Shown here: positions 1 to 63,018 of the stretch, piece after piece | How positions within the stretch are numbered: the first letter of the stretch is position 1 | How the letters are laid out: each line of letters begins with the position of its first letter | From: an uncultured archaeon | GTDB lineage: Archaea > Aenigmatarchaeota > Aenigmatarchaeia > QMZP01 > QMZT01 | DNA: 63,018 nt | Reading direction: 5' to 3' | NCBI GenBank assembly: GCA_964347025.1 | Contig: CAYFWU010000003.1 | Location: 8,834-71,851 of the forward strand | The notes under the pieces: generated by a model | What the model was told of the DNA's origin: nothing | The model's database searches: none | What the model saw: only the letters and a program-made list of their open reading frames with translations | Program-made: the position numbers and the translations under genes

Positions 1-619
1 TCTCCATCCCTTTCTCTTTCCTCTCACTAAGCCTATCAACATCCTCCCTGAGGGAATCAACGCTCTGCTTAAAGTCGTCCCTTATCCCCACGATAGAACT
101 ATTGAAGCCATCCTTCATCTCATTCATGGTTTTTTCTATTTCACTGATTCTGTCATCAGCCTCCTTAGAATCAACCTTCACACCCTCAAGTTTTAGGGTG
201 GCGTCCCCAATCCTTCCGGTTTGTTTTGACAGATCTTTCAAGGTGCTGTCAAATTCCGCCTGTTTCTTCTCGAGGTTAAAGAGACCGGTCTTCAAGGAAT
301 TAAGAACATCCTCAAAACCCCCAACCTTTTCAAGACCATCGTTCACAGATTTTTCGTAATCAGAAATTTTCTTATAGACTGAATCGAACTTTTCCAGCTT
401 CCTCTTCACGGGTTTTACCTGCGTTTCCACAAACTCGAGTACCCTCTTGCCCGCATTGGAATAGGCCTCTGAGACTTCCTTAATTTTTTCTGTCAGATAC
501 CTGTTCTTTTCCATCAGGAATGCTCTATCGCCTTTAAGTTTTCTTATACTACCTTTCCTTGCCTCATTCTCTTCCTTGAGCTTCTTTAATCTGTCTCCCA
601 GTTCTTTTAACTCTTTCAT
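1..619 (-). CDS. Coiled-coil protein, N-terminal part only (the gene runs off the left edge); paralog-like to the upstream 852-aa coiled-coil protein
   Basis: ATG at 619-617 directly abuts the TAA (622-620) of the upstream gene. My manual minus-strand translation (MKELKELGDRLKKLKEENEARKGSIRKL...LEFVETQVKPVKRKLEKF...DRLSERKEKGME) stays open to position 1. K/E/L-rich. Absent from the ORF track because no stop lies in the window. Confidence 0.6.
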   Translation of the reverse strand, partial: MKELKELGDRLKKLKEENEARKGSIRKLKGDRAFLMEKNRYLTEKIKEVSEAYSNAGKRVLEFVETQVKPVKRKLEKFDSVYKKISDYEKSVNDGLEKVGGFEDVLNSLKTGLFNLEKKQAEFDSTLKDLSKQTGRIGDATLKLEGVKVDSKEADDRISEIEKTMNEMKDGFNSSIVGIRDDFKQSVDSLREDVDRLSERKEKGME

Positions 620-3166
620 TTAACCTCTCAACTCGGCAAGAAGGGAATTTATCCTTTCCTTCTGCTTCCTTGACGTTTCTTCAAGCTTCTTCCTGTCCAT
701 CAAACTCTGTTCAACAACGTTCTCGAATTGAGCACGTGTATTTACGAGTTCCTTCTCAAGCCTCGAAATTCTCTTTTCCATCTTCTCCTGGAAGCTCCCG
801 ATCGTTTTTAGCTCCTTCCATTTCTCATCAAAGCCCTCGATGGATTTCTTGGCGGATGAAATTCTTTCCCCGAGGGTTTTAACCCTCTCACTCGTTCTTT
901 CAAACCTGTCCACAAATGATTTTCTGGAACTTTCCAGATATTCAATCCCTTTCTGCATTTGTGAAATATTTTCAATATAGGATTCTAGATCGCTAAGCCT
1001 CTTTGACATCTCCTTCTCATTTATTTTCGTTTCCTTCAGATCATCCTTCAACTTCCCTTCTTTTTCTTTAAGCCCTTGAAGAGAATCGGCAAATTCACCC
1101 AGATTGTTTTTAAAGAGATCCAGACTCGGTTTGACAACGTTCTCGAACTGTGAGATCTCACTCCTCAGTTCTTCCATACCCTCTTCGAAAAGGTTCCTGT
1201 TATCTTCTATCTCTTTCTCTATGGCAGCAGAGCCGTCACTGAGTTTGCTAATTTCAACGGAGAAATCATTCAGGACTTTCTCAATACTATCAACCCTTCC
1301 AAGAACCCTTTTCTGTTCTGATAATCTCTCGTTCAGGGTTTTCAGCTTGTTGTCAAGTTCGCTGATCCTCTTGTCCAACAAATCCTTCAGATCGTCAATC
1401 TCCTTGGTTTTTCCGTCCAAGATTTCTATGTTTTCCTCTAGCCTTTCAAGGGAACCCAAGGTTTTGAACAAATCCTTGTTCTCAAGTTTGATTTCCTTTA
1501 TCTTATCACTGAGGTTGGACTGGAATTCGTTCAATTTATCAAGCCTGCCGTTAAAACTCTCCAGATCTCCCTTGAACATCTCCATAGTCGGGTTAACAAC
1601 ATCAGCGAACTGGGAAAGTTCGCTTCCAAAACCCTCTATTTTTTCATCAACCATTTCCATTGTTTTCGAAAGCTTACCCTCGATCTCAGACAGCGCTGGC
1701 CTTGAGATGTCCGTGAATTTCTTCTCTATGCTCTTCTCAACATTCAAATTAAGTTTTTCCTGGAAATTCTTGATCCTGCCAAGATTCTTTTCAAACTTAC
1801 CCATTTGCTCTTTTATCATTTCTATGGCCGGGTTTATCGTGTTCTCAAACTGATAGAACCTTGAGGCAATAATATCCATCTCATCTTTAAATGAAGTGAG
1901 CTCCTTGGAAGTTTTGTCTTTTACCTCAGAAAGTTTTGTTTCAGCCATGTCTCTAAACAATCTGTTTACAAGCTCTTCAATAAATTCAGAATAATCCTTC
2001 TTGAATATCTTTATCTTATCCGAAATTTCCTCTGACTTTTCCTTCAGCTTCATTTCCAGGCCAGCTATTTTCTCCGAAAGCTTGCCTTCCCTTTCCTTGA
2101 TATCCACCCTTGTCTTATCTATCTCAGACTGCAGGCCTCCTATGTAGTCGCCAAATTTGTAAAGGGTCTTCAGTTCTCCCTTGAAGTAGCTCATCTCATT
2201 GTAAACCCTCTTTATCCTTCCGTTCAATTTAGCTGCGCCATCCTTAAGGCTCTTTATATCGCCCGTAAAAGGCGATATTTCCTTTGACAGGGCCTTGTTT
2301 ATTTCCTGGGGTATAACTTGGTTTGAAAGTTCCTCAGTGGAAAACACCAGTTTTTTCAGTTTTTCGATATTCTCCGGACCCAGCTTTTCTACCAGAGCCT
2401 GGACCCTTTCCTCGAGTGAAGGAAGCTTCTCAAGACGTTTCATTTGTTCCTTGATCCTTGCGAATCTACTCTCATTCTCGTCCCTCATCTCGGTAAATGT
2501 CCTTTCCAGCTCCTTGAAAGACCTTTTAACATCCTCCAAATTACTCTGTAATTCAACATTGCCTCCTAGGGCAGCGAGACCCTTGGAAACGTCTTCCCCA
2601 CCTTTGCCGGCAGGTACTTCTGGCGCTGTAAGCTTATCAGATAATTTCTTTATTGTGTCCTCAAGGGCCGATATCTTGCTCGTGGTTTCGCTCTGTATCT
2701 TATCAACCAATTTTTTAACCTTTCCGCTCTCAGGTTTCTCGGTTTTACCGGCACTCTCGATCTTAGTTCCGATAGCCACCATGCTATCCTTTAGTTCCTT
2801 CAGCTGAGTCTGGAACTGATCCGTTAGCTTTTTTTCCAGATCTTTCAGCTTGGGTTCCACAGGCTCTGCCGGGGGAGTGGCCGGGGAGTCTTTCGTCTCT
2901 TCGGCCTTAGAAGAAACCTTCTCTATTATTTCAGCCAGGCCCTTGCTCTTGTCTTCAAGTTCACTCCTTTCCTTTTCAAGTGATTTCGTTTTGCTCTTTT
3001 CAGCCTCGAGCTCTTTTTTCAGGCTTTCCACTTCCGATTCCTTGGCCGCCGGTTTCGCAACTTCGGGCTTCTTCTCTTCCGGTGGTTTCTTTTTGCCCAA
3101 TTCACCCATGCCGCCCAAGCCCTCGGCAACCTCTTTTTTCTTTTTAGGATCTTTCTCATCAACCAT
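620..3166 (-). CDS. Long K/E-rich coiled-coil protein (about 848 aa) with a recurring QFENVVxP-type motif
   Basis: 852-aa ORF 620-3178. The ORF-track start at 3178 is TTG; the first ATG (MVDEKDPKKKK) is at 3166, preceded by GGTGG. No TM segment. Motif copies: AQFENVVEQS (~700-735), SQFENVVKPSLDLFKNNLGEF (~1090-1160), SQFADVVNPTMEMFKGDLESF (~1565-1615), YQFENTINPAIEMIKEQMGKF (~1800-1858). Confidence 0.8.
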   Translation of the reverse strand: MVDEKDPKKKKEVAEGLGGMGELGKKKPPEEKKPEVAKPAAKESEVESLKKELEAEKSKTKSLEKERSELEDKSKGLAEIIEKVSSKAEETKDSPATPPAEPVEPKLKDLEKKLTDQFQTQLKELKDSMVAIGTKIESAGKTEKPESGKVKKLVDKIQSETTSKISALEDTIKKLSDKLTAPEVPAGKGGEDVSKGLAALGGNVELQSNLEDVKRSFKELERTFTEMRDENESRFARIKEQMKRLEKLPSLEERVQALVEKLGPENIEKLKKLVFSTEELSNQVIPQEINKALSKEISPFTGDIKSLKDGAAKLNGRIKRVYNEMSYFKGELKTLYKFGDYIGGLQSEIDKTRVDIKEREGKLSEKIAGLEMKLKEKSEEISDKIKIFKKDYSEFIEELVNRLFRDMAETKLSEVKDKTSKELTSFKDEMDIIASRFYQFENTINPAIEMIKEQMGKFEKNLGRIKNFQEKLNLNVEKSIEKKFTDISRPALSEIEGKLSKTMEMVDEKIEGFGSELSQFADVVNPTMEMFKGDLESFNGRLDKLNEFQSNLSDKIKEIKLENKDLFKTLGSLERLEENIEILDGKTKEIDDLKDLLDKRISELDNKLKTLNERLSEQKRVLGRVDSIEKVLNDFSVEISKLSDGSAAIEKEIEDNRNLFEEGMEELRSEISQFENVVKPSLDLFKNNLGEFADSLQGLKEKEGKLKDDLKETKINEKEMSKRLSDLESYIENISQMQKGIEYLESSRKSFVDRFERTSERVKTLGERISSAKKSIEGFDEKWKELKTIGSFQEKMEKRISRLEKELVNTRAQFENVVEQSLMDRKKLEETSRKQKERINSLLAELRG

Positions 3167-3199
3167 ACAACCACCCAACCTTCAAGACATTGATATTAT

Positions 3200-3469
3200 T
3201 TATTCGTTTGATAAAGCCTCAGCAAGCCTCTTTACGTTCCTTTCTTGCTCTTTCAGTTTATCCTCAAATTCTGAAATTTTGGAATCGATCTCATTTAACT
3301 TGGAGCTGAATTTAAACTCCCATTTCGAGTCGTCAACCTTTCCGATTTCTGGTACAAACATACTATTTGATTTTGTTTTCAGTTTATATTTAATTTTATA
3401 AATTTGATATAATAAAAAGCAAATTATAACAATCATCAAAAATATTACCAAAACCATTATCTCTAACAT
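3200..3469 (-). CDS. Small membrane-anchored coiled-coil protein (89 aa)
   Basis: ATG start. N-terminal hydrophobic helix (MLEIMVLVIFLMIVIICFLLYQIY) followed by a K/E-rich helical tail (SKISEFEDKLKEQERNVKRLAEAL). Sits 33 nt after MinD and 21 nt before the next gene on the same strand. Confidence 0.6.
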   Translation of the reverse strand: MLEIMVLVIFLMIVIICFLLYQIYKIKYKLKTKSNSMFVPEIGKVDDSKWEFKFSSKLNEIDSKISEFEDKLKEQERNVKRLAEALSNE

Positions 3470-3502
3470 AAGTATTATTTTGATTTTATTATTGAAATAT
3501 GT

Positions 3503-4279
3503 TTATTCTTTCGGTTTGATCCCGAACAATCTCAGGAAAGCCGAGAAAATGTTCGGAGGTGTGTATTCTTTACCTATCAACTTTGCGGCAAGCTTCTTCA
3601 TTTCGACGCTTGCAGGAGAATTTGGAGAGAATAAGTATACTGGAACCTTCAAGGCCAGGCTCTTCAGAACGTTCTTATCCATGGGTATCATGGATATCAC
3701 GGGAATTTCTGATATCTGCTCAACCTCCTTTTGACCTAGCTCATACTTTTCCTTTCCGACCATGTTCAAAACCACGCCCAACGGTTTTATTCCCATCTCG
3801 TTTACAACCTGGTGGCATTTCATTATATCCATGGTGGAGGGGACGAAGGGTGTGTTTATGAATATAACCTCATCGGCCGCCTGTAACGTTGCCATGGCCT
3901 CCCTTCCGAGACCAGGGGCGGAATCAAGAAGAACTATATCAGCCTTCCCAAACAGATTTTTTAGCGAATGCTTTAACTTTGCTATATCGGTTCCCTTCAA
4001 ATCACCAAGCGATAAAGAGGCGGGGATAACCCTCAGACCGCTTATGTGGTATTCGTACATGGCATCCTCTATTTTCGCTTCGTTTTTCAGGACCTGGTTG
4101 AGCGTAACAGGGCAGTAGTACATCCCCAGATACAAGGCAAGATGAGACGTCGTTATATTACAGTCGACTATTATGACTTCTTTCTTGAACTCTGATGCTA
4201 GGATGGTTCCCAGATTTGCAACTATGGTTGTCTTACCAACGCCACCTTTACCCGAAATCACCCCAATTATCCTTGTCAT
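3503..4279 (-). CDS. minD: MinD/ParA-family (SIMIBI) ATPase
   Basis: Deviant Walker A with signature lysine (GVISGKGGVGKTT), a Walker B-like hydrophobic strand ending in D (IVLLDSAPG), and overall MinD/ParA layout over 258 aa. Confidence 0.85.
   Translation of the reverse strand: MTRIIGVISGKGGVGKTTIVANLGTILASEFKKEVIIVDCNITTSHLALYLGMYYCPVTLNQVLKNEAKIEDAMYEYHISGLRVIPASLSLGDLKGTDIAKLKHSLKNLFGKADIVLLDSAPGLGREAMATLQAADEVIFINTPFVPSTMDIMKCHQVVNEMGIKPLGVVLNMVGKEKYELGQKEVEQISEIPVISMIPMDKNVLKSLALKVPVYLFSPNSPASVEMKKLAAKLIGKEYTPPNIFSAFLRLFGIKPKE
3506..3556 (-). other. C-terminal amphipathic helix resembling a MinD membrane-targeting sequence
   Basis: The last 17 aa, PNIFSAFLRLFGIKPKE, were verified by translating 3556-3506. 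They resemble the bacterial MinD C-terminal motif (..GFLKRLFGG). Confidence 0.5.
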
Positions 4280-4324
4280 TCGTTTTCACTCTTTATTTTT
4301 ATTAATTTGTAATTAAATACCTTC

Positions 4325-4987
4325 CTACCATTTTAGCGTACACAATATTTTCGACAGTTCATTCTCATTTTTTATGACCATGGGGAAATCTGTTATCTTT
4401 CCCAATTGTGAATCCAGCTGGTACATATAGTTCAAAACATCCCTTTCGCACGATAGCGAAATGATGGTTGAAATCATCCTTGAGACAATGTCAGCCTTGT
4501 ATTTCTTGAAAAATATTGTCATGTTGGAAAACAATATATACATGAAAACATCCGTGAATATGTTCGACCCGTATCTGCCGACGAAGTCCTTATCACCCCT
4601 GTAGAGCAGTTTCAGATTCTTTAGGGAAAAGAGAACAGGATGATACTTTTCCATGAATTTCTGGATGATACTCCACTTCGCAACCAGCAGTGAATTGGGA
4701 GTCCAGAATTCCTCCTGAAGCTCTCCTTTGTATCTACCCTTTACGTAACCAGGTATCCATCCGAAGAGGGGCTTCAGCCTTTTACCTTCTTTAATTATGT
4801 AATTTTCCTTTATCATTTGTCTGAAAAGGGGTTCACCGAGACCTGATTCTATGTGATAGAGATAGTTGGTTTTCACACCCCATTCCGTTTGTATTTTGAA
4901 AAGGGACGTCCCGTTCTTATCGCTTGCGGCATTTAACCAGATAAGCCAAAAGTTCTTGTAATCCGTTAGCTTCTTTTTCTTGACCAT
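4325..4987 (-). CDS. Hypothetical protein (220 aa), no family recognised
   Basis: ATG-initiated ORF, co-directional with the cluster, preceded by a 132-nt AT-rich spacer (4988-5119). The N-terminal part could be helix-turn-helix-like, but I cannot support that. Confidence 0.6.
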   Translation of the reverse strand: MVKKKKLTDYKNFWLIWLNAASDKNGTSLFKIQTEWGVKTNYLYHIESGLGEPLFRQMIKENYIIKEGKRLKPLFGWIPGYVKGRYKGELQEEFWTPNSLLVAKWSIIQKFMEKYHPVLFSLKNLKLLYRGDKDFVGRYGSNIFTDVFMYILFSNMTIFFKKYKADIVSRMISTIISLSCERDVLNYMYQLDSQLGKITDFPMVIKNENELSKILCTLKW

Positions 4988-5119
4988 ATTTCTACAATTA
5001 TACTATAATCACATCCGGTTTCAGGGCGTTTCCTCTTCAAGTGAACCTTAACTGTTTATTGATGTGACATTTTATTATTAGAATTTTTTATATAAATATA
5101 ATAGTATAAACATACAAAT

Positions 5120-8100
5120 TTATTTAACCTCTGCTACCCTCTTCTCCAGAGAAGCAAGTTTCTCTTCGTTTCTCTTCTTAAGGTTTTCATAGGCTTTCTC
5201 TGATATCAATCCGTCCTTGAACTCCCTCTCAAGAAGGTTTATAACCCTCTTAACACTTGCTATCTCCTTTGCTATATTTTCCCTCTCTTGTATCTTCTCC
5301 ACTGCCACTGTCGTTGGCTTCATTTTCGGTAGCTGTACCTTGAAAATGCTCTCCACACTTCCCTTTACCCTCTTCACAAAGAATAACAGTATGACTATAA
5401 CAGCAATCAAGATTATCAGAACGATTATCAGCCATATCGGTAGGAAGGTGACGAAGGGTTGTACAAATGTGGCTTTCGAAAGCAGATACTTCGCTCTTTC
5501 CAGAAGGTTCCACCCGACGTAAACCGCGCTGAGTGCGTCATCATACATCTTCTTGTTAAGATAATCCTTCGCTTCGCTTAACTTTTCTTTTATTTCATCT
5601 ATCAGCGGTTCAACTTCGCTAACGTCCTTCCCAACATCTTTCGCTTCCTTAACATCCAACTCGAAATCCCTCAATGCCTTCTCGAGTCTCTCTATCTCCC
5701 ACCTCACAAGATCTTCTCGAGAGGTGAAGACCACTATCTTGAACATCTTTTCATCGCTTGTTTTGTTGTTGTATGCGACTCCTTCCGCTACAAGCGTTCC
5801 GAAGTATTCCTTTGGTTCAGCGATGCTCGGCATGCTCAGCTTCATGTTGAAGGAGGTGGAATTGCCGGGAGAAAGATAATCAACAATTTTAGGTGTTATC
5901 TCGGTCCACGGCGTCGGGAGTCCGATAACTCTAAGCGTTACGTTTCTGAGTCCCAAACCACCAGTGTTTTCAACCTCAACAGTTATGTATTTCGTCGTTC
6001 CTGTTTCTATTCCGATTTCCTGTAGGTATTTAGTTATCTCTATTTTCGGGACTTTCTCCTCTGGCGGTGCAGGCGGCGGAGGTGGCGCTTCACCTGGGGG
6101 AACCGGAGGTTCTGGTGGGCCAACACCCCTCTCTGCAACCAGGAAGCTTGCATTGGCAGAGGCAGTAGGCTGGGCGGGATCGTAGGTAACCAAGGCATTC
6201 ACATAATATGTTCCGAGTGGTTGTGTAGGTGTTATGTAGAGGTTCTTTACCAATGTCCTGTTTGAAAGGGCAGGAACATTGACGAAATCATACTGATAAC
6301 TCCATGTCTGGTTTTGACCAGAAACCCAATATTCAACTTTAACATCCGTGTGCGAAACCTCTCCCCTGTTCTCTATATATATCTCAAAATCTATGTAATC
6401 ATTCTGATAAGCCTGACCTTCCAACAGGTTTATCGAAACGTCGTACGGACCTCCTGCAGATATTCTGAAGACCTCCATATCCCAGCCAGGTTTTCCGCCA
6501 AGCATAACCTCCAGGACAGCTACGTAGGTCCCTGTTTGTGTTGTATTCTCATCCAATATTTCTGTTAGATAATTATAGAAACCAGGGGAGGTCTCTGTGA
6601 AATCACTCTTATTCAACTGACCCCATGGACGAGTAACCAATTGAAGCCCGTAGATGGAACCCGTGTAGTATACTTTAAGATCTATCGAGTCCGGTTCGGA
6701 CGGGACCCCATTCGCCAGGACAGAAACACTCATGGGCATGGACTGTCCGATGAGCGAGGGATCTGGTATAGCGACCCTCGCTGTTATCTCGCTCTCTTCC
6801 TTAACCTCAAACTGATAGGTTGAGTTTTCGTATAACATCTTGCCCACACTGCTTTCATAATACGAGGAATTGGCTATTATGGTATAGTTACCCAAGACGG
6901 CATCATCAATGATCTCGAATTCAGGTGGTATCTCTATCCTGCCATTTGATAAAGTTGTATGAATAGTTGAAGGATCAGGAGGTATTATCAGATTCTGAAG
7001 AGGATCCCTTATTGAAAATGTTACATTCGTATCCCCTATCGGACTGCCCAAGAAATCCTCGACGCTGTAGTTGACCGCTCCCCTTTCTCCCTGATAGTAA
7101 ATGCCGCTCTGCCTGAATGTTCCCAGATTTATCATAAGTTTCTTATATATTGTAAAGTTCGAAGAGTTCGTCCCGTTCTTCCCCTGGATATCGAAGGATA
7201 TTATGCTAATGTTATAAACACCCTTGAGGGATGTATTCCCCCATAGTCCGTGATCTGCATCGTAGGGGAAATATATATCATACGTGTATAAATTGCCGGT
7301 CTGCCCGAATGGGTCCATCTGGGCTGAATAGTTCGTGCCATCGGGTCCTGTTATGTTTATGGAGGCGTTCTGAATGGGGTTCAGGGAACTTAGATCCGTT
7401 ACGTTCGCAAATATCCTCAAAGTCCCGTTCTGCTCTGTGGCATTTGGATATATCCCTATCTCCACAACAGGCTTGACGTAGGGATTAAGAACTATCTGGA
7501 GAATGACGAAGTCAGGAGACGAACCAGCTTGAGTGGCGTTTATGGTATAGTTGGTACGATGGAACTGTACGGGAGCGTTGGTTACATTGTAAAGAACCGC
7601 GAACCTATGGGATTCAAGCTTGTTTATCGTAAAGCTCGTTTCATTGGTCCATGTATAATTGACAGGACTTGATTGGGAAGAGTAAGGAGTTATGTTGAAA
7701 TCCAGTTGGACATTCCCTGTATTATCTATCGTGATGTTGTTGGGACAGACATGACCCAATTCTGGGCTCATGGGTCTTTCGCAGTAGGGCGGATCTGGCG
7801 TGATGGTCCATGTCCTGCTAGTGGGAACTCCTATCTCAATACTCAGATTTTTCCACCCGGCATTAAGAGTGGTGATGTTAAGGGTTCCGCTGTAAATCCC
7901 GGGATTGTAACCTGCAGGGATCGAAACATTGACTATAACTATCTGGACTTCACCAGCCGACATGTTCGTAATGTTAGGCGGATTGAACTGGAGAGGAACG
8001 AAGGTGAAATTGAAATCGCTCAACCCTATAACCTCAAGGGTCAGGTTCACTACCTTGTCGTTACCTGAAGAATTGAGGGTGAGATTATCGAAGTTTACAT

Positions 8101-11100
8101 TCGTTCCATGCGTGACATTGGCTGTCAGATTATCCTCTGGTATTTGAAGAATAATGTTTGATTCGACAGTTATATTAAGCAGTGTGTAGTTCACGCTTTT
8201 ACCCACCTCCGGATTTACCCATTCAACACTGACGTTCACGGAATAATTCCCCGGAAGCGTTCCATTTGAAACAGTTATCAAGAAATACCTTACACAGGAA
8301 TCCCCTGCCTGGACATTCCCACAAGATTCTAAGGAAGAATTAGAGGTTATGTTGCCGGGTAGGCCCAAAGTTATGTTAGAGCTGAATGCGACCCCGGTCT
8401 CTATGTTTGTCGCATTCACTAATATAGGGAAGCTCTGGCTTACGTACCACGTTATGTTTTCTGCTGTGTAGTTGGTGGGGTCGATAAAAATACTCATGTT
8501 GGTTCCCGCGACCGCCACCTCCAGGGTTATGTTTTTCCATCCATCGTTACCGCTGGTTATGTTCAGAGTCCCGTTGTAAGTACCAGGCAAGGTCTCATTG
8601 GAGACAGTCAGATTTATTTGTATCTCCTTCAGTTCGCCTGCCCCCATAAAAGAAACGTTGGGCGGTAGGAGTTCGAAAGTGAAGTTATTATCGAAACCTG
8701 AGACATTGAATGTGATGTTCTGTAGAGGAGCGTTACCGCTCGAATTTATCGTGAAGTTCCCTATGTTCTTCTCCTTTTCTTTCGCGACAATGCTGGATAT
8801 CTTGTTGTCGGTTATTGGAACTATATCAAGAATGGAGTTCGGAAGAACTGTTACGTTTACAGATGTCGTATTTATCTTATATGAATAGTCTGCGTTCCTC
8901 CATTCGACACTTACGTTGAATGTGTAGTTACCTGGAGGGGTTCCGTTCAAAACAATTATTGAGAAATATCTCTCGCACGATTTGCCTATAAGAATATCAC
9001 CGCAACTTTCTATCGTTGTGTTCGCTGTTATGTTTGGAGGCAGACCCAACGTTATGTTCGCGTAGTAGGCAGAACCGTTTTCCAGGTTTGTTGCATTCGC
9101 CGCTATGGGGAGACTTTGATTACGATACCACGTTATGTTATCATAGGTCAGGTTGTCGGGTATAGAAACTATGCTCAGATTTGTTGTATAGCCTTCGACG
9201 GTGAACTCCTCAAAATCAAAACCACTGTTGTTATTTCTTGTCGCGTTGCAGTTCAGCGTGTATGTCTTGTACTGGGATGGAGCGTTGAACTGGATGAAAT
9301 AGCTTCCGTTGTTGTAATCGGTTATGTTATCCTGACTAACCTCTGTTGAATCGTATGTGCAGTTTATGGTTGCATTAGGTACCCATACATCCTCCCTGTA
9401 ATTTTTTACCTCGAGCGTAACATTGACTATTCTGTCAGGGAACCCTGTTTTGTTTTTGATTGATGTTATGTTGATGAAGTATTCATCAGTAACGTTGAAT
9501 GCGAAAAAGCTCGTGTTCAGAAGATACCATGTATCGTTGTAAACCCATAGCGTGATGTTCCATAGGCCAACTGAAGCGTTATCAAGGAGATAGTAGCTGT
9601 TGTTGAAAAGTTTATCCCCATCTTCATCGTAAAGGGTCATGTTTATATCATCGCTAGCGCCCGCAGTCCCCATGTCCAGGGTCGCATTAATTCTTTTCGA
9701 AAGGTTATAGTAATCGATGGTCACATTGGCCTTTATAATAAAAGTTTCGTTCCTGTTGAATACGGTCACGTTAACGTCCGAGATGTTATGCGCTTTAACT
9801 TCGGTAACGACCTGCCAGGCTTCCAGGACATCTTTCGTCAGAATAACGTTGCTGAGAAGCCCGTATTTTAGATTCATTATCTGATTCTCATCTGCAGCAG
9901 TCCCGTTAAACTGCATGTAAGAAACCTGTCTTATGCTTCCATTCGCTGTTATGTTTGTTGCATTCAATGTTATACCTATCCTTCCGGATTTGTCAACATC
10001 GTTATAGGCAAAAAAGTTCGATGTTCCGCTTTCGTTTATGTTTATTATCCCTGCTGACCAAGATCCCTGCTCTTCACCGGCCCATGCCCATGACCCCGGA
10101 TCCGTTGTATTCGACATGTTAGGATACGTATAAGGCGGGTCGTTGAACGTATCGTTGAAGGTTGTGTTCACATTTACTCCGGGAGCGGATGAGTATGCCG
10201 ACTCTCGGGTTATGTTATAGGTTTCGTTGTTCTCATATATCTGCTCTATCTTAACAAAAAAACTGTTTGAATAGAATACGTATCTCTTAGTCATGAACCC
10301 TTCGTTGGTTTTGTTGTCGGGCAGACCCCATAAGGTTTCTTTGCCCTGCTGTTCGACAACTATCCTTACGGGACCAATGTGCTTGAAGGTGGCATTGTCC
10401 CTGAAATCGAATCCGAAGTTCTGCGTTCCGTTAGAATAGTTCAGATATTCTGCTGTCCTTCCCTGCGAATCCTCCTTGAGAATCTCGTTTGTCGTCCCCA
10501 GATCAATTACATGATAGATGCCCGATGTATTCTCAGCTCGTTCGGTGTCAACAAACCATGCCATTATTGAGTTGTTTACATTGAACTCATCTATGCTGCC
10601 TGCATAGCTGTATACAAGATCACTAGTGTAGTTTGGTTTTTCCTTGTTTCCATTTTCAGTTATATCGAAGTAAACGTAATAATATCTCATGGTGTTTTTG
10701 GGATTTGTCCCGTTCAGCAAGAATGAAACAACACCGACAGCGTTAGAGGTTGCATTGTAATCATCGTATTTATCGAACTGACTCTTCACCTCCCAGAGTA
10801 CGGAACCTGTTGAATTGTATTCAATAACACGGGTGGAATTCTCATCAAAGGTTCCTGTGATGTTCATTTCACTCAGAATCTCTGTAAAGTTCACTTCATA
10901 CTCAACGGGCCAGTCTATTCGGTCTGTCTTGTTGTTGGGGCTGTAAAATTCACTGGTGTTCAAATCAATCCTGACCCTATAACGCCAGACTTCACTCCAC
11001 CATTCATCATCATAGTTCTGTGATGAGGTGTTCAAAACCCCAAGGCCTAAAGCAAACAGAACTATACAAGCCAAAATGAAAATTTTGTAACGAATTTTAT

Positions 11101-11104
11101 TCAC
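5120..11104 (-). CDS. Large (1,994 aa) type-I surface protein: signal peptide, N-X-S/T-rich beta-sandwich (CARDB/NEW3-like) domains, Pro-rich linker, C-terminal TM helix, cytoplasmic tail with SHOCT-like motif
   Basis: GTG start at 11104 overlaps the upstream stop by 8 nt (GTGAATAA). N-terminal signal-like MNKIRYKIFILACIVLFALGLGVL. Pro-rich PPEPPVPPGEAPPPPPAPPEE (~6056-6125). TM FLPIWLIIVLIILIAVIVILLFFV (~5376-5450) followed by KRVKG. Tail ends ...LLEREFKDGLISEKAYENLKKRNEEKL. Confidence 0.9.
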   Translation of the reverse strand: MNKIRYKIFILACIVLFALGLGVLNTSSQNYDDEWWSEVWRYRVRIDLNTSEFYSPNNKTDRIDWPVEYEVNFTEILSEMNITGTFDENSTRVIEYNSTGSVLWEVKSQFDKYDDYNATSNAVGVVSFLLNGTNPKNTMRYYYVYFDITENGNKEKPNYTSDLVYSYAGSIDEFNVNNSIMAWFVDTERAENTSGIYHVIDLGTTNEILKEDSQGRTAEYLNYSNGTQNFGFDFRDNATFKHIGPVRIVVEQQGKETLWGLPDNKTNEGFMTKRYVFYSNSFFVKIEQIYENNETYNITRESAYSSAPGVNVNTTFNDTFNDPPYTYPNMSNTTDPGSWAWAGEEQGSWSAGIININESGTSNFFAYNDVDKSGRIGITLNATNITANGSIRQVSYMQFNGTAADENQIMNLKYGLLSNVILTKDVLEAWQVVTEVKAHNISDVNVTVFNRNETFIIKANVTIDYYNLSKRINATLDMGTAGASDDINMTLYDEDGDKLFNNSYYLLDNASVGLWNITLWVYNDTWYLLNTSFFAFNVTDEYFINITSIKNKTGFPDRIVNVTLEVKNYREDVWVPNATINCTYDSTEVSQDNITDYNNGSYFIQFNAPSQYKTYTLNCNATRNNNSGFDFEEFTVEGYTTNLSIVSIPDNLTYDNITWYRNQSLPIAANATNLENGSAYYANITLGLPPNITANTTIESCGDILIGKSCERYFSIIVLNGTPPGNYTFNVSVEWRNADYSYKINTTSVNVTVLPNSILDIVPITDNKISSIVAKEKEKNIGNFTINSSGNAPLQNITFNVSGFDNNFTFELLPPNVSFMGAGELKEIQINLTVSNETLPGTYNGTLNITSGNDGWKNITLEVAVAGTNMSIFIDPTNYTAENITWYVSQSFPILVNATNIETGVAFSSNITLGLPGNITSNSSLESCGNVQAGDSCVRYFLITVSNGTLPGNYSVNVSVEWVNPEVGKSVNYTLLNITVESNIILQIPEDNLTANVTHGTNVNFDNLTLNSSGNDKVVNLTLEVIGLSDFNFTFVPLQFNPPNITNMSAGEVQIVIVNVSIPAGYNPGIYSGTLNITTLNAGWKNLSIEIGVPTSRTWTITPDPPYCERPMSPELGHVCPNNITIDNTGNVQLDFNITPYSSQSSPVNYTWTNETSFTINKLESHRFAVLYNVTNAPVQFHRTNYTINATQAGSSPDFVILQIVLNPYVKPVVEIGIYPNATEQNGTLRIFANVTDLSSLNPIQNASINITGPDGTNYSAQMDPFGQTGNLYTYDIYFPYDADHGLWGNTSLKGVYNISIISFDIQGKNGTNSSNFTIYKKLMINLGTFRQSGIYYQGERGAVNYSVEDFLGSPIGDTNVTFSIRDPLQNLIIPPDPSTIHTTLSNGRIEIPPEFEIIDDAVLGNYTIIANSSYYESSVGKMLYENSTYQFEVKEESEITARVAIPDPSLIGQSMPMSVSVLANGVPSEPDSIDLKVYYTGSIYGLQLVTRPWGQLNKSDFTETSPGFYNYLTEILDENTTQTGTYVAVLEVMLGGKPGWDMEVFRISAGGPYDVSINLLEGQAYQNDYIDFEIYIENRGEVSHTDVKVEYWVSGQNQTWSYQYDFVNVPALSNRTLVKNLYITPTQPLGTYYVNALVTYDPAQPTASANASFLVAERGVGPPEPPVPPGEAPPPPPAPPEEKVPKIEITKYLQEIGIETGTTKYITVEVENTGGLGLRNVTLRVIGLPTPWTEITPKIVDYLSPGNSTSFNMKLSMPSIAEPKEYFGTLVAEGVAYNNKTSDEKMFKIVVFTSREDLVRWEIERLEKALRDFELDVKEAKDVGKDVSEVEPLIDEIKEKLSEAKDYLNKKMYDDALSAVYVGWNLLERAKYLLSKATFVQPFVTFLPIWLIIVLIILIAVIVILLFFVKRVKGSVESIFKVQLPKMKPTTVAVEKIQERENIAKEIASVKRVINLLEREFKDGLISEKAYENLKKRNEEKLASLEKRVAEVK
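7825..9187 (-). repeat. Tandem duplication of a two-domain unit of about 225 aa inside the 1,994-aa gene (copies ~8511-9187 and ~7825-8510)
   Basis: Protein-level alignment by eye. Start of each copy: TNLSIVSIPDNLTYDNITWYRNQSLPIAANATNLENGSAYYANITLGLPPNITANTTIESCGD...GTYNGTLNITSGNDGWKNITLEVAVAG versus TNMSIFIDPTNYTAENITWYVSQSFPILVNATNIETGVAFSSNITLGLPGNITSNSSLESCGN...GIYSGTLNITTLNAGWKNLSIEIGVP. Confidence 0.8.
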
Positions 11105-12650
11105 CCTTACCAGACAAAATCATTTTTTTGGTTCTTTCGTACGCTTCCTTGCTTATGAATCCCTTCTTGAAGGTGTCTTCAAGATCTTTAAGCAACGCTT
11201 CCTTCCTTTTCTTCTTTACTTCCGGTGACTTTGGAGGGAGAGGTTCTATCTTAGGCTTTTCCTCCGCTTTGGTTCCTGTCTTCGGTTCCTCAGCTTTCGC
11301 CTCCGGTGCAGCTGCAGGAGCAGACGGTGCAGCCTCGGCCTCTTTAATCTTAATTTCGATTTCATTCAGCTTATCGAGGTTGGCCTGCTTGGCCTTTTCA
11401 AATTCCTCCTTGGACATTCTCTTGTTTTTGTATTCATCCTCGAGTGTTTTTATGAACATCTTTATTTCCTCTTTCTGTATTTGCAATTCATTGACGACAT
11501 CCTTTCCGGCTTCTTCCGCTCCACCAGCAGGTTTGAAGGTCTGCCTGAATGCCTCGAGATCGTCCCTTGTTATGAATTTTGAGAGTTTCGTATTCATGTC
11601 ATCAACGCTTCTCATAAGTTCGTTAACAAGATCCTCCATGCGATCCTGCTTTGTTCTGTAGAGCAAAAACTCCTCCATCCTTTCGCTCAGTTCAGCATAA
11701 ATTGATTGAACCCTGTCAGCGGATTTTTCAAGGTTGTTCTTCATGGTATCCATGTCCTGAAGATTTTTAGCAACCTTCTTGCTACTGTTTATAACACTTT
11801 CCAAGCTCCCTATGTTGACCATAACATTCTTCAGCCTGTTGATGGTCTCATTCAGGGCATCTATAACCCTTCCCATCCTTTCTATCTTCATTCCCTGATT
11901 CGACATTTCTCTGTCCCTCTTTTTCATCTCCATAACAATCTTTTCAGGATCAACCTGTGAAACAGAATCCATGATTTTTCCTATCTTGACCTCCTCCTCC
12001 TTGAGGGAGGCCTCCCTCTGGTATATGATGGACCTCAGTTCACCCATGCTTTCCGTTACCCTCTGAACCTTCTCATCAACCATCTTTCTCCCTTCCTTTA
12101 TGGTCTCAACAACAGCCTTGAGCTTTTCAACATCAATCTCGAATTTCTCAACCCTTGCTCTAACATCGGTTACGTCCTTGCTGCTCTCCTCAGCCTTTGC
12201 CGCAGCCACCACATCCTTGATCTTGCCTGTTATTTTTGTCTCAAAATCTTCCATGAGTTTTTGAAACTTCTTCTCTTCCTTCGGTTTTTTTGGTGGCTTC
12301 TTCTCTTCCTTCACAACCATAACCGGTGCTGCAGGGGGAGCTACAGCAGGAGTTGGTGGGGGAGCGGCAGGCTTGGGCTTTTCTTTAACACCCTTTGCCT
12401 TAAGCTTTTCAATCTTCTTGTTTATCTCAGCCAACCTTTCCTCATTCTTTTTCTTAACATGCTGGTAATCTTCTTCCATGATAGAGGCTTCGGAGTAGGC
12501 ATCTTCCAGAGAAGTAAGCAAGGTCTCTATTTCCTCCTTCTGGTGAAGAAGATGTTCGAGACTCTCTTTATCTCCTGCTTCAGGAGTTTTCTTTTTGATA
12601 CCTTTGGTTTTAGAAATTCCTTTACCCCCAACTTTAGTCTTCCCAACCAT
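11097..12650 (-). CDS. Cytoplasmic coiled-coil protein (517 aa) with three SHOCT-like motifs and P/A-rich linkers
   Basis: ATG at 12650, 59 nt after the giant gene's stop. No TM. Motifs: LEDAYSEASIMEEDYQHVKKKNEERL (N-terminal), LEDEYKNKRMSKEEFEKAKQANLDKL (middle), LEDTFKKGFISKEAYERTKKMIL (C-terminal). Linkers: PKPAAPPPTPAVAPPAAP and AAPSAPAAAPEAKAEEP. Confidence 0.85.
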   Translation of the reverse strand: MVGKTKVGGKGISKTKGIKKKTPEAGDKESLEHLLHQKEEIETLLTSLEDAYSEASIMEEDYQHVKKKNEERLAEINKKIEKLKAKGVKEKPKPAAPPPTPAVAPPAAPVMVVKEEKKPPKKPKEEKKFQKLMEDFETKITGKIKDVVAAAKAEESSKDVTDVRARVEKFEIDVEKLKAVVETIKEGRKMVDEKVQRVTESMGELRSIIYQREASLKEEEVKIGKIMDSVSQVDPEKIVMEMKKRDREMSNQGMKIERMGRVIDALNETINRLKNVMVNIGSLESVINSSKKVAKNLQDMDTMKNNLEKSADRVQSIYAELSERMEEFLLYRTKQDRMEDLVNELMRSVDDMNTKLSKFITRDDLEAFRQTFKPAGGAEEAGKDVVNELQIQKEEIKMFIKTLEDEYKNKRMSKEEFEKAKQANLDKLNEIEIKIKEAEAAPSAPAAAPEAKAEEPKTGTKAEEKPKIEPLPPKSPEVKKKRKEALLKDLEDTFKKGFISKEAYERTKKMILSGKGE

Positions 12651-12709
12651 ACATTAATTAATTGATTACGAAATCTAAAATAAATAGATGTAAAATAAAT
12701 GAAAATAGA

Positions 12710-15700
12710 CTATTTCTTCATCCTTGCCTTGAGCGAATCCACGTAACTCTCAGCCATGGTGAACATACCCTGCTTCATCTTATCCTTCGCCAGGTTCAAT
12801 TCGATCTCCAGATCACCTGTGTCCACCTTCCTCTTCTTCATCGCCTCTATCTCTTTATCAATCTCCTCTATCTTCTTGTTCACCTCTACGTACTTGTCGA
12901 TCTCCTTGTCCGAGAGCCTTCCCGTATCGTGAATAAGTGGACGGAAGGATATGAAGTATGGTTTACCTTCGTTGTAGGCCGGGTTCTGAACGAGGGCTGT
13001 TCCTGTCACAAGCTTGACAACCTTCGAAGCGTAATCAGTTCCGTACTTTGTCTTAACCCTGCCTATATCCCCTTCGTACTTCGTCCTCAGCTGTATCTCT
13101 GTCGCTATGTTCGCCCTTATCGCTCCCCTGAAGTCCATAAGGACCTGGGAGATCATGAACACTCCTATTCCCCACTTACGGAACTCACGGCAAGCCCTTT
13201 CTAAGGCAACATAACCGCCCTTACCTCCATACTTCGGAAGCAGCCTGTGGACCTCATCGTATACCAACAGCAATTTTATCTCCCTTTCCTCTGGAAGCGC
13301 AGCCTTGAAAACAGAGCTAACGGTCTTCCTGACGAAGTGATCTATCTGGCCTGTTTCCAACCTGTTCATAACGAATACCGTTATTTCGCCAGGTTTCCTG
13401 TACTTCTGGATGTCCACCTCCATATCAGGATCGGTAACAAGAATGATATTGGTCTTGAATGCCGTTGCGTCCTCTGGTTTAAGGCCGAACTGTGAGTAAA
13501 GATTGATCATCCTCTTGTCTCTGCATGACTTCATGAACCCTGTCCACTGCGCGGTCGGATCGAAAACTATGACAGGAACCTTCCTCTTTAACATCTCCTC
13601 TGCAACTATCATTGCCGAAACAGATTTACCTGCTCCGGTCGCTCCCGCCGCCAACGAATGCATCATTAACGCCTTGGTATCCATGTACGCCTTCACATCG
13701 GTCTCTGCTATCTTACCCACGAGAACTGTGTCAGGTCCGGCCCTCGGAAGCTTCTTGAAGTCTATCGGGAATATGTACCTCCTCTTTGCCCTCCTTCTCA
13801 CCATCCAGGTAGCATAGAGCTTTCTTCCGAAATAGAAACCTGGTATGAGAAGGAAGATCACCACATATGTTAACCAGTGAAGGAAAACTGCTCTAAGTAA
13901 AATCAGAGGAGCCGGTAAAAGGATAATATCAAAGGAATCAACCGCATACGCCGACTTCCTGCCGTCCCAGTATGTGACATTCAGTTCAACAACGTACCTG
14001 TCCTGTGGCGTACCTTGCGGAATGGGAATTGATTTCGTGAATGTCTTGATGTTCTCTATTGCCAGGGTTTCCGAATTCTTTACTATGAGATTCTCTGTTT
14101 CCAAACCCTTCACTTCGTAAGTAACAATTATGTCATCTATTTCTGCCGTTGGTCCCATGTTTAAAAGCGTGACTTCGAATTTAAGGTTACCTCCAGGTTC
14201 AACGGTCTTTGTTAAGACATTAACATTTACATCAAGCAAGGGTTCTACAGGTATCTCGACCTTTATGGTAACGGGCGTTACATGCGTGATGTTTCGGTCC
14301 CTAACATTCGAAACAATATCACCTGTGTATATGCCAGGCTGTGTCGTCGGCAAAGCGTAAAGCTTGACCTTCATAACACCCGTTGATTTTCCTCGAACTG
14401 TGAATACTGGTTTTTCAATCTGGACGAGCTCCCAGGCATTTCCTGTAACGCTTGTTTCGACCGTGATTGAACTCCCAAGGTTGTTGAGTATGTCTATCGA
14501 ATGAATTTCATGTTCCCCTGGTCTCAGCGTGACGAATATCAGGGTTGATTTAATTTCGACGGGGATCGCAGGAACTCCAGGCACTCCAGGCACACCAGGA
14601 GCCCCCACTCCTACTCCAGGTCCAACTCCAGGTGGCGCTGGTGGAGTTGGCGGTGCGGGTGGGCAATCCGTCGAACATACTGCTGTTGATTCACCGGTTA
14701 CAGTTGAACAATTTCCGTCACCACATATGTATTCAGCAAGGACGTAAGCTCCTGAAATGCTGCTTGTATTTATGCTTATGGTGGAATCGTTCAGGTTTAT
14801 AGAGCTTGGCAATCTTGTCCATGTGATATCCTCATTCGAAACGCAACCAACTCCTATCCTTGTCCAGATACTGCAGTGATAAACTCCCAGGTTACTCAGC
14901 GTGAATCCTGAAAGTTGTGAATAATCCATTGTCAGCGTCCCCATACTGGAGTTCAACACGTTGGTTATGGATATTCCCCTCAAAGCCGAACTACTAACCC
15001 AGATAGGCTCTATTTCACCAAATGTCACAGGATCAATAAGGTTAACCAACAGTGGCGTATTGATAAGATTCATAGAGTCGTTCCAGAAGTATACGTCTAT
15101 GTCGAAATTCCTGGCATCAACAGTTTGGTTATAGTAGCCAGTTCCATTGGTTGTGATGTTCGCATAGGATATGTTTGTTCCCACTTCCCACAGACTGAAC
15201 TTGACCTGTATGGGTGGTCTCGATATTTTCTCTTCGTCCCTAGCCTCTCCTGAGAAGAACACACCTGCAAACGCTTCAAACGTTGTTGTAGTTGAATTAC
15301 AGTTACCTGATTTATCGCAGGCAGTTACATTTAACGTGTGTATACCAGCAACTGTTACGTTAGTGAAGTTGTATTCAAAGAGGAAGTAGTCCCCAATTTC
15401 TGAAATCAAGGTCATGTTGAACAGTTCGGTGTAATTCGTTCTGGAAATTCGAACGGTTGCATTCTGAACAACACCTGCATCTGTCACGTTCGCCCGTATG
15501 TTCGCGGTTGAGAACATTGGAACCCTTGCTGCAACTATTATCTCTATGCTTGGTGGTTCGGAATCCGTGTATATGATAGCGTCTTGTTCGCCGTCAAAGT
15601 ATAGCAAGCTCTTGTTGGTGTAGTTCGCTGTTACGTTGATATCATAACTCTTTGCTATCGCGAAATCAGGAGCAGTGAAGTTCATCAGCCACAGGCTTTC

Positions 15701-18700
15701 GTTGGATGAGTAGGTTATGTTTGTGAGGTTCATTTCCATTGATAGGGTCTCGTTATACAATGTTAAATTCCATATCACCAGGCTCGTATTGTCCACAGGG
15801 CTCGTCCCGTATGTAAGGTTAACCTTTACCTGTATGGTGTCGTTCCAGGTTATGTTTATAACAGGGTTTGTATTCGTGGGTTCGATGATATCAACAAAGT
15901 AGGGGTGAACAGTTAGGTTAACAAAGGTCTGTTCTGTCTGCGTCCCTGATGCGGCTGTATAATTGGTTGTCTTTACATTGCCCGTGTAATAGTTCCACTG
16001 GTAGATAACAGGAGCTGTGTAATTCAGGCCTATGTACTCGTATTCACCGATATCCATCTGGAGCTGGGTCACATTCTTTTGAACCACACCAAGTATCCCG
16101 CCTTCTATTCCTGTATCGAGGACAAGGTAGATGTTACCCGTGTTATGGACCGTTATGGTTTCAAGAGGACCTGTGGTTCCCTGTATAACCTCTTTCGATA
16201 TGTTTGCAGGCGTTTGCGTCCAGGTAAGGTTTACTGGAACTATCACACTTACGTTGACAACATCGTACGTCCCCAGCCCGCTCGCATTGATCATTCCGTA
16301 ATACTTGTCGCTCGGGAAGTTGCTTTGAACGTATATCTCGATGGTCACGTATTGCGTGTCGTTTATGGGCATTGATGCTATGCTGTCAGGATAGTAGGTC
16401 ACGGTGAAGTTATCGCATACCGCCCCGGACCCTGGTGTGCAGTTGAATGATATGCTGTCGACTTGATAGTTACCTATTGACCTCAGGGTTATCGAGATAT
16501 TTTCGGATGAATCTGGTTGTATAACGATATCGCTTACGTTATCCTGAACTATGTCCAGTACAGGGTTCTGAGTGACGTTTACCTGTATGTAGGTCTGGTT
16601 GAAACCGGGGGAACCGTTAATATCTATCCAATCCGACGTTAGGTTCACATAATAAACTCCTGGTGAGGTCGAGTTCGGGATGTTTATGATGGGTTGTCCG
16701 TAACTCGATTCGTTCCTTAGTATGGTCCCGAACGCGAACGTATCCTGGGAAGCTGACCAGCTAACGGGTGTGGTTATAGAAAGGTTTACATAGTACGCTC
16801 TTGCATGGCCCGTGTTGTTCATGTCTATTCTGACCGGGATGTCCTCCCCCGCGTAAATGGTTATGTCGGTGATTTCAATGCTCGTTACATTCGGATTTAT
16901 CTCCATCGTTGTTATTCCAGCAGCCAGAAGATCTCCGTAAAGATAACACCCAGATTTGCTTCGGGTATCGTTTGCGCATATATGAAGCGTATGGATCCCC
17001 GAGATGTTGGAGGAGTAGTTCACGCTGTAATAGGAATCGTTCTTAACCATGTAATCCTTGAATGGGCTCTCAACCTTGGCATAGTAATGGAGCCATGAAT
17101 AGTATGCAGAACTTATCTGCGATCCGTTGACATCATGAACGGTCAGGTTTATGTTCTGGTCTCCAGGAAGCGTGAAACTCGTTCCGTTCTGGACGGCATC
17201 AGCCGTGAAGTTCGCTCCTGGGGTTACGGACTGGTTTATCACGATCAAGTTTTCGTTCACGGTGATGTTTATGTAAACTGTCGAGGCCTCATCGTTGTTG
17301 AATGTTACGTTGAAGTATTGCATCTCTCCCTCGAAATTAACATATTCCGTGTGATTGTATCCTGATTCGTTACCTACTGACTGGCGGATCAATTTCGAGA
17401 TACTGGTGTAGTTTATATCTCCGGGTCTCATTACCCGTATCCAGGCCTTGTCAACCGCGAAATTATCCGTTATTTTCGCAGAGATTGAAACGTTCTCGAA
17501 GATTATTTCGAATATGTCCGGCGTTACGCTAACATCCTCTATTACCGGAGGAATATCCGTTACGTTCAGCCAGAAGTCCACGTAATCCTCGTCAGGATCC
17601 GCAGGCAACGTTGTATTTATTACCCATAGCTTTACGTAGAACAATCCCTCGGTGGCTCCACCACCAACACTGTAGTTAACATAGATATTTTGTTTGTCTC
17701 CCTTCTCTACATCCAGGGCCGGAGGCGAATAAACAACAAGTCCTGTTCCATTCCCCTGTAATGCTATGTCAAACACCATCTTAACGTTACCTATGTTGGT
17801 TACGTTTATCACCCCAACCTCACCATCCATGTTCGGAGGTGTTAAGAAGGTTCCGAATGTCCTCGAAACAGGTTCTATCAGCCAGCTTGAGTTCAGGGGA
17901 ATGCTTATATTCATCAAGGCCAGGTCCTCTCCGCCAAGGACGGCTGCTGCCTTTATGTATGCCCAGTAGTCACCCGGTTCCTGTCCACTTGGGATGTCCA
18001 TGTAAATATCCACTGTTAAGTTTTCGGTGGGTCTCAAAATACCCTGGGTTTCAGGTATGAAAGTCACGTTGCATTCAGGACATTTCGTTTGCAGATTGCT
18101 CCCTATACCAGAGGTTAAACTCATTGTTATATCTCTTACCCAGTCGTTTCCTATTGAAAGGACGGTTACGTTTCCTATGTAAAAATTCTGGCTGTCGTGC
18201 GGGACATTGTCGTTGATTAATTGCGATTCAAAGATGTCCAGTATAGGATTTGAGGTGACCTTGATATCTGTCGTATTAGTTGTCCAGTTCCACGCCTGAT
18301 CAGGATCCATCCATGATGCATTCCCTATCAAATGGATAAGTTGAGGTGTTGTCGCTTCTGGGACGGTAATCTCGAAATGCCAGACGCATTTCGTAGTGTT
18401 AGACATGTTTCCGCAGTCATGGTAATGCAGTGTCTGATTGAATATTATGATTCCTCCGGCATCATCATACGCCGAGATGTTTACGAAGTACGCGCGGGGC
18501 GGACCAAGGTTGGTGAAGTTTATGTACATGTCTGTCGTGTAGTTAAGAGTCTGGGTTATATTGGAGGCTATGATTTCAGGGGTTTGCTCCATTGCATAGT
18601 TTATCTTACCCCACACCGTGAAATTACCTGCGTACGAATAATTCGCATTATACTCAGGACTCTCATCCCGAGCGTAAACTGTCACGTCATATACGCCCCC

Positions 18701-21700
18701 TATGGGCGGGTAGTAGGAAACCCTGTACGTATCGTTGTATATATTCGACATGGTCTCATTGGTATACGTACCATTGGGAAGCTGTATGTAGGCCCATACA
18801 AGGTCAACTTGGTAATCATCCGTAACGTTCGCCGTTATATTGGTGTAGTTAGCAACAGCCTCTATTCCGTCTGTCGGGTATATAGAGGTCCCAATTATTT
18901 GGGGCGGTTCCGTATCCTTTATGTGGATCAGGGCAATGGCCTCGTCTATACGTGCGCTGTAAAGTTGCGTGGCGTTATCCGTTATGTTGCATTTGAAGGT
19001 CATGTCTCCCTTATCTTCCGGATACCATGTAAAGAAAACATATCCAGTCGAGTTCGTGCTCTTGCTGCCGTTGTAAACGTATCCGCTGCCGTTGTCGTAA
19101 TAGAAGTTAACCTGGTAATCGCTTATGCCTGCTCCCGATTCCCCATCGACCACCCTGCAGGTGTTGTTGAATGGGAAGGGATAGGAAACGTTGGATTCGT
19201 CCGGAGGACTTATCCATACAACATCGGCCAGACCTGATATCTCTATAATCACGCTATCCTGTCCCATGTCATAGCTCGGTTTAGTGGCTTTAGCCGTGAT
19301 ATTCCGGAAGCCTGTTTGCTGACTACCAAGGTATATATCAGTGGTTTCGCCTTCCGGAGCTATCTCTATGCCCGATTCATTGTACCATCTAACCTCCAGG
19401 TTACCTCCAGTTATGTTGTTGTTATTTTCATCCCAGACATCGGCATGTGATCCACTTATCGTATCATCCTTGTCCCATTGACTTCCGTTCAGAGGATAGG
19501 TAATGTTGGCGTAGAGGGCCCCCTTGATAGTCAAAGTGGTTGTGTTTGTTTCGGAATCTTCAGAACCAAGTTTTGTTGCATTGATGTAAATGTTATGGAC
19601 GTCCGCTTGTATATCATCAGGCGGGTTGTATAATATCTCTGTGTTACCACTGGAATCTGTTGTGTTGTAACCTATGTAGCCATAGGTTGAGTTGTAGAAG
19701 CTGACATTCGCTCCTTCGGCACTCCCAAGCAACGCTTCTTTTACGTGGACGCTTATGGTTGAGTTGTAATAATATGATCTGTTAATTGCAAATGTGTCGT
19801 TCCTGTAGATTATCGTTGGGTCTCTGTTTATAACATCTATGAAGAGCTGCCTCTTTATCCTTATCATCGTATATCTTTCCGGGACTGATGTATTGTAGTA
19901 AAGTGTTTTATCATCCGTTATGTTACACGTTATATTATACCAGCTAGCGTTCTCTGGCGAGCCTCCTCCAGTCACCCATGTCCATCTAGCCCTTCCGTTA
20001 AGGGTTGCATTCGAAAGATCGTAGTCCTGATAGGTTCCGTTCTTGTAGAAAGTCACGTTGTATCCCTCTATTGGTTGTCCTGTGTTCGCATCCGTTACAT
20101 AGCAGTCCACCTGAATTGTAGAACCTGCCTGATATTCGGTTCCGGATACCGGTTGTATATCGCTTATCTCGCTCCATCCGTATACATAGACAGTCGAATA
20201 GTTTGTATTTCCGTCGTAATTGGTTCTTGTCGCATTCACGTATGTAAGGTTTGGACCAAGCGGATAATTGTAGGGAACACTCCAGTTTGTGTCGTAACCT
20301 GAAGTGAGGTTAACCCAGCTACCGTTGTACCAGACAACAGAAGAATCATTCACAAAGTTCCCACACTCGTCCTTCACAGTTGCATTGAAATAAGTCGTTG
20401 TGTTCCTGTTGATAATGGTTCCATTTACGGGATTTACAATGGTTATGTTTAGCTGCCCTATTATGGTAAAGCTTCTGTTGGAAGGACTTGTGAAGTTTTC
20501 ATATTCGTAGCACGTATCATTCGTTCCTCCGAACCAATATTGTGTCCCCACGGTTGACCCACATCCGGGATCAGAGAAGTTCTCGCAGTAACCATTGGAT
20601 GATATACAGGAATACGTACGGCTGAAGTTCGTCCCGTTCTCTGTTACCCACATCCATCCCTTCGCACCATCAGGCCATCTGGGGTAGTCATCATCCCTTA
20701 TCCTGAACCTCATCATTTCCTCTTCGTTCCCGAACCTTCTGATGGACGAATTGCTGAATATGTAGGAAACGGTCACATTGTCCTCTGTTAACGTGAAGTT
20801 TTTCACTTCCGTTTCATCAGTGTAGTTGAACGGATCAGTAACGTTGAACTTGTAGTAGTTCAATCTCCCTGGTGTCTGATTCGAATCCGAACAAGCGAAT
20901 CTTTCATAGATGTACACATCCGTTCCTGCAGAACTCTTGGTTTCGTTGTGTACAAGAGTCCAGCTAACATTATCAAAACTCTTCCAAAGCGAGATGTTAT
21001 CCTCGTTCCAGTCTGCATCTCCGAAATAAACATGGAAGGTATACTGCCTCCCCCAGCCATCCAGCACAGGAGTTACCCACGGATTTGATAGATACGGGGC
21101 ATTACCAATGTTGAATGCATCTACTTCTGTCGTCTCATTCAAAACGTAGTAACTCCTGTATACCCTCATTATTATGTTCCAGTCACCCTTTTTCTGTCCA
21201 CTGCTATCCCAGCTGCAGTTGTACCACCCCCCTCCTTCCTGCCAGTTCCCTGTACAGTAACGTATGGTCGCACCGTTCTGCAGCCTGTATTCCTGAGGAC
21301 TTCCTCCGTGGTATCCTAACGTTGCTGAATCCACGCCATAACCCAAATTATCTGAACAATCGTCCTCAAGATATCCGCTCACGTTTACGAGATCACCCTG
21401 CAGGTACCCTACCCTACCCACGGGATAGTATACGTAAGGTCTGAGGTCTGAATGTACTTCTACTTCGTATATTGAAGAGTTTACATCGAAGTAACAGGAG
21501 TCGTTGAATATTCCACCTGTCCAGTTGTGTGTGCCTATCGTGTAATTACATTCACCAACTGGCGGAGCATCAAGGAAATAATAGTTCGTATAACCGCTGC
21601 TGTTCACACTTGATATGCTTCCCGGATCCCAGGAATTCGGATCAGATGCATTCGTGGTTACCCAGAACATCGTATTACCAGAGCCTAACGTTTGATTTGT

Positions 21701-24700
21701 GTCGTTGTCTATCATCTCCAGGCTGAGGAGAACAGAGTACGTTCCGTTCCTCCAGACCCATGAGTTTTGATGTCCCAGATAAGGCTCTACCCTGACATTA
21801 TCCCTCTCTATGCTGAAGTTGTGGGCCTGCGTACCAACCTGGTATGTATGCGTATCTGTTGCATTAAAGCTGTAACTCCAGTTACCTATCGCTGTACAAC
21901 CTATTGATTCGAAGCTTGTGTTAAGATAAATGGTCTGGTTTATCGGACCTTCCAGGGTTATTTCATTATCCTTCTTCCAGTCCTGATACTGGAAAGGACA
22001 ACCACCCCCTGATTCTACATTCAGACATTTTATGTACAACTCGATAGTCACGTTATCCAGATCTTCATCCGTTACCCTCACAGAGAAATTCCTCATTTCT
22101 CCCCATCCTGCCGGATCCTTCAGATTAGTTTCATTCTCAAGGACAGGCTTGGTTTTGATGAAGAAATGATTCGTAACGTTGGTTGAATTGGGGTTATACA
22201 GGTACTTCGAGGAGTTCATCCTTGTGTGATACCACCTTGCTTTCATTGCAGTTGTCGTTCTGTTACATTCGTAAAATCCATCCGATGGATGCTTGTAGAC
22301 CGTGCAGTTGAACACAAAACTGCTGTTTTCATTTATGAATTCTATCGAAACATTCCCGTCGTTTATGAAGTCTCCTTCACAATCACTCTCGAGATAAACC
22401 TGCTGCGTTATGTTATCTACACCTCTCAAGAACTCTTCTCCCATCTGAGGCGACGGGCTGACAGTGTAGATGGTTTGATGGAGATCCCCGTATATCTTGA
22501 GTATAAGGTTTACCGAGAGGTTCACGTTCTGGTAACAGCTATCGGTAACCCCGGCCTTCCAGGACTGGTTACCAACAGTATACTGTGGAGAGCATCCCGG
22601 GTTGAACGAGTAGTTGGCATGTCCGGTTGTGTTGGTCTTTGTGATATTTCCATAGTCCCAGCTGCTCGGGTCAGAAGAGTTCGTTGTTACCCAGAATGTA
22701 ACGTTCGTGTTGACTGCGATGGATTCGTTTCTATCCGTGTCATTGACCTGCACTATTAGCAAGGTTATGTCGTTTTTGGATCTGTTGACTTCCGAAAGGT
22801 TACCAAATGTGTATCCGATTTCTATACTGTCCACTGTTATGTTGGGACCACTCTGATTGGTGGTGTTCAACGTATTGGTCCCGTCATCCAGTTCGAACAT
22901 AAAGAAGTTCGTTGTTACATCTCCGATATCGTTGCAGTTGAAATCGGTAACAAGCAAACTGCATGTATCCTGTCCTCCGTAGACAGTTGTTGAATTCTTC
23001 ATAACCCACGCTCCACCATAGTTGTTGGTCCTCACCCACAGGTTACAGGTGACATTGTCTTCTTGTGGATCCGATATATCAACGCTGTAGTTGTACACGA
23101 CACCCCAGCCGTCCTCTCCCGGAGTAACAGAAAGGCCGCTGTAACCTGGCGGGGTGTTGTTCAGGTAGATGTAATCAGTCAGAACAGTTACGTTGTCGTT
23201 GTAGTCTGGCGTTTTCTCCACAGTCATCCTTACAGTGTAATTCCCTCCCTTATGGCCAAACGTAATCCATGTACAGTTATACCATCCCGTTCCTTCGTCG
23301 TTTACAGTCCCGTTCTCCGTGCAGTTCTCCCATCCATCAGGACCATTCAATTCGAGCATAACCAGGGAAAGGCCTGTCTGGTAACTTTCGTTTATCCCGA
23401 TTCCACTGCAGTCTGTCGGAACGCCGAATCTGAAGGTTACGTTATCACCTACAGGGATGTTTGAAGCATATGTCTGGTTGGGTTCTGTCAGGTTTGTTTT
23501 TAACTGTCCTACAATGGTTATTGGAAGTGCTTCTGTGTTGTACGGTGAAGCAGCTGAAGCCCCTCCCTTGTAACACGTATCATTGTAATACGCACCTGAT
23601 CTCCAGTACTGGTTTCCCACACCATACGAGCAATTCGGATTGAACGTGTACCTCAGATAACCGGAATTATCGGTCTGATTCACATAAGCCAAGATGTAAA
23701 CATTTGGCTGGGAGGCGTTTGTTGTTGTCCAGAATCCTCCCCAGATCCCTCCCTCCACAGTCACAGAACCCCTGTCTTCATCGGTTATGTATATTTCAAA
23801 CAATTCCGTATCATCGAAATCCCTGTCTACCGAAACCCCGTAACCAGAAGATGGAACACCCAATGAATCATCCTTTTCGAGTGTGAAATTCGCAGCAGAA
23901 CTGTTGGTGTAATTCCAGACATCTATGGATGTGAAGTTGAATTGCTTCTGGCTTGAAGACTGATTCTGGAGATCGGAACAATTGAACTGGTGGTTTCTGA
24001 ACCTGACAAGTCCGGTCTGTTCGTTCAAGGATTCATTTATCTTGCTCCAATTCCCGGTCAGATTTACGTAAAGTGAGACGTTGTTGTAATCATCATCAAG
24101 ATCGTAGAGATCTGCCCGGAACTCCCACAGCTCTCCCCATCCTCCCTGCGATCCCCCTCCACCGGATCTTATTGCCTGAAGACCTGTGAAGTACGGGCCT
24201 GTTGCAAGGTAGAACTGCTTGCTCTCGTTCCCTGTCAATGATGTTCCGTTGTAGTATTTTTTCGTGGCATTCATACTCACGTTATACCATGACCCCGGAC
24301 TCCATCCACTGTGTCTGTTCGGGGTGACATTACACTGATATATTCCATTCCCTAGATACGGAGAACATCCAACCAGCGGACACCTTTCATTTTCCTGGGT
24401 CACGTTGAAAACGATGCACGCCCCGCTGACCTGACCACAGCCGTCGGATTCCGTGATATTGGCTGTTGACGTTATGTTATCCACGCCCCTAAGGTAGTGA
24501 TCGTCTGAAAGCCACATGGTTGCATTGAGGGGTGTGGTTGAAACCTTCCATGAAACATTCGTTGAGTTCGTATCCTTATACTCACTTTCATCAACCACAC
24601 CTGCTGTCCACCACTGTGGTCCAACGTCGAATGTACAATCAATATCGTCATCAAGTTCAGAAGATAGGAATGTTAGGTTACCACCTTCTGCCGTATACTT

Positions 24701-27700
24701 GTACCCGCTTGTGGGATGGACTGTGAAGGTATTGTTATCCTTTGTGTACCAGAACCTTCCTTTCTGTGCATTGCCTATTGCCACATCTGGATCTTTGTCT
24801 ATGTCCCATATCTTCACCTTGAATGCGAACGAACCTGTTATCCTCTGGGCCACAGTTCCGTTGCCCAAAAGGACTTCTACGGACACGTTATCTTTGTCCA
24901 GGGTGAAGTTCTCCACAGGTGTGGTATCGTTGTAAGAATTTCCCCCCGTTCTCGGTTCATTTCCATCATCCGTCACGTTTATAACGTACTGTCTCTGTCC
25001 GATATCGGCGTCATCAAACCCGGAATAAATGTAGGTAACTGTTTGATTCACTCCATTTACACTGCTATTGGTGTGTATGTTTTCCCATCCTACACCACTC
25101 CTGTTAACCCATATCCTAACCGTCATGTTGTCATCATCTTCATCGCTAACGTTTATCCTGAATGTATACGTCTCGCCCCAACCCCAGTCTTCAGCGGGCG
25201 TTAGCGACCAGGAGTTGGGTTCGATCACAGGCTCTGTCTCTATGAAGAAGGATGAGGTCAATGAATAGTTTACCGATATGAGATCCGAAAGGTACGCCTC
25301 TTTCGAGGAGTTTACTATGATCTCATATCCCATTGCAGGCATCACACCCGGATTCGCGGACGTGTTGAACGTGCAGTTATAGTACCCGTTTCCTACATGC
25401 GTGATGTTCGAACAGTAGAAGGTTTGGTTGGTCTTGTCGCTTACCATACTCATCGTTAAGTTTACATCTGTCATGTTGTTTCCACAGCTGTCATTGACTT
25501 TAACCTGTATGGTTACGTTTTCACCCCTGAGATACTCCTTTCCTTGAGGTGTGATCAAAGTGTTTATTAACGTGCCGTTCATCATTATTGTGAAGTTATC
25601 GGTAGCCTCCTGTTCATAATAAAGATCAGTGGATTCCGCATACCACTTCCTGATCCCTGGCTCGTATGAGCAGTTCGGGGCGAAGTAGTAATTCCTGTGA
25701 CCTGATGAATTGGTCTGTGATGTGTTGCCCCAGTCCCAGTGCGTATCATTTAACTGCACGTAAACAGTAACATTCATCGGGACAGGAACGGATTGATTAT
25801 CGTCATCACTTACATTGACTATTAACAGCGTGGAATTCGAGGAGTCAGACGTTATGTAGACCTGGGATTTGTTTCCTAAAACATGCGCGATGCTCACGTT
25901 CGAGGGTTCCAGGATAGGGCCGCTAACGTTCGAGGTGTTCCATTCGTTCTCCTCGTCCGCAATCTGGAAGTAGAAGTAATTATCCGTGTCGAAACCTGCC
26001 GTGAAGTTAACATCACTCTTGTTGAAATCAGAGACAATGACGGAACAATATCCCTGACCGCTCGGAAGATTCGAAAATCCTTTGTTAACCCATATCGTTC
26101 CATTATCAGTGGAAACCCAAAGCGTACAGTTGGTTTCGTCATTTTCCGGATCATCAATCTGAATAGTGAAGTTAAACCACCTAGTCCATCCATCCGAGGC
26201 AGGCGAGACCGAGGGCGAGGTTTGGTTTTGAGGTTGTATGTTCTCCAGCCAGAACCATTCAGCAAAGGTCGTTAGGTTATTGTAATACTTATTCTGCTGA
26301 TCTTGCGAGGATACGTTTATGCTCCAGTTGCCTTCGATCCTCCCGGTTGAATTCCATGTGCAGTTATAGCTTCCATTTCCATTGTAGTCTATTGGCGTGC
26401 ATCCAAGCTGATCCCCAACAGTGAACACCATCACACTCTTCAGTATATTTGAATCGCTTATATTCTCTCCGCAATCCCCGAGTATGCTGAAGTTGACGGG
26501 TATCTGGTCGGTTACGTTGTAGGTGGACCCGTACGTGGGCTCGTAAAGATAGTTCATCAGCTGACCCTTGATGTAAAATATCGTCCATGTGGTTTCATTC
26601 GCATAGTAACACTGATCCCCGAAACTCACGTACCAATACTGAGTATCTGCCGTGTAAGAGCAGTTCGGATTGAATGGGTGGTTCAGATAACCGGTTGTGT
26701 TCGTGGTTGTTGTGTTGACCACATTGAAGGTCGAAGAATCGTTTGTTACATTAAAGCTTCCGTTTGCAGAAGGATTGCTCACAGGTATGCTGCCTTTGTT
26801 AACATCGAATAACCTTACACTAAGTATTTTCGTATCACTCCCCTGTCTTGCTATCTCCCAGCCAGAGCCTCCGATTATCTGGAAGGTCAGATTATCCTTG
26901 GTAAGATTGGCATTATTCACATCCGTTTCGTTCGTTTTACCCCACTGGTTGGTTGCGTTGAATTTGTAGTATATGTCAGGACCCTGCAAGAAATCAGTGC
27001 ATGTGAAATTAACAAGGTAATCCAGACGGGTCCATGATGTATTGTCAACCCTGTTCTTTGTTTCCACTTCTATGAACGGACCTCCCTGGTCGTACGCCTT
27101 CCATAAGGTCACGTTGTCCTCATTTCCTATTTCGTTATCCCTGAAGAGCACAGAGAAGTTGAAGGTATGGCCCCATCCTTCCGTGTCATTATCCACTGAT
27201 ACGTTTATCAGTCTTGGTCTCTCCACAAGCCTGAATGCGTCTTCATACAAATCCTTATCTCCGTAGAAGAATGGAGGTTTGTTCGCAATCATTGTTATGT
27301 TATGCAGGCCCAAGGTGGCATCAGTCAGGTGGTTCCACGTGCAGTTGTACGTTCCGTTGTCCATGTCAATTCCGCTGCAGAGGTAGTCATTGGCTCCTGT
27401 TATGTTGAACTGGACTGTTGATAGATTGATGTATCCGCATGTCGGATCCTCATCATGGACGTTCCCGTAAATAATGACGGGTTCTTCGCCCCTGACGTAT
27501 CTCACATCATTGACAGGTTCTAACAGTGTGTTGTTCAGGATGGATTCTATGGTTACCGAGTAATTGTCAGAGTAGGAATCGGCATAACACTGGTCCCCAA
27601 CTATCCCTCCCATCCACTTGTGCCAGCCCACTTCGAAAGTCGGGCAGTCCGGATCAAAGTATATTTCAATATAACCCTGCGCATCAGGCGCGTCAGTCCC

Positions 27701-30700
27701 TATGTCCACGAAAATCTCGCTTCCGCCACTGCTCTCATTCACGTAGAAATGACCTGTTCCCGCAGAAAGATCCGAACCCTGTAACGGACTCCCTGTGTAG
27801 TTGTTTATTGACTGCATCCTGAAATAGGTGTCGTTGTTGAACGTTCTGTTAACATAACTTCCGCTTCCGTTGGTGGGGAAATTGAACGTTACATTTCGTT
27901 TAGTGACATTTATGCTGTGTATGCTCGTGTTGTGTTTTGCGTTGTACTCATCACTTGCATTTATCTTCCAGTACCATACCCCCAGGTCAGTCCCAAGGCT
28001 ACAGGAACTGTAAAGCCTTGTTAAGTTAGCCGTTGTGTTCACACAATCAAAGCAGTACTCCGTATCTCTCAAGGTCCAGGGACCTCCTGTCGAACGTGAA
28101 TCCCACAGGCGAAGGGTGACGTTGTCATCATCATCCGTTACGTTTACATAGAACGTTATCTGCGATTTCGAGGGGTTTGAACCCCACGGAACTGTAAGTT
28201 TATCGCTGTATCCATCCGATATGACTGGATCAACCTGATGGAAGAATGATCTTTTCGTGAATGTTTTTGGGTTATAATAAGTTTTATTCGATTCAACCGT
28301 TACGTTATACCATCCCGACGGGTTGTTCGAGATATTCCATGTACAGTTGTATATCCCCTGAGTGAAGTTGTTAACGGGTGAACAGGTATCGTTGAAGCTG
28401 TTATGCAAAATAAGGACCGTAATGTTCGCGTCAGATATGTTGAATGCGCAGTCAGCTCCTGACGAACCAAGATAGTCCTTGATGTTAACCTCAATCGTAA
28501 CGTTCTCATTAGAATAGTAATACGCATCGGATGTCCCGTTAGGTTCGAGTATCGTGTTGTTCAGCCAACCATATATCGTTAGCGTGTAGTTTACCGAAAG
28601 ATTATCTTTGTAGTAGCTATCGTTATCCGTTCCGCCATACCAATCTTGCGGTCCGACCGAATAGCTACAGTTGGGCGAGAAGTTCCGGACGAGATAACCT
28701 GATTGTGTCGTGTTTTTGTAACCACCATCCACTTTCGAGGTGTTGTATGATACCCAGATACTTCCGTTTGTTCCATCGATAACGAGCGAACGGTTGTCCG
28801 TATCATTTATTAGAAGCCTCAGCATTATGGTTTCTGACCTATTCACACCCGAGGCGTTCCCGTAATCCCCATACAAGATTTCGACATCATCCTTGTATAT
28901 GCTGAAGTTATATTCAGGTCGATCCGTGATGTTATTAGCATCGGTTGCATTTAATTTGAAATACATTCCTCCATCGGTTATGTTCTCATATGTGAAGTTG
29001 TTATAGTAGAAATTGACCCATCTCGGAACCAGGCAGGCAGTGCATATTGTGTATTCCATCAAATACCATGTCTGGTTGTCACTGGAAAGCCAGAAAGATA
29101 TATTTACGTCTTGCGCATCCACATCGCTGGCATTGACCCTGAATGTGAAATTCTCCCCCCAACCGCCATCCTTCTCATAGATATAGGTCTCGTTGTTCAT
29201 ATCAGGAGGCGAGAATATATGTGGTATTATCCTGAACGCGCTGAATTTCGTTCTCGTGTTGTTGTTGTAATAGGAAACGTTTGATGCGTTCATATCAACA
29301 TCGTACCATCCGAATGACTTGTTGTTGAAGTCCCACGTGCAGTTGTACGTTCCATTCCCAAGGTTGTCTATGCTCGAGTTGCATGCAAATTCCTCGCTTG
29401 ATGCATTATTCCTTATGGTGAAATTCACGTAGGCATTGTCTATGTAAAGCGAGAAGTTACACTCATCCATCACCTCTCCTATTATCTCAAGAACGTTCTC
29501 GCTCGGAGTGACGCTCTCTTCATACGTCGAGCCATTCGGCCATGTGACGTTCGGATAGAGCGTGCCCCAGACGGTTACGTTGAATTCGCTGGAAACCACA
29601 TCATTGTAACACTGGTCGTTTAATATGTAAGCCCTCCAGTTATGCTTGCTTGCGTTGTGCGTACAGGTTGGATCGAAACGGTATACAAAGTAACCTGACG
29701 AATTCGTCTGGTTCCATCCATCCTTTATATAGTCCCCAACCTGCCAAGAACTCTGTGTTACGTTGAGGGAGACGTTCGGCGAGTTGTAGTAAGAATCCCA
29801 TGCAGCCGGCTGATTCCTTGTGGTGTCGTTCGCGTAAAGAACAAACTTTGCATAGTCGCTTCCCTGCCTCGTTACATCGGATTCGTTACCTTCACTGTAA
29901 GTAAATTGAAGATTGTCTTTGGTTATGTCAAAGTATATCTCTGGTTCACTGGCATTGGGTTCTTCATTGTATGCCTGGCCATTTATATCGGTTGCATTGA
30001 ACCTGTAGAACCTTGTGGCACCCACCTCTCCACAGGTGTACGTATTGTTAAAGCTAACGAGGGTATTGCTCGGGCTCGAAACATTCTTACATTCAGTTAC
30101 GGTGTACGTCCCACCTATTTTTTCGAGCAGGCAGACCTTAACGTCTGTGTAGTGCGTAACGTTTATGGTGAAGTTAAACAGAGAGCCCCAACCTCCTGGA
30201 TCAGGAGTGACGTTCGGGTCTTCGAGCTCGATAGGAGCAACCACGAAAATGCTGCCAGGACTCATGTGCGTTCCGTTGTTGTAGGATTCATTCCATGAAA
30301 TCATGGTCACGTTGTAGTAACCGGAAGGAGCACTTCCAGAATTCCATGTACAGTTGTAGATGTTTCCTGAATTGTTTGTTACCCACCCGGAGGTTGGGCA
30401 ATAGAAGGTATCGGCAGAAGAATTTATCTTGAATCTGACCTTCACCCCTGCAATAGGATTTCCACAGTCATCTTCAACTGTTCCGTTTAAGGGTATGAAA
30501 TCTCCCTGGTCATGGCTCACGTTGGTTATAGGATAGGTAACATTGTTTACAAGATCTCCGTATATATGTATCGGGAACTGTGCGCTTTCGCTATCGTTGT
30601 AACAACTCGCTCCTGATACGTTTACCTTCCAATAGGTATGACCTGGCATTATCAGCGGATTGCATGTTGCATTGAAGTTGTAAAAGTAGTGAGTTGAATT

Positions 30701-33700
30701 CACGTACTCGCTGATTTGTATCCAGTTGGTTTTGTTGAGTAACCAAGTCCTCACCTCGGTATCATTATCCGGATTTACTGTATAGTTGTTCAAAATTGTG
30801 TCGATGATCTGGTAGGAAAGCAGGACCTCGTGGCTCGGTCTTGAATCAGAACGGTTTATGTAAGAATCATTCCCGCTCGTTACTGTGACATTGGTGTAGT
30901 CCTTTAGAACATCAAATTCCACTGAACCAAGCGGAATGAAATCCAGTGTATCGTTCTGGAATTGATAGCTGTCATTCGCTGTTAATCTGTAATACCACGT
31001 CCCAACATCACTGTACGTATCGTTGCAGATGAATGTGTGATTGAAGGTTATGACTCCATACTGGGAAGAGTTCAATGTCCGTTCATCGTATTGAACCCAC
31101 TGCCATCCTGTCTGGCTGGAGTTCATGTAGAACTTAACAGTCACGTTGTTGTTGTCTTCATCAGAGACGTTCACAGAGAAGTTGAACGGAGATTCACCCC
31201 AACATCCGTAAATCCCTTTATCCAAGGTTACGTTATCAAGTTTCGGAACGGTTCCAAGGACAAAAACATTCTCCTCGGTCGTGATGTTCGTGTTGTAAAG
31301 GCTCTTTGAAGAGCTGAATGATACGTTGTACCAACCGAATGGGAAGCCGGAGTCTGTCGTTACCGAACACTCCCAAACCCCGCTTCCTATGTGCGAAGCA
31401 GAACAGGAATCTGTGAATCCTCCATTGGTAAGGTTGAATCTTACGGTGGCCTCTGTTATCTGGTCTCCGCAGTAGTTTTCCAGACTTCCGTTGATCGTTA
31501 TCTGCGAGCCACGTGTATAGTTATTACTTCCATCGGGATGTGTGAGGGTGTTCAAGAAACCGCCATAAAGATAGAACGTTAATTCACTCGTTAGATTGTC
31601 TTTATAACATGTTGAACCCTCGAATCCTCCTCTCCATTTATGCTCACCCAGGTTAAACCTTTGATCATTGCTCCAGCTCGTCCCGTCACACCAATCAGTG
31701 GTTGTCATAGTTAACAAGATATGGCCTGTTCCGTTTGTTGATGTCGTATAAGTACCCCAAGTTCCAAGGTTAATGGTAGTCATCCTGATCTTTCCGTCCG
31801 TATTGTTCGGATAGGTTTTGTTATCAGTGTCGTTCATTTGCACTATGAACTGCGTTGTCTGTGATCTGTTCAGAGAAACATTTTCTGAGGGCGTTATATT
31901 GTAGACATCAACGTCATCCTTTTCTATCTCGTAACCATGTATACTCGTTTCGTTCTCACCGTCAGGATTGCTGGCATTGAAGAAGTATTCCCAAGATGCG
32001 ATGTGCGAACAGTTGTAATCGTATGTGAAGTTAACCTGTGTCCAATTGATACAGTTGGTGCAGTTGTATTCATCAACCATTGTGTAGTTTTCCCAAGGAC
32101 CTGATTTCAGGTAGTGATGCCACAAGCGAATTGTCACGTTCCTCCCGAACCTGTCCCTCACCATAACAGTGAAATTCCATTCTTCCCCCCACCCTCCTGA
32201 AGATCTGCTGATGGTTTCATTCTCCAACAAAGTAGTGTAATCATAGGCTTTTACCTTGGTGAACAGATCCTGCTCCTCCTCGAACATCCGTCCGTATGTC
32301 CAGGTGTAGTTCAGTTTCGTTACCGTAACGTTCGTGTCGGGATTCAGCGTAGCATCAGCATGGGAGTGAATCCTTACGTTACGATAGACTGGATTCGGAT
32401 TCAACGAACCAACAAACCTCTCCTTCTCATCCGAATCCATCGTGTGGTTGGACCAGAATTCACCGCTAACGCTCTCGAAGGAATAGTTCTGCCATATCAA
32501 TTTATACTCACTCAAAACATCCTCTATCGATACGTTCGCTTCGCCTATTGTCAGGTTCGTCCCGCTGAAATCATAGTTAACTAACATCCTCATTTCACTC
32601 AACTTTTCATACGGTTGGGCAGGGTGGGTGAAGCCATACGAAGTCGTTGTCGTGTTCAAAGAACCGGTCGAATCTATATATGTATTATTCACGTACGAGG
32701 ACGAAGCTCTGGTATCGCGAACACCCCTTGCCCGGAAAACCTTCCTACCGGCATCCGTGCAGTTCAGGGTAAAGTTCAAGTTTGTGGAACTACCACTTCC
32801 CACGTTCGGAACGTTCCAGACAATCTCGTTGTTCGATTCGTTGTAACTTCCTCCCTGATAAACGTCCGTTACGTTACAATCAGGAGAAACGAAAAGGCTT
32901 GCATTCCACTCATTCGATGTCGGAGCATCACCTACGTTCTTTACATTGAGAGAATAGTTGTATGTCACATTTGGCTGTATACTCCTGACCTCATGCCACG
33001 GGTACTCTGGTTTCTGGTAAATAACCAACCCAAACTCCAGGTGCGACTCGCTGGAATAGTTCATTGTGGTTATGGGATATGGAATCGCTTCTTCCGTGTA
33101 CTTGTCTGAATATGAATCGGACCAGTTCAACTTCCACCTCACGTTGCCCAAGGTCGATTGTGAGGTTGGGGATTTTGCCTGGTATGTTGCAACCACATAA
33201 TCATTGTAGACCAAGCTGTCGTATATCCACCATGTTAACACGTTGCTCGTAAGGTTGGTGTAGGAGTCGTAATTTACAGGACCCTCGACCTGCGGGTTTG
33301 CAGCTGTCCATCCAGATGATACAGTTTCCCTCAGGGTGATGGTCCCTGCTGTGGGTCCGCATCCCTTGTTGTGTATGATAATCTTTGAGTCAAATACCTT
33401 ATCCTCTCCTATTGTCTGGGGCGTTTCCCTGATAATTTCAAGTATTGAAACGTTATCCCCGTTCTCTATGGTGTAGTTTTCCGTGACGCTCCTCTCGCTT
33501 GTGGAAGGATAGGTGTAATTGAGTGATACGTTGATCGTTGCATTCTCATTAGTATTCGAAGAATTGATCTCGAAAATCAGGGTTTGGCTGCCCGGCTGGG
33601 AGATTTCGACGGTCTGTGATGATGAGACGTCCCATCCGGAGGGAACTTGAACGGTAACGTTATAGAGAATGGAATCATAAAAAGGATGTGAGACCGTGAC

Positions 33701-36700
33701 GTTGAAGCTTTCATTCGTGTAGTTACACATGTAGTCAGGCGAAGTGATGCTTACTTCAGGAACATCGTAAACGAAGATTTCACCCCTTTCCGACACCTTT
33801 GTGGAGTATTCAACATGCGCTTCCAGGGTGTAGACACCCTCTGGCCTTCCCGTAAGGTTTACCCAGGTGAAGTTTTCGAGTCTCGTTGAATTTTCCTGGA
33901 TGTTTACGTTGACATGTGTGGATGAGTTTACGACTACTCCAGATGAATTCGTTATGTTCAGGGTTATGTTAGAAAGGTATGAGATGTTCAGGGAGTTCTC
34001 TATCTTTAGTGTTACATTGAAAAAGTTATCCTCTCCGAACACCATACCATTCGTTTCATTCCCATCAACCTTTGATAATATATCTATGACAGAGATTTTG
34101 GGTTTGTAGTAAGCCTTTAAGTTCATGTTGTTTATCGTGACGTTGGAATCTCCTAAGTTCTCGATTTTCGCTATGCAATATCCAGATCCATTTGGAGCCA
34201 TCTGGCTTCTGAATATAGTTACGTTCAACTCCTCTGTTGTGTTGAGGTGGTATGAATGTAGAATATCGATCCATTCTGTGGAATTGTGAATGTAAATCCT
34301 AACGAAGGTATCGTTCCCTGTCCAGTTGGTCTGCAGATGACCTACCCTGTATTCACCTGCAGGACATTCGAACTTCGTTATAGTGTATGATAGCGGAGTC
34401 ACGTTAACCGGCATGGAGTCCAGCGATCCCGCTTCCTCCAGCCTGTATGCTATCACGGTTGTATAATTATCATCCTCGTAATATCCCGGAGAAACTGGCG
34501 CGGATGTGTTTGCTGTTACATTCAGTATGTAGGAATCCTCGTAAGGAATGAGGTCTGTCGCGTTTACGGTCCATATAACCTGAGTTGTGTTTTCCTGTCC
34601 GACACCGGCAGGTATTGTCCCAAGGTATTGTGTCACAGAGGGTAGAACATCCCAGGAAAGTGTTTGCAGGCTGGCATTGGTATCATCTGCATCCCTTCCC
34701 CTTATCCAGATGGTTGCATTGAGAACGAATGGATTGTACTGGAAGATTTCGGAAGGCGAATATATATCAGTTACGTTGAATTCAGGACACTGTATGTCGA
34801 GCGTCACGTTCCAAACAGTCGAATAAGAAGATTTGTAGTAGTTATCACTCGCTGCAACAATCAACCTCCATTTCTGCTTGCCCGGATCGTAAGTACAGTC
34901 CGCAAGGAACTCATAATTCGCATACCCGCTAGCGTTTGTCGATGTACTTCCTTCCACGAGATAGCTTTCATCATACTCTGTTACCTCAACCTGTATGTTT
35001 GCGGATGGCCACGAACTATTAACCAGATCTCCCCTGTCCGTGTCGTTGACCATCACCCTGAACCACGTCGAGGAGATTTTTGTCGTTGTCGTTTCATTCC
35101 CGTAGATATGTACGAACTGGATATCGTCCTTTTCTACTACCGTGGTGTTATCATCATTAAAGTAATCCCCGGCATAAACCGTCGTCGTTCGGTTGTTGCC
35201 CTCTGTATCTGTTGCATTGAACTTGAAGTACCACGTATCTATATCCGTGTATGTGAAACTCTTGTTCCACGAAAGCATCTGATTATTGCAGTCTTCACAG
35301 ATCTTTGACCCATCAACCTGTTCCCATTCTCCTGTTGAGTTCTTGATCCACAGCCAAACCGTTACATTATCTCCTATATCCGTTACATTAACGGTGAAAT
35401 TCCTCGGTATGGACCAGCCATCCGAACGAACGGTGACATTCGCATATCTAAGCATCGGAATCATGGTCAGATAGAAGGCATTCTCTTTGAAATAAGTTCC
35501 GTTGTTGTAGTAATCCTTCTTTGAGATCATGGTTACGTTATACCATCCAGATAGCTGACCTGATGAGTTCCATTCACATGTATAATTGTTGCCTGTTGTA
35601 TTCGTTACCCAGGTCGTGTTACTCGGGCAGTAGTGGGTTCCTCCTACGCTTGAGTTTATTATGAACCTCACGCTCGCGTTTGCGATAGGCGCGTTAGAGC
35701 AGTTCCCATCCGTGACGTTACCGACAAACGTTATGTTCTGATATGCCTCGTAAGTTTCTCCGTTTGGTGATGTGATGTTATTCTTCAAGAAACCGTATAT
35801 CGTAACATTGAATTCGCTGGATTCATTATCCTTGAAACACGTATCATTCGTGATGTTCATCTTCCACTGGCGAATCCCTGGAGTGTAATTACATGTGGCG
35901 TTGAAGTCATACGAATAATTCTGGCCGGGTGTTACCTGCACGCCGGAATCCCAGTGCGTGGAGTTCAGCATGACGTAAAGGTAGACTGAAGGCCCTGTGG
36001 TGTTCACAGTGGAATCGTAATCATAAACGTACGTAGCGAGGGTCGTGGTATCCGATCTATTAACTTCTGATCCATCTCCTGTTAGGTGTTCTACTGACAC
36101 CAGATCCTTCTCCACGGTGTGGTTAATGATGGTTGAGACATTCGCAATGTTAGAATGATCATCTGTGGCGTTGAAGTAAACAAACCATGTCGTGAGATCT
36201 GATTGATCTGCAACAGAGCAGGAATAGGATTTGTTGAATATGAATTTGGTATCATTGGTTTCATTGTATTGCTTCTCCTCCTGGTACTGCCAATCACCGG
36301 TCTTTGTCGAATTAAGCCAGAAGTATACCGTTACGGTATCATTATCCTCATCGGTTACATTCACTGTGTAATTATACGTTCGGTTCCACCCGCCTGATGA
36401 TGGAATAACAGTTGGCTCTTCCAGAATAGGAGCGGAGGAAAGATAGAAGCTCACATTCTTGATATCGTAGTTGTAATAACTCTTGTTCGTGTAGAATTCA
36501 ACGAGGTAAGTTCCAACCTCTTTGTTTGTTGTATCCCACGTACAGTTGTACCATCCATCTGTCTCCTCAACCAGACCGTTCGATGAGTTACACTGGTAGG
36601 TTTTACCATTCTCCTGGTTTGTCAGGTTGAAGTAGATCGTTCCGTCGCTTATGAGATTGGTTATGTTGTTGCTGCATGCATATTCATCGCTTACATGCGC

Positions 36701-39700
36701 CCTCAGGGTTACGTTCTCAATGCCCTTCGTATAGTTCGTGTTCCCATCCGGCGTCTGGATGGTATTATTAAGGTCGCCCCATATGGTCACATTGAATTCA
36801 GAGGATTCTGAATTAAACCAGCACTGGTCATTCGTGATATTCATCTTCCACTGACGGACCCCAGGCGTGTAGTTGCAGTCAGGGTTGAGGTTAACCCTGT
36901 AATGTGTCCCGTTCTCCGTTGCATTCATTTCAATCCAATCATTCTGGTCCTTCTTCACCCATGCAGAGAACGTATCATTCCCTATACCAACCGTGTAATT
37001 ATTCGTATCACTGTCCCATACCTGCACAGACAGCAGAACAGTGCTACCAGGCTGAGAATCAGAACGATTCACAACAGAATTATTTCCATCCCCACCGTAG
37101 TTCACGCTTGTCGTATCCTTCGTGATGTTATGCCAGCCTATAGACGTATTCTCCACATTCGAATTTTCATCGCTCACGTTGAAGAAGAACGTCCAATTAC
37201 CCAAATCGGTAGGACAGGTATACGTATAATTGAACCATGCAAAGTAATCCGAACAATTCTCACACTGCTTCTGACCAGAGGCCGTCCATCCAGATGTGGA
37301 CGTGTGATTCCTCCAGAAATAAATGTCAACCGTGTCGTTGTCATCATCCGTTACGTTAACCGAATAATTATACCACTTACCCCATCCCCCATTACCTCCT
37401 ATACCAACCGGAGAGACATTCAAATCCTCAAGTACAGGAGAGGTCGAAAGGTAGAACGTAATCGAATCCGAACCATTGTTATAATAGTTTTCGCTGGATA
37501 CCATCTCCACATCATACCATCCGAATTCCCCATTAGACGTGTTCCAAGAACAATTGTACCAACCATTCGTTTCTTCGACAGCAGTACATGTCGTAGACGC
37601 CCCTGTCCTCTGGTTAGTAAGGTTGAAGTAGACATTCGCCAGACCTGTCATGTTGTTATCGCAGTCATCTTTTATCTGACCCTTTAACGTTATGTTGCCC
37701 TCTCCTTTCGTGAAGTTGACAGATCCGTTTGGCTCCGTGAGGTTGTTTAAGAGATCGCCGTATACGTTTACATAGAAAATGGATGAGGACTTGTTCTCAT
37801 AGTATGGCGAATCCGTGACATTCACCTGCCACATCCTCTGACCCGGAATGTATTCGCATGTTGCATTGAAGTTGATGTAGTAATAGGTCGAAGTGTTCTC
37901 CTCGGAAAGATCCTTGAATGATCCGCTCTCATTCTCAACGTAGAAGTGTATTTCACTAGATAAGAAATCCAGCGTGTAATTGTTCACATCGGTATCGTTT
38001 ATTTGAACGGAAAGGGTGGTTTCATGGTTTGGACGCGAATCCGAACGGTTTATACTTACTCCATCCCCTTGAAGAACGTCCACAGTTATGTTGTCTCTCT
38101 CAACAATGAAGCTTCCTGATGTCGTGTTACCGAATCCCGCGGTATCATTCAGATCAAACCTGTAGTACCATGTATCCACATCGTATTTAGAAAAGTTGAT
38201 CTCGAAGTATCGAAGGGTGTAACCTTGTGAGGTATTGTCACAGTTCGTGCAGTTAGCCGTCCCGTTCAGTGTCCATGGTCCGGCGTCTTTCCTCAACCAG
38301 AGACTTATGTTAACAGTGTCGTTGTCCTCATCCGTTACATTCACAGAGAAGTTGAAGGGAGATTCGCCCCACCCTCCTGCGGAAGGAATAACCTGTGAAT
38401 CGATTATATCGGGAGTGGATGCAAGGAAGAATGCGTTCTCCTGGTAATCTGTCCCGTTCCAGTGGGAAGCATTTTTAGAGAACATTGTTACGTTATACCA
38501 TCCCAGAGGTGAACCTAGTATATGTGGACCGAAGGATTCGCACTCCCAGTTGGTTCCAGTGAAGCTCGCGTTGCAGTAGTAAGAATACGTTCCATGGGTT
38601 AGGTTGAAGTAGACCTCCTCCAGCTCTCCCATATTCGTTCCGCAGTCATCCTTAACGTTCCCCACTATCGTCATGTTCTGACCGCTCTCATTCGTGTGGT
38701 TGCCGATCGAGAACAACGTATTTATGAGCGAACCCATCAGGGTGAAGTTTATGGCTTCCGTAACGTTATCGAAGACATAACTGTCACCCTGGCTACCTCC
38801 CCACCATCGATGAACGCCAAGATAGTATTTGCTCTTATCAGCACACCAGCTTGTGTTTGTCATGGTTCTGACCAGATGACCAGTTGCATTAGTGTACCAG
38901 TAATCCCCAGGACCAAGATTTTCATCTTGACCATACGTATATGCGGAAAACCAGATCCTTCCCTTTGTTCCCAGCGGAGGGGCTGACATGTTGTCCGTGT
39001 CATACATGAGAACAGTGAAATTGATTTCGCTCTGATTTCTGTTAATTATTGCATCCGCTGGTGGGTATTCGTTAGAGACGTTAACGTTGTCCTTTTCCAC
39101 AGTGTACGAATGTTCGGGGGTTTCACTTTCCCCGTCAGGATTGGTTGCATTGAAGAAATAATACCAGGTACCCATCTGTGTCTGGTTATAATCATACGTC
39201 ATGTTAACGTTGTACCAATCATTGCAGAAGGTGCAGTTATACTCATCAATCATTGTGTAATCCTCGAAGCCAGAGACATCCGCTGATTTATGCCACAAGC
39301 GGATTGTCACGTTCCTTCCGAACCTGTCCCTCACCATCACAGTGAAATTCCACTCCTCTCCCCATCCTCCTCTATCCCTGCTGACGTTTCCATTCACCCA
39401 AACCTCCTCATTCTCGAGCAGAGGTTTGTAATAGTAGACCTTTACCTTGGTGAACAGATCCTGCTCCTCCTCGAATAACTTTCCGTACTCCCAGGTGTAG
39501 TTCAGTTTCGTTACCGTAACGTTCGTGTCGGGATTCAATGTTCCATCAGCATGGGAGTATACATGTATGTCTTGGTATATGGGACTTGCCGACAACGATC
39601 CCAAGAATCTCTCCTTCTCATCAGAATCCACTGTGTAGTTGGACCAGAACTCACCAGAAGCCGAACCGAAGGAATAGTTCTGCCAAACCAGTTTGTACAC

Positions 39701-42700
39701 GCTTGCACCATCCTCTATCGATACGTTCGCTTCACCGATCGTGAGGTTCGTTCCAGTAAAGTCATAGTTAACCAAGAAATGTATCTTATTCAACTTCTCA
39801 TACGGTTGGGCAGGATGGCTGAAGCCATACGAAGTGGTCGTGGTATTGGAAGAACCTGTGGAACCTATGTAAGTGGTATTGGTGTAACCTTCTGAGCCTC
39901 TGGTATCACGGACACCCCTCGTTCGGAAAACCTTTCTACCCGTATCCGTGCAGTTCAGTGTAAAGTTAAGGTAGGTCGACTTCCTGCTGCCTATATTCGG
40001 GACGTTCCAGACAATCTCGTTGTTCGACTCGTTGTAACTCCCTCCCTGATAAACATCCGTTACGTTACAGTCCGGAGAAACGAAAAGGCTCGCATTCCAC
40101 TCATTCGATGTGTTTACATCCCCTATATTCACAACCTTGAGAGAATAGTTGTACGTCACGTTTGGCTGTATAGAACGTGGCTCTGGCCACGGATTTTCAG
40201 ATCTCTGGTAGACAATTAAATCGAATTCAAGATGCGACTCGCTTGAATAATTCATGGTGGTTATCTCGAAAGTTTCTCTCTCCACTATCCCCTTGTACCC
40301 CCATGATGCATTGTACCTGAAGTGTCCTACGGTTGAATACGTATTTGGGGATATCGCTTGATATGAGGCGACACTGTAGTTGTTAACACCGAACGTTTCA
40401 TTATCTATGTACCAGCTTATTACGTTGTTGTCCAGATCTATGTTTGGAGGAGAAGTTTCCGTCCCACCGGTAAGGGTCGGGTTGGCCGGGAACCATCCGG
40501 TGGGAACGATTTCCCTGAGAATCACGTCATCCTTCGGGTTACCACAACCTTTGTTGTGTATAACGAGCGAGGATTCGAAAACCTTGTTCTTGTCCACCTT
40601 CATTGGCGTTTCCCTTATGACCTCGAATATCGCTATATCATCGTCATTCTCTATCGAGAAATTTTCGCTCCTTGATTTCTGAAGATTATTGGGGTATGTG
40701 TAATTAACGGAAACGTTCAGTGTGAAGTTACCATTCGTATCATCTGTAGTCAGATTAAAGGAGAGTGTCGTGTTTCCCCTCTCAGAAATGTTTAACAGAG
40801 TGTAAGCAGGTGAGATGCCCCAGCCGGAAGGTTTATTCACAGTTACGTTGTACTGAATCTTATCAGTGAAAGGATGATAGACCGTTATGTTCAACTCCTC
40901 TGTTGTGGAGTTACAGAAGTATGCAATTACGTAAGGGTATACGCTCACATTCCCCACGACGAAAACCTCGCTTCTGGAATCTTCACCCAGCGAATATGTT
41001 AGATTGGCCTTCACAATGTAATCATCCTCATCCCATCCCGTGGTGTTTATGTCGGTGAAGTTCTCGTATGCACTCGAGCCCGCAGGTACGTTAATGTTCG
41101 TGTGCATTGAATAGTTGACAACATAACCGGATGAATTCGTGATGTTCAGACTTACATTCACATCGTATGCGGTATCCATAGAACTCGATATCTTGACAGT
41201 CACATTGAAAAAGCTGTCCCCTTCCTCCATACCGTTGGTTTCTTCCCCTCCTATCCTTTTGACTATATCTGTTATCTGCACCTTCGGTTTGTAATAAGCC
41301 TCGAAAGTTGCGTTTCTGAACGTCAGGTTGTTGTCTCCGACGTTCTTTATTTTAAAGCTGCAGTTCCCGCTTTCATTGGTCCTCATCTGACTTTTGAACA
41401 CAGGAACGAAAAACTCAGAAGAGCCAAGTTCATAAGAATGTAGTATATCGGTCCAGCCGGTTGAGTTGTAGACATAGACTCTAGCTTTCGTATTCCCTGT
41501 CCAGTTTACAGTCAGATTCCCTGTCCTGTAGTGGCTCGCAGGGCAGGGGAAACCGAAAACAAGTTCTCCATCACTCGTTATGTTACTCTCCTGATCTTGG
41601 TAGTAGCTCTTCCCTAGAAGTTTGTAAACATTTATGTTCTTATTCAAGGTATCGTTCAGCCCCTCGCTAGAATTGGCGAAAACAGAGAAGTAAGTTGTGG
41701 AGTTGTAGGAAGTGATGTTTATGGTCCAGTTGGTAGTTTTCGAAGAGTCAGATGGGATCGTTCCAAGATTACGCGTTTTGCTGGGGAAAACACCCCAGTC
41801 AGGGGGGACGTCTATCGTTGCGTTAACATCGCTTGCCGCTCCCTGTATGGCATTTACAGTCGCTTCGACAACGAAGGTTTTGTTCTCGAATATTTCATAC
41901 GCAGAGTCTATGCTGCTCACCGTCAGGGCTGCCTCGCAACCATACGTCTCGACAGTAACGTTGTACTCTCCTGACGGAGGATCCTTATAACACGAATCAT
42001 CAGGGTCTATATACCCCCTCCAGTTCTGTTTCTGCTGGTAGTAATCGCAGGTGGGGATGAAGTAGTAGACAACGTGTCCTGTCGAATTCGTCGTGTTGGA
42101 ATCAGGAGTTCCTGCAGGATAGTACTGCGATCCAATCCCGTATTTCGTGACGTTGAATTTGATCGCAGCGGAGGAGTAAGACGGATTGTATGCTGGCTGG
42201 TTGCTGTCGGTATCGTTTATGAACAATACGAACTTTGCGGCTGTTGAGTTCGAAACGTTCGATGAATTGTAGAATGCGTTGCTCTCATTCCCTTCCACGT
42301 ATATTATCTGTATGTCATTCTTTTCCAGAATGAACGAGTTATCATCATCAACGTACTCCCCGTCAGCGACACTGGTATCATCATAGTTCCCGTTCAGATC
42401 AGTGGCATCGAACTTGAAGAACCAAGTCCCAATATCCCCGCAGGAGAAGTTGACCTCCCAGTATGCAGTGAAGTTCGAGCATGATGTACAGTTAACGGCA
42501 TCCCCAATCTGGTTCCAACTCCCTCCAGATTTCATCCCATAAAGCTTCGTGCTTACATTATCTCCGGCCTCATCCGTTACCTTCACAGTGAAATTGAACG
42601 TTCTGCCCCACCCCTCCTGCCTTGGTGTGACATTCGCGTAATTCAAAATTGGAACAGTTGATAGATAGAAGGTGTCTGGAGGATATATGCTTGTCTGATT

Positions 42701-45700
42701 GTCATAATAATACGTTTTATTTACAACAAAAGTAACATTATACCATCCTTCATTCGCTCCTGACGAATCCCAGCCTCCCTGATAGAAACCGCCTCCCACA
42801 CCCGTTGGCGTGAAGTTACCAGAGAATCCTGTTGTGGTTAGATTGAAGGAGGTGGTGGCATAATCTATCAGATTACCACAATCATCCAGAACTTTGCCCT
42901 GGTGGAAGATGTTATCTCCCCACGTATAGTTCTCAGAACCATCCGGTTTTAACACGCTCAGGTTAAAGTCCCCCCTCACAGTCAGGTTATAAATAATAGA
43001 CTCATTTGCAAAATAACACTGTTCAGATGAATTTATCTTTACGTACCATTTCTGTTGACCAACTGAATATTCAGGACCGGGGTCTGCTGAACAGTTTGGG
43101 TCAAAACCATAAGTTACATTCCCGTCACTATCTGTCTGTAGATCATGACCGTCATCGTAAACGTAACCAGGGGGGCCGGTATAGCTTATCCATAGCGTTA
43201 CATTCACACCTGCTGACAGGTATGTGTTGTTTTCGTCCCTCAGCCGAAGTTTAAGCACATCTATCTGGGTACCGCTCCTGTTAGCTGTGGATTCGTTCCC
43301 TGACAGATGTTCGAATATTACGCTGTCCCTTGTCACCGAAAAGCTCTGCGGGCTTGTTGCGTTAACTGTACCGTTATAGTTCGTGGCATTGAAAAAGAAA
43401 TATTTCGAATCGTCTATATCCCCGCATGAAAAGTTGTGCGTGAAATTCAGCTGCTGCCAGCCCCCGGGTGGTATTGTATAGTTATCCTCTGCTATGTAGG
43501 TCCATGGACCTGTTGAATCGGGCCCAGCCCAGAGGAAGACAGTAACGTTATCCCCGCCAGTAGTGTTCACAGTAACGTTAAATGTAAAGGTAGTCCCTCC
43601 CCACGGGCCTGACGGTGGGCTCTGGGTAACATTTTCAAGAAGTATGCTAACTGGCGGAAGTTCGTTAACGTCAAAAATATCGTTTCCAGACGTTTCATCT
43701 TCAATTTCGCCTGTTACAGTGTTGTTCATCTTGAATTTATAACGCCATGTTCCGGTGTCTGAATCGGTGAAATTGCAATACCAGTAAAAGGTTTCATTAA
43801 TGCAATTATCACAAATCATAGGAGTTTGATTCACACATGAATAATAAGTGTACTCGTTAAAGACGCTGCCACCTGGCGGTCTTAAATAAAGCGTTATATT
43901 CATTGGCGTGTTATCACCTGAGATGGCCACAATAGAAAAATTCCAGTTTTTATAGGTGTAGTACTCTGAGGTTGGATCTACGGACTGATTGAAAAGGTCT
44001 CTATAGGCATTGAGGAAGAATGCATTAACAAGGGTGTCAGAACCGTTCCAGAATTTTCCATCCTCAGTGCCCTTTGAAAAGGCGCTGACAGTTACGTTGT
44101 ACCAGCCAGTGGGGGCGTCTATGGGCAAACTTCTCGTACAGGAGAAGCTACCCGAAGGTGTGCAATTATATTCAGTAACACCCTGTATAATTTTGTATAT
44201 AACACCAAATTTAGCGGTGTCTGATTTCTGAGCGCTGCAATCGTCTATGACGCTTGAGGTGAAGTCTATATCTACATTTTGGGTGTAGTTCTGGGCTCCT
44301 GTGGGCGAATCTAAAGTTGAATTGGATAGATCTCCCATCAACCAGAAAGGTATTACCTCCGTGTAGTTGTCTTTCCAGCAGTCCTTTGAATAAAGCCCTG
44401 CTCTCCAGTATTCCTGACCCAGATAGTATCTTGAATCTCCGCACCACTGTGATAAGCCCATCGTTCTGTTCATGTGTCCTGTTCCGTTGGTGTCTCTGAA
44501 AATAGGCGAATCAAATGTGGTGTTGTCGTTGTAGAAAGAAATCCACACCCTTCCGAATTCGGACTGGTTCGCAACACTTTCATTCGTGTCCGTATCATTT
44601 ATTTGTACCAGGAATAAACTGTTTTCTGTTCTGTTTATGGTGATGTTCCATGAAGGTGATACGTTATAAACCTTTGCATCGTCCTTTTCAATATAGAAGG
44701 TTAACTCTGTCGTTTCGTTTACCAATCCGCCATCATCCGATGCATTGAACTTGAATTTCAAATAAGTCTCTTTTTGAGCGCAGGAAAAGTTTGTGGTAAA
44801 GTTTATTAAATAACCAGGTTGCGTAGTTGGCGCTGGGACGATTTCTTGGTATATCTGATTCCAGGTATCGTATGGTGGTTCTGACCACCAGCCGTCAACA
44901 GTTACGTTACCTCCTTCCGGGTCCCAGACGTAAACCGTGAAGTTAAATATCTCCCCCCAGCCAGCTTGGCTGGGTTCAACAGACTCATTCTCTAACCTCG
45001 GATTGGTATTCAAAAAGCCTATCATGAGGAACAAAGGTTGGCTGTCAGAAAAACTTCTGCCATGAGTCCATTCATAGGCAAGCTTGGTTATCGTGATGTT
45101 TCCGAATTCATCATTTGTTCCATCTGTATGAGAATAAACCCCGATGTTGCGATCCGCTTCTTCGAAAACTTCTCGTTCCTCATCAGTTAAAGAATAATTG
45201 GACCAGACCTGACCGGCTACATCAGCGAAGGAATAGTTTTGCCAGACCAGCTTTCGAACGTCATTATCATCACTTATGTTTGCATAACCCTCTCCTATCG
45301 TTAGATTGTAGGCAGACCAATTGTAGTTGATCAAGAAATCTATTTCAGACAACTTTTGATAATGCTCCCCTGGTTGGGTGAAGGTACGGGTCGTGCTGTT
45401 ACTGCAGGTGGAACCCGAGCACCCGAAATTTAAATCATCGACATAACTGGTGGAATCTCTAGTGTCATTAGTTCCTATTGCCCTCAATATGTACGATCCT
45501 TCTTGGGTGCAGTTCATGTAGAAGCCGAGATTCGTACTATTTCCGGCCCCCAGGGATCCAAGCTGCCACGTAAGCTTTCTTTCGGTTTCATTCCAGGTAG
45601 CAGGATCGTAGGCTGAAACATTACATTCTTCCGGTATCGTAAGGGTTACATTCCATGTGTTGGCAGAAATATTAAGATCGCCTACGTTAATCACTTTTAG

Positions 45701-48700
45701 GGTATAGGATATGTTGTATTCTGGATTTGCTGATCTCTTCTTCCACCCCCCTGAGGTGAGGTCGAATGTCAAATGGCTTTCATCTGTGTAGTTCATTGTT
45801 CTGACTTGGTGGGCTGGGGTCTCGGTTATGTTTCTGCTGCCCCATGTAAGGTTATACCAAAACATTCCTGTCTGGCCAGTATCCAGATCAGAGAGAACCT
45901 TATAAGCTGCGATTTTGTACATGTTGGCAGCTATGTCGCCAAGATCACTTGCAGACCATCTGACCTCCCTTTCAGGTACGTCCACCTCTCCGGCTGTCAC
46001 GCCATCCAGAGTTGGAGCATAAGCCACCCAACCGGTTGGCAGCTTTTCGGTAAGATAGATATTTGTGGCTAAAGCACAACCCTTGTTGTGAATAACAAGA
46101 CGAGAAGCGAAGTCCGTGTTGTTCCCAACTTCTCCTGGAGTCTCCCTGATTATCTCCAAAACCGGGATGGAGTCACCGGCTTCTATGGTGTAATTCGCTT
46201 CCCTGTATTTATCCAGATTATCGGGATAGGTGTAATTGACGCTTGCATTTATCACGAAATTTTGGCTAGTCCCTGCCTCTGCGGTAAGGTTAAAGCTTGC
46301 GACATAATCACCGGGCTCGCTGGCGTTTATAAGAACGTAATCAGGTTCTAACACCCAAGAGCTTGGGACCTCAAGGGTTACGTTGTACTGCAAATCATCC
46401 GTGAATGGATGAGAAACCGTGACGTTAAACTGCTCGGTCGTTGCGTTGCACATGTAAGGTTGGCCTTTTGCTGAAACAGGAACCGTTTTGAATATGAAAT
46501 CTTCCTCCCTTTCCACTGGTTCGCTGATATTACCGTTAACATATGATCCTATCTGATAGTCATCTTCTGACCAGGTGGAAGTATTGATGCTGGTGAAATT
46601 AACCAGTATGGTTTCGTTATTTGGAAGTGTAATGTCAGTCTGCGTGCTGCTGTTGACGACGTAACCGGTGGAGTTGGTGATGTTTAAAGTCACGTTAATC
46701 GAGTAAGAGATGTTAAGGGTGTTTGCTATCTTTACCGTCACGTTGAACAAACCGTCTCCCGACTCCATCCCATATGTCTCCACCCCATTTTTCTTTGGCA
46801 CGATATCCTGAACCAGAACCACGGGTCTGTAATAAGCCTCTAAGAAAAGAGAGTCCACCATAAGGTTGTATGTATCCATGTTCTCGATTTTTATTTGGCA
46901 GTATCCGCTGCCGTTAGCTGCTATCTGATCCTCGAGTATGGCGATCTTCGTCCTTTCTGCAGTGTCGTTGACGTATTTTCTCAGAATCTCATTCCAACCC
47001 GTTCGGTTTAAAGCGTAAACCCTTGCAGACGTATTCCCTCCATTTGATTCCCAGTGGACCGTTAAATTCGCAACCCTGTAGATTCCGGCTTCGCAGGCCC
47101 ATGAAGCAATTAATTCCTTCTCACTGCTTATTTCAGCTTCTACTGTATTATCATCCAAGCTCTCCCCAACGGTCACATTGGTGACATTAACTTTACTTAA
47201 AGCACCTTCCGAATAGGTATCATTTTTAACTGTTGCATACTTCGGGGTTGAGGCCGGCGAAACTTTGTAAGCAATCAATATTTGGGAATCGTTATAATCG
47301 GAGTTGTCCTCTTCATTTTCCCCTGTAACGTTCACAGTGAAGTTTGAATACGAGTTGGGCAGAATTGTCCATGTCACTTTCTTCACTTCTTCCCATCCCA
47401 GATCCCCTACCTGTTGGGTAACAGACGGCCATATCTGCCAGCCTGAGGGAACCACAAGGCTGAGATTTATTCCTGTTGAAGAACCCGCCGTGCTATTTAC
47501 GGTCGCGTTCACCGTAAAGTTCATGCCCTGGAAAACCTCTTCAGGAGCGAGAACTTCCGTTACATTAGGAACACCAATTCCCGAAAGCTCAAAGGCCGGA
47601 TCCTTAAGGTGAGTGCCGTTCCAATAATAACTGACATTCGATGCGTTCATCTCCACAGAGCAGTTAAGGTTGTATTCAACAACCTCAATTGAATCCCACG
47701 TGCAGTTATAGGTCCCGTTCCCGAGGTCGGTTATTGCGGAAGTGCAATCGTAGGAGTAATCGCCGCATGTTATGTTAAAGAAAACGTTTGCACCTGTGAT
47801 GTAGTTATTGCAGTCATCAAGCAAATCTCCGATAATCGGAATTACGTCTCCTATCTGGTATGATGTGTAAGGCATCGTGACATTCGGCTCCAGATCTCCG
47901 TAAACCGTTACATTATAGATCGATTGACTCTGAACATCATCCTTGAAATAATCGTAGGCATCGTCAAGGGTATAGGCAAACCAAGTCTGGTTACCAACGT
48001 CGTATAATGGATCGCAGCCTGGGTCAAAACTTAGATTGGAATAACCAGCTGAACCAGTCAAAACCACCATCTGATCAGTTCCGCTGTCCTTATGATAGTT
48101 GGTGTAATTCGTCCCGTTCACGGTCACGTTAAAGTAGATGTTTTCCTGAATCGATGAAGATGCATATTGACCGCGATCAGTGTCAAAGACGTCAACCCAG
48201 AGGGGAACTGTCTGGCTCCCGGACCTGTTCACGGAAACGTCCCTCGGCGTGTCTTTCCTCTCAGGGGCCTCGCAGAAAATGGTTAAATTCTCCACGTGTT
48301 TTACATATCCAGAAATGTCGTTTTGCGTTACATTCGATGTTATGTTGATTACGTATGCATCCTCGCTAGGACACATGATCCTCATCTTGAATGTCAGATA
48401 GGCCTTCGCCAAAGATGTGTTAAATTCATAACCATCTATCATATCATTTACACAATTGACGCAGGCATATTGCCAATAAAGTTCTGTGTATGTTCCATTG
48501 GTGGTGGCATGGTGTGTAACGTTTTGGTTTCCCCTGCCATGGGCCTCGATTGTCCCTGGTATGACCCAGCCCGCTGGTATGGTGATGTTTGTCCTGAAGG
48601 ACGTTACCTCACCAAAGCTTGAGGATTCCGTGAACACCCACATCGGAAGAAGGACATCAACAACCTGCGTCCTGTTCGCCTTCCGGTCCTCATAGGACCA

Positions 48701-51700
48701 CCAGTCATGCGGAGACGCGCAGTAATCAGAATCCTCCGCATTGAGCAGGCTGTCACCCTGATCCAAATCAATTCTCCATGCGACTCCTTCACCGTTGTTG
48801 GGAACGATTCCTGAAGGATAGTTCACGGTATAAAGAGTAGTACTGTCGTTAAGCCAGATAGTGGCGTTCTGTCTGCATTGTCCTAATGTTTTTTCGTTGT
48901 TGTTACCAACATCGTAGAGAAGTGCCCAGTACAGCTCGAACTCATGAGGTTGGATTATGGTGGTGTTTTCGCTCCCTCCGGCCGGGGTCCCCCAGTTAAG
49001 CTGATACCAGTATTGGTTGTCCGTGTTAACTGTAGGGGACGTAAATTTCTCGTAGTAGGCGTCAACGGTAGGCGTATCCAGCAAATCTGTATCCTCTGCG
49101 GGATAATGCCACATATACCTCACGCCGGTGACGTTAATCGGTTTATCCCCCCAGTTATAAACGATCACATGTTTGTATTCCCCTGTGGGGCAGTTTGTAT
49201 TCCTTTCGCCCTCCCTTGAATGGGACTCGACAAAGGCCTTTGTTTCATCAGGATGGTAGCGGGTTCCGAGAACGATGTCGTCCTTTTCCAGGTCAAGCCT
49301 GCCATCTACAGCAGGTCCGGGATACACCGTACTCTCGGCTTTGCCGTCTGCTGTCTGCGAAGCGTTTACCCTAAAATACCATAGGTTATAACTGTCGTAT
49401 TCTGTTGATGAGAATTCACGATAGAATTCCACTTTTTCATTGCTGGGTGTTCCTATAGCTCTACATTCTCTGATTTCCCAATTCCCTCCGCTGTATTTTT
49501 CCTGAAGACATATGGTGACATCCGCGGTATGGGTAACGTATGTTCTAACCGTGAAATTCTCTCCCCAGCCACCCTTTCCGGTAGAGCCGTCATTTGGTAT
49601 AATGATTGAATTATTGAGGATCACCGGCGGTGTTACGGAAAGATAATCCTCTTCTGTCACCTCATCATCCAAATAACATGTCTTGTTTGAGTACATGGTC
49701 ACGTTGTAATTCCCGCCTACTTTGCCAGCCGAATCCCAATCGCAGGTGTATGAGCCATTGCCAAGATCAGTGGTGCTGTTACACCAGTAGATATTAATGC
49801 CGTTTTCATTGGTAAGTTTGAATTTAACAGTCGCTCCTGCGATGAAATTGAAACAATCGTCTACCACATTACCTGTCAGGTTTGCGTATCTTTCTTCTGT
49901 CTCAGAATAATCACCACTGCCACCCGTTATTTCGTTGGCCAAATCGTCCACCATCTTAACGACAAACTCGTCGGACTGATTGGGTTTATAGCAGGTTCCT
50001 CCCGTTGTGTTTACCTTCCATTTATGCTCACAGCTGGTCACGTTGACCTGATAATTGCAGTCTGGGGTGAAGGTGTAATTCCAAAATCCGTCATCTGAGT
50101 CGGTTGTAGTTTCCAGAATGTAGTCACCATCTGCCTTCACATAAAACCTTCCTGATGTCGTTGTTATTGATGACTGATTGTCTGTGTCATTCCCATAAGT
50201 GGACAGGGCTGTTGAGTTATACTGGCTTAGTGGATAGGTAAAATTCCTTAAATTCAATACCGTATTGTTCCCGACTGCATGCTGGATTATGATGCTATCT
50301 CCCTCCAAATTAAAAGATTCTATTGTCGTTTCGCTTTTAGTCCCAACACTGTCAGTTGCGTTGAATTTATACTGAATGGTTCCGACCTCGCTGCAGGTGT
50401 ATTGCCTTGTCCAATTAAATTCCGTTTTATTGCAGGTTGTGCAATTGTAGTTTGTAGGCGATATCTCTGTCCATTCTCCACTACTCACCTTCTCCCAGAA
50501 GTGAATATAAACAGTATCATTCGTAACATCGGTTACGTTTACAAAGAAGGTAAACGATTGAGCTCCCCAACTTCCTGACGCCGGTTCAACCTTATAATCT
50601 TCAAGTACTGGCGGATTTTCCAAGAAGAAAGTGTCGGGTTCGTATTTGTAGGAGGTGACATTGTAATAGTACTGTTTCCTTGAGAAGACCGATACATTAT
50701 ACCAGCCTGCAGGGGCATCTGCAGAATTCCAGGTACACTCGTAAACGTTTGCTCCCAGCTTCGTTATAGACGTGCATGATGTGTTGAAGTTCCAAAAGTC
50801 GTTTGTTAAGTTAAACCATATGTCGCCTTGGTCAATTTCAATAGCCTCCTCGCAATAGTTTTCGACAATCGCCTGGAAAAATACCCCCTCCCCTGAAGTG
50901 TAGTTTACACTACCATCCGGCTTTTGTATAGTGTTGTTTAAAATTCCTGTCACGTTGAAGTCGTAATCCTCTGATTGCGCATCCGCACAAAGGTTCGGGT
51001 CTTGATTTGTTGTAATTATAACGTACCAGTTGTGCGGACCCACCTCATATTCCTCGTCAATAGTAGGTGTGCTAGCGTTGTCGCATGTTGCAGTGAAGTT
51101 ATACGTAACAATCCCGGAAGCATTGGTTGTCAGAGAATGACCGGAATCCCATGTCGCTCCCGATCCGGTTCCCACTTTCGTTATGTACATTGTAACGCTT
51201 TCTCCAGCTCCAACAGGACCCCCAGCTCCGTATTCTATCTTCACCCAGACATCTGTCCAGTTGATCTGGTCCAAAGCAGAATCATTCACGTAATCGAAAT
51301 TTATCCCGCGGATCCGGATGTCTCTGTTGCTTGTCTGCGTCCCGTTCCACCCGCCCATTATTGACTGATCTGTCGTGTTCAGGCTGTAGACACCTGCGCC
51401 AGAAACATTAACAGTGAAGTTGCCCACATGTATCCATGCAGAGCCGTTGTAGATTTCGAGTTGCAGGGTATTGTTGTTATTTCCCCTTGCCACAGAACCT
51501 GAATTGTTGTAATAGGAGACGTTAACGGTTACGTTGATTAAGGATATGTTGTCCAGTTCTTGGCTGGTCACATCCTGGTATGTAGTCCAGGAGGTTGTCG
51601 ATTCATTATCTCCACCCCCCTCACCTGTAACATTTATCTCATCGGTGAATATGTACTCGCCGTTGTAAGTGGCGTCCTGCCAAATCCTTATATAAACACT

Positions 51701-54700
51701 TGAATTATCCTCCACACAACTGTCTATTGCAGACAAATTGGTATTATAGGACTGACTGAACCCCGTGGCGGGATTAATGTCCACTACTTCAACCCACGTG
51801 GCTCCTTCATTGCAGGTAAATTCTAAAGAAAGTTGTTCATTGGGAGATTCATAAGTATCAGCACAATCACTGAAAACCCATGAGATATTTATGTTCGTGT
51901 ACCCTGTTGTATCCACGCTGTGATTTACACCAGTACAATATCCAGGATCACATTGGTGTCCACCAGCGCCCCCGTCACCTCCTACTGTCTGCATGTAATA
52001 AGTATCACTACACAGTGTAGTGCAGCCTGTGCTCACAATTGAGGCTATTTCGTCCGCACCCCTGTCAGTCCAGTTTATCCAGGCTGAAGCATCGTTGTTG
52101 TTTACCCCTGAACAGCTTCCGCAGCTAAAATCTCCGGATTCAAAACCATCATAGAATATAACGGTCCTTCCAGTACTTCCTTGCGCCTTTTTCTGGATTT
52201 CCCCGGTTTCCTGATCGTCCGTGGTCAGTGAATTGCTCTTGTATTTGACAAGGACGGAAAGCGTGAGGTTGGTTTTATCTGCAGACCTGTTCGTGTTTTC
52301 GTCATCACCCGAAATGACTTCATAGGTGTAGTTCAGATCAGGATTGCAGGGCAGGGACAGCTGAACAGGCACGAATGTTTTCCTGTCCATTGCGAGAGGT
52401 GCGCTGTACATGCTGTAGGGGCTTTTGGTGACCGTTAAGGTGAACTGGGAGAAGGTTTGATTACCTGTGTATTCGTATAAAGCGTAGGTAACAGCCTGCT
52501 GGGGGATGGTCCCGTCAGCTGACGTGTTGATTTCAAAGACCGTGTCGCCGTTGATATCGGTCAGCTTGACAGTCGCGTTCCCCACGGGATTCGCTCCGTA
52601 TTTGACCGTTACGTCAAGCGCGTACTTTCGGAAGAACGTCCCGTTGTCAGCGTACCAGTTAAAATTCCAGGTATCGGATATAATGTTAATGGTAGTTCCG
52701 TTTGAAGATCCTGCTGAAAACCCGTAGCCATCTTCTATATTTATTTTCTTCTCTGTTGTTTGGTTTATAGCGGATCCGTTGATGATCAGATCAACGTAAG
52801 ACGTATACGTCCCACAATCATCGCTCACTGTAAAGACATCTGTTAAATATTCTTCGCCCTTTGTATAGTTTACCTGTATTGCCTGCATGTAGTCGTATAT
52901 CTGGCTAACGTTCTTGGTTTCGTTAACAATTATCTCTCCGCTGTGGAAGTAAACCGGAGTGACGTTCGTTGTCTCGTAACCGTCAATAAAGAAGACAGAT
53001 CCATTGTCATAGTAGACTGTATAATCATCTTTATTCACGACTCCCAGCGGAGTAAGCGTGGTGGAATCCATGCCTTCCACGTTGAGTATTTGGAAGTGTT
53101 CTGACTGTGTTACAGGTGTTCCTAATAGCTGGATCATGTCATCCGTTCCCACATCACCAGCCTCGCTAAAGTTACTGAATTCATGTTGAGTTGGTGGGTT
53201 GTAAGTTATTCCTGTCTGGGCTTCTGCCTCTGATTGCGTGTAATTCGTACACCATGTACATGGATGGGCATACAAAACAGTGTCCAACGCTATCGGGCTT
53301 GTCAGCTCCATGAGCGCTTCGGAGAACTTGTATCCGTACTTCCTGTAGTAGAATTCATGTGGAGTGTAATTGGCCTGCGGCTGGCTGACGTCTGAAATTA
53401 TCTGCAGTCTTTTGAAACTAAGGATCTGTTCTGCTATTGTTCCGTTAGAGTACGAGGAGACGTTGAAAACAAGCCTGCCCTGAAGATCCCTCGCAGCGAC
53501 TGTTACACTCCCTAGGTCATTGTTTGCGGTATCCTTAATACCCAGGTTGAAAGAACTCTGTCTGAGTATGTAGTTGTCGCTGGCGCTACCACCACCGCAG
53601 CCGTTATAATCTATGTTACCTTCGTCAAAAGTCGAATCTATCGCTATGAGATAATGCCCTGTACCCATTCGAATGTCATCGGTGTTATCGTAACCTGAGT
53701 AACCTCTGACTGAACCATGCGCATAACATATCCTTATTCCAGCTTCTGCATCGTGGATGAGTAGGTTGGTGAACGGTTTCGGGGGCTCACCACTCATCTC
53801 CATTCCGTACCTTCCGTTGTAGAAAGCATAGTCATTCATGGTTGTATTTGCCGGAACGTAGAGTATGCCATAGCTTCCGCTCTTTGCGTATCGTTGGAAC
53901 GTAAACCTGTTTATTGTGACACTTGCGGTGCTATACCCACCGCCAGGCTCGTTGTCCATGGAGCCCGGAGAGCCTGCATCAATGTTGTTTCTAAGGGTGG
54001 TGTATATGATTTTGTAAGTGGTATCAAAGAACCGCAGTTCCCCACCATTATCAGCGTCATTGTAATCATCATATGCACACATGGCTGCCTGGTCGCAGAG
54101 CTCGGTAGCGACATTACTTTCTATGTAAGACCCCTGTTCTGGCTGGCCCGAAGCTGTTTCCTGGCCGAAAATCAGATGTCCGTTTTCCAAAACCTGCCAG
54201 TTGTAGTTCATCCTTATAATATCGTTCGTCGACTTGAGCCAGCTGACGGCGTCGGTGGCGTTACCAACTCTCAACAGTTCATCGAAAATGAAGTAGTTCC
54301 CATATTGAGTTACACCTCCGCTACACATGACCGCTACATCTTCTATGGTGTAAGGCGAGGCCTCCGTTCCCTCGGTAACCGTTATCGTTCCTCCAGTGGT
54401 GTTGGTGCCGCAAGTTATCGAGTGCCTGTGTTCCGGGTCGTACTCGAAGATTACTTCCTCCTTGGCAATTTTCATGTCTTTGATTTTTTTTAATAAATTT
54501 TTCCCATCGAATTTTTTGTCGGCGATGTAGGTATACGTTCCACCGTGGGTGAACAGGCTGTCTTTCATCTCGGTGTCGGAAGAGAGGTAGAAGACTGTTG
54601 GGAGATTGAATTCGTCCCTCTGCATGTTGAACCTGTCGAGCCTGACCCTGGACCCTTCCTCGGTATATATGTTGTTCATAACGCCTTGGTGGAACACCCT

Positions 54701-56269: not shown

Positions 56270-56289
56270 AGAAAACTGGACCCGCACCC

Positions 56290-56296
56290 TTTATAA
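56290..56296 (-). promoter_or_regulatory. TATA box (TTATAAA on the minus strand) for the giant gene
   Basis: Its centre lies ~26 nt upstream of the ATG at 56269, the archaeal TATA-to-TSS spacing. This implies a leaderless mRNA. Confidence 0.5.
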
Positions 56297-56303
56297 CAAG
56301 TCA

Positions 56304-56319
56304 TGTACATTAATGTACA
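56304..56319. promoter_or_regulatory. Perfect 16-bp palindrome TGTACATTAATGTACA just upstream of the giant gene's TATA box
   Basis: Reverse complement checked base by base and found identical. Sits 7 nt from the TATA box on the BRE side, so it is a candidate operator for a dimeric HTH protein. Confidence 0.55.
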
Positions 56320-56383
56320 ACACAATTAGTATACATAACTGTCGAAGTATATATAGCGTAATTTGTTAACGGTTATAGAAAGA

Positions 56384-56390
56384 TTTAAAT
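56384..56390 (+). promoter_or_regulatory. TATA box (TTTAAAT) for the divergent wHTH gene
   Basis: Its centre lies 26 nt upstream of the ATG at 56413 (leaderless geometry). The same TTTAAAT(A) core occurs upstream of the tRNA and in the duplicated promoter cassettes. Confidence 0.5.
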
Positions 56391-56404
56391 TGTCGATCGA
56401 CAAT
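56389..56404. promoter_or_regulatory. Perfect 16-bp palindrome ATTGTCGATCGACAAT between the TATA box and the start of the wHTH gene
   Basis: Reverse complement checked and found identical. It overlaps the 3' edge of the TATA box and the predicted TSS, the classic position for an archaeal (auto)repressor operator. Confidence 0.55.
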
Positions 56405-56412
56405 ATAATGAT

Positions 56413-56865
56413 ATGTTCAGATTCCTCAGGGACCGGAAAGTCGGAAAGGGGAAGAAAGATTATTTTCACGAACTCAGCATAATCGCCAGGGAGGAACGCG
56501 AAAAAATTCTTAGAGAGAGAATAAGGGAAATCGTTTCAGAGGAATTGAAAAACTCTGGAATTAACAAACGAATTGACGACATTTCTAAGTATTCGAGATC
56601 TATTGACAAAAAGCTCGAAGAACTGAAAAATTCGCTCGTCCCATTGAGTCGGTCGAAATCCGACACTATAAGAAAAATTAAGATGAAGCGGATGATAATA
56701 GAACTTCTCACAAAGCACAAGCGGTTGACCTCATCCGAGCTCAGCAATTACCTTAATCTTTCCCGTACGAGGTGCAGCGAATACCTGACGGAATTGGAAA
56801 GGGAAATGGTTGCCAAAGGTGTTGTGATCTCCAGACAGAAGTTTTACGAGCTTACAAACCAGTGA
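56413..56865 (+). CDS. Small transcription-regulator-like protein: N-terminal coiled coil plus C-terminal wHTH (150 aa)
   Basis: ATG start. The C-terminal KRMIIELLTKHKRLTSSELSNYLNLSRTRCSEYLTELEREMVAKGVVISRQKFYEL is wHTH-like. Divergent from the giant gene. Confidence 0.75.
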   Translation: MFRFLRDRKVGKGKKDYFHELSIIAREEREKILRERIREIVSEELKNSGINKRIDDISKYSRSIDKKLEELKNSLVPLSRSKSDTIRKIKMKRMIIELLTKHKRLTSSELSNYLNLSRTRCSEYLTELEREMVAKGVVISRQKFYELTNQ

Positions 56866-56870
56866 TATTC

Positions 56871-57305
56871 ATGAAAGAAGCGGGTTTACTGATAATTTTT
56901 GCCCTCATATTAGTTACCTTCTTGGTCTACGGGAATTTACAGGAGCCAATTGAACCCCCAGAAAACAGAACCCCCTCCCTAACTCTGAATCTTTCTAGCG
57001 ATAAGGAGGTATACCACTCCTCTGAGGAGATGGAGCTGGAAACAACAATCGAGACCCCAACAAAGATAGAAAACCTTACAGTAAAGGTTTACGGGATAAA
57101 GGATCGTGCAGGGAGATTCAGGGTAAATGGAGAGAGAATCGTGAATGTTGATCCTCCTGGAACGAATGAAATATTCAAATTCAGGATGCCAAGCTGTTAC
57201 GGATGCGCTGGCGTGTCTCCGGGAGAATACGAAATAAGGTTCGAAGTTCTGAAAGACGGGGAGATTATAGGCAACTTCTCTAAGATGATCACGCTGGAAG
57301 CATAG
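56871..57305 (+). CDS. Small N-terminally anchored/secreted beta-sandwich-like protein (144 aa)
   Basis: Within ORF 56772-57305. The ATG at 56871 lies 5 nt after the upstream TGA and begins a hydrophobic segment (MKEAGLLIIFALILVTFLVY). The remainder is beta-rich and contains a CYGC motif. Confidence 0.6.
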   Translation: MKEAGLLIIFALILVTFLVYGNLQEPIEPPENRTPSLTLNLSSDKEVYHSSEEMELETTIETPTKIENLTVKVYGIKDRAGRFRVNGERIVNVDPPGTNEIFKFRMPSCYGCAGVSPGEYEIRFEVLKDGEIIGNFSKMITLEA

Positions 57306-57378
57306 CTTTTTATATACACAGGATAATATGTATGAATAAGTATGATAAAGTAATACCTTTATCTGAGAGGTGGTGATT

Positions 57379-58479
57379 ATGAAGATAACGATTTCCGTCA
57401 TAAAAGCGGACATAGGAAGTGTTGGGGGACACATAAAGCCAAGCGAACGCTTGCTCGAAACGGTCAAGGATTATATTGAGGAATATGGAAAAAAACTTCT
57501 TAAGGATTTTTACATCAGCTATACTGGAGACGACATAGCGATTCTAATGACGCATGCCCTTGGGAAGAATAACGAGAAGATCCATAAACTAGCGTGGGAT
57601 GCGTTCAAGGCAGGAACAGAGGTAGCGAAAGGCCAGGGTCTATACGGAGCAGGTCAGGATTTACTCAAGGACTCGTTTTCCGGGAACGTAAAGGGGATGG
57701 GCCCTGCTGTTGCTGAGCTCGAGTTTGAGGAGCGACCCAACGAGCCGTTCCTGTTATTTGCAGCGGACAAGACAGAGCCAGGGGCGTACAACCTTCCCTT
57801 GTATCTCGCATTTTCCGATCCCATGTACTGCGCTGGTTTGCTCTTGAGCGCAGGAATGACGAAGGGATTCAAATTCACCATAATGGACGTTGAGAACACC
57901 AAGGGCGATAAAATAATTGAACTGAATGCACCTGAAAATCTTTATCACATTGCAGCCCTGTTGAGGGACAACAACAGGTTTGTGGTGGAATCAATCCATT
58001 CAAGAGACACCAGAGAGCAGGCTGTTGCCGTCAGCACTACGAGACTCCACAACATCGCAGGTAAGTATACGGGCAAGGACGATCCGGTCATGCTAGTCCG
58101 CGTACAGAAGGATTTCCCTGCAACCGGCGAAATACTAGCTCCATTCACAATTGGACATTTAGTGAGCGGATTCATGAGAGGATCGCATACAGGGCCGTTA
58201 ATGCCTGTTAAGCTTAATTCCACGATCTCGTACTTCGACGGACCTCCTGTCGTGAGCTGCGCCGCATTCTGCGTACATAACGGTAAGCTGACAGAACCGG
58301 CAGATGCATTCGATCACCAATACTGGGATTTCATCAGGGGCAACATCTCGCGAAAGGCCTACGACATCCGCAGACAGGGATTCTCGGGTCCGGCAATGCT
58401 TCCGTACAAAGAACTGGAGTACGGAGGGATCGTGGAGATACTGAATAGACTGGAAAAGAAGTTCAAGGTCAGGAAGTAG
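57379..58479 (+). CDS. fbp: Fructose-1,6-bisphosphate aldolase/phosphatase (archaeal class V FBPase)
   Basis: Hallmark segments recognised: MKITISVIKADIGS, GQDLLKDSFSGNVKGMGPAVAELEFEER, ADKTEPGAYNLPLY, GKYTGKDDPVMLVRVQ, MRGSHTGPLMPV, YFDGPP. The ATG at 57379 is preceded by GAGGTGGTGA; the ORF-track start at 57370 is GTG. Confidence 0.95.
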   Translation: MKITISVIKADIGSVGGHIKPSERLLETVKDYIEEYGKKLLKDFYISYTGDDIAILMTHALGKNNEKIHKLAWDAFKAGTEVAKGQGLYGAGQDLLKDSFSGNVKGMGPAVAELEFEERPNEPFLLFAADKTEPGAYNLPLYLAFSDPMYCAGLLLSAGMTKGFKFTIMDVENTKGDKIIELNAPENLYHIAALLRDNNRFVVESIHSRDTREQAVAVSTTRLHNIAGKYTGKDDPVMLVRVQKDFPATGEILAPFTIGHLVSGFMRGSHTGPLMPVKLNSTISYFDGPPVVSCAAFCVHNGKLTEPADAFDHQYWDFIRGNISRKAYDIRRQGFSGPAMLPYKELEYGGIVEILNRLEKKFKVRK

Positions 58480-58489
58480 GAACAACGCC

Positions 58490-58496
58490 TTTATAT
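58490..58496 (+). promoter_or_regulatory. TATA box (TTTATAT) for the 148-aa gene
   Basis: Its centre lies ~25-26 nt upstream of the ATG at 58518 (leaderless geometry). Confidence 0.4.
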
Positions 58497-58517
58497 GACC
58501 TAGACTATAATATAAAG

Positions 58518-58964
58518 ATGGGAGATAATTCTATTTATCCTCCCGTTCCCTCTCTAGGAGACGATTTCTTATCAAGACCTGGAAATTTCAATCCAGCCAA
58601 AAGAACTTATACTATTTCTTATAATGGCACTAAAATGAAAATAATCCTCGAAAGAGAAAATGGTCAATACAGAGGAATATATTCTGAAATAGAAATAGAA
58701 GATGGGACCATATATGTAGGTAATTTCACTCCAGAAAATAAACAACTTGGTATAAGCGGGTTTATGATACATCTTGATGGACGTAATGGAATCAGCATAT
58801 CTAATCCTTTTCGAGAGGATGCAGAGAAAATGAGGGGTTACGTAGAGAATGTTTCATCAAATGGTTTCAAGGACAGCATACGAGAACTTGCTGAAAACCC
58901 CAGATCTAGGATACGTAAAAAACTCTCTCCCGAATTAGCACTCTTTCTAGGTCTGGATTTGTAA
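58518..58964 (+). CDS. Hypothetical protein (148 aa)
   Basis: ATG-initiated ORF with a suitably placed TATA box. No family recognised. Confidence 0.55.
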   Translation: MGDNSIYPPVPSLGDDFLSRPGNFNPAKRTYTISYNGTKMKIILERENGQYRGIYSEIEIEDGTIYVGNFTPENKQLGISGFMIHLDGRNGISISNPFREDAEKMRGYVENVSSNGFKDSIRELAENPRSRIRKKLSPELALFLGLDL

Positions 58965-58975
58965 AGGAAATTAAA

Positions 58976-59461
58976 CTATTTAAGCATCCCAACTTCTTTC
59001 TTTAATTTTTTGTATGTCTTTTCGATAGTTTCAGACAAGACCTTGGTTTCTGCAGTGATCTCCATAAAACCGAAATCCGTCCGAAACCTCGGGACTATGT
59101 GTACATGGAGATGTCTCACAGAAGCGCCTGACACGTCTCCGATGTTCATGCCCACATTGAACCCTCTCGGCTTCAGAACTTTTCTCAGAAGTTTGATAGA
59201 TTTCTTGACCATTGTAAACAGCGAAGATATCTCTTTGTCTGTTAGATCCTCTAAATTTTCTACATGCCTCACAGGCAGAACCTGTAGATGTCCGATGTTG
59301 TATGGGTAAACATTCATTAACACGATCACCTCTTTGTCTTTGTAAAGGACCTTCTTCGGAATTTTAGGATCGTTCTTTAATATCTTACAAAACAGACAAC
59401 CGCTTGTCTTCTTCCCGACCCAGTTGCTCCTTGACGGCGAAAATAAATGATGCTTATGCAT
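58976..59461 (-). CDS. HIT-family (histidine triad) nucleotide hydrolase/transferase
   Basis: Histidine triad VRHLHVHIVPR plus an N-terminal CLFC motif, 161 aa. Starts 4 nt after the tpiA stop on the same strand. Confidence 0.85.
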   Translation of the reverse strand: MHKHHLFSPSRSNWVGKKTSGCLFCKILKNDPKIPKKVLYKDKEVIVLMNVYPYNIGHLQVLPVRHVENLEDLTDKEISSLFTMVKKSIKLLRKVLKPRGFNVGMNIGDVSGASVRHLHVHIVPRFRTDFGFMEITAETKVLSETIEKTYKKLKKEVGMLK

Positions 59462-59465
59462 GTCA

Positions 59466-60125
59466 TCACTTCAGGCCTTCAATCAAATCTCTTATCGCTT
59501 CCGCTGGTTGCTCGGATTTCACCACACCGGATGCGACGAGTATCCCTTCCACTCCCAGTTCCTTTGCTCTCTTAACATCCTCTTTATTTTTAATCCCAGC
59601 CCCGCAGAGGACAGGTATTCCGAAGGGCCTTACCTTTTCGATTGATTCTGTTATAATTTCTGGTTTCGCTTTTGAGACCGAGATATCCCCACCTATCAGC
59701 TCAGGTGGTTCTATCGCTATGTAATCAGGTCCGAATTCAGCTATCCTTTTCGCTGTTTCCGGTGTGTCAGCACAGGCAACAGTTACCAATCCGAGTTCCC
59801 TGCACCTCTTTATTGATCTATCAAGGATTTCGAAATCCATCCGCCTTTCCGAATGATTGAGAAGCGTTCCTTTCGCACCGGCTGATTTCAAAGATTCAGG
59901 CAGGATCCATCCGGTGTGCGCCCCATAGGCTATCGGATCAGCATGCTGGGAGAACAATCGAATTCCAACGTTATCAGCGATAACTTTTATGTCCGCAGGC
60001 TGTACGGCAAGGACGATTTCAACATCGTCGCCGTCGAGGGAATCTGCTATTTCTGCAAGCTTCGATCCCCTATTACCTGTGCCCTCTTCATACGTTTTTA
60101 GGTTTATAATAAATATTTTTTTCAT
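59466..60125 (-). CDS. tpiA: Triosephosphate isomerase, short archaeal type
   Basis: MKKIFIINLKTYEE..., LLNHSERR (catalytic His region), AIEPPELIGG (catalytic Glu), GAGI...VASGV. The ATG at 60125 (cat at 60123-60125 verified) lies within ORF 59466-60182. Confidence 0.9.
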   Translation of the reverse strand: MKKIFIINLKTYEEGTGNRGSKLAEIADSLDGDDVEIVLAVQPADIKVIADNVGIRLFSQHADPIAYGAHTGWILPESLKSAGAKGTLLNHSERRMDFEILDRSIKRCRELGLVTVACADTPETAKRIAEFGPDYIAIEPPELIGGDISVSKAKPEIITESIEKVRPFGIPVLCGAGIKNKEDVKRAKELGVEGILVASGVVKSEQPAEAIRDLIEGLK

Positions 60126-60191
60126 TCGATCCCCTCGGTATACTTTTAAGGTTACGCTAAGATATATAAATTTTAAATACAAGAATATTGC

Positions 60192-61541
60192 ATGAAAAAA
60201 TTTTTGTTAATACTGATCGTATTGCTTTTGATTCCGATTAACGCGGGAGCCGTGGTTATCACGGCAGACCCGATCAGTGGAACGACAGTGGTGGAAAAAA
60301 CAGTCAACTATCAAATAACAGTTACCAACGAGAGGGGCGACCCTGACAAATTCATACTTACTGTTTTTGGTGAACATCTGGAATGGGCCAGCCTTCAGAG
60401 CTATTATTTCCAGCTTGAGCCCCATAAGTCAAAAAAGATAGGACTTAATTTTTATCCGCTTGAGGAGGGGAAGTACGAATACAGGGTACAGGTAAGGTCA
60501 ATCTCATCGGAAGGAGTGGTGATGGACATCCATGATACCGTAACTTTGGACCTCACGGTTTACCCGTTGATAGATCCTGATATCACAAGTTTCTCAGCGG
60601 ACGTGATTGGAGATGAACTCAAAATGAATTTGGGACTGACAGCTAAGAAAGTCAATGAAGTGGAAATAAATTTCGTAATAACGGATGACGGCAACAACAA
60701 GGTGAAGTTCTTGTCTGTGACAAGGCAGATGAAAGGTGAAGGAGAGGTTTCAGAAACCATCTCCCTCGAAGACCTGAATTCAGGATATTACTCAGTTGAG
60801 GTCACACTGGGTGGTTCTGGTGCGAGCAGGATAGCAACCTTTTACGTATCCCCTGTACACAACATCGTCACCTCCAAAAAGACGGTGTCGAATCCTTTGA
60901 CGAAAGAAGTGACAATAACCATAAGCAATCAGGGAAACACCATTGATGATTACAGCGTGGAAGAAAATCTGCCTGCGAATCAGTATGTAACCCTTGTAGA
61001 TGACCCGAGTACGCAGTATCTTCAAGAGAATGACGTTGTTTTCCAGTGGCAGTTAACAGGCCTTCAGGTGGGTGAAACAGTTGAAGTGAAATATTTTGTT
61101 GACTACTGGAAGCACGGGGCAGGATGGGCTGTCGTGGTATTCGCTATAATCGGTCTTCTCGGTCTTGGTGTTGTAAAGACAAGAACACCCAGCATAAGAA
61201 AGAGATACATGAGAAAGAGGGACGGGCACGTTGTTGTCTTGGATGTTAGGGGTTCGCTAACGAAGGAACTGAGAAACGTTCTTGTTAAGGACAGTGTTTC
61301 TCCTCTGGGAAGGGTCCTGCATGAGTTTGAAGGTCCTAAGCCTGTAGTTAGGGAGAGCGAGGCAGGGACAGAATTGATCTGGAGGCTGGGAGACATAAAG
61401 CCGAGGAGCGAGATATACCTGACGTATAAGATACGTCCTCTGATAGAGGCACAGCTTAAAATGCCAAGAGCATACCTAACGTACAGAACCGATGACGAAA
61501 AAAAGATCAATGTTTACTCAAAGCAGTTGTTGATGGAATAA
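60192..61541 (+). CDS. Membrane protein (449 aa): signal peptide, CARDB/NEW3-like beta-sandwich domains, a TM helix, and a further beta-rich domain
   Basis: MKKFLLILIVLLLIPINAGA signal-like N-terminus. Beta-sandwich-like segments (TVNYQITVTNERGDPDKFILTV..., EVTITISNQGNTIDDYSVEENLP...). TM AGWAVVVFAIIGLLGLGVV followed by KTRTPSIRKRYMRKR. Confidence 0.8.
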   Translation: MKKFLLILIVLLLIPINAGAVVITADPISGTTVVEKTVNYQITVTNERGDPDKFILTVFGEHLEWASLQSYYFQLEPHKSKKIGLNFYPLEEGKYEYRVQVRSISSEGVVMDIHDTVTLDLTVYPLIDPDITSFSADVIGDELKMNLGLTAKKVNEVEINFVITDDGNNKVKFLSVTRQMKGEGEVSETISLEDLNSGYYSVEVTLGGSGASRIATFYVSPVHNIVTSKKTVSNPLTKEVTITISNQGNTIDDYSVEENLPANQYVTLVDDPSTQYLQENDVVFQWQLTGLQVGETVEVKYFVDYWKHGAGWAVVVFAIIGLLGLGVVKTRTPSIRKRYMRKRDGHVVVLDVRGSLTKELRNVLVKDSVSPLGRVLHEFEGPKPVVRESEAGTELIWRLGDIKPRSEIYLTYKIRPLIEAQLKMPRAYLTYRTDDEKKINVYSKQLLME

Positions 61542-61565
61542 ACCGCTTTTTTCTTAAACAATAAA

Positions 61566-61573
61566 TTTAAATA
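61566..61573 (+). promoter_or_regulatory. TATA box (TTTAAATA) for tRNA-Tyr
   Basis: Its centre lies ~27 nt upstream of the tRNA 5' end at 61597. Confidence 0.55.
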
Positions 61574-61634
61574 TTCCCAACTAATAATAGACAAATCCCG
61601 GGGTAGCTCAATCTGGTAGAGCGATCGGCTGTAG

Positions 61635-61701
61635 GATTTCACACGGTGATTGACACCGTTTGGTTTGATGAGTGTGTTATTCCACTTGCAGTTGTTCGGA
61701 A
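61635..61701 (+). other. tRNA intron 1 (67 nt) at the canonical 37/38 position
   Basis: Removing it restores the 7-nt anticodon loop CTGTAGA and the 5-bp stem ATCGG/CCGAT. I could not draw a strict bulge-helix-bulge. Confidence 0.7.
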
Positions 61702-61723
61702 ACCGATAGGTTGTGAGTTCAAA

Positions 61724-61790
61724 CACCACTCTTTCCGAGAGCTTCCGCGTCTTCAAAGAGCGGTGGACCAGAAAGGTCCGGTGGGACAAA
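61724..61790 (+). other. tRNA intron 2 (67 nt) at a non-canonical position in the T-loop (about 59/60; the junction can slide within the repeated CAAA)
   Basis: Removing it restores T-loop TTCAAAT and T-stem GTGAG/CTCAC. The intron contains the hairpin GGACC-AGAAA-GGTCC. Confidence 0.65.
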
Positions 61791-61804
61791 TCTCACTCCC
61801 GGGA

Positions 61805-61820
61805 TTTATTTCTTTTGTTG
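61805..61820 (+). terminator. Oligo-T tract after the tRNA (TTTATTTCTTTTGTTG)
   Basis: T-rich run immediately 3' of the discriminator base, typical of archaeal termination signals. Confidence 0.4.
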
Positions 61821-61856
61821 CTCAGAATATTTATTACAGCGAAAATATACTAATTA

Positions 61857-62093
61857 ATGATGTTTTCCGGTCTCACGGTACTGATCGTGATATGCGCATT
61901 CCTGATACCTGAGGGAATTGTCTTGGGGGGGAGAAGATTTCTGCATTCCATATACGAGGCGATGTTGAGGGAAAACGAATTTATACTTTACGAAAACAAA
62001 ATCTACAAAAGCTTCAAGATGTTCGGCCACCCTTACGTGATCTTCCCCATAACCATGAGCGTTTCCTTTTTCATGTACGTTTTCCAGTTCTAG
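61857..62093 (+). CDS. Hypothetical small membrane protein (78 aa)
   Basis: ATG start with ATATTTATTA centred ~26 nt upstream. Hydrophobic segments at both ends. Confidence 0.4.
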   Translation: MMFSGLTVLIVICAFLIPEGIVLGGRRFLHSIYEAMLRENEFILYENKIYKSFKMFGHPYVIFPITMSVSFFMYVFQF

Positions 62094-62104
62094 AGTTTCG
62101 TAAA

Positions 62105-62147
62105 CTCCGTTTTTTCCTGTACAAAAGGTTTAAATATGCGCGCGTAC
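62105..62147 (+). promoter_or_regulatory. Promoter cassette copy 1 (CTCCGTTTTTTCCTGTACAAAAGGTTTAAATATG..GCGCGTA)
   Basis: Near-identical to 62345-62388 (3 mismatches over the first 34 nt, offset 240). TTTAAATA at 62129-62136 is centred ~27 nt upstream of the ATG at 62160. TGTACA hexamer at 62118-62123. Confidence 0.6.
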
Positions 62148-62159
62148 GTGTGATATCTT

Positions 62160-62339
62160 ATGGGGTTCGGTAATAAACTATTCCCTGAAGATGAAACCAA
62201 AATGGATAAATGTGACAGATGCGGAGAATTAAATAAATTATTAAAACCGACAGAAAAGGGATGGCTGTGCAGGAAATGCATTAGCCAGGAGAAGATCGCA
62301 TTTCAGGACCAATCTGAAGATTATTTTTGGGAAGACTGA
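62160..62339 (+). CDS. Small zinc-ribbon-like protein (59 aa)
   Basis: Found by manual translation (below the ORF-track length cutoff): MGFGNKLFPEDETKMDKCDRCGELNKLLKPTEKGWLCRKCISQEKIAFQDQSEDYFWED, with CxxC...CxxC. Leaderless spacing to the cassette TATA box. Confidence 0.5.
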   Translation: MGFGNKLFPEDETKMDKCDRCGELNKLLKPTEKGWLCRKCISQEKIAFQDQSEDYFWED

Positions 62340-62344
62340 AAACC

Positions 62345-62388
62345 CTCCTGTTTTTCCTGTACAAAAAGTTTAAATATGTTTGCGCGTA
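62345..62388 (+). promoter_or_regulatory. Promoter cassette copy 2 (CTCCTGTTTTTCCTGTACAAAAAGTTTAAATATG...GCGCGTA)
   Basis: See copy 1. TTTAAATA at 62369-62376; TGTACA at 62358-62363. Confidence 0.55.
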
Positions 62389-62410
62389 AATATATTCCAA
62401 GTGGGGTCTC

Positions 62411-62494
62411 ATGAGACTGGATTTCAAAAAACTTGAAAGCAAACTGTACCTTCTAGGCCTCATTCTCGCAATCGTTATCATATTGCTCAGATAG
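62411..62494 (+). CDS. Putative 27-aa hydrophobic mini-protein
   Basis: Manual translation MRLDFKKLESKLYLLGLILAIVIILLR. Starts ~11 nt after the TSS predicted from cassette copy 2. Confidence 0.3.
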   Translation: MRLDFKKLESKLYLLGLILAIVIILLR

Positions 62495-62517
62495 ACCGGC
62501 CGAATTTCTCCGGTCTA
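62492..62517 (+). other. Hairpin (8-bp stem TAGACCGG/CCGGTCTA, 10-nt loop) overlapping the mini-ORF stop codon
   Basis: Inverted repeat verified by eye. Could be a transcript-end or stability element. Confidence 0.35.
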
Positions 62518-62547
62518 GTTTCAATCGATCAATACAGGAGACTATAA

Positions 62548-62634
62548 ATGACCCTGAATGGGTGCAAAGGGAATGAAAACGGGATTTCCTTAGCCTCAAT
62601 AATACTCATTTTGGGTCTCATACTGCTCATCTAG
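62548..62634 (+). CDS. Putative 28-aa hydrophobic mini-protein, paralog-like to 62411-62494
   Basis: Manual translation MTLNGCKGNENGISLASIILILGLILLI. Shares the LGLIL hydrophobic C-terminus. Confidence 0.25.
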   Translation: MTLNGCKGNENGISLASIILILGLILLI

Positions 62635-62713
62635 ATTCCAGGAGGTTCCCTGGGTCTGGATGTCCGTTTTCTGGATTCAGGAAGGCCTCCAAAAGTACAA
62701 GGAGGATACGAAA

Positions 62714-62863
62714 ATGGAAGATAAAAGGGAGTTCGACCTGAGAAAATTCAATCCGGATAAATACCTTTTTGAAAATGTGTACGCCAGCTCTAACCCCGGC
62801 TTTGATGAGATAGACCTGAGAACATATTTCGAGTTGACCGAGGGCCTGGGGAACGGGCCCTGA
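62714..62863 (+). CDS. Small hypothetical protein (49 aa)
   Basis: ATG at 62714 preceded by AGGAGG (62699-62704), within ORF 62660-62863: MEDKREFDLRKFNPDKYLFENVYASSNPGFDEIDLRTYFELTEGLGNGP. Confidence 0.45.
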   Translation: MEDKREFDLRKFNPDKYLFENVYASSNPGFDEIDLRTYFELTEGLGNGP

Positions 62864-62896
62864 AATGGTTATCAAAAAGAACAAGGAGGTGAAGGA

Positions 62897-63018
62897 ATGG
62901 AAGAGTTCAAAGCTCGAACAAGCAAATTGAACATGAAAGATGGAGTACAGGCAATCAACTTAAAAAAAAAGATGAGCAGATTGCAGAGCTGGGCAAAGCA
63001 CTTGATCAAGAACAACAT
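62897..63018 (+). CDS. Hypothetical protein, N-terminal fragment (runs off the right edge)
   Basis: ATG at 62897 preceded by AAGGAGGTGA. Manual translation MEEFKARTSKLNMKDGVQAINLKKKMSRLQSWAKHLIKNN.. is open to the window end. Confidence 0.45.
   Translation, partial: MEEFKARTSKLNMKDGVQAINLKKKMSRLQSWAKHLIKNN

What the first reader, a model, noticed from the sequence alone, without database searches (positions are those of the whole stretch)
1..56287. Co-directional gene cluster: giant fibre, second surface protein, SHOCT-like coiled-coil adaptor, MinD ATPase and long coiled-coil proteins (candidate novel envelope/cytoskeleton system)
Seen: eight minus-strand genes with short or overlapping junctions. 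The junctions are a 59-nt gap after the giant gene, an 8-nt overlap at 11097-11104, gaps of 132, 45, 33 and 21 nt, and a stop/start abutment at 619/620. The products are two huge N-glycoprotein-like membrane proteins with cytoplasmic tails, three cytoplasmic K/E-rich coiled-coil proteins, one membrane-anchored coiled-coil mini-protein, a hypothetical protein, and a MinD/ParA ATPase with a membrane-targeting helix. Inference: the arrangement looks like an extracellular structure coupled across the membrane to a cytoplasmic scaffold that a MinD-type ATPase could position. I know of no described system with this composition. Possible functions are cell-cell or host attachment, a contact-dependent transfer apparatus, or a positioned surface organelle.
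Basis: inference. Interest (0 to 1): 0.9.

Follow-up and report, generated by a model that had tools for sequence, protein, structure and literature searches.

The report
Giant archaeal surface-protein motor gene cluster
A roughly 14,500-residue surface protein of a tiny symbiotic (DPANN) archaeon ends in a cytoplasmic ring-ATPase and sits beside partner genes that recur across DPANN; the giant belongs to the already named SPEARE family, but I found no description of its conserved partners.

Summary
The eight co-directional minus-strand genes and all their junctions are real. The window comes from a Candidatus Aenigmarchaeota (DPANN) genome. The giant protein ends in a transmembrane helix, a HerA/FtsK-type P-loop ATPase and a coiled coil. 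This C-terminal module aligns end to end with the Nanohaloarchaeum antarcticus SPEARE protein (35% identity over 629 aa, E 2e-116). The giant is therefore a new, record-size member of a known but poorly understood family.

What I did not find in the literature is the conserved company it keeps, judged from 80 related loci.
- A g6-type helical protein follows the ATPase-tailed giant in 73 of 74 loci.
- A roughly 1,950-aa second surface protein (g5 type) follows in 36 of 48.
- A MinD with a membrane-targeting helix follows in at least 20 of 48.
- g5 tails and g6 share a SHOCT/GvpG-like motif.

A winged-helix/membrane/Ig gene that is separate in four relatives is fused to the giant here. The genes g4, MinD, g2 and the coiled-coil genes form a second, separable module limited to Aenigmarchaeota.

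Most likely this is a trans-envelope host-contact apparatus with an ATP-driven ring at its base. Its function is inferred, not shown.

The parts
12710..56287 (-). g7: SPEARE-family giant surface protein. It is 14,525 aa from the GTG start; the likely true start is the ATG at 56269.
   Evidence: One uninterrupted ORF. The C-terminal 610 aa are 35% identical to the Nha. antarcticus SPEARE C-terminus (E 2e-116). The tail family has 456 homologues and at least 503 loci in species genomes.
55217..56287 (-). g7 N-terminal module (aa 1-357): cytoplasmic winged helix (56063-56269), transmembrane helix (55934-56005), a sequon-rich spacer and a NEW3-type Ig domain.
   Evidence: Pfam HTH_11 and HTH_IclR hits. 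The module is homologous to stand-alone proteins of about 317-400 aa (50 hits). In all four relatives examined, that gene sits directly upstream of the giant gene and overlaps it by 8-11 nt in three of them. In the window it takes the place of the giant's own signal peptide.
20588..51487 (-). g7 repeat zone (aa ~1,600-11,900): about 20 diverged copies of a ~450-aa unit, interrupted by three copies of a ~800-aa unit.
   Evidence: Self-BLAST of 300-aa windows. Only NPCBM_assoc/NEW3 Pfam hits. The flanking unique regions have no PDB sequence match.
13928..14665 (-). g7 stalk: Cys-rich segment, Pro/Gly-rich linker and two Ig-like domains next to the membrane.
   Evidence: Conserved with the ~725-aa paralogues and with SPEARE.
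12713..13927 (-). g7 C-terminal transmembrane helix (13832-13927), HerA-type ATPase (Walker A at 13622-13651, Walker B at 13247-13273) and a three-helix coiled-coil end.
   Evidence: Pfam DUF87 2e-9 and HerA_C 3e-8. AlphaFold2 model with pLDDT 90.8. Best Foldseek matches are HerA hexameric translocases (4d2i, 5e-13), followed by FtsK and TcpA. Walker residues are invariant in 79 sequences.
11097..12650 (-). g6: cytoplasmic helical partner (517 aa). It has a conserved core at 11355-12203 and three SHOCT/GvpG-like motifs at 12423-12512, 11358-11447 and 11097-11186.
   Evidence: A homologue follows the ATPase-tailed gene in 73 of 74 loci; in 56 of them the gap is at most 150 nt. Alignment A4 shows the near-invariant motif E.IGELRS. 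No Pfam family.
5120..11104 (-). g5: second glycoprotein-like surface protein (1,994 aa). It has a NEW3 Ig domain, an extracellular helical hairpin, a transmembrane helix (5369-5443) and an 82-aa cytoplasmic tail carrying one SHOCT/GvpG-like motif (5138-5236).
   Evidence: Pfam NPCBM_assoc 8.6e-20. Homologues are present in 36 of 48 loci with enough flank, and most are 1,890-2,100 aa long. The tail motif is present in 26 of 34 homologues.
4325..4987 (-). g4: conserved 220-aa Aenigmarchaeota protein, always followed by MinD. It has a winged-helix-like N-terminal half and a helical bundle.
   Evidence: 125 homologues, none with a Pfam domain. AlphaFold2 model with pLDDT 92.6. No Foldseek match in the PDB at E <= 0.001.
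3503..4279 (-). g3: archaeal MinD with a C-terminal amphipathic helix (3506-3556).
   Evidence: TIGR01969 231.8 bits, above the 201.75 cut-off. The helix is conserved in 26 of 27 cluster MinDs.
3200..3469 (-). g2: 89-aa protein with a membrane anchor and a charged helix.
   Evidence: Transmembrane helix at residues 2-20. Homologues in L004, L011, L012, L013 and L015.
620..3178 (-). g1: 852-aa Lys/Glu-rich coiled-coil protein with internal repeats of about 100 aa.
   Evidence: Matches only coiled-coil segments. Orthologues in L003, L005 and L007. Remote similarity to the g6 core (hhalign probability 86%, E 5e-6).
1..619 (-). g0: coiled-coil protein, cut by the window end. It is 228 aa in the public contig.
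   Evidence: 100% match to L001 8888-9574. It corresponds to the N-terminal part of the 1,041-aa and 1,416-aa proteins in L003 and L007.
56413..56865 (+). Divergent HTH_24 gene (150 aa), a likely regulator.
   Evidence: Pfam HTH_24 1.2e-6. It is 70% and 34% identical to the divergent HTH genes at the same position in L091 and L092. Small divergent genes also sit there in L094 (weak HTH_24) and in L093 (no Pfam hit).

Best explanation
This is the SPEARE locus of an Aenigmarchaeota (DPANN) archaeon. I read it as a trans-envelope host-contact apparatus.

Shown by the data.
- g7 is a giant, heavily sequon-marked ectodomain tethered by a C-terminal transmembrane helix.
- Its cytoplasmic end is a HerA-type ATPase with intact Walker motifs, followed by a coiled coil.
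- g6 is its almost invariable downstream partner.
- g5 is a frequent second surface protein of nearly constant length. Its short cytoplasmic tail carries the same SHOCT/GvpG-like helix motif that g6 carries in one to three copies.
- A MinD with a membrane-targeting helix recurs in the cluster.
- A winged-helix/transmembrane/Ig protein that is a separate upstream gene in relatives is fused here to the giant's N-terminus.

Inferred.
- The ATPase domains form a hexameric ring under the membrane and so bundle six giants into one fibre or tube.
- g6 bridges that ring to g5 tails through the shared motif, forming a cytoplasmic platform.
- MinD, in its membrane-bound ATP form, recruits or places the assembly.
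- In Aenigmarchaeota the second module (g4, MinD, g2 and coiled-coil g1/g0) adds a sub-membrane scaffold.
- The ring uses ATP to move a polymer (DNA or polypeptide) at the contact site, or to do mechanical work on the fibre.
- The ectodomains bind the host cell.
For: Family membership.
- SPEARE: with the family description in PMC6642349.
- HerA-type motor.
- Topology: sequons lie only between the two helices.

Conserved linkage over Aenigmatarchaeota, Micrarchaeota, Nanoarchaeia/Woesearchaeota, Nanohalarchaeota, Undinarchaeota and Altiarchaeota.
- g6 in 73 of 74 loci.
- g5 in 36 of 48.
- MinD in at least 20 of 48.

A paralogous 'mini' cluster repeats the same four gene types: a 725-aa ATPase-tailed protein, a g6 homologue, a g5 C-terminal homologue and MinD. 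It coexists with the giant version in the same genome bins: L032+L077, L053+L010 and L058+L078.

The shared motif is specific. It occurs in 69 of 71 g6 homologues, 26 of 34 g5 tails, 0 of 81 giants and 1 of 27 MinDs.

The MinD amphipathic end is conserved.

The N-terminal module is fused exactly at the giant's signal-peptide cleavage position.

The SPEARE protein is made in culture (proteomics in PMC6642349).
Against: - There are no expression, localisation or interaction data for any part.
- No polytopic channel protein, pilin, nuclease or second translocase is encoded in the window, or recurs in the 80 loci. A conduit would therefore have to be built from single-pass helices.
- MinD is absent within 10 kb in 28 of 48 loci. 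This is a lower bound on its presence, because the flanks end there.
- g5 was not detected in the Micrarchaeota and Nanoarchaeia loci.
- g4, MinD and the coiled-coil genes occur with no giant gene within 10 kb in L003, and on another contig from the ATPase-tailed giant in one bin (L005 versus L057).
- The in-frame N-terminal fusion could be an assembly artefact.
- The substrate of the ATPase is unknown.
- Aenigmarchaeota hosts are unknown.
Confidence: 0.55

Rival explanations
1. Type IV secretion-like 'straw' (La Cono et al. 2023). The giant would be part of a T4SS. Its VirB4/TraG-like ATPase would inject effectors into the host through the giant protein.
For: The ATPase belongs to the FtsK-HerA superfamily, which also holds VirB4 and the coupling proteins. 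There are weak hits to T4SS-DNA_transf, TraD, TraC and CedD. Foldseek finds the coupling protein TcpA at 4e-9. PMC10266531 reports a separate VirB4-family gene next to the giant in two nanohaloarchaea.
Against: The best structural and sequence matches are HerA, not VirB4 or VirD4. There is no VirB4 N-terminal domain. The window has no VirB4, VirB6/CedA-like or pilin gene. No second ATPase or other recognisable T4SS part recurs in the 80 loci. The gene downstream here, and in 73 of 74 loci, is the non-ATPase g6.
Confidence: 0.15
2. Two unrelated neighbours. The genes g4, MinD, g2, g1 and g0 would be an independent cytoskeletal, division or segregation module (a ParA/MinD ATPase with a winged-helix adaptor and coiled-coil filaments) that merely lies next to the SPEARE module in this lineage.
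For: L003 has the g4-MinD-small-protein-coiled-coil module with no giant within 10 kb. In one bin, g4-MinD (L005) and the ATPase-tailed giant (L057) are on different contigs. In L007, L027 and L031 the two modules converge. The 132-nt g5|g4 gap is AT-rich with TATA-like boxes and T-runs. g4 has a winged-helix-like half.
Against: MinD genes of several sub-lineages lie inside or beside the giant-g6-g5 block in loci that lack g4, and in the mini cluster. g1 shows remote similarity to the g6 core. g4-MinD follows g5 in 10 of 48 loci, with the same order in eight of them.
Confidence: 0.3
3. Envelope-building role. g5, which has a constant length and is widely conserved, would be a lattice or S-layer-type wall protein. 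The giant would be a wall-anchored fibril. The ATPase and g6 would serve assembly or anchoring rather than host contact or transport.
For: g5 homologues keep to 1,890-2,100 aa and align over their full length across phyla. g5 has a signal peptide, dense sequons and a C-terminal membrane anchor, as archaeal S-layer glycoproteins do (my knowledge). No enzymatic ectodomain was found.
Against: g5 was not detected in the Micrarchaeota and Nanoarchaeia loci, where the giant and g6 persist. No S-layer Pfam domain was found. A HerA-type motor has no known role in wall assembly.
Confidence: 0.1
4. Original SPEARE reading (Hamm 2019). The protein would combine serine protease, adhesion and an intracellular restriction endonuclease that degrades imported DNA.
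For: Some family members match the Pfam ResIII or DEAD models in the P-loop region. DPANN lack nucleotide synthesis, so DNA uptake would be useful (PMC6642349).
Against: No protease or nuclease domain was found in g7. The ResIII match is to a shared P-loop, and the fold is HerA. La Cono 2023 reached the same conclusion.
Confidence: 0.03

Closest known systems
SPEARE giant proteins of Nanohaloarchaeota and other DPANN (Hamm et al. 2019, PMC6642349; re-annotated by La Cono et al. 2023, PMC10266531)
   Same: Both are giant, mostly extracytoplasmic proteins with a single transmembrane helix near the C-terminus and a conserved cytoplasmic P-loop domain plus terminal coiled coil. The C-terminal 610 aa of g7 align end to end with the Nha. 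antarcticus protein. Short versions of about 655-720 aa exist in both descriptions.
   Different: At 14,525 aa, g7 is far longer than the published 8,553-aa and 9,409-aa members. It carries an N-terminal winged-helix/transmembrane/Ig fusion. No protease, toxin, WD40 or laminin-G domain was detected. The downstream gene is the non-ATPase g6, not a VirB4-family ATPase. The partners g6, g5 and MinD are not mentioned in the papers I could read.
HerA hexameric DNA translocases (HerA-NurA; Sir2-HerA and DUF4297-HerA defence complexes)
   Same: Same RecA-like core fold and the best Foldseek matches (4d2i at 5e-13). Walker A and B motifs are present. Helices follow the core, as in HerA.
   Different: There is no full HAS-barrel; a transmembrane helix precedes the core instead. 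No NurA, Sir2 or DUF4297 partner is present. Scores fall far below the curated HerA cut-offs (29.6 bits against 800). The domain is fused to a surface protein.
Membrane-tethered FtsK-HerA pumps: FtsK/SpoIIIE, Streptomyces TraB, the coupling proteins VirD4/TcpA, and Ced system CedB/CedD
   Same: A membrane anchor followed by a ring-type motor of the same superfamily. FtsK and TraB also use a winged-helix domain. In Agrobacterium a ParA/MinD-type ATPase (VirC1) works with VirD4 (my knowledge). CedD is a transmembrane helix, an N-terminal domain and a HerA/VirB4-like ATPase used for DNA import (PMC11868833).
   Different: The matches are weak: CedD 32 bits against a cut-off of 600, and FtsK with E 0.9 by sequence. 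The cluster encodes no polytopic channel partner, relaxase or pilus. The anchor here is the end of a giant ectodomain.
MinD/ParA-type ATPases that place envelope machines (TadZ/CpaE for Tad pili, FlhG for flagella, BcsQ for cellulose synthase, Haloferax MinD4 for archaella and chemosensory arrays)
   Same: g3 is a bona fide archaeal MinD with a deviant Walker A motif and an amphipathic C-terminal helix. It is encoded next to the machine it might place.
   Different: There is no MinC/MinE or known client motif. Placement is purely inferred. Several MinD sub-lineages fill this position in different DPANN.
DPANN attachment organelle and intercellular nanotubes seen by cryo-ET (PMC11420986, PMC11329633)
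   Same: These are envelope-spanning structures at the host contact in DPANN. Their component proteins are stated to be unknown, so the cluster is a candidate.
   Different: No link has been shown. The ARM-1 nanotubes were attributed to the host. Aenigmarchaeota have not been imaged.

Membership tests
SPEARE giant proteins | Conserved cytoplasmic C-terminal portion homologous to that of described SPEARE proteins | tested here: met
   35% identity over 629 aa, E 2e-116, to the Nha. antarcticus SPEARE C-terminus printed in Fig. S18 of PMC6642349.
SPEARE giant proteins | Very long, mostly extracytoplasmic chain with one transmembrane helix near the C-terminus and a cytoplasmic end | tested here: met
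   Helices at aa 97-115 and about 14,121-14,152. All 923 sequons lie between them.
SPEARE giant proteins | [quoted passage not shown] | tested here: not met
   No such Pfam hit in any third of g7. The 'restriction' region has a HerA-type fold. PMC10266531 also disputes these domains.
SPEARE giant proteins | Occurrence in DPANN archaea | tested here: met
   The source contig is from a Candidatus Aenigmarchaeota MAG. Named homologues are from Aenigmarchaeota and other DPANN.
HerA clade of FtsK-HerA ATPases | RecA-like core with Walker A and Walker B motifs and a HerA-like fold | tested here: met
   GATGAGKS and LLLVYDE are invariant in 79 sequences. Foldseek: 4d2i at 5e-13 and 9x1l at 2e-12. Pfam DUF87 and HerA_C score above their cut-offs.
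HerA clade of FtsK-HerA ATPases | N-terminal HAS-barrel domain and a NurA (or other described) partner | tested here: not met
   Only about 60 residues with three short strands lie between the transmembrane helix and Walker A. No NurA, Sir2 or DUF4297 gene is in the window.
HerA clade of FtsK-HerA ATPases | Hexameric ring that translocates DNA | not testable with these tools
   This needs multimer modelling or biochemistry.
Type IV secretion / Ced DNA-transfer systems | VirB4-type ATPase with its N-terminal domain (PF03135), or curated CedB/CedD/TraD models | tested here: not met
   No PF03135 hit. CedD 32.3 bits against a cut-off of 600, and TraD 20.9 against 366.
Type IV secretion / Ced DNA-transfer systems | Polytopic channel protein (VirB6/CedA type) and pilus or pilin genes in the cluster | tested here: not met
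   All membrane proteins in the cluster have one or two hydrophobic helices. No recurrent extra gene family in the 80 loci has a T4SS domain.
Archaeal MinD (TIGR01969) | Score above the curated cut-off, and a deviant Walker A with the signature lysine | tested here: met
   231.8 bits against 201.75. The sequence SGKGGVGKTT is present.
Archaeal MinD (TIGR01969) | C-terminal amphipathic membrane-targeting helix | tested here: met
   The hydrophobic moment of PNIFSAFLRLF is 0.66, against 0.45 for the E. coli MinD helix by the same measure. An equivalent helix occurs in 26 of 27 cluster MinDs.
SHOCT domain (PF09851 / PF20612) and GvpG (PF05120) | Match above the Pfam gathering score | tested here: not met
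   SHOCT_2 scores 14.5 and 12.0 bits against a cut-off of 24. GvpG scores 24.3 bits against 30.6. A few g6 homologues give sub-threshold hits. The resemblance is at motif level only.
ParA/ParB-type partition pair (g3 with g4) | Adaptor with a recognised DNA-binding fold or ParB/SegB homology | tested here: inconclusive
   The g4 model has a winged-helix-like N-terminal half. However, no Foldseek match reaches E <= 0.001 (best 0.24), and there is no Pfam or NCBIfam hit.

The most novel reading that the evidence does not exclude
The giant SPEARE protein, g6, g5 and MinD together would be the conserved core of the machine by which DPANN archaea bridge to their hosts. Six giants would be bundled by a membrane-embedded HerA-type ring that pumps host DNA or protein across the symbiont membrane. 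This would be a contact-dependent translocation system unrelated in parts to type IV secretion. It would supply the missing molecular parts list for the attachment structures seen by cryo-ET.
Probability: 0.2. Interest if true: 0.9.

Novelty: new variant of a known kind. Interest (0 to 1): 0.6.

Why it matters
DPANN archaea are abundant and depend on hosts, yet recent cryo-ET papers state that the proteins of their host-contact structures are unknown. SPEARE proteins are the main candidates, but they have been discussed as lone giants with disputed domains.

This window and 80 related loci show three things.
- The giant rarely stands alone. It comes with a nearly universal cytoplasmic partner, a second constant-length surface protein that shares a tail motif with that partner, and often a membrane-binding MinD.
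- Its cytoplasmic end is a HerA-type ring motor.
- A winged-helix membrane protein is its upstream neighbour or fusion partner.

This turns a vague 'adhesin' into a defined multi-protein assembly. Its contacts, stoichiometry, location and ATPase substrate can be tested in the cultured nanohaloarchaeal systems.

At about 14,500 residues the protein would also be among the largest archaeal proteins on record.

Tried and rejected
- Pfam, NCBIfam and PDB-sequence searches gave nothing for g4, for the g6 core, or for the unique N- and C-terminal ectodomain regions of g7. The g5 ectodomain gave only NEW3 and weak MG2 hits.
- Foldseek of a confident g4 model found no significant PDB relative. I could therefore not decide whether g4 is a ParB-like or MinE-like partner.
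- I looked for a second ATPase, VirB4/VirB6-like genes or any other recurrent gene downstream of the giant in 80 loci. The largest unassigned family occurs in only 6 loci, and the examples scanned were PAS, KaiC, a solute-binding protein or had no hit.
- I inspected the small proteins of the 'mini' cluster for pilin-type signal peptides and saw none.
- tRNA and Rfam scans of the window were empty.
- There are no signs of a mobile element or virus. GC content is even, and the flanks hold FBP aldolase/phosphatase, HIT and TIM genes that are syntenic in a relative.
- Early literature searches on DPANN with giant, HerA, DUF87 or FtsK found nothing relevant. The SPEARE papers surfaced only on the last search, which reversed my provisional 'categorically new' reading.
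- The bacterial promoter/terminator scan was not used, because archaeal promoters are outside its scope.

Full report
1. OBSERVATION

The window (63,018 nt, GC about 0.44 throughout) carries eight minus-strand ORFs at exactly the coordinates given. The junctions are as described: a 59-nt gap, an 8-nt overlap, gaps of 132, 45, 33 and 21 nt, and an abutment.

The largest ORF is an uninterrupted 43.6-kb frame (12710-56287). No chance process gives that.

Two start sites need refining.
- Relatives of the giant begin at the Met that corresponds to the ATG at 56269.
- The public annotation starts g1 at the ATG at 3166.

The product descriptions hold.
- N-X-S/T sequons are 3.5- to 4-fold over-represented in the stretches between the terminal hydrophobic helices of g7 and g5 (z = 53 and 18 against shuffles). 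They are absent from the predicted cytoplasmic ends.
- g0, g1 and g6 are 29-31% Lys+Glu and match only coiled-coil parts of SMC, Rad50 and similar proteins.
- g3 passes the curated archaeal MinD model.

2. SOURCE

g4 matches a contig of a Candidatus Aenigmarchaeota MAG exactly (GCA_011773405.1). All named homologues of g4 are from Aenigmarchaeota.

The right flank holds an archaeal FBP aldolase/phosphatase, a HIT protein and triose-phosphate isomerase. This arrangement is syntenic in a relative. The locus is therefore chromosomal and belongs to a DPANN archaeon.

3. THE GIANT (g7)

Anatomy:
- a cytoplasmic winged helix (aa 7-75);
- a transmembrane helix (aa 97-115);
- a sequon-rich spacer and a NEW3-type Ig domain (to aa 357);
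- a unique region (to about aa 1,600);
- a repeat zone of about 10,000 aa, made of roughly 20 diverged ~450-aa units and three ~800-aa units;
- a second unique region;
- a Cys-rich segment, a Pro/Gly linker and two Ig-like domains;
- a transmembrane helix (about aa 14,121-14,152);
- a P-loop ATPase;
- a three-helix coiled-coil end.

The ATPase matches Pfam DUF87 and HerA_C. Its Walker A and B residues are invariant in 79 homologues. It was modelled with pLDDT 90.8. The best structural matches are HerA hexameric DNA translocases (Sulfolobus HerA 4d2i at E 5e-13; Thermococcus HerA-NurA). FtsK motors and the coupling protein TcpA follow.

It is not a canonical HerA.
- The HAS-barrel is replaced by the membrane helix.
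- Curated HerA, CedD and TraD models score far below their cut-offs.

4. IT IS A SPEARE PROTEIN

Hamm et al. 2019 (PMC6642349) described giant DPANN 'SPEARE' proteins.
- They are mostly extracytoplasmic, with a transmembrane helix near the C-terminus.
- Their most conserved part is the cytoplasmic portion.
- Homologues were noted in Aenigmarchaeota, Woesearchaeota, Micrarchaeota and Altiarchaeales.
- The protein was detected by mass spectrometry.

The last 610 residues of g7 align end to end with the C-terminus of the Nanohaloarchaeum antarcticus protein printed in their Fig. S18. The identity is 35% over 629 aa, with E 2e-116.

La Cono et al. 2023 (PMC10266531) had already replaced the 'restriction endonuclease' reading by a VirB4/TraG-like ATPase plus coiled coil. 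They proposed a type IV secretion-like 'straw'. My data agree that there is no nuclease or protease. They place the domain nearer to HerA than to VirB4.

So the giant itself is a new member of a known family, and the longest I have seen reported. The published maxima in those papers are 8,553 and 9,409 aa.

5. WHAT TRAVELS WITH IT

A profile of the tail found at least 503 loci in species-representative genomes. I analysed the best 80. They come from Aenigmatarchaeota, Micrarchaeota, Nanoarchaeia/Woesearchaeota, Nanohalarchaeota, Undinarchaeota, Altiarchaeota and Parvarchaeota, plus two short contigs that are probably mis-binned.

Results:
- The ATPase-tailed ORF runs off the 10-kb upstream flank in 41 loci, so giants are the rule.
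- A g6 homologue follows in 73 of 74 loci with enough flank. In 56 of them the gap is at most 150 nt.
- A g5 homologue follows in 36 of 48 loci, and most are 1,890-2,100 aa long.
- A MinD follows in at least 20 of 48.
- g4 follows in 10 of 48, and g2 and g1 only in close relatives.
- No other gene family recurs in more than 6 loci, and none is a secretion component.

A paralogous 'mini' cluster repeats the pattern. It holds:
- a ~725-aa protein with a signal peptide, a Cys-rich segment, two Ig domains, a transmembrane helix and the ATPase;
- a g6 homologue;
- a 306-340-aa homologue of the g5 C-terminal part;
- a MinD.

The mini cluster coexists with the giant version in the same bins (L032+L077, L053+L010, L058+L078).

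In a 1.84-billion-protein representative library, the module profile finds 517 clusters at E <= 1e-30. In most of the 150 listed matches the module ends at or within a few residues of the C-terminus. In a minority a further 100-700 residues follow it.

6. THE PARTNERS

- g6 has a conserved helical core with a near-invariant E.IGELRS motif. It belongs to no Pfam family.
- g6 carries three copies of a helix motif that also ends the cytoplasmic tail of g5. A model built from the four window copies finds the motif in 69 of 71 g6 homologues (at their ends) and in 26 of 34 g5 homologues (one copy, at the extreme C-terminus). It finds none in 81 giant ORFs and one in 27 MinDs.
- The motif resembles SHOCT and GvpG only below the Pfam thresholds. 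'SHOCT-like' is therefore a resemblance, not membership.
- The cluster MinDs share an amphipathic C-terminal helix like the bacterial MinD membrane-targeting sequence.
- g4 is a 125-member family without annotation. A confident model (pLDDT 92.6) shows a winged-helix-like half and a helical bundle. It has no significant PDB relative.
- g1 shows remote similarity to the g6 core (hhalign probability 86%).

7. THE N-TERMINAL FUSION

Residues 7-357 of g7 are homologous to stand-alone proteins of about 317-400 aa.

In all four relatives examined, that gene lies immediately upstream of a giant gene that has its own signal peptide, overlapping it by 8-11 nt in three of them (L092, L093, L094; in L091 an 82-nt gap and a 77-aa ORF follow). 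A small gene diverges on the other side (HTH_24 in L091, L092 and weakly L094), as at window 56413-56865.

In the window the module replaces the giant's signal peptide precisely. This is a Rosetta-stone indication that the two proteins work together. It also suggests that the giant's N-terminus is held at the symbiont membrane. An assembly artefact cannot be excluded.

8. TWO MODULES

The genes g4, MinD, g2 and the coiled-coil genes are separable from the giant-g6-g5 block.
- In L003 no giant gene lies within 10 kb.
- In one bin the module is on another contig from the ATPase-tailed giant (L005 versus L057).
- In L007, L027 and L031 it converges on the block.
- The 132-nt gap before g4 is AT-rich with TATA-like boxes.

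Against full independence, MinDs of several sub-lineages sit inside the block in loci that lack g4.

9. MECHANISM

The membership, topology, motor fold and conserved linkage are shown. The following steps are inferred.
- The ATPase domains form a ring that bundles six giants.
- g6 links this ring to g5 tails through the shared motif.
- MinD recruits or places the assembly.
- The Aenigmarchaeota module adds a scaffold.
- The ring moves DNA or polypeptide, or works on the fibre, at a host contact.

The main weakness is that no channel-forming protein is encoded. Nothing is known about expression, location or substrate.

The cryo-ET literature states that the proteins of DPANN attachment structures are unknown. 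That makes this gene set a concrete candidate, but no link has been shown.

10. VERDICT

- The core protein is already known as SPEARE.
- I did not find the following described: the conserved partner set, the shared motif, the HerA-clade assignment, the N-terminal fusion, and the second module.

Noticed in passing
L009:1-10066 and L010:1-15559 (also L077): A paralogous 'mini' cluster in Aenigmarchaeota. A large surface protein (3,200 aa in L010) is followed by four small proteins, then a ~725-aa ATPase-tailed protein, a g6 homologue, a 306-340-aa homologue of the g5 C-terminal part, and MinD. It occurs in the same bins as the giant version.
   Followed up: partly
L005:1-1138 (GCA_964484305.1): A second kind of giant (12,847 aa) lies within 10 kb of g4-MinD. 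It ends in ectodomain-like sequence, with no transmembrane helix or ATPase tail.
   Followed up: no
window 56871-57305 (+): A small gene starts 5 nt after the divergent HTH_24 gene. It encodes a transmembrane helix plus an Ig-like domain (144 aa). Together the pair mimics, in split form, the winged-helix/membrane/Ig layout of the g7 N-terminal module, but shows no significant sequence similarity to it.
   Followed up: partly
window 60192-61541 (+): A 449-aa protein with a signal peptide, DUF11-like beta domains (sub-threshold), a late transmembrane helix and a cytoplasmic tail. It is another surface protein, outside the cluster.
   Followed up: no
window 61542-62378: A 34-nt element (CTCCGTTTTTTCCTGTACAAAAGGTTTAAATATG) occurs at 62105 and at 62345 (91% identical), with a weaker copy at 61542. 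The surrounding 1.5-kb stretch has only short ORFs and no Rfam or tRNA hit. The element contains a TATA-like TTTAAATA.
   Followed up: no
window 57370-60182; L093:1-3859: The genes for FBP aldolase/phosphatase, HIT and triose-phosphate isomerase flank the locus. FBPase and HIT are in the same position next to the SPEARE locus in a related genome, so the locus position is conserved.
   Followed up: partly
L060, L062, L066 (Nanoarchaeia-type) and L065, L070 (Micrarchaeota): The lineages differ in their partner sets. In Nanoarchaeia a 219-224-aa coiled-coil gene precedes a short g6, and a conserved 292-315-aa protein follows it. In Micrarchaeota g6 homologues are 1,030-1,330 aa and are followed by a different large signal-peptide protein in place of g5.
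   Followed up: no
L068:5378-6736: In an Altiarchaeota locus a 452-aa protein matches both MinD and g5. It may be a fusion, and it lies next to a normal 263-aa MinD.
   Followed up: no

Follow-up and report, generated by a model that had tools for sequence, protein, structure and literature searches.

The window, i.e. the whole stretch of 63,018 nucleotides that was analysed, is dominated by a single minus-strand ORF (12710..56287). As claimed in the original prediction, it is stop-free over 14,525 codons, counted from a GTG, and an ORF scan found only one stop codon, at its 3' end (12710-12712). The longest ORF in the other frames over the same 43.6 kb corresponds to 301 aa. Unlike the GTG, an ATG at 56269 (codon 7) is kept in three assemblies, and a TATA-like sequence, TTATAAA (56290-56296), lies ~24 nt upstream of it. 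Therefore, the product is probably a protein of 14,519 aa and 1.63 MDa, as counted from this ATG.

The giant gene is followed on the same strand, after 59 nt, by a gene encoding a 517-aa coiled-coil protein (11097..12650), in which no TM helix was found, and this gene overlaps by 8 nt with that of a 1,994-aa type-I membrane glycoprotein (5120..11104). The latter comprises a signal peptide, 128 sequons, a Pro-rich linker, an NPCBM_assoc domain, a TM helix and a cytoplasmic coiled-coil tail. Further downstream, also on the minus strand, are genes for a conserved 220-aa protein with no family assigned (4325..4987), an archaeal-type MinD ATPase (3503..4279; TIGR01969 minD_arch, 231.8 bits for a cut-off of 201.75) and an 852-aa coiled-coil protein with weak SMC/ASRP-like matches (620..3178). 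No other secretion or pilus component was found within the window, which leaves a type-IV-secretion-like channel unsupported here. On its 5' side, the giant gene is separated by a divergent promoter region (56288..56412; 84% conserved across three assemblies) from the divergently transcribed gene of a 150-aa HTH_24 regulator (56413..56865, plus strand), a synteny kept in relatives. Besides the TATA-like sequence, this region contains two perfect palindromes, TGTACATTAATGTACA (56304-56319) and TTGTCGATCGACAA (56390-56403), which are putative operators.

The search for the same architecture in related genomes, which the original prediction had proposed, yielded 551 or more loci in GTDB species genomes, of which the 80 best were mostly from Aenigmatarchaeota. 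In nearly all relatives that could be judged, the ORF was open to the edge of the 10-kb locus (≥4,000 aa), these lengths being lower bounds as the loci were taken with a 10-kb flank. Among the best 80 loci, the 517-aa coiled-coil gene was directly 3' of the giant gene in 78, full-length homologues of the 1,994-aa protein (35-71% identity) were present in 72, and MinD was found inside the 10-kb flank in 33. The same rod repeat (see below) was found upstream in related loci. Matches in the protein databases searched were only fragments of at most 763 aa.

The N-terminal ~70 aa of the giant protein gave sub-threshold matches to winged helix-turn-helix (wHTH) domains (HTH_11, E 2e-4; HTH_IclR, 5e-4; ArsR-type, 4e-5). 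These weak matches, together with conservation, bear out the wHTH predicted ahead of the first TM helix, and we assigned a winged-helix DNA-binding domain to aa 7-75 (56063..56269, minus strand, as are all parts of the giant protein below). It is basic (pI 9.3), devoid of sequons, and followed by a K/R-rich linker (56000-56062). The domain shows 69-87% conservation, and its in-frame fusion recurs in 12 other assemblies (ten metagenome loci, in which the ensuing ORFs reach up to 3,458 aa, plus P0121 and P0122). More distant relatives of the wHTH are stand-alone genes of 71-98 aa, and one relative of the tip described below has a plain signal anchor without wHTH. No Shine-Dalgarno-like sequence was found directly before Met90.

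Only two segments of the giant protein have a Kyte-Doolittle value above 1.6. Helix 1 (aa 97-116; 55940..55999), which hydropathy placed exactly where it had been predicted, would be a signal anchor or an uncleaved signal peptide. Helix 2 (aa 14126-14153; 13829..13912), supported by hydropathy and an AF2 model, is the C-terminal membrane anchor and is followed, on its cytoplasmic side, by the expected RRRAKRR (aa 14164-14170; 13778-13798). At the end of helix 1 there is a signal-peptidase-like site, ITA↓QN (55934-55948), within a motif, AAIITAQN, that is conserved in relatives. Next comes an N-x-T-rich low-complexity segment (aa 117-270; 55478..55939), presumably a glycosylated spacer.

The ectodomain between the two helices contains 922 N-glycosylation sequons, as compared to 264±14 expected from composition-preserving shuffles, whereas the wHTH and the ATPase part contain none. 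It also holds 229 of the 232 Cys residues, and its pI is 4.3, versus 9.6 for the cytoplasmic C-terminal part. Its distal 'tip' (aa 271-1613; 51449..55477) gave no significant sequence match in Pfam or PDB and comprises one CarboxypepD_reg-like β-sandwich (aa ~1190-1325). The tip is hypervariable among close relatives, being unalignable past aa ~370 in those whose wHTH-TM part is 70-87% identical, and only 248 relatives of it were found among 1.84 billion representatives. An iterative HMM resolved the rod (19121..51448) into ~28 repeats of ~325 aa that have diverged from one another and whose series is broken by a second type of module; the rod also comprises an internal duplication of 7.19 kb. 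Each repeat corresponds to three tandem Ig/FN3-like β-sandwiches. The AF2 model of the repeat (pLDDT 86) shows all-β tandem sandwiches, and Foldseek matched it best with a large adhesion protein, in its tandem repeats (6xi3), and with the Ig domains of titin; S-layer proteins are also among the matches of the Ig repeat. The original prediction of a giant, β-rich surface protein is supported, and we take its export to be of Sec type and its N-glycosylation to be heavy. Like giant Ig-repeat adhesins (the 6xi3 extender region; Embp; the 7,651-aa adhesin of Mobiluncus) and titin, the protein has a rod of tandem ~100-aa β-sandwiches, but there is no sequence homology and these proteins lack the TM-plus-ATPase fusion. 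Bacterial Ig-repeat adhesins are held by type-I secretion retention modules or by sortase.

The membrane-proximal ectodomain (aa 12390-13868; 14684..19120) contains domains that it has in common with the neighbouring 1,994-aa protein and with the Nha. antarcticus SPEARE. The conserved base module begins with the region adjoining the membrane (13925..14662), in which alignments, AF2 models and SPEARE homology delineate a Pro/Gly-rich linker at 14570-14662, followed by two β-sandwich domains at 13925-14560. In relatives, the base is 70-88% identical, versus 40-50% for the rod. A conserved base combined with a hypervariable tip would, as judged from these alignments, be the signature of an adhesin or recognition molecule.

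On the cytoplasmic side of helix 2, the predicted P-loop ATPase could be assigned to the HerA clade (core at aa 14187-14449; 12941..13729) on the basis of Pfam, PDB and Foldseek matches and of conserved motifs. The C-terminus exceeds the Pfam cut-offs for DUF87/HerA (38 bits; cut-off 23) and HerA_C (32 bits; cut-off 22), and the best PDB sequence match to HerA has an E value of 7.6e-8. The ATPase scores, however, far under the NCBIfam cut-offs for HerA and CedD. Walker A (GATGAGKS, 13622-13645) and Walker B (LLLVYDEVH, 13247-13273) are intact and, along with about 45 further positions, invariant across 57 sequences. In the per-domain structure search, the AF2 model of the ATPase (pLDDT 84) matched best the HerA hexameric translocase 4d2i (Foldseek E 1.5e-13), with TM-scores normalised to the target of up to 0.54 for HerA structures. 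The protein ends with a helical hairpin or coiled coil (aa 14460-14525; 12713..12910; AF2 helices 631-695), which is conserved in SPEARE. The ATPase shares the RecA-like core and Walker A and B with the FtsK-HerA superfamily (Sulfolobus 4d2i, T. kodakarensis HerA-NurA 9x1l, bacterial SIR2-HerA 8woc). Yet, unlike HerA, it lacks an N-terminal HAS-barrel domain as well as a NurA, SIR2 or DUF4297 partner, and its core comes directly after a TM helix. The latter arrangement is closer to that of FtsK or of the VirD4/TrwB coupling proteins.

We conclude that the gene codes for a giant surface protein of the SPEARE family, from the DPANN lineage Aenigmatarchaeota. The base module is 35% identical to the founding member, the SPEARE of Ca. 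Nha. antarcticus, over 629 aa (E 1e-101), an alignment that runs from the two β-sandwiches through TM helix and ATPase to the coiled coil. The architecture published for DPANN archaea comprises a signal peptide, an Ig-rich ectodomain, a TM helix, an ATPase and a coiled coil (PMC6642349; PMC10266531), and an Aenigmarchaeota homologue was already listed by Hamm et al. 2019 (PMC6642349). The parts are in the same order in the present protein (export signal, Ig-rich giant ectodomain, two β-sandwiches, one TM helix, P-loop ATPase, coiled coil). As in other SPEAREs, conservation is highest in the intracellular part and the ectodomain varies, and the family has both short (~650-730 aa) and giant versions. 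In the original prediction, the domain combination was not recognised as that of any described family; fibre, TM helix, ATPase and coiled coil are in fact those of SPEARE, and only the fusion of a wHTH to a SPEARE-type signal anchor appears undescribed in the SPEARE literature found.

Several features set the protein apart from published SPEAREs: the wHTH before the signal anchor, the rod of 325-aa three-domain repeats, and the lack of any detected β-propeller or of regions resembling a protease or a toxin. Domain searches also found no laminin-G domain in it, whereas all SPEARE ectodomains are said to carry one (Hamm et al. 2019, PMC6642349). Unlike nanohaloarchaeal SPEAREs, it is not halophile-acidic in the same way. 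The nanohaloarchaeal SPEARE operon has a second, VirB4/TraG ATPase downstream, which is missing here; the present operon, whose conserved genes also encode two coiled-coil proteins, the 1,994-aa glycoprotein and MinD of archaeal type, is absent from the SPEARE literature found.

With 14,519 aa, this is the longest SPEARE member found described. Published members include those of Ca. Nanohaloarchaeum antarcticus (NAR1_1133, 5,998 aa), Ca. Nanopetramus SG9 (8,553 aa) and Ca. Nanohalococcus occultus (SVXNc_0300), which at 9,409 aa is the longest (PMC6642349; PMC10266531) and is exceeded by ~55%. The claim that the protein is among the largest in prokaryotes is not supported. It is above the largest published archaeal proteins found (9,409 aa; ~9,000 aa for halomucin), but some archaeal proteins of more than 10,000 aa have been reported from metagenomes, and in bacteria the Omnitrophota 'Archaeovorins' and other metagenomic giants, rich in enzymatic domains, reach 85,804 aa (West-Roberts et al. 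2023, bioRxiv 10.1101/2023.11.21.568195). These share with the present protein a gene of more than 30 kb, ultra-small host-dependent or predatory organisms and a mostly extracellular product, but are not homologous and lack the C-terminal HerA module.

We considered the possibility that the protein stays uncleaved and tethered at both ends, its giant ectodomain forming a loop or hairpin and its wHTH a ToxR-like, membrane-bound DNA-binding head. Both helices are flanked by positive-inside charges; charge, pI and sequon distribution support the predicted cytoplasmic location of both termini at synthesis. The wHTH-helix fusion is kept in frame in the 12 other assemblies, indicating that it is under selection, the conserved ATG and TATA box indicate that the wHTH comes first in the transcript, and the lack of a Shine-Dalgarno-like sequence just ahead of Met90 also fits. 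ToxR/CadC-type regulators likewise combine a cytoplasmic wHTH with one TM helix and a domain outside the cytoplasm; the analogy concerns only the N-terminus, and the extracytoplasmic part is here a 14,000-aa fibre that may be cleaved off. Yet, helix 1 ends with a canonical small-x-small motif (I-T-A↓Q-N), which resembles the end of the ordinary N-terminal signal peptides of short (~725-aa) family members (YAQ↓N or YAQ↓G; small residue-A-Q). Furthermore, in SPEARE proteomics the ectodomain and the TM/cytoplasmic parts were recovered in different size fractions, indicating processing, though on the C-terminal side. We therefore consider a signal peptidase cut after ITA116, yielding a simple C-terminally anchored fibre, to be at least as likely as a double-anchored loop, which is possible but not required, contrary to the statement that the ectodomain 'must' form one. 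A loop would also pin the hypervariable, presumably host-binding region directly after helix 1 to the symbiont's own membrane, and the tip relative with a plain signal anchor does without the wHTH. On balance, the double tether with its DNA-binding head seems to us rather unlikely.

Still less probable is a chiefly structural, S-layer-like component of the envelope, with the ATPase, MinD and the coiled-coil proteins acting in its assembly, in polar positioning or in cell division. The gene and operon are near-universal and syntenic in Aenigmatarchaeota, as a housekeeping envelope system would be, an archaeal MinD is encoded in the operon, S-layer proteins are among the Foldseek matches of the Ig repeat, and the layout of the 1,994-aa glycoprotein (signal peptide, β-domains, coiled coil, TM helix) is typical of archaeal S-layer anchors. 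In contrast, the contrast between tip and base points to recognition, a 14,000-aa rod far exceeds the thickness of an S-layer, and fusion to a HerA-type ATPase is not known for S-layer proteins.

Finally, a collapsed or chimeric short-read repeat assembly, or a decaying pseudogene open by chance, is very improbable: the gene is indeed rich in repeats, relatives' contigs frequently terminate inside it (often in the N-x-T-rich segment) and the orthologue in the long-read genome L006 is broken into at least four ORFs, but the stop-free length dwarfs any ORF in the other frames, the repeats (at most 85% identical as DNA, 25-75% as protein) are too diverged for assembly collapse, composition is uniform (GC 0.44-0.47 throughout), catalytic motifs are conserved, and both ends recur with the same synteny in independent assemblies, the 5' end in frame in the ten metagenome loci and the last ~3,800 aa collinearly, with ~77% aa identity, in L001. 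The 43.6-kb gene is genuine and encodes a 1.6-megadalton surface fibre.

We consider it likely that this SPEARE-family fibre on an ATPase works as follows. As sequence and models show, the polypeptide is synthesised with its basic wHTH kept in the cytoplasm, and helix 1 acts as a Sec signal anchor for the export of ~14,000 aa with their sequons, until helix 2 halts transfer, so that the HerA-clade ATPase and the helical hairpin stay inside the cell. Four sections make up what is exported: the glycosylated spacer, the hypervariable ~1,300-aa tip, the rod of ~28 x 325 aa and the conserved membrane-proximal stalk. Signal peptidase probably cleaves after ITA116 and sets the tip free, so that the mature protein would be a C-terminally anchored fibre, measuring a few hundred nm at full extension by our own estimate of ~4 nm per Ig domain. 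By analogy with other ATPases of the HerA/FtsK type, a hexameric ring of the cytoplasmic domain probably lies beneath the membrane and bundles six fibres. The variable tip may bind the host cell envelope, and the ATPase may move a macromolecule, either DNA or protein, or remodel the complex where symbiont and host are in contact. An argument against this reading is that a single TM helix in each protomer offers no obvious pore. The coiled-coil proteins, the glycoprotein sharing stalk domains and MinD, presumably co-transcribed, may scaffold and position the assembly.

Three features of this locus go beyond the SPEARE literature found: size, wHTH fusion and conserved operon. The wHTH would be a lineage-specific fusion of a once separate small regulator gene, and may link fibre production or export to transcription through the palindromes of its own promoter. 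SPEARE proteins are thought to be used by small symbiotic DPANN archaea on their hosts, and we infer that the function of the present one is host adhesion together with ATP-driven translocation.

The minus-strand ORF at nucleotides 12710–56287 had been read as stop-free, and this was borne out: it comprises 14,525 codons with its sole stop at the end, the other frames across the same 43.6 kb are open for at most 301 aa, and GC content is even over it (0.44–0.47). Because the ATG at 56269 (codon 7) is kept in three assemblies while the GTG start is not, and because this ATG is preceded at about 24 nt by a TATA-like TTATAAA, the product is probably 14,519 aa long (1.63 MDa); residues are numbered here from the GTG. 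A collapse of the repeats during assembly is ruled against by their divergence (25–75% protein identity, and at most 85% DNA identity over 100–300 nt), which marks them as old. Furthermore, the closest independent assembly (locus L001) is collinear, and about 77% identical, over the last ~3,800 aa, and synteny with relatives is common to both sides of the gene. The 5′ end, including the winged-helix domain (wHTH) and helix 1, is reproduced in frame by 10 metagenome contigs, whose ORFs extend past the fetched DNA (up to 3,458 aa). Judging by assemblies rather than reads, the giant gene is thus real and no assembly artefact. The nearest relatives of both ends of the protein are Aenigmatarchaeota MAGs (79–87% identity), and the flanking genes are archaeal (class-V FBP aldolase/phosphatase, archaeal TIM, archaeal MinD), which assigns the window to the phylum Aenigmatarchaeota of the DPANN archaea.

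In a 1.1-Mb long-read Aenigmarchaeota contig (L006, 1–12100), the orthologue appears as a row of at least four separate ORFs on one strand (212, 660, 2,094 and 1,087 aa), which may reflect homopolymer indel errors or else a pseudogene in real decay. On the plus strand of the window, a gene at 60192–61541, adjoining the TIM, HIT and FBPase housekeeping genes, encodes a protein of 449 aa that starts with a signal-like helix, is hydrophobic a second time at aa 307–332 and matches DUF11 weakly; judging from these features, it is likely to be a further envelope protein. Scans of the window for tRNAs and against Rfam gave no match.

From its N-terminus, the giant protein begins with the wHTH (aa 7–75) and a K/R linker, followed by helix 1 (aa 97–116, nt 55940–55999), which ends in ITA|QN, and by an N-x-T-rich spacer reaching aa ~270. 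Next come a tip of ~1,300 aa (aa 271–1613), without significant Pfam or PDB sequence match, and a rod (aa 1614–12389) made of ~28 copies of a ~325-aa repeat, broken by a second module type and containing a 7.19-kb internal duplication. A membrane-proximal region of ~1,500 aa separates the rod from a Pro/Gly linker and two β-sandwiches. Helix 2 (aa ~14126–14153, nt 13829–13912) is followed by RRRAKRR, the ATPase core (aa 14187–14449) and a C-terminal helical hairpin. The predicted N-terminal wHTH was recovered through weak, sub-threshold but consistent matches over ~70 N-terminal residues (HTH_11, 2e-4; IclR, 5e-4; ArsR-type, 4e-5). At the other end, the C-terminal P-loop ATPase was confirmed by DUF87/HerA and HerA_C matches above Pfam cut-offs, with intact Walker A and B motifs.

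The original prediction also placed TM helices at both ends, and a hydropathy scan indeed found two hydrophobic segments only, helix 1 being at exactly the coordinates proposed. The ectodomain is dense in N-x-S/T sequons, as had been claimed (922, versus 264 ± 14 in composition-preserving shuffles), and none falls in the wHTH or the ATPase part. The region between the two helices holds 229 of the 232 cysteines; the ectodomain has a pI of 4.3, and the termini are basic (9.3 and 9.6). Taken together, hydropathy, flanking charges, sequon and cysteine distribution, pI and the helix modelled by AlphaFold2 predict a protein that is mostly extracytoplasmic, with a single TM helix near the C-terminus and the ATPase in the cytoplasm. 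A β-rich ectodomain, also foreseen, fits the AlphaFold2 model of the 325-aa repeat, built with the internal repeats as alignment (pLDDT 86): it consists of tandem Ig/FN3-like β-sandwiches, and the PDB structures that it matches best are those of titin Ig domains and of the extender repeats in a large adhesion protein (6xi3). By sequence, the ectodomain gave weak Pfam matches to Big_1, Big_7, DUF11 and NPCBM_assoc, and a search of all of it against the PDB, in three pieces, returned no match.

The base module was modelled from the last 696 aa with 57 homologues (pLDDT 84), giving two sandwiches, a long TM helix, a RecA-like core that begins ~30 aa past this helix, and a C-terminal hairpin. The best structure matches were HerA hexameric DNA translocases (4d2i, E 1.5e-13; also 9x1l/m), with a target-normalised TM-score of 0.54 for SIR2-HerA (8woc), and a PDB sequence search agreed with them, reaching HerA at 7.6e-8. 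The Walker A and B motifs are invariant in the aligned homologues. By sequence and model, the cytoplasmic domain is a predicted ATPase of the FtsK-HerA superfamily, with a RecA-like core and a HerA-like fold. HerA proper, with its HAS-barrel N-terminal domain, NurA partner and equivalog-level score, was not reached: NCBIfam HerA models scored 22–27 bits against cut-offs of 800–970, and the window contains neither a NurA nor a second DUF87 protein.

The combination of domains had been taken as unrecognised. This did not hold: it is the published architecture of SPEARE, a family of giant DPANN surface proteins, the wHTH alone being extra. Hamm et al. (2019, PMC6642349) described SPEARE proteins from Nanohaloarchaeota that reach 8,553 aa; most of the chain lies outside the cytoplasm, a TM helix sits close to the C-terminus, and the intracellular part is conserved. 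Similar sequences were noted in Woesearchaeota, Aenigmarchaeota and Micrarchaeota, and the SI table of that paper has an Aenigmarchaeota protein. SPEARE proteins were later re-read as a Sec signal, ~75 Ig-like domains, a TM, a VirB4/TraG-like ATPase and a coiled coil (Reva et al. 2023, PMC10266531). In BLASTP, the SPEARE of Ca. Nha. antarcticus (the sequence printed in SI Fig. S18, a slightly noisy OCR text) aligned with the window protein at 35% identity over 629 aa (E 1e-101), covering both sandwiches, the TM helix, the ATPase and the coiled coil, and a second, weaker match fell on the membrane-proximal ectodomain. The models likewise provide a very long Ig-like-dominated ectodomain (28 × 325-aa repeats as tandem β-sandwiches) and a coiled coil after the ATPase (helices 631–695 of the base module, aligned to the SPEARE C-terminus). 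Laminin-G was stated to be common to all SPEARE ectodomains (Hamm et al. 2019, PMC6642349), and no Laminin_G Pfam match was obtained here, in 1,000-aa chunks at E ≤ 1e-3 or in tip and stalk at E ≤ 0.5. Since laminin-G is not listed in the 2023 re-analysis of SVXNc_0300 (PMC10266531), we take this domain as descriptive, not defining. The protease or toxin domains reported for SPEARE were looked for by Pfam scans and not found. On alignment and modelled fold, the giant protein is a clear member of the SPEARE family; size, wHTH head, repeat type and operon set it apart, and it is otherwise ordinary in kind.

The claim that it is among the largest prokaryotic proteins was not supported. Halomucin (~9,000 aa) is shorter, and so is the SPEARE of 9,409 aa for which Reva et al. 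(2023, PMC10266531) reported the record among cultivated archaea; the giant protein is the longest SPEARE-family member that we found described, a remarkable size for an archaeon with a ~1-Mb genome. It is nevertheless no prokaryotic record, as bacterial proteins reached 85,804 aa in a metagenomic survey that also reported some of more than 10,000 aa from archaea, mostly Asgard archaea (West-Roberts et al. 2023, bioRxiv 10.1101/2023.11.21.568195).

Relatives that carry the base module proved abundant: with each GTDB species represented by one genome, a pattern scan yielded at least 551 such loci. The best 80 of these are mostly from Aenigmatarchaeota, a few being labelled Micrarchaeota, Woesearchaeota, Nanoarchaeia or Nanohalarchaeota. 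In nearly every judgeable locus the ORF is open to the 10-kb flank limit or the contig end, loci with full flank have an ORF of ~4,000 aa or more, and the upstream part is filled by the 325-aa repeat. Short complete members (~725 aa) combine an ordinary signal peptide, a Cys-rich knot and a linker with the same base, matching the short SPEARE versions of 655–717 aa in the literature. Among the 120 protein-database matches listed for the base module, none exceeds 763 aa, versus genome ORFs of 4,000 aa or more in almost all loci. The giants appear in protein databases as contig-end fragments only, and surveys at the protein level will therefore greatly underestimate this family.

Conservation is graded along the protein. 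Among relatives, the base is 70–88% identical where the rod is 40–50% identical, and the tip cannot be aligned past aa ~370 even when the wHTH-TM part is 70–87% identical. With tip residues 400–1000 as query, one homologue only was matched; an exhaustive search then found 248 tip relatives among 1.84 billion cluster representatives, most of them matching one ~120-aa CarboxypepD_reg-like domain, and no sign of an enzyme appeared among the tip matches. Such a gradient from base to rod to tip would be expected if the protein served recognition and were subject to diversifying selection or to the exchange of cassettes. Across loci L086–L095, the wHTH-TM relatives (70–87%) share the first ~370 aa only, apart from L090, where aa 642–1248 are 53% identical; this hypervariability of the tip suggests that cassettes are exchanged. 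Combining the relatives' tips into one profile (alignment A5) was abandoned, as identities of 15–28% indicated regions that are not homologous.

The wHTH is fused in frame to helix 1 in 10 metagenome loci and in two database proteins (P0121 and P0122), more distant homologues (51–60% identity) are stand-alone genes of 71–98 aa, and one tip relative starts with a plain signal anchor. Sequence comparison thus identifies the head as a lineage-specific fusion of a small regulator gene onto an export signal. The divergent HTH_24 gene found upstream in the window lies at the same place in both relatives with upstream flank examined (L084 and L085). The promoter region between the giant and HTH_24 genes (56288–56412) is about 84% conserved in three assemblies and contains two perfect palindromes, TGTACATTAATGTACA (56304–56319) and TTGTCGATCGACAA (56390–56403); as candidate operators, these may be bound by one of the two wHTH proteins.

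The fate of helix 1 determines the form of the mature fibre. Its end, ITA|QN, is a site of the small-x-small type that resembles the ...YAQ|N/G closing the cleaved signal peptides of short family members, and SPEARE proteomics indicated processing (Hamm et al. 2019, PMC6642349). We therefore lean towards cleavage of helix 1, which would free the mature fibre from the head. These same observations speak against one of the two outcomes originally proposed, a fibre that stays uncleaved as a double-anchored loop of 14,000 aa, which we consider possible but rather doubtful. A separate wHTH product with translation of the rest from an internal start at Met90 is unlikely: there is no intervening stop and no nearby Shine-Dalgarno, and the residue is Val in one relative.

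The giant gene heads an operon of six co-oriented minus-strand genes (620–56287). After a 59-nt gap comes the gene of a 517-aa coiled-coil protein (11097–12650), present in 78 of 80 related loci, which overlaps by 8 nt the gene of a 1,994-aa type-I glycoprotein, present in 72 of 80. The latter protein combines a signal peptide and 128 sequons with a Pro-rich linker, an NPCBM_assoc domain, a TM helix and a coiled-coil tail in the cytoplasm, and it shares domains with SPEARE and with the membrane-proximal region of the giant. A 220-aa protein, an archaeal MinD (TIGR01969 above cut-off; within the flank in 33 of 80 loci) and an 852-aa coiled-coil protein complete the operon. Three cytoplasmic tails have a short sequence in common, S-x-[KE]-E-[YFI]-[ED]-x-x-K-x-x-N-x-x-K-[LI], with a coiled coil behind it: in 5120–5340 (the 1,994-aa protein), 11097–12650 (the 517-aa protein) and 12713–12960 (the giant C-terminus). 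Its Pfam matches are sub-threshold (SHOCT_2, E 0.03; GvpG, ~0.01–0.02; CdvA-like, 0.0014), and it may, as a lead, be a common docking motif. In the contigs of another database protein (P0126; loci L081–L083), a stand-alone 88-aa wHTH homologue heads a different cluster, which includes a MinD/ParA-like ATPase (sharing 37% identity with the window MinD) and a 775-aa CarboxypepD_reg/Big_1 surface protein besides three unknown proteins, so that the association of wHTH, MinD and surface protein recurs there without a giant gene.

This operon differs from that of nanohaloarchaeal SPEARE, in which a second VirB4/TraG ATPase follows the giant gene (PMC10266531). T4SS-DNA_transf scored 21.4 bits against the giant protein (cut-off 20.1) with no single stretch significant, TraD scored 19.8 bits (cut-off 366), and no genes for other type-IV or other secretion components were found in the window. 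Since the HerA matches are stronger than those to VirB4/TraG and no other secretion component is present there, these results lend no specific support to the 'straw' for type-IV secretion that Reva et al. proposed.

From sequence and models, the protein would be exported by a Sec-type route via helix 1, its ectodomain heavily N-glycosylated and its C-terminus anchored through helix 2, with the HerA-clade ATPase in the cytoplasm. We infer that the ATPase probably forms a hexameric ring bundling six fibres, that the tip would bind a host envelope, and that ATP would drive either the translocation of DNA or protein or a remodelling where contact is made; scaffolding and placement would fall to MinD, the coiled-coil proteins and the glycoprotein that shares the stalk domains. 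A bolder and, in our estimate, improbable reading is that the six genes at 620–56287 encode an undescribed, near-universal host-contact organelle of Aenigmatarchaeota. Its hexameric HerA-type motor would bear six half-micron glycosylated fibres, the coiled-coil proteins would form a scaffold beneath the motor, and MinD would position the assembly. The wHTH-TM head would provide feedback control, binding the conserved palindromes of its own promoter and being released or tethered by export or host contact; a fibre left uncleaved would form a loop of 14,000 aa, tethered at its two ends.

SPEARE proteins are the main molecular candidates for how DPANN archaea recognise, hold and exploit their hosts. 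Far from being peculiar to nanohaloarchaea, the family is part of the core of Aenigmatarchaeota, where it is syntenic and demands a very large investment: the giant gene alone represents ~4–5% of a ~1-Mb genome, as estimated from contig sizes. The protein is clearly modular, its motor base being conserved, its rod built of repeats and its tip hypervariable, and offers two testable handles, the first being the conserved fused DNA-binding head with its candidate operators and the second the conserved MinD/coiled-coil operon, which could explain the placement of the apparatus. These are concrete leads on how Aenigmatarchaeota engage their hosts.

What the first reader, a model, noticed from the sequence alone, without database searches (positions are those of the whole stretch)
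12713..13800. HerA/FtsK-superfamily ATPase fused to the cytoplasmic end of the giant surface protein
Seen: Walker A LAAGATGAGKS (13622-13645), Walker B LLLVYDEVH (13247-13273), and the segment REFRKWGIGVFMISQVLMDF typical of HerA/DUF87-type ATPases, directly after the TM helix. Established: FtsK-HerA/VirB4-type ATPases are hexameric pumps that translocate DNA or substrates through membranes; the crenarchaeal Ced DNA-import system uses a membrane-anchored HerA/VirB4-like ATPase (CedB). Inference: a translocase motor covalently tied to a ~14,000-aa adhesin-like fibre suggests contact-dependent DNA or protein transfer, or mechanical actuation of the fibre. If the ATPase hexamerises, the fibre would be presented as a six-fold bundle.
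Basis: partly seen in the sequence, partly recalled or inferred. Interest (0 to 1): 0.88.

Follow-up and report, generated by a model that had tools for sequence, protein, structure and literature searches.

The report
Giant archaeal adhesin with HerA motor
The last ~370 residues of a 14,525-residue membrane-anchored surface protein of a DPANN (Aenigmatarchaeota-like) archaeon are an intact HerA/FtsK-type ring ATPase, but this fusion is the already published 'SPEARE' architecture, so it is an unusually large new member of a known family whose function is still unsolved.

Summary
ORF 12710..56287 (-) is one uninterrupted 14,525-codon frame. Its last 373 residues follow a single TM helix and carry Walker A, Walker B, a sensor-1 SQ and an R/K finger pair. 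They pass Pfam DUF87, and a confident AlphaFold model matches HerA hexamers best, then TcpA and FtsK; no VirB4 appears in the top 50.

The fusion is not an artefact. About 66 of 80 related genome loci have the ATPase frame running stop-free to the edge of the fetched DNA, at least 3,390 codons upstream in 41 of them.

It is not new either. The C-terminal 450 residues are 38% identical (E 4e-104) to the cytoplasmic end of the Ca. Nanohaloarchaeum antarcticus SPEARE protein. That region was called a restriction enzyme in 2019 and re-read as a VirB4/TraG-like ATPase in 2023. Function remains untested.

This analysis adds three things:
- HerA is the nearest structural relative.
- The N-terminus carries a cytoplasmic wHTH, so both ends are inside the cell.
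- A conserved downstream module follows: coiled-coil partner, ~2,000-aa second surface protein, MinD/ParA.

Verdict: new member of a known kind, moderate interest.

The parts
12710..56287 (-). Giant ORF, 14,525 codons from GTG 56287 (stop codon 12710-12712). The probable real start is ATG 56269 (M7).
   Evidence: A TATA-like TTATAAA at 56296..56290 lies ~25 nt upstream of ATG 56269; this start assignment is inference.
56063..56269 (-). N-terminal cytoplasmic winged-helix-turn-helix-like domain (residues 7 to ~75)
   Evidence: Weak Pfam HTH_11 0.0029 and HTH_IclR 0.0064. Weak PDB wHTH/Z-alpha hits. The same wHTH+TM+ectodomain start occurs in P0121 (82% identity) and P0122 (72%, named HTH domain protein, Aenigmarchaeota). 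No N-glycosylation sequons and 18.8% K+R.
55940..55999 (-). TM1 / signal-anchor helix (residues 97-116)
   Evidence: Hydropathy peak 2.76. K/R-rich before it, N-x-S/T-rich after it.
13892..55939 (-). Ectodomain, ~14,000 residues: 922 N-x-S/T sequons, 229 Cys, scattered NPCBM_assoc/CARDB-like and Ig-like domains, ~1,000-residue segmental duplications
13829..13891 (-). TM2, the membrane anchor immediately before the ATPase (residues 14133-14153)
   Evidence: Hydropathy 2.17. Followed by RKLYATWMVRRRAKRR. Aligned in all family members.
12917..13735 (-). HerA-like RecA-fold ATPase core (residues ~14185-14457)
   Evidence: Pfam DUF87 and HerA_C. AF2 pLDDT 93.6. Foldseek top hits HerA 4d2i and 9x1l.
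13622..13645 (-). Walker A GATGAGKS (Lys at 13625-13627)
   Evidence: G63, G66, G68 and K69 invariant in 78 sequences.
13247..13273 (-). Walker B LLLVYDEVH (Asp-Glu at 13253-13258)
   Evidence: D192/E193 invariant. Aligned to E426/E427 of HerA 8xau.
13175..13180 (-). Arg-Lys pair (R14370/K14371), the candidate trans-acting arginine finger
   Evidence: Invariant R218/K219. Aligned to R455/K456 of 8xau, described as the trans 'R finger' in PMC11291478.
13145..13150 (-). Sensor-1 Ser-Gln at the end of the strand GIGVFMISQ
   Evidence: S228/Q229 invariant. Aligned to the SQ of HerA chains.
12713..12910 (-). C-terminal three-helix / coiled-coil tail
   Evidence: AF2 helices 308-333, 339-353 and 357-372. 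Conserved in the family and in the SPEARE protein.
11097..12650 (-). 517-aa cytoplasmic coiled-coil protein, the conserved downstream partner
   Evidence: A homologue lies on the same strand within 3 kb downstream in 59 of 67 loci. All-helical, with three helix-loop-helix hairpins joined by disordered linkers. No Pfam family.
5120..11104 (-). 1,994-aa second surface protein: signal peptide, NPCBM_assoc domain, C-terminal TM helix, cytoplasmic helical tail
   Evidence: A homologue is hit in 73 of 82 loci, in some of them inside the giant's own ectodomain, and lies downstream of the ATPase in 37 of 50 loci with at least 9 kb of flank.
4325..4987 (-). 220-aa protein of unknown function, conserved in close relatives
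   Evidence: 9 loci, 49-65% identity. No Pfam hit.
3503..4279 (-). MinD/ParA-type P-loop ATPase
   Evidence: Pfam ParA 9.7e-20, CbiA 7.7e-18. Present in 29 loci despite limited flanks.
620..3178 (-). 852-aa coiled-coil protein at the end of the module
   Evidence: Only generic coiled-coil Pfam hits. Its start is seen in 5 close loci at the edge of the flank.

Best explanation
Shown. This is a SPEARE-family protein of a DPANN archaeon close to Aenigmatarchaeota. It is one polypeptide that starts in the cytoplasm with a small wHTH domain and crosses the membrane. It displays about 14,000 residues of heavily N-glycosylatable, Ig/CARDB-containing ectodomain, then re-enters through a single TM helix. 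It ends in a catalytically intact HerA-type (FtsK-HerA superfamily) ATPase plus a helical tail.

Inferred mechanism. The ATPase domains assemble into a membrane-tethered ring, with the invariant R/K pair completing the neighbour's active site as in HerA. ATP hydrolysis in that ring drives a linear polymer through its centre at the place where the giant ectodomain holds a host cell. DNA is the most likely polymer, given the nearest relatives. That would make this a contact-site import or export motor for an organism that depends on its host.

The conserved coiled-coil partner, the second anchored surface protein and the MinD/ParA ATPase encoded downstream most likely scaffold and position the complex. 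Identity and architecture are about 0.95 certain. The translocation mechanism is about 0.35 certain. The figure given is for the statement as a whole.
For: Architecture: a continuous 14,525-codon ORF. There are two hydrophobic helices only, at residues 97-116 and 14133-14153. The ectodomain has 6.6 sequons per 100 aa and 5.3% K+R; both termini have 0 sequons and 18-19% K+R.

ATPase family: Pfam DUF87 38.8 bits (cut-off 23.2) and HerA_C 33.8 bits (cut-off 22). The AF2 model has pLDDT 93.6 and pTM 0.91. Foldseek ranks 1-26 are all HerA hexamers (4d2i 1.2e-13, 9x1l 1.6e-12), then the coupling protein TcpA 6o1w at rank 27 and FtsK 2ius at rank 32.

Intact catalytic set: K69, D192, E193, R218, K219, S228 and Q229 are invariant in 78 homologues. 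R218/K219 align with R455/K456 of 8xau, the trans-acting finger whose mutation drastically reduced ATPase activity (PMC11291478).

SPEARE membership: 38% identity over 450 aa, E 4e-104, to the C-terminus of the Nha. antarcticus SPEARE protein. The published domain order is the same: signal, Ig-rich ectodomain, TM, ATPase, coiled coil.

The fusion is conserved: about 66 of 80 genome loci have the ATPase frame open to the locus edge, at least 3,390 codons upstream in 41 of them. Representatives of up to 7,665 aa carry the domain at the C-terminus.

Module: a cc517 homologue lies downstream in 59 of 67 loci, including Nanohalo-, Undin- and Altiarchaeota. A surf1994 homologue lies downstream in 37 of 50 loci. 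MinD is present in 29 loci.

Precedent: the SPEARE protein is synthesised in culture (proteomics, PMC6642349). Membrane-anchored HerA-clade ATPases CedB and CedD are required for DNA import (PMC11868833).
Against: No experiment on any family member shows ATPase activity, oligomeric state or substrate.

One TM helix per subunit gives only six helices per ring. That is unlikely to form a DNA-sized pore, and no polytopic membrane protein is encoded in the conserved module.

No nuclease, NurA, relaxase, pilin or other DNA-handling gene is nearby.

FtsK-HerA relatives also move proteins (VirB4, T7SS EccC; own knowledge), so DNA is not implied by the fold.

Hamm et al. found the ectodomain and the TM-plus-cytoplasmic peptides in different gel size fractions. 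In L032 and L061 a single in-frame stop interrupts the giant reading frame; in L032 it lies at the ectodomain/TM-ATPase boundary. The covalent tie may therefore not always persist.
Confidence: 0.5

Rival explanations
1. Cytoplasmic organiser or anchor. The HerA-like ring translocates nothing across the membrane. Together with the coiled-coil partner, the tail of the second surface protein and MinD/ParA, it uses ATP to cluster, position or tension the giant adhesin and the envelope proteins. This would be an attachment-site or envelope-assembly scaffold, possibly riding on the nucleoid via ParA and the wHTH.
For: The synteny of ATPase, coiled-coil protein, second TM-anchored surface protein and MinD/ParA is tightly conserved across DPANN phyla.

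A post-hoc helix motif is shared by the cytoplasmic tails of the giant, of cc517 (two regex matches; three similar hairpins in the AF2 model) and of the 1,994-aa protein. It is absent from the 852-aa coiled coil, and about 0.002-0.02 matches are expected by shuffling.

No channel-forming or DNA-processing partner is in the module. Short paralogues with a single Ig-like ectodomain keep the same partners (L064, L072).
Against: Every characterised close structural relative (HerA, FtsK, TcpA) is a polymer translocase. The full catalytic and finger set is conserved as in processive motors. The shared motif was defined after seeing the sequences, and Pfam support is sub-threshold.
Confidence: 0.25
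2. Type IV secretion-like injector. The ATPase is a VirB4/TraG-type energiser, and the giant protein is a 'straw' through which effectors are pushed into the host (the proposal of Reva et al. 2023 for nanohaloarchaea).
For: The published reading for the orthologous nanohaloarchaeal proteins rests on a second VirB4/TraG-family ATPase encoded next door there (PMC10266531). Pfam T4SS-DNA_transf scores 23.0 bits against a cut-off of 20.1, and TraD/TraC NCBIfam models give weak hits.
Against: The T4SS-type hits cover only the P-loop region (residues 36-107). AAA_10 is below its cut-off (19.9 against 27.5). No CagE/VirB4 N-terminal domain was found. No VirB4 structure is among the top 50 fold matches, while HerA fills the first 26. 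No second VirB4-like ATPase, VirB6-like channel or pilin is in this window or in the conserved module. An Ig-domain chain is not a conduit.
Confidence: 0.15
3. Cytoplasmic type III restriction enzyme or helicase that degrades incoming DNA (the original SPEARE annotation, Hamm et al. 2019).
For: Pfam ResIII and DEAD give weak hits (E 0.0065 and 0.00099), and ResIII is precomputed on many family members.
Against: Both hits are below their gathering scores (16.8 against 22.5; 19.3 against 26) and are explained by the shared P-loop. There is no nuclease domain. The fold matches are HerA/FtsK, not SF2 helicases. Reva et al. reached the same conclusion.
Confidence: 0.02
4. Assembly or gene-calling artefact: a separate ATPase gene joined to the giant ORF by a sequencing error.
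For: In JGI locus L001 and in L005 the ATPase is called separately. L032 and L061 have an in-frame stop in the giant frame; in L032 it sits just before the TM-ATPase.
Against: L001 and L005 show homologous sequence jumping between frames, which indicates a noisy assembly or a pseudogene. About 66 of 80 independent loci have the uninterrupted fusion. The published complete nanohaloarchaeal genomes have it too.
Confidence: 0.01

Closest known systems
SPEARE proteins / giant membrane-anchored surface proteins of Nanohaloarchaeota (NAR1_1133 of Ca. Nanohaloarchaeum antarcticus, 5,998 aa; SVXNc_0300 of Ca. Nanohalococcus occultus, 9,409 aa; a 12,127-aa example in an EX4484-52 MAG)
   Same: The domain order is identical: N-terminal signal or anchor, huge adhesion-type ectodomain, one TM helix, conserved cytoplasmic P-loop ATPase, terminal coiled coil. 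There is direct homology of the last 450 residues (38% identity, E 4e-104). The lineage is DPANN. Hamm et al. already noted similar cytoplasmic regions in Aenigmarchaeota, Woesearchaeota, Micrarchaeota and Altiarchaeales.
   Different: At 14,525 aa it is longer than any SPEARE length found in the papers read here. Pfam finds no laminin-G, serine-protease or toxin-like domains. It has an N-terminal cytoplasmic wHTH not described for SPEARE. No neighbouring VirB4/TraG ATPase is present. Instead a coiled-coil partner, a 2,000-aa surface protein and MinD follow.
HerA (archaeal HerA-NurA DNA-end resection motor, PDB 4D2I and 9X1L; bacterial HerA of the SIR2-HerA and DUF4297-HerA defence systems, 8WIV and 8XAU)
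   Same: Best sequence and fold matches. Shared blocks are G-x-TG-x-GKS, hhhh-(D/E)E-x-H, RE-x-RK-x-G-h-G and SQ. The R/K finger is equivalent.
   Different: No HAS-barrel N-domain; a TM helix and ~60 residues take its place. TM-score is only ~0.55 and identity 12-17%. The NCBIfam HerA equivalogs score 15-30 bits against cut-offs of 800-970. There is no NurA, SIR2 or DUF4297 partner. It is membrane-tethered rather than soluble.
CedB/CedD ATPases of the crenarchaeal Ced DNA-import system
   Same: They are membrane-anchored HerA-clade ATPases acting at cell-cell contacts, and both are required for DNA import (PMC11868833). The top NCBIfam hit is CedD.
   Different: The score is 32.9 bits against a cut-off of 600 and covers only the Walker A region. 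There is no VirB4-like N-terminal domain. There are no CedA/CedE channel or Ced/Ups pilus genes. The phylum is different.
Membrane-anchored FtsK-type translocases and T4SS coupling proteins (FtsK/SpoIIIE, TcpA, TrwB/VirD4/TraD). T7SS EccC/EssC is added from own knowledge.
   Same: An N-terminal membrane anchor followed by a ring ATPase of the same superfamily. Fold matches to TcpA 6o1w (1.6e-9) and FtsK 2ius (5.6e-9). Weak Pfam hits to T4SS-DNA_transf, FtsK_SpoIIIE and TrwB.
   Different: Those proteins have 2-5 TM helices per subunit and little or no ectodomain. Here there is one helix and a 14,000-residue ectodomain. HerA scores better than any of them.

Membership tests
SPEARE proteins (DPANN giant surface proteins) | Conserved cytoplasmic C-terminal region homologous to that of the type protein NAR1_1133. 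The authors call this the most conserved region and used it for their tree. | tested here: met
   BLASTP of window 12713-14032(-) against the C-terminal 456 aa read from Fig. S18 of PMC6642349 (OCR text): 38% identity over 450 aa, E 4e-104.
SPEARE proteins (DPANN giant surface proteins) | Most of the length is extracytoplasmic, with a single TM helix near the C-terminus and a cytoplasmic C-terminal region | tested here: met
   Hydropathy. Sequon and charge asymmetry. Basic stretch after TM2.
SPEARE proteins (DPANN giant surface proteins) | Adhesion-type domains in the ectodomain (Ig-like and NPCBM_assoc; the type protein is itself annotated NPCBM-associated NEW3) | tested here: met
   NPCBM_assoc at 1.6e-5 and 1.1e-9; weak Big_1 and Big_7. 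Annotation of NAR1_1133 in Table S3.
SPEARE proteins (DPANN giant surface proteins) | [quoted passage not shown] | tested here: not met
   Pfam scan of all 14,525 residues found none; ResIII is sub-threshold. Reva et al. 2023 argue that these domains are not real in the type proteins either. I therefore do not treat this row as excluding membership.
SPEARE proteins (DPANN giant surface proteins) | Terminal coiled coil after the ATPase | tested here: met
   AF2 helices 308-372. This stretch is aligned.
FtsK-HerA superfamily / Pfam DUF87 (PF01935) | Profile match above the curated threshold | tested here: met
   DUF87 38.8 bits (cut-off 23.2); HerA_C 33.8 bits (cut-off 22).
FtsK-HerA superfamily / Pfam DUF87 (PF01935) | Walker A Lys, Walker B Asp-Glu, sensor-1 polar residue (Q) and a trans-acting Arg finger | tested here: met
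   All are invariant in 78 homologues. The positions were mapped on HerA 8xau and on the roles described in PMC11291478. The trans action itself is inferred.
FtsK-HerA superfamily / Pfam DUF87 (PF01935) | Hexameric ring with a central channel | not testable with these tools
   Only monomer prediction is available. Fold matches are to subunits of HerA and FtsK hexamers.
HerA proper (DSB-repair helicase, NCBIfam NF040937 / NF040819) | Equivalog score above the cut-off | tested here: not met
   30.3 bits against 800; 25.6 bits against 970.
HerA proper (DSB-repair helicase, NCBIfam NF040937 / NF040819) | N-terminal HAS-barrel domain | tested here: not met
   Only ~60 residues (a basic helix plus a beta-hairpin) lie between TM2 and Walker A.
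HerA proper (DSB-repair helicase, NCBIfam NF040937 / NF040819) | NurA nuclease (or Mre11/Rad50) gene neighbour | tested here: not met
   The neighbours are coiled-coil proteins, a surface protein and MinD.
VirB4 / T4SS ATPases and coupling proteins | VirB4 N-terminal domain (CagE_TrbE_VirB) or AAA_10 above threshold | tested here: not met
   No CagE hit; AAA_10 19.9 bits against 27.5. No VirB4 in the top 50 fold matches.
VirB4 / T4SS ATPases and coupling proteins | T4CP profile (T4SS-DNA_transf PF02534) | tested here: inconclusive
   23.0 bits against a cut-off of 20.1, but only residues 36-107 match profile positions 32-93 of 468, that is the P-loop region.
VirB4 / T4SS ATPases and coupling proteins | Other T4SS components encoded nearby | tested here: not met
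   None in the window or in the conserved downstream module.
Ced system ATPases (CedB/CedD) | NCBIfam CedD equivalog score; TM plus VirB4-like NTD plus ATPase; CedA-type channel partner | tested here: not met
   32.9 bits against 600. No NTD. No polytopic membrane protein in the module. The architecture of CedD is taken from PMC11868833.

The most novel reading that the evidence does not exclude
The giant adhesin-HerA motor, its coiled-coil partner, the second anchored surface protein and MinD/ParA may together form a DPANN-wide, previously undescribed cell-cell docking organelle. In this organelle a membrane-tethered HerA ring would import host DNA or another polymer. It would be an archaeal contact-dependent uptake machine, evolutionarily independent of T4SS, Ced and competence systems. 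The wHTH at the other cytoplasmic end could hand over or sense the DNA.
Probability: 0.2. Interest if true: 0.8.

Novelty: new member of a known kind. Interest (0 to 1): 0.42.

Why it matters
DPANN archaea live attached to hosts and lack much biosynthesis. How they dock and take what they need is an open question. SPEARE-type giants are the most conspicuous candidate genes, yet their cytoplasmic ATPase has never been assayed.

This window shows four things:
- The same fusion reaches 14.5 thousand residues in an Aenigmatarchaeota-like lineage.
- The ATPase has every residue an active ring motor needs.
- Its nearest structural relative is the DNA translocase HerA, rather than VirB4.
- It travels with a fixed set of partner genes in at least 59 genomes from several DPANN phyla.

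That gives concrete, small, soluble targets for biochemistry: the ~360-aa ATPase, the 517-aa partner and MinD. It does not change the picture of what kinds of systems exist.

Tried and rejected
1. The first homology search returned only proteins of 650 aa or less. Together with the separate 400-aa gene call in L001, this suggested that stand-alone short forms dominate. I rejected that reading: those are contig-end fragments, and L001 is frameshifted. The locus analysis and the exhaustive search show long fusions.

2. A whole-protein self-BLAST gave no off-diagonal hits. That was an artefact of the run; a chunked all-against-all comparison shows large internal duplications.

3. The restriction-enzyme/ResIII reading was rejected: the hits are sub-threshold P-loop matches only.

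4. Membership in VirB4, Ced and HerA proper was rejected on thresholds, on missing N-domains and on missing partners.

5. SHOCT, GvpG and CdvA as identities for the recurring tail hairpin: only sub-threshold hits (E 0.001-0.03), so this stays unresolved.

6. AlphaFold of the 517-aa partner gave helices without a globular fold (pTM 0.20). No fold search was run, because matches to such a model would be meaningless.

7. The literature search 'FtsK-HerA' + 'DPANN' found nothing. 'SPEARE' alone was swamped by unrelated names. 'SPEARE' + 'DPANN' found the relevant papers.

8. I looked in PMC11291478 for named DNA-contacting pore residues to map onto the window protein. The text found gives none.
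Full report
**The object.** The window carries one uninterrupted reading frame on the minus strand, 56287..12710, 14,525 codons. GATGAGKS is encoded at 13645..13622 and LLLVYDEVH at 13273..13247. REFRKWGIGVFMISQ follows, with the Arg-Lys at 13180..13175 and the Ser-Gln at 13150..13145. A hydrophobic helix (residues 14133-14153, nt 13891..13829) precedes the domain and is followed by a strongly basic stretch. The only quibbles are that the Walker A coordinates cover 8 of the 11 quoted residues, and that about 60 residues separate the helix from the P-loop.

**What the domain is.** Pfam places the last 373 residues in DUF87 'Helicase HerA, central domain' (38.8 bits, cut-off 23.2) and HerA_C (33.8 bits, cut-off 22). 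T4SS-DNA_transf is marginal. AAA_10, FtsK_SpoIIIE, DEAD and ResIII are sub-threshold. NCBIfam gives only weak partial hits, to CedD, HerA, TraD and TraC, all far below their cut-offs. Sequence search of the PDB finds only HerA chains plus FtsK at the margin.

An AlphaFold2 model built on 78 homologues is confident (pLDDT 93.6, pTM 0.91). Foldseek against the PDB returns HerA hexamer subunits in ranks 1-26: Sulfolobus 4D2I at 1.2e-13, Thermococcus HerA-NurA 9X1L, and SIR2-HerA and DUF4297-HerA complexes. The conjugation coupling protein TcpA follows at rank 27 and FtsK at rank 32. No VirB4 is in the top 50. TM-scores are about 0.5-0.58 and identities 11-18%. This is a distinct family of the FtsK-HerA superfamily whose nearest solved relatives are HerA, not a HerA orthologue. 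It lacks the HAS-barrel; the TM helix takes that place.

**Is the motor intact?** In the 78-sequence alignment these residues are invariant: the P-loop Gly and Lys (G63, G66, G68, K69), Walker B D192/E193, H195/R196, the block R215-E216-x-R218-K219-W220-G221, and S228/Q229. The HMMER alignment to DUF4297-HerA (8XAU) puts D192/E193 on E426/E427 and R218/K219 on R455/K456. The structure paper describes R455/K456 as reaching the neighbour's ATP in trans, 'reminiscent of the arginine finger', and mutating them together with Walker A drastically reduced ATPase activity (PMC11291478). Ring formation itself could not be tested, because only monomers can be predicted here.

**Topology.** Only two hydrophobic helices exist in 14,525 residues, at 97-116 and 14133-14153. 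The 14,000 residues between them have 922 N-x-S/T sequons (6.6 per 100 aa), 10% Asn, 5.3% Lys+Arg and 229 Cys. The 96 residues before the first helix and the 373 after the second have no sequons and 18-19% Lys+Arg. So both ends are cytoplasmic and the middle is outside.

The ectodomain is largely opaque to Pfam: a few NPCBM_assoc/CARDB-like domains and weak Ig-like hits. It has grown by ~1,000-residue segmental duplications, for example residues 4888-5998 against 7281-8388, up to 72% identical.

**The N-terminus.** Residues 7 to ~75 look like a winged helix-turn-helix (Pfam HTH_11 0.0029 and HTH_IclR 0.0064; weak Z-alpha/IclR/PadR PDB hits). The same wHTH-TM-sequon-rich start is found in two close relatives. 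P0121 is 82% identical. P0122 is 72% identical and annotated 'helix-turn-helix domain-containing protein, partial [Ca. Aenigmarchaeota]'. The wHTH also exists as a stand-alone 88-98-aa protein. A TTATAAA box at 56296..56290 lies ~25 nt upstream of ATG 56269, which fits a leaderless archaeal start at M7 (inference). Short family members have plain signal peptides instead, so the wHTH is a lineage-specific addition.

**Is the fusion real and general?** The first database search returned 349 homologues, all from DPANN archaea where named (Aenigm-, Nano-, Pace-, Woese-, Micrarchaeota), but none longer than 652 aa. In one JGI locus the ATPase was called as a separate 400-aa gene. Both impressions were misleading. 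That locus is riddled with frameshifts through recognisably homologous sequence, and the short hits are contig-end fragments.

For the best 80 I extended the ATPase frame upstream. In about 66 it runs without a stop to the edge of the fetched DNA, and in 41 of these that is at least 3,390 codons upstream. The exhaustive phmmer search of 1.84 billion cluster representatives finds 356 at E <= 1e-30, and nearly all carry the domain at or near the C-terminus of proteins up to 7,665 aa.

Genuine short forms also exist, 550-840 aa with one Ig-like ectodomain, sometimes in the same MAG as a giant one (L015+L072, L023+L064). In L032 a single in-frame stop separates the ectodomain from the TM-ATPase, and in L061 an in-frame stop interrupts the giant frame further upstream.

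The organism is closest to Aenigmatarchaeota MAGs: 74-85% ATPase identity and ~69% nucleotide identity over a few kb. The flanking archaeal FBP aldolase/phosphatase, TIM and HIT genes show that this is chromosomal.

**It is already known.** Hamm et al. 2019 (PMC6642349) named such proteins SPEARE. They are nanohaloarchaeal proteins of up to 8,553 aa that are mostly extracytoplasmic, have a TM helix near the C-terminus, and have a conserved intracellular region. The authors read that region as a type III restriction enzyme. They noted similar regions in Woese-, Aenigm-, Micrarchaeota and Altiarchaeales, and showed by proteomics that the protein is made.

Reva et al. [quoted passage not shown] They described a 9,409-aa example and proposed a T4SS-like injector. 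A 12,127-aa SPEARE with TM helices at both ends was reported from an EX4484-52 MAG (PMC8470020).

The supplement of Hamm et al. prints the type protein's sequence. Its last 456 residues align with window 12713-14032(-) at 38% identity over 450 aa, E 4e-104. The alignment spans the last Ig-like domain, the TM helix, the ATPase and the tail. Nanohaloarchaeota loci L028 and L075 are in the same family at 54-61% identity. The weak ResIII hits on the window protein and on many relatives explain the original mis-annotation. Membership in the SPEARE family is therefore tested and met. The acronym's protease, laminin-G and endonuclease domains are not found here, and their reality is disputed in the type proteins.

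**Gene context (apparently undescribed in the papers read).** Downstream on the same strand lie five genes:
- a 517-aa coiled-coil protein (11097..12650);
- a 1,994-aa second surface protein with a signal peptide, an NPCBM_assoc domain, a C-terminal TM helix and a helical cytoplasmic tail (5120..11104);
- a 220-aa unknown protein;
- a MinD/ParA ATPase (3503..4279);
- an 852-aa coiled-coil protein.

The order is identical in L003, L004, L005, L007, L008 and L081. A homologue of the 517-aa protein lies within 3 kb downstream on the same strand in 59 of 67 loci with enough flank, including Nanohalo-, Undin- and Altiarchaeota. The second surface protein follows in 37 of 50 loci, and MinD is present in 29.

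The 517-aa family has no Pfam domain and only 'hypothetical' names. Its AlphaFold model is all-helical, with three confident helix-loop-helix hairpins joined by disordered Pro/Ala/Lys linkers to a long central coiled coil.

A similar hairpin sequence ([ILM]S.[EK].[YFI][ED]...N..[LI]) occurs in the giant's own tail, in the tail of the 1,994-aa protein and in the 517-aa protein (two regex matches). It is absent from the 852-aa coiled coil, with 0.002-0.02 matches expected by shuffling. The pattern was defined post hoc, and Pfam support is sub-threshold (SHOCT_2, GvpG, CdvA). No nuclease, pilin, VirB4, VirB6-like or other polytopic membrane protein is in the module.

**How it most likely works.**

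Shown: an N-in/C-in giant glycoprotein-like adhesin whose C-terminus is an intact HerA-type ATPase, conserved as a fusion and embedded in a conserved module.

Inferred: the ATPase forms a ring under the membrane and couples ATP hydrolysis to movement of a linear polymer at the host contact. DNA is the favoured polymer, because the closest relatives (HerA, FtsK, TcpA) and the functional analogues CedB/CedD (PMC11868833) handle DNA. I give this about 0.35.

The main rival, at about 0.25, is that the ring moves nothing across the membrane and instead organises, positions or tensions the adhesin complex together with the coiled-coil partner and MinD/ParA. Favouring that rival: one TM helix per subunit cannot obviously make a DNA-sized pore, and no channel or DNA-processing gene accompanies it.

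The published T4SS-injector idea gets about 0.15. Here there is no second VirB4-like ATPase, no T4SS component, and a better match to HerA than to VirB4.

The restriction-enzyme and artefact readings are effectively excluded.

**Verdict.** The family assignment and topology are right. The functional inference is reasonable but untested, and the novelty was overestimated. This is a very large Aenigmatarchaeota-type member of the SPEARE family. At 14,525 aa it exceeds the 12,127-aa and 9,409-aa examples in the papers read.

The additions from this analysis are of moderate interest and give tractable experiments:
- HerA rather than VirB4 is the nearest structural relative.
- The R/K finger is invariant.
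- The N-terminus is a cytoplasmic wHTH.
- A partner module is conserved across DPANN.

None of these makes the object a new kind of system.

Noticed in passing
window 56063..56269 (-) and 55940..55999 (-): The giant protein begins with a cytoplasmic wHTH-like domain followed by a TM/signal-anchor helix. A putative DNA-binding domain and the HerA-like motor therefore sit at opposite ends of one polypeptide, on the same side of the membrane. The arrangement is conserved in two close relatives (P0121, P0122). The same wHTH exists as a stand-alone small protein (P0124, P0126).
   Followed up: partly
window 12713..12910, 5120..5290, 11097..12650 (all -): A short helix-loop-helix motif (LSDKEIDKYVEVNKKI, ISEKAYENLKKRNEEKL, IMEEDYQHVKKKNEERL, MSKEEFEKAKQANLDKL) recurs in the cytoplasmic tails of the giant protein, the 1,994-aa surface protein and the 517-aa coiled-coil protein. 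It may be a docking module. Pfam gives only sub-threshold SHOCT_2, GvpG and CdvA hits.
   Followed up: partly
window 620..12650 (-); loci L003-L008, L081, L057, L064, L072, L075, L076: A conserved module lies downstream of the ATPase: coiled-coil partner, ~2,000-aa TM-anchored surface protein, 220-aa unknown protein, MinD/ParA and an 852-aa coiled-coil protein. It is found across several DPANN phyla and next to short as well as giant forms.
   Followed up: yes
L032 8533-8535; L061 3017-3025; L001 6000-10000; L005 1-8050: In L032 a single in-frame stop separates the ectodomain ORF from the TM-ATPase ORF, and in L061 an in-frame stop interrupts the giant frame about 2,380 codons upstream of the ATPase. 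In L001 and L005 the giant gene is broken by many frameshifts. Whether these are sequencing errors, pseudogenes or real splits or read-through is open. Hamm et al. saw the two parts of SPEARE in different gel fractions.
   Followed up: partly
L015+L072 and L023+L064: The same MAG can carry one giant and one short (~730 aa) paralogue of the TM-ATPase protein. This raises the possibility of mixed rings.
   Followed up: no
window residues ~3050-8400 of the giant ORF (nt ~31,100..47,100): The ectodomain contains ~1,000-residue segmental duplications up to 72% identical (4888-5998 against 7281-8388, and 3050-3990). This points to recent expansion of the gene.
   Followed up: partly
window 60192..61541 (+): A further 449-aa predicted surface protein has a signal peptide, beta-rich domains and a TM helix followed by a basic stretch. 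It is unrelated in position to the module.
   Followed up: no
window 56413..56865 (+): The divergently transcribed 150-aa protein upstream of the giant gene has a coiled-coil N-half and a wHTH-like C-terminus. It could be a regulator of the giant gene. No homologue was found in the fetched loci.
   Followed up: no

Follow-up and report, generated by a model that had tools for sequence, protein, structure and literature searches.

A giant archaeal protein with a diverged tri-domain super-repeat, probably the stalk of a SPEARE-type surface protein

What does an archaeal genome encode where related sequence recurs about every 1.0 kb, and what would the product do? We addressed this in a window of 63,018 nt (the whole stretch of DNA analysed), in which the first-pass annotation had placed a ~1.0-kb periodicity at 21050–32200 and counted 22 tri-domain supermodules, 12 of which follow each other without a break. 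The periodicity is real, lies at those coordinates and is far above chance in both profile searches and a self-dot-plot. A phmmer search with one unit (aa 8691–9035) against the ORF translation found 23 other copies (E values 1e-3 to 6e-34), and an iterated profile of 311 positions gave 30 matches, 20 of them near full length (E values 1e-59 to 1e-111). The units of the unbroken run start at window positions 32209, 31207, 30211, 29173, 28186, 27196, 26209, 25192, 24151, 23128, 22117 and 21076, at a spacing of 987–1041 nt or 329–347 aa, and the off-diagonals of a blastp self-comparison (aa 8027–12041) fall solely at multiples of ~335 aa, up to 10 periods. The run of 12 stands, but its lower bound has to be moved as the 12th unit reaches ~20165. 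The total becomes 21 complete A-B-C modules: of the 22 GWG sites that had been equated with units, those at aa 4556 and 6954 mark A-B pairs only and that at aa 2237 a lone A domain, whereas two complete modules, at aa 1581 and 2571, have no exact GWG and had escaped the motif-based count. Outside the complete modules there are the 2 A-B units plus several lone A, B and C domains. The A and B profiles cross-match, and by sequence the two domains are distant paralogues.

The whole repeat region is held by a single ORF of 14,525 aa on the minus strand (12710..56287), whose product has a mass of 1.63 MDa and a pI of 4.4. The frame is unbroken over 43.6 kb, its only stop being the terminal one, and translation probably begins at the ATG of aa 7 (window 56269), as the homologue P0057 has its start at the equivalent methionine. 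A hydropathy scan found two transmembrane (TM) segments, and all 923 N-glycosylation sequons of the protein, compared with 261 ± 13 in shuffled sequences, lie between them; the predicted extracellular part spans ~14,000 residues. We found no RNA runs containing the stretch. From these features the product is predicted to be an archaeal cell-surface membrane protein with a ~14,000-residue ectodomain, of which the periodic region would be the stalk. Were TM1 to remain uncleaved, both ends would be anchored and the ectodomain would form a loop without a free fibre end. The parts of the protein and the genes that follow it are, in window coordinates:

56075..56251, minus strand: N-terminal cytoplasmic winged-helix (ArsR/HTH_11-like) domain, aa 13–71, from weak Pfam and NCBIfam matches
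55943..55999, minus strand: TM1 or signal-anchor, aa 97–115, from the hydropathy scan
51548..55942, minus strand: distal head, aa 116–1580, with one lone C-type domain (aa 1129–1233), from sequence and domain scans
47570..51547, minus strand: module block 1, ABC (aa 1581), ABC (1903), lone A (2237), ABC (2571), from sub-domain profiles
44999..47569, minus strand: X1, the first ~850-aa block, aa 2907–3763, from comparison of X copies, with an NPCBM_assoc match at aa 2919–2979
41963..44998, minus strand: module block 2, ABC (aa 3773), lone A (4112), ABC (4225), AB (4556), from sub-domain profiles
39377..41962, minus strand: X2, aa 4776–5637, from comparison of X copies and an AF2 model
34811..39376, minus strand: module block 3, four ABC (aa 5638, 5969, 6298, 6630) and AB (6954), from sub-domain profiles
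32249..34810, minus strand: X3, aa 7160–8013, from comparison of X copies
20165..32248, minus strand: module block 4, aa 8029–12041, 12 consecutive A-B-C supermodules, the last C domain partial
13937..20164, minus strand: membrane-proximal tail, aa 12042–14117, with lone C, B, C and C domains, kept across the family
13835..13936, minus strand: TM2, aa 14118–14151, from the hydropathy scan; homologues have a single TM at the same alignment position
12713..13834, minus strand: cytoplasmic HerA/FtsK-superfamily P-loop ATPase and C-terminal tail, from Pfam, PDB and NCBIfam matches and motifs
11097..12650, minus strand: partner 1, a 517-aa cytoplasmic coiled-coil protein with a SHOCT-like C-terminal motif
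5120..11104, minus strand: partner 2, a 1,994-aa surface protein, from Pfam and topology
620..4987, minus strand: genes for a 220-aa protein, an archaeal MinD (3503..4279) and an 852-aa SMC-like coiled-coil protein

The distal head gave no Pfam or PDB sequence match and no recognisable family or binding domain. The three X copies, 38–54% identical to each other, break up the module arrays, and the membrane-proximal tail holds an NPCBM_assoc (CARDB-like) domain at aa 13146–13217. The ATPase domain matches DUF87 (34.4 bits, cut-off 23.2) and HerA_C (24.5 bits, cut-off 22) in Pfam and HerA in the PDB (2e-10), with weak NCBIfam matches to CedD, HerA and TraD; its Walker A (GATGAGKS, aa 14215) and Walker B (LLLVYDE, aa 14339) motifs are intact. 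The C-terminal tail is rich in Glu, Lys and Leu and, judged from composition, coiled-coil-like in appearance.

The three-part unit that had been described is recovered in two ways: the A, B and C sub-profiles tile every unit, and AF2 models one unit (aa 8689–9027) with confidence as three all-beta sandwich domains of 7–9 strands each (pLDDT 88.8, pTM 0.77) rather than as disordered chain. Foldseek matches this module to tandem Ig-like or macroglobulin-type arrays and to adhesin extender repeats (6xi3, 5irb, 4p99), 6xi3 being among the better-superposing matches (TMq 0.41, rmsd 8.5 Å). Pfam gives recurrent weak matches to Big_7, Invasin_D3, Big_1 and Filamin across the repeat region. The X2 model, too, is all-beta (pLDDT 76.8); it comprises roughly 8 sandwich domains and matches MG-domain arrays in Foldseek. 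On these results the stalk is a chain of ~130 predicted beta-sandwich domains whose core is the ~335-aa A-B-C unit in 21 copies. With at least ~63 Ig-like domains, each adding roughly 4 nm, a length of hundreds of nanometers would be a reasonable estimate. The cysteine pairs that had been taken to stabilise individual sandwiches are there, but probably not all of them lie within one sandwich. Among 460 modules, cysteines covary between columns 61 and 196 (phi 0.98) and 271 and 285 (phi 0.75), and columns 178 and 246 are both ~90% conserved; the coupling ranks of 61–196, 271–285 and 178–246 are 184, 384 and 766 among ~46,000, against ~10,000–20,000 for alternative pairings. This suggests that two of the pairs join neighbouring domains (A-B and B-C), and such disulfides, together with one intradomain pair in C, would stiffen the supermodule.

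The giant gene and its two partners form a conserved three-gene cluster. Loci with the ATPase base number at least 570, and among the 80 kept for synteny counts a homologue of partner 1 comes after the giant gene in 77 and a homologue of partner 2 is present in 73. No P-loop was found in partner 1 by motif scan. Partner 2 has a signal/TM, a 1,870-aa ectodomain with 128 sequons and an NPCBM_assoc domain, a TM at aa 1892–1910 and then a cytoplasmic SHOCT-like tail. The genes at 620..4987 are common to the closest relatives only. Module-bearing representative proteins total 775, the named ones all from DPANN archaea; a plain signal-type N terminus prevails in the family, and the winged-helix segment is kept in P0057 and P0066 and missing from the others.

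This organization resembles that of the SPEARE-type proteins of nanohaloarchaea, NAR1_1133 of Ca. Nanohaloarchaeum antarcticus (5,998 aa), AOV94740.1 of Ca. Nanopetramus SG9 (8,553 aa) and SVXNc_0300 of Ca. Nanohalococcus occultus (9,409 aa), which consist of a signal/TM, an Ig-like array, a TM and a cytoplasmic HerA/FtsK-class ATPase (PMC6642349, PMC10266531). In our view the repeat region is likely to form the stalk of a giant SPEARE-type surface protein of a DPANN archaeon, probably a member of Aenigmatarchaeota, and to act as a host-contact spacer. Matched by described architecture, both come from DPANN genomes and have an N-terminal signal, a huge, mostly tandem Ig-like ectodomain and one TM near the C terminus followed by a cytoplasmic HerA/VirB4/TraG-class P-loop ATPase; both families include short (~650–730 aa) paralogues, and SVXNc_0300 ends in a coiled coil, which the tail of the giant protein resembles by appearance. 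The family distribution found here matches the DPANN groups in which Hamm et al. reported similar cytoplasmic domains, namely Aenigmarchaeota, Micrarchaeota, Woesearchaeota and Altiarchaeales (PMC6642349). On the other hand, the giant protein is ~1.5 times the largest described from a cultivated archaeon, carries an N-terminal wHTH extension and has A-B-C super-repeats with ~850-aa X blocks, which we did not find in the literature searched. Nanohaloarchaeal loci are reported to have a laminin-G domain and a downstream VirB4-like/TraG ATPase gene, whereas this locus has neither, the gene being followed by the coiled-coil protein and the second ~2,000-aa surface protein; profile and sequence searches detected no laminin-G, WD40 or serine-protease-like region in the giant protein. 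As a mechanism, the N-terminal signal-anchor would insert the chain and ~14,000 residues would be exported and heavily N-glycosylated, with the single C-terminal TM helix holding the chain in the membrane and the ATPase on the cytoplasmic side. The module array would be a rigid spacer of set length (roughly 0.25 µm for the modules, up to ~0.5 µm for the ectodomain) that pushes the variable N-terminal head out from the tiny cell into contact with the host, and the ATPase base would make up the membrane-side machinery together with the coiled-coil partner and the second surface protein.

In metagenome assemblies a giant repetitive ORF is sometimes a chimera, and mis-assembled repeats or a decaying pseudogene might be suspected here as well. 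This explanation is extremely improbable and we regard it as ruled out. The copies share on average 26% of amino acids and 41% of nucleotides, and their exact words in common reach 21 nt at most; an assembler would be unable to confuse such copies. Logan contigs from two metagenome runs cover 20000–39999 at flat depth, the long pieces being free of mismatches. The frame is intact, and in 12 of the 13 relatives sampled the ORF extends upstream without a stop over at least 3,333 aa. Between modules pN is below pS (0.53 vs. 0.80), dN/dS against the closest relative is ~0.05 and equally low in the ATPase, and relatives carry collinear orthologues. The four membrane-proximal modules are 74–83% identical to the same position in the related locus L002 and at most 36% to paralogues, an ordering repeated in the Micrarchaeia locus L063. 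On these comparisons, purifying selection has preserved the separate identity of each of the four tested modules in different DPANN phyla; distally, whole blocks are gained or lost, as a block indel relative to P0057 shows. The old expansion under selection proposed earlier is thus borne out. A protease trap or opsonin that works by a thioester, like alpha-2-macroglobulin or complement C3, is brought to mind by the top Foldseek PDB matches of both module and X, which are C3, C5, A2M and CD109 (best E values 7e-10 and 3.5e-16, respectively), but the TM-scores of these are low (0.1–0.4; rmsd 20–38 Å), limiting the resemblance to individual MG/Ig-like domains. The module and X models are all-beta with no helical thioester domain predicted, and a motif scan found no CGEQ-type thioester motif in the entire protein; with motif and domain both missing, this very improbable candidate is effectively ruled out.

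The chain could also be a coat of the cell's own envelope, either a sheath of glycoprotein or a scaffold akin to an S-layer, perhaps with an anchor at each end, that protects or shapes the cell; halomucin and S-layer proteins of Ig-like domains offer precedents. TM segments at both ends, extreme N-glycosylation, an extended length of ~0.5 µm, which would be about what it takes to encircle a DPANN cell, and the nearby MinD and SMC-like genes are consistent with a coat, as are the similar beta-sandwich domains of archaeal S-layer proteins (bioRxiv 10.1101/2023.10.27.564410). We nevertheless find it unlikely, since a HerA/FtsK-class ATPase with intact Walker motifs would be superfluous, the N terminus is of plain signal type in most family members, coat proteins are usually abundant and modest in size, and the cross-phylum, position-specific conservation of membrane-proximal modules better suits a defined linear assembly. 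ATPases of the HerA/FtsK/VirB4 class are ring translocases, and several chains on a hexameric ATPase base might instead form a hollow glycoprotein tube, its lattice set by the super-repeat, through which DNA, proteins or metabolites pass between symbiont and host. Such a conduit or "straw" has been proposed for the nanohaloarchaeal homologues (PMC10266531). The best weak ATPase matches are HerA, CedD and TraD, and defined lateral contacts would fit the position-specific conservation of the modules. Even so, a conduit seems quite unlikely, as sealed tubes made from tandem Ig-like chains are not known and the cluster has no other secretion components, with no VirB4 or VirB6 homologue among the downstream genes.

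The SPEARE-type spacer that we prefer can be set beside other giant proteins. The extenders of giant bacterial adhesins (MpIBP region II, 4p99/5irb; "large adhesion protein," 6xi3; SiiE and Bap-type BIg arrays) are likewise long chains of ~100-aa Ig-like beta-sandwiches, rigid spacers bearing a distal binding region. They are, however, usually near-identical single-domain repeats, Ca2+-stiffened and T1SS-exported, whereas the giant protein has three different domains per unit, copies only ~26% identical with the tested positions separately conserved, putative stiffening by cysteine pairs and a TM helix anchor fused to an ATPase; a motif scan found no RTX motifs in it. In the A-band of titin, Ig/FN3 domains form 7- and 11-domain super-repeats whose domain positions are kept between species and not homogenised. 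By analogy, both may be seen as giant chains of diverged beta-sandwiches in a higher-order repeat, although titin is eukaryotic, intracellular, unglycosylated and unrelated in sequence, and the giant protein has no known periodic binding partner. MG-domain arrays (C3/C5, alpha-2-macroglobulin, CD109) share the tandem MG/Ig-like sandwich topology but differ in domain order, function and their thioester. Halomucin, compared by description only, is secreted, mucin-like and protective, without the C-terminal TM and ATPase that the giant protein has. At ~9,000 aa, this giant extracellular glycoprotein of Haloquadratum walsbyi, archaeal like ours, was long named in the literature as the largest protein of archaea (PMC6642349). 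In the literature searched we came across neither the tri-domain super-repeat nor the covarying cysteine pairs that seem to link adjacent domains, and neither the position-specific conservation nor the size. We infer for the giant protein a role as attachment stalk or conduit, and it is probably with SPEARE-type proteins of this kind that the tiny, symbiotic DPANN archaea reach their host cells.

The whole repeat region lies within a single minus-strand open reading frame (12710..56287; 14,525 codons by ORF list and translation). Using ~345 residues of this giant protein (aa 8691–9035) as a query against its own translation, we found 23 further copies with E-values to 6e-34, and four rounds of profile iteration converged at 30 matches, 20 of them near full length. 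Units start every 329–347 aa (987–1041 nt) between window positions 32209 and 21076, and a blastp self dot-plot of the 12-unit run, a check proposed in the first-pass annotation, showed off-diagonals solely at multiples of ~335 aa. The ~1-kb periodicity that the annotation had placed at 21050–32200 is real, but the lower bound truncates the last, twelfth unit, which extends to ~20165. An ungapped BLOSUM autocorrelation of the protein gave weak peaks only, because indels blur the period, and the period was instead determined by the profile searches and dot-plot. TRF, with its maximum period of 500, reported no long-period repeat in the DNA, as is expected for copies with 41% nucleotide identity (mean amino acid identity 26%, range 19–44%), and neither Rfam nor tRNA scans of the window gave a match. 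Two plus-strand ORFs lie antisense within the repeat region, at 22226–22759 (177 aa) and 24716–25204 (162 aa); both are most likely fortuitous, given the long coding strand across from them.

Three sub-profiles divided all units into domains A (~85 aa, with the pattern GWG...F.V.V.D...W...C...Y.FNATD), B (~110 aa) and C (~112 aa); together with the three all-beta domains predicted by AlphaFold2, this bears out the tri-domain unit recognized earlier from the sequence. The A and B profiles match each other and represent distant paralogues. In the giant protein, we counted 21 complete ABC modules, two AB units, and several lone domains: the earlier figure of 22 supermodules mixed whole and partial units and omitted two without an exact GWG, while the run of 12 stood. 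Between the arrays lie three copies of an ~850-aa block, X1 to X3, which are 38–54% identical and kept in many family members.

Parts of the giant protein from the N-terminus to the C-terminus (minus strand; nucleotide positions refer to the window)
aa 13–71: winged helix (wHTH, weakly ArsR/HTH_11-like), predicted cytoplasmic
aa 97–115: transmembrane segment TM1 (hydropathy)
after TM1: distal head, without recognizable family
block 1: ABC, ABC, A, ABC
44999–47569: X1
block 2: ABC, A, ABC, AB
39377–41962: X2
block 3: ABC four times, AB
32249–34810: X3
block 4: ABC 12 times
after block 4: membrane-proximal tail (single domains C/B/C/C, plus an NPCBM_assoc domain)
aa ~14118–14151, 13835–13936: transmembrane segment TM2 (hydropathy)
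C-terminal, after TM2: HerA/FtsK-class ATPase (scores over the Pfam cut-offs for DUF87 and HerA_C; intact Walker motifs A and B)
last ~70 residues, after the ATPase: Glu/Lys/Leu-rich C-terminal tail of heptad-like, coiled-coil-like look

An assembly artefact was rejected: independent Logan contigs from two metagenome runs covered window positions 20000–39999 at flat depth (~11x and ~5x) and matched with zero mismatches in the long pieces. No RNA-seq run was found to contain this sequence. One contig joint, which "goes back 7191," is the X2 continuation matching the paralogous X3 and appeared because the compared stretch ended at 39999.

The 1.63-MDa polypeptide has a pI of 4.4 and contains 923 N-x-S/T sequons, in comparison with 261 ± 13 in shuffles. 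All of them lie between the two TM segments, which supports a middle part that would be extracellular and heavily glycosylated. Most of the chain is thus predicted to be extracytoplasmic, with a TM segment near the C-terminus and a cytoplasmic C-terminal region. Within the last ~70 residues, Asp, Glu, Leu, and Lys positions are invariant in an alignment of the homologues (A2). The head and the membrane-proximal tail had no sequence relatives in Pfam or the PDB. We rejected a PGF-CTERM signal: TM2 has a PGF tripeptide at its cytoplasmic end and a basic cluster thereafter, but the likeness is superficial, as the tripeptide is neither C-terminal nor conserved in homologues. The N-terminal wHTH and TM extension (55943–56269, minus strand) is conserved in two relatives and absent from most members of the family, which begin with a plain signal or TM segment and no wHTH; the wHTH would be a membrane-tethered, putative DNA-binding domain of a surface protein.

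Module copies share exact words of 21 nt at most, and 189 of the 190 paralogous module pairs are saturated at synonymous sites; because of this saturation, dN/dS was computed from orthologues. The last four modules have positional orthologues in related genomes. In the related locus L002, whose ATPase is 84% identical, they are 74–83% identical to the window module at the same position and at most 36% to any paralogue, and the same ordering was seen in Aenigmatarchaeota with 78% and 73% ATPase identity; in a Micrarchaeia genome, identities were 33–37% to the same position vs. 29–33% to the best paralogue. Against L002, the modules had a dN/dS of ~0.05, the tail one of 0.08, and the ATPase one of 0.06, approximate values as dS is near saturation. 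The copies thus reflect an old expansion under purifying selection, as their strong divergence at the DNA level had suggested at first reading. The first modules after each X block are mutual nearest relatives, which indicates block duplication. An N-terminal fragment of a homologue (P0057) is collinear and 63–70% identical over the compared aa 370–3762 (window 45002–55177) but lacks ~2,700 aa found in the window protein between the head and block 2, including block 1 and X1, and the length of the distal stalk therefore differs among relatives by whole blocks. Judged from these comparisons, the membrane-proximal array is ancient and position-specific, and the distal part is one that changes by whole blocks.

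Modeling of one supermodule, also proposed at first pass, gave ordered beta-sandwich domains: with an alignment of 20 paralogous copies, AlphaFold2 predicted three all-beta domains of 7–9 strands each (pLDDT 88.8, pTM 0.77). Foldseek searches against the PDB matched the model to the tandem macroglobulin/Ig-like arrays of C3, C5, A2M, and CD109 (E ~1e-9) and to the extender repeats of giant bacterial adhesins (6xi3, 5irb, 4p99), the TM-scores being modest because domain orientations differ. At the sequence level, no related PDB entry was found for the module, and a viral structure library gave generic tandem Ig-like matches only (Big_1 and FN3 proteins). The model of X2 (AlphaFold2, 9 sequences; pLDDT 76.8, pTM 0.47) is all-beta with roughly eight sandwich domains and the same classes of Foldseek matches, with no enzymatic fold predicted for the X block. 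The modeled parts of the ectodomain are predicted to be beta-sandwich throughout, and extrapolation from ~108 aa per modeled domain would give ~130 such domains in the whole ectodomain; its bulk appears to consist of tandem Ig-like domains of adhesion type.

Pfam scores for these domains were low. A scan of 5,000 aa gave sub-threshold matches of 17.7 bits each to Big_1 and Big_7, the cut-offs being 34.9 and 24.1, respectively, and scanning unit by unit (n = 20) gave Big_7 in five units (best E 4e-6), Invasin_D3 in four, and Big_1 in three, with weak Filamin matches in some. Domains A, B, and C share the fold class of Big_1, Big_7, and Invasin_D3 and are not members by Pfam criteria; with sub-threshold scores, no existing Pfam family covers any of the three. 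Two known types of protein were rejected: an alpha-2-macroglobulin/complement thioester protein, as there is no CGEQ-type (C.EQ) motif and no helical domain in the modeled parts, and an RTX/T1SS giant adhesin, as the GG.G.D motif does not occur, the chain ends in a TM helix and an ATPase, and the gene belongs to an archaeal genome.

The conserved cysteines had initially been read as stabilizing individual sandwiches by disulfides. We aligned 460 modules from the window and its homologues to the profile and found that columns 61 (in A) and 196 (at the end of B) co-occur almost perfectly, with both present in 267 modules, neither in 188, and a single one in 0 and 5 (phi 0.98). Columns 271 and 285 of domain C (phi 0.75) and a CxxC at columns 45 and 48 (phi 0.78) are also coupled, and columns 178 (B) and 246 (C) are each ~90% conserved. 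In mean-field DCA on the 460 modules, where short-range, gap-driven couplings dominate and the result is good only for ranking alternative cysteine pairings, 61–196, 271–285, and 178–246 ranked 184, 384, and 766 of ~46,000, the alternative pairings falling at ~10,000–20,000. The pattern suggests a pair within domain C and two more that would staple A to B and B to C. Covariation is in keeping with pairing as such, and of these three pairs it would place the one in C within a single domain, the other two apparently linking neighboring domains. The predicted staples and the high pTM point to a rigid supermodule.

A profile search with the module found 775 representative proteins, of which 334 reach E <= 1e-30; a word-indexed search with one module had returned one fragment only, and an exhaustive profile search was needed. 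All named matches are DPANN MAGs (Micrarchaeia, Aenigmatarchaeota, and Ca. Haiyanarchaeum/Nanoarchaeia). Most are fragments, one complete member having 5,175 aa and six modules, and the most modules in a row, 17, were found in a 6,938-aa partial protein; such counts are lower bounds because contig ends interrupt the genes. The profile of the C-terminal TM and ATPase recovered at least 570 loci in species-representative genomes, mainly of Aenigmatarchaeota with some Micrarchaeota, Nanoarchaeia, and Woesearchaeota, and the closest relatives of the ATPase are in unclassified uncultured-archaeon MAGs (84%) and Aenigmatarchaeota MAGs (78%); it is on such protein identities to named MAGs that the taxonomic placement is based. 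Pfam lists for the homologues include ResIII (PF04851), TraG (PF02534), AAA_10 (PF12846), and FtsK (PF01580). The ORF was open across the entire 10 kb upstream in 12 of 13 sampled loci. The ATPase family also occurs as short proteins of ~550–730 aa (P0205, P0207, and others), and in one related locus (L004) only 664 aa precede the ATPase.

Genes next to the giant gene (window positions)
11097–12650, minus strand: 517-aa coiled-coil protein without Walker A, downstream of the giant gene
5120–11104, minus strand: 1,994-aa membrane-anchored, sequon-rich surface protein, after the 517-aa gene
620–4987, minus strand: archaeal MinD ATPase, 220-aa protein, and 852-aa protein, further downstream
56413–56865, plus strand: 150-aa protein, divergent neighbor, whose C-terminal wHTH passes the Pfam cut-off for HTH_24

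Homologues of the 517-aa and 1,994-aa proteins are found directly downstream in 77 and 73, respectively, of the 80 related loci kept, and the two partners resemble each other in their C-terminal SHOCT-like motif (L..LE..FK.G.IS.EAYE), weak by Pfam. These features suggest a conserved three-protein complex with the giant protein. The genes for MinD, the 220-aa protein, and the 852-aa protein, the last with sub-threshold matches to archaea-specific SMC-related proteins (1.4e-20), are syntenic in the closest relatives only; they could position the apparatus or be unrelated cell-division genes. The 150-aa protein could be a regulator of the giant gene and had no homologue in the 80 related loci, which stop short of the 5' ends of the giant genes. 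The flanking genes are archaeal (FBP aldolase/phosphatase, archaeal TIM, MinD). A small surface protein of 449 aa, with a signal peptide, a weak DUF11 match, and a second TM segment, is encoded at 60192–61541 (plus strand) and adjoins central-metabolism genes (FBP aldolase/phosphatase, TIM, HIT).

The closest described counterparts are the SPEARE proteins of Nanohaloarchaeota (NAR1_1133, AOV94740.1, SVXNc_0300). As described by Hamm et al. (2019, PMC6642349), SPEARE proteins reach 8,553 aa and are mostly extracellular, with at least one laminin-G domain in the ectodomain, a TM segment near the C-terminus, and a conserved cytoplasmic domain, similar domains being reported from Aenigmarchaeota, Micrarchaeota, Woesearchaeota, and Altiarchaeales. 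That domain has been termed "type III restriction-like" (Hamm et al. 2019, PMC6642349) and "VirB4/TraG-like" in a later re-analysis of these proteins (La Cono et al. 2023, PMC10266531). SVXNc_0300 consists of a Sec signal, an Ig-like domain, two WD40-like propellers, ~75 tandem Ig-like domains, a TM segment, a VirB4/TraG-like ATPase, and a coiled coil; at 9,409 aa, it is the largest protein reported in a cultivated archaeon, and adhesion and a secretion "straw" were proposed for it (La Cono et al. 2023, PMC10266531). The window protein exceeds it and belongs to the small set of archaeal proteins longer than 10,000 aa, which are rare (West-Roberts et al., bioRxiv 10.1101/2023.11.21.568195). It shares with SPEARE a multi-thousand-residue ORF in a DPANN genome, a large ectodomain, a C-terminal TM segment, and a cytoplasmic P-loop ATPase; architecture, phylum distribution, and Pfam signature agree, the likeness being one of description and not of direct alignment. 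The short members of the ATPase family echo the 655- and 717-aa SPEARE versions (Hamm et al. 2019, PMC6642349). On the other hand, the window protein has the tri-domain super-repeat, the X blocks, the wHTH extension, and a greater size, and is without laminin-G, WD40, and protease-like parts. Pfam scans of the whole protein gave no Laminin_G match, even at E <= 1 for the head, X blocks, and tail, and a divergent copy may yet be present in the ectodomain. While nanohaloarchaeal loci have a VirB4/TraG-family ATPase gene directly downstream (La Cono et al. 2023, PMC10266531), here that place is taken by the coiled-coil gene and then the surface-protein gene. On sequence features, the window protein is a variant of the same overall design. 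Two further papers, Makarova 2014 ("dark matter") and one on the YN1 attachment organelle, contained nothing that bears on this protein.

If bacterial adhesin extenders and the nanohaloarchaeal proteins are taken as analogues, the array would be a rigid spacer that keeps the variable head at a distance from a very small cell so that it can engage a host, with the stalk anchored to an ATPase-containing base with two partner proteins. At ~4 nm each, the 63 or more module domains would span ~0.25 µm and the whole at most ~0.5 µm, in keeping with the rod of hundreds of nanometers envisaged in the first-pass annotation. Across phyla, conservation of the module positions tested is as strong as that of the ATPase, which argues that the stalk would be more than an inert spacer. 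As a rival to the spacer, the protein may form a coat on the cell's own surface, for which the N-terminal TM segment could keep both ends anchored.

Another rival is a conduit built of multiple chains. An elaborate reading, which we consider a long shot, has the array as a titin-like molecular ruler of an intercellular bridge: with a ring of the fused HerA-class ATPase as template and position-specific modules keeping them in lateral register, several chains would form a disulfide-stapled glycoprotein conduit of defined length that draws DNA or other macromolecules from the host into the DPANN cell, perhaps joined by the ~2,000-aa partner, and contact might release the membrane-tethered wHTH to act as a signal. 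The host-engaging spacer is the reading that we propose.

DPANN archaea, which account for a large share of the diversity of archaea, need physical contact with a host. To our knowledge, the machinery of this contact is barely known. The A–B–C supermodule is a defined building block outside any Pfam family, and the 335-aa module, the ATPase, and the homologues in cultivable DPANN offer concrete targets. With at least 570 genomic loci, 775 module-bearing representative proteins, and a conserved three-gene core, the SPEARE-type design of halophiles, a giant protein plus an ATPase, would be part of a much wider DPANN family.
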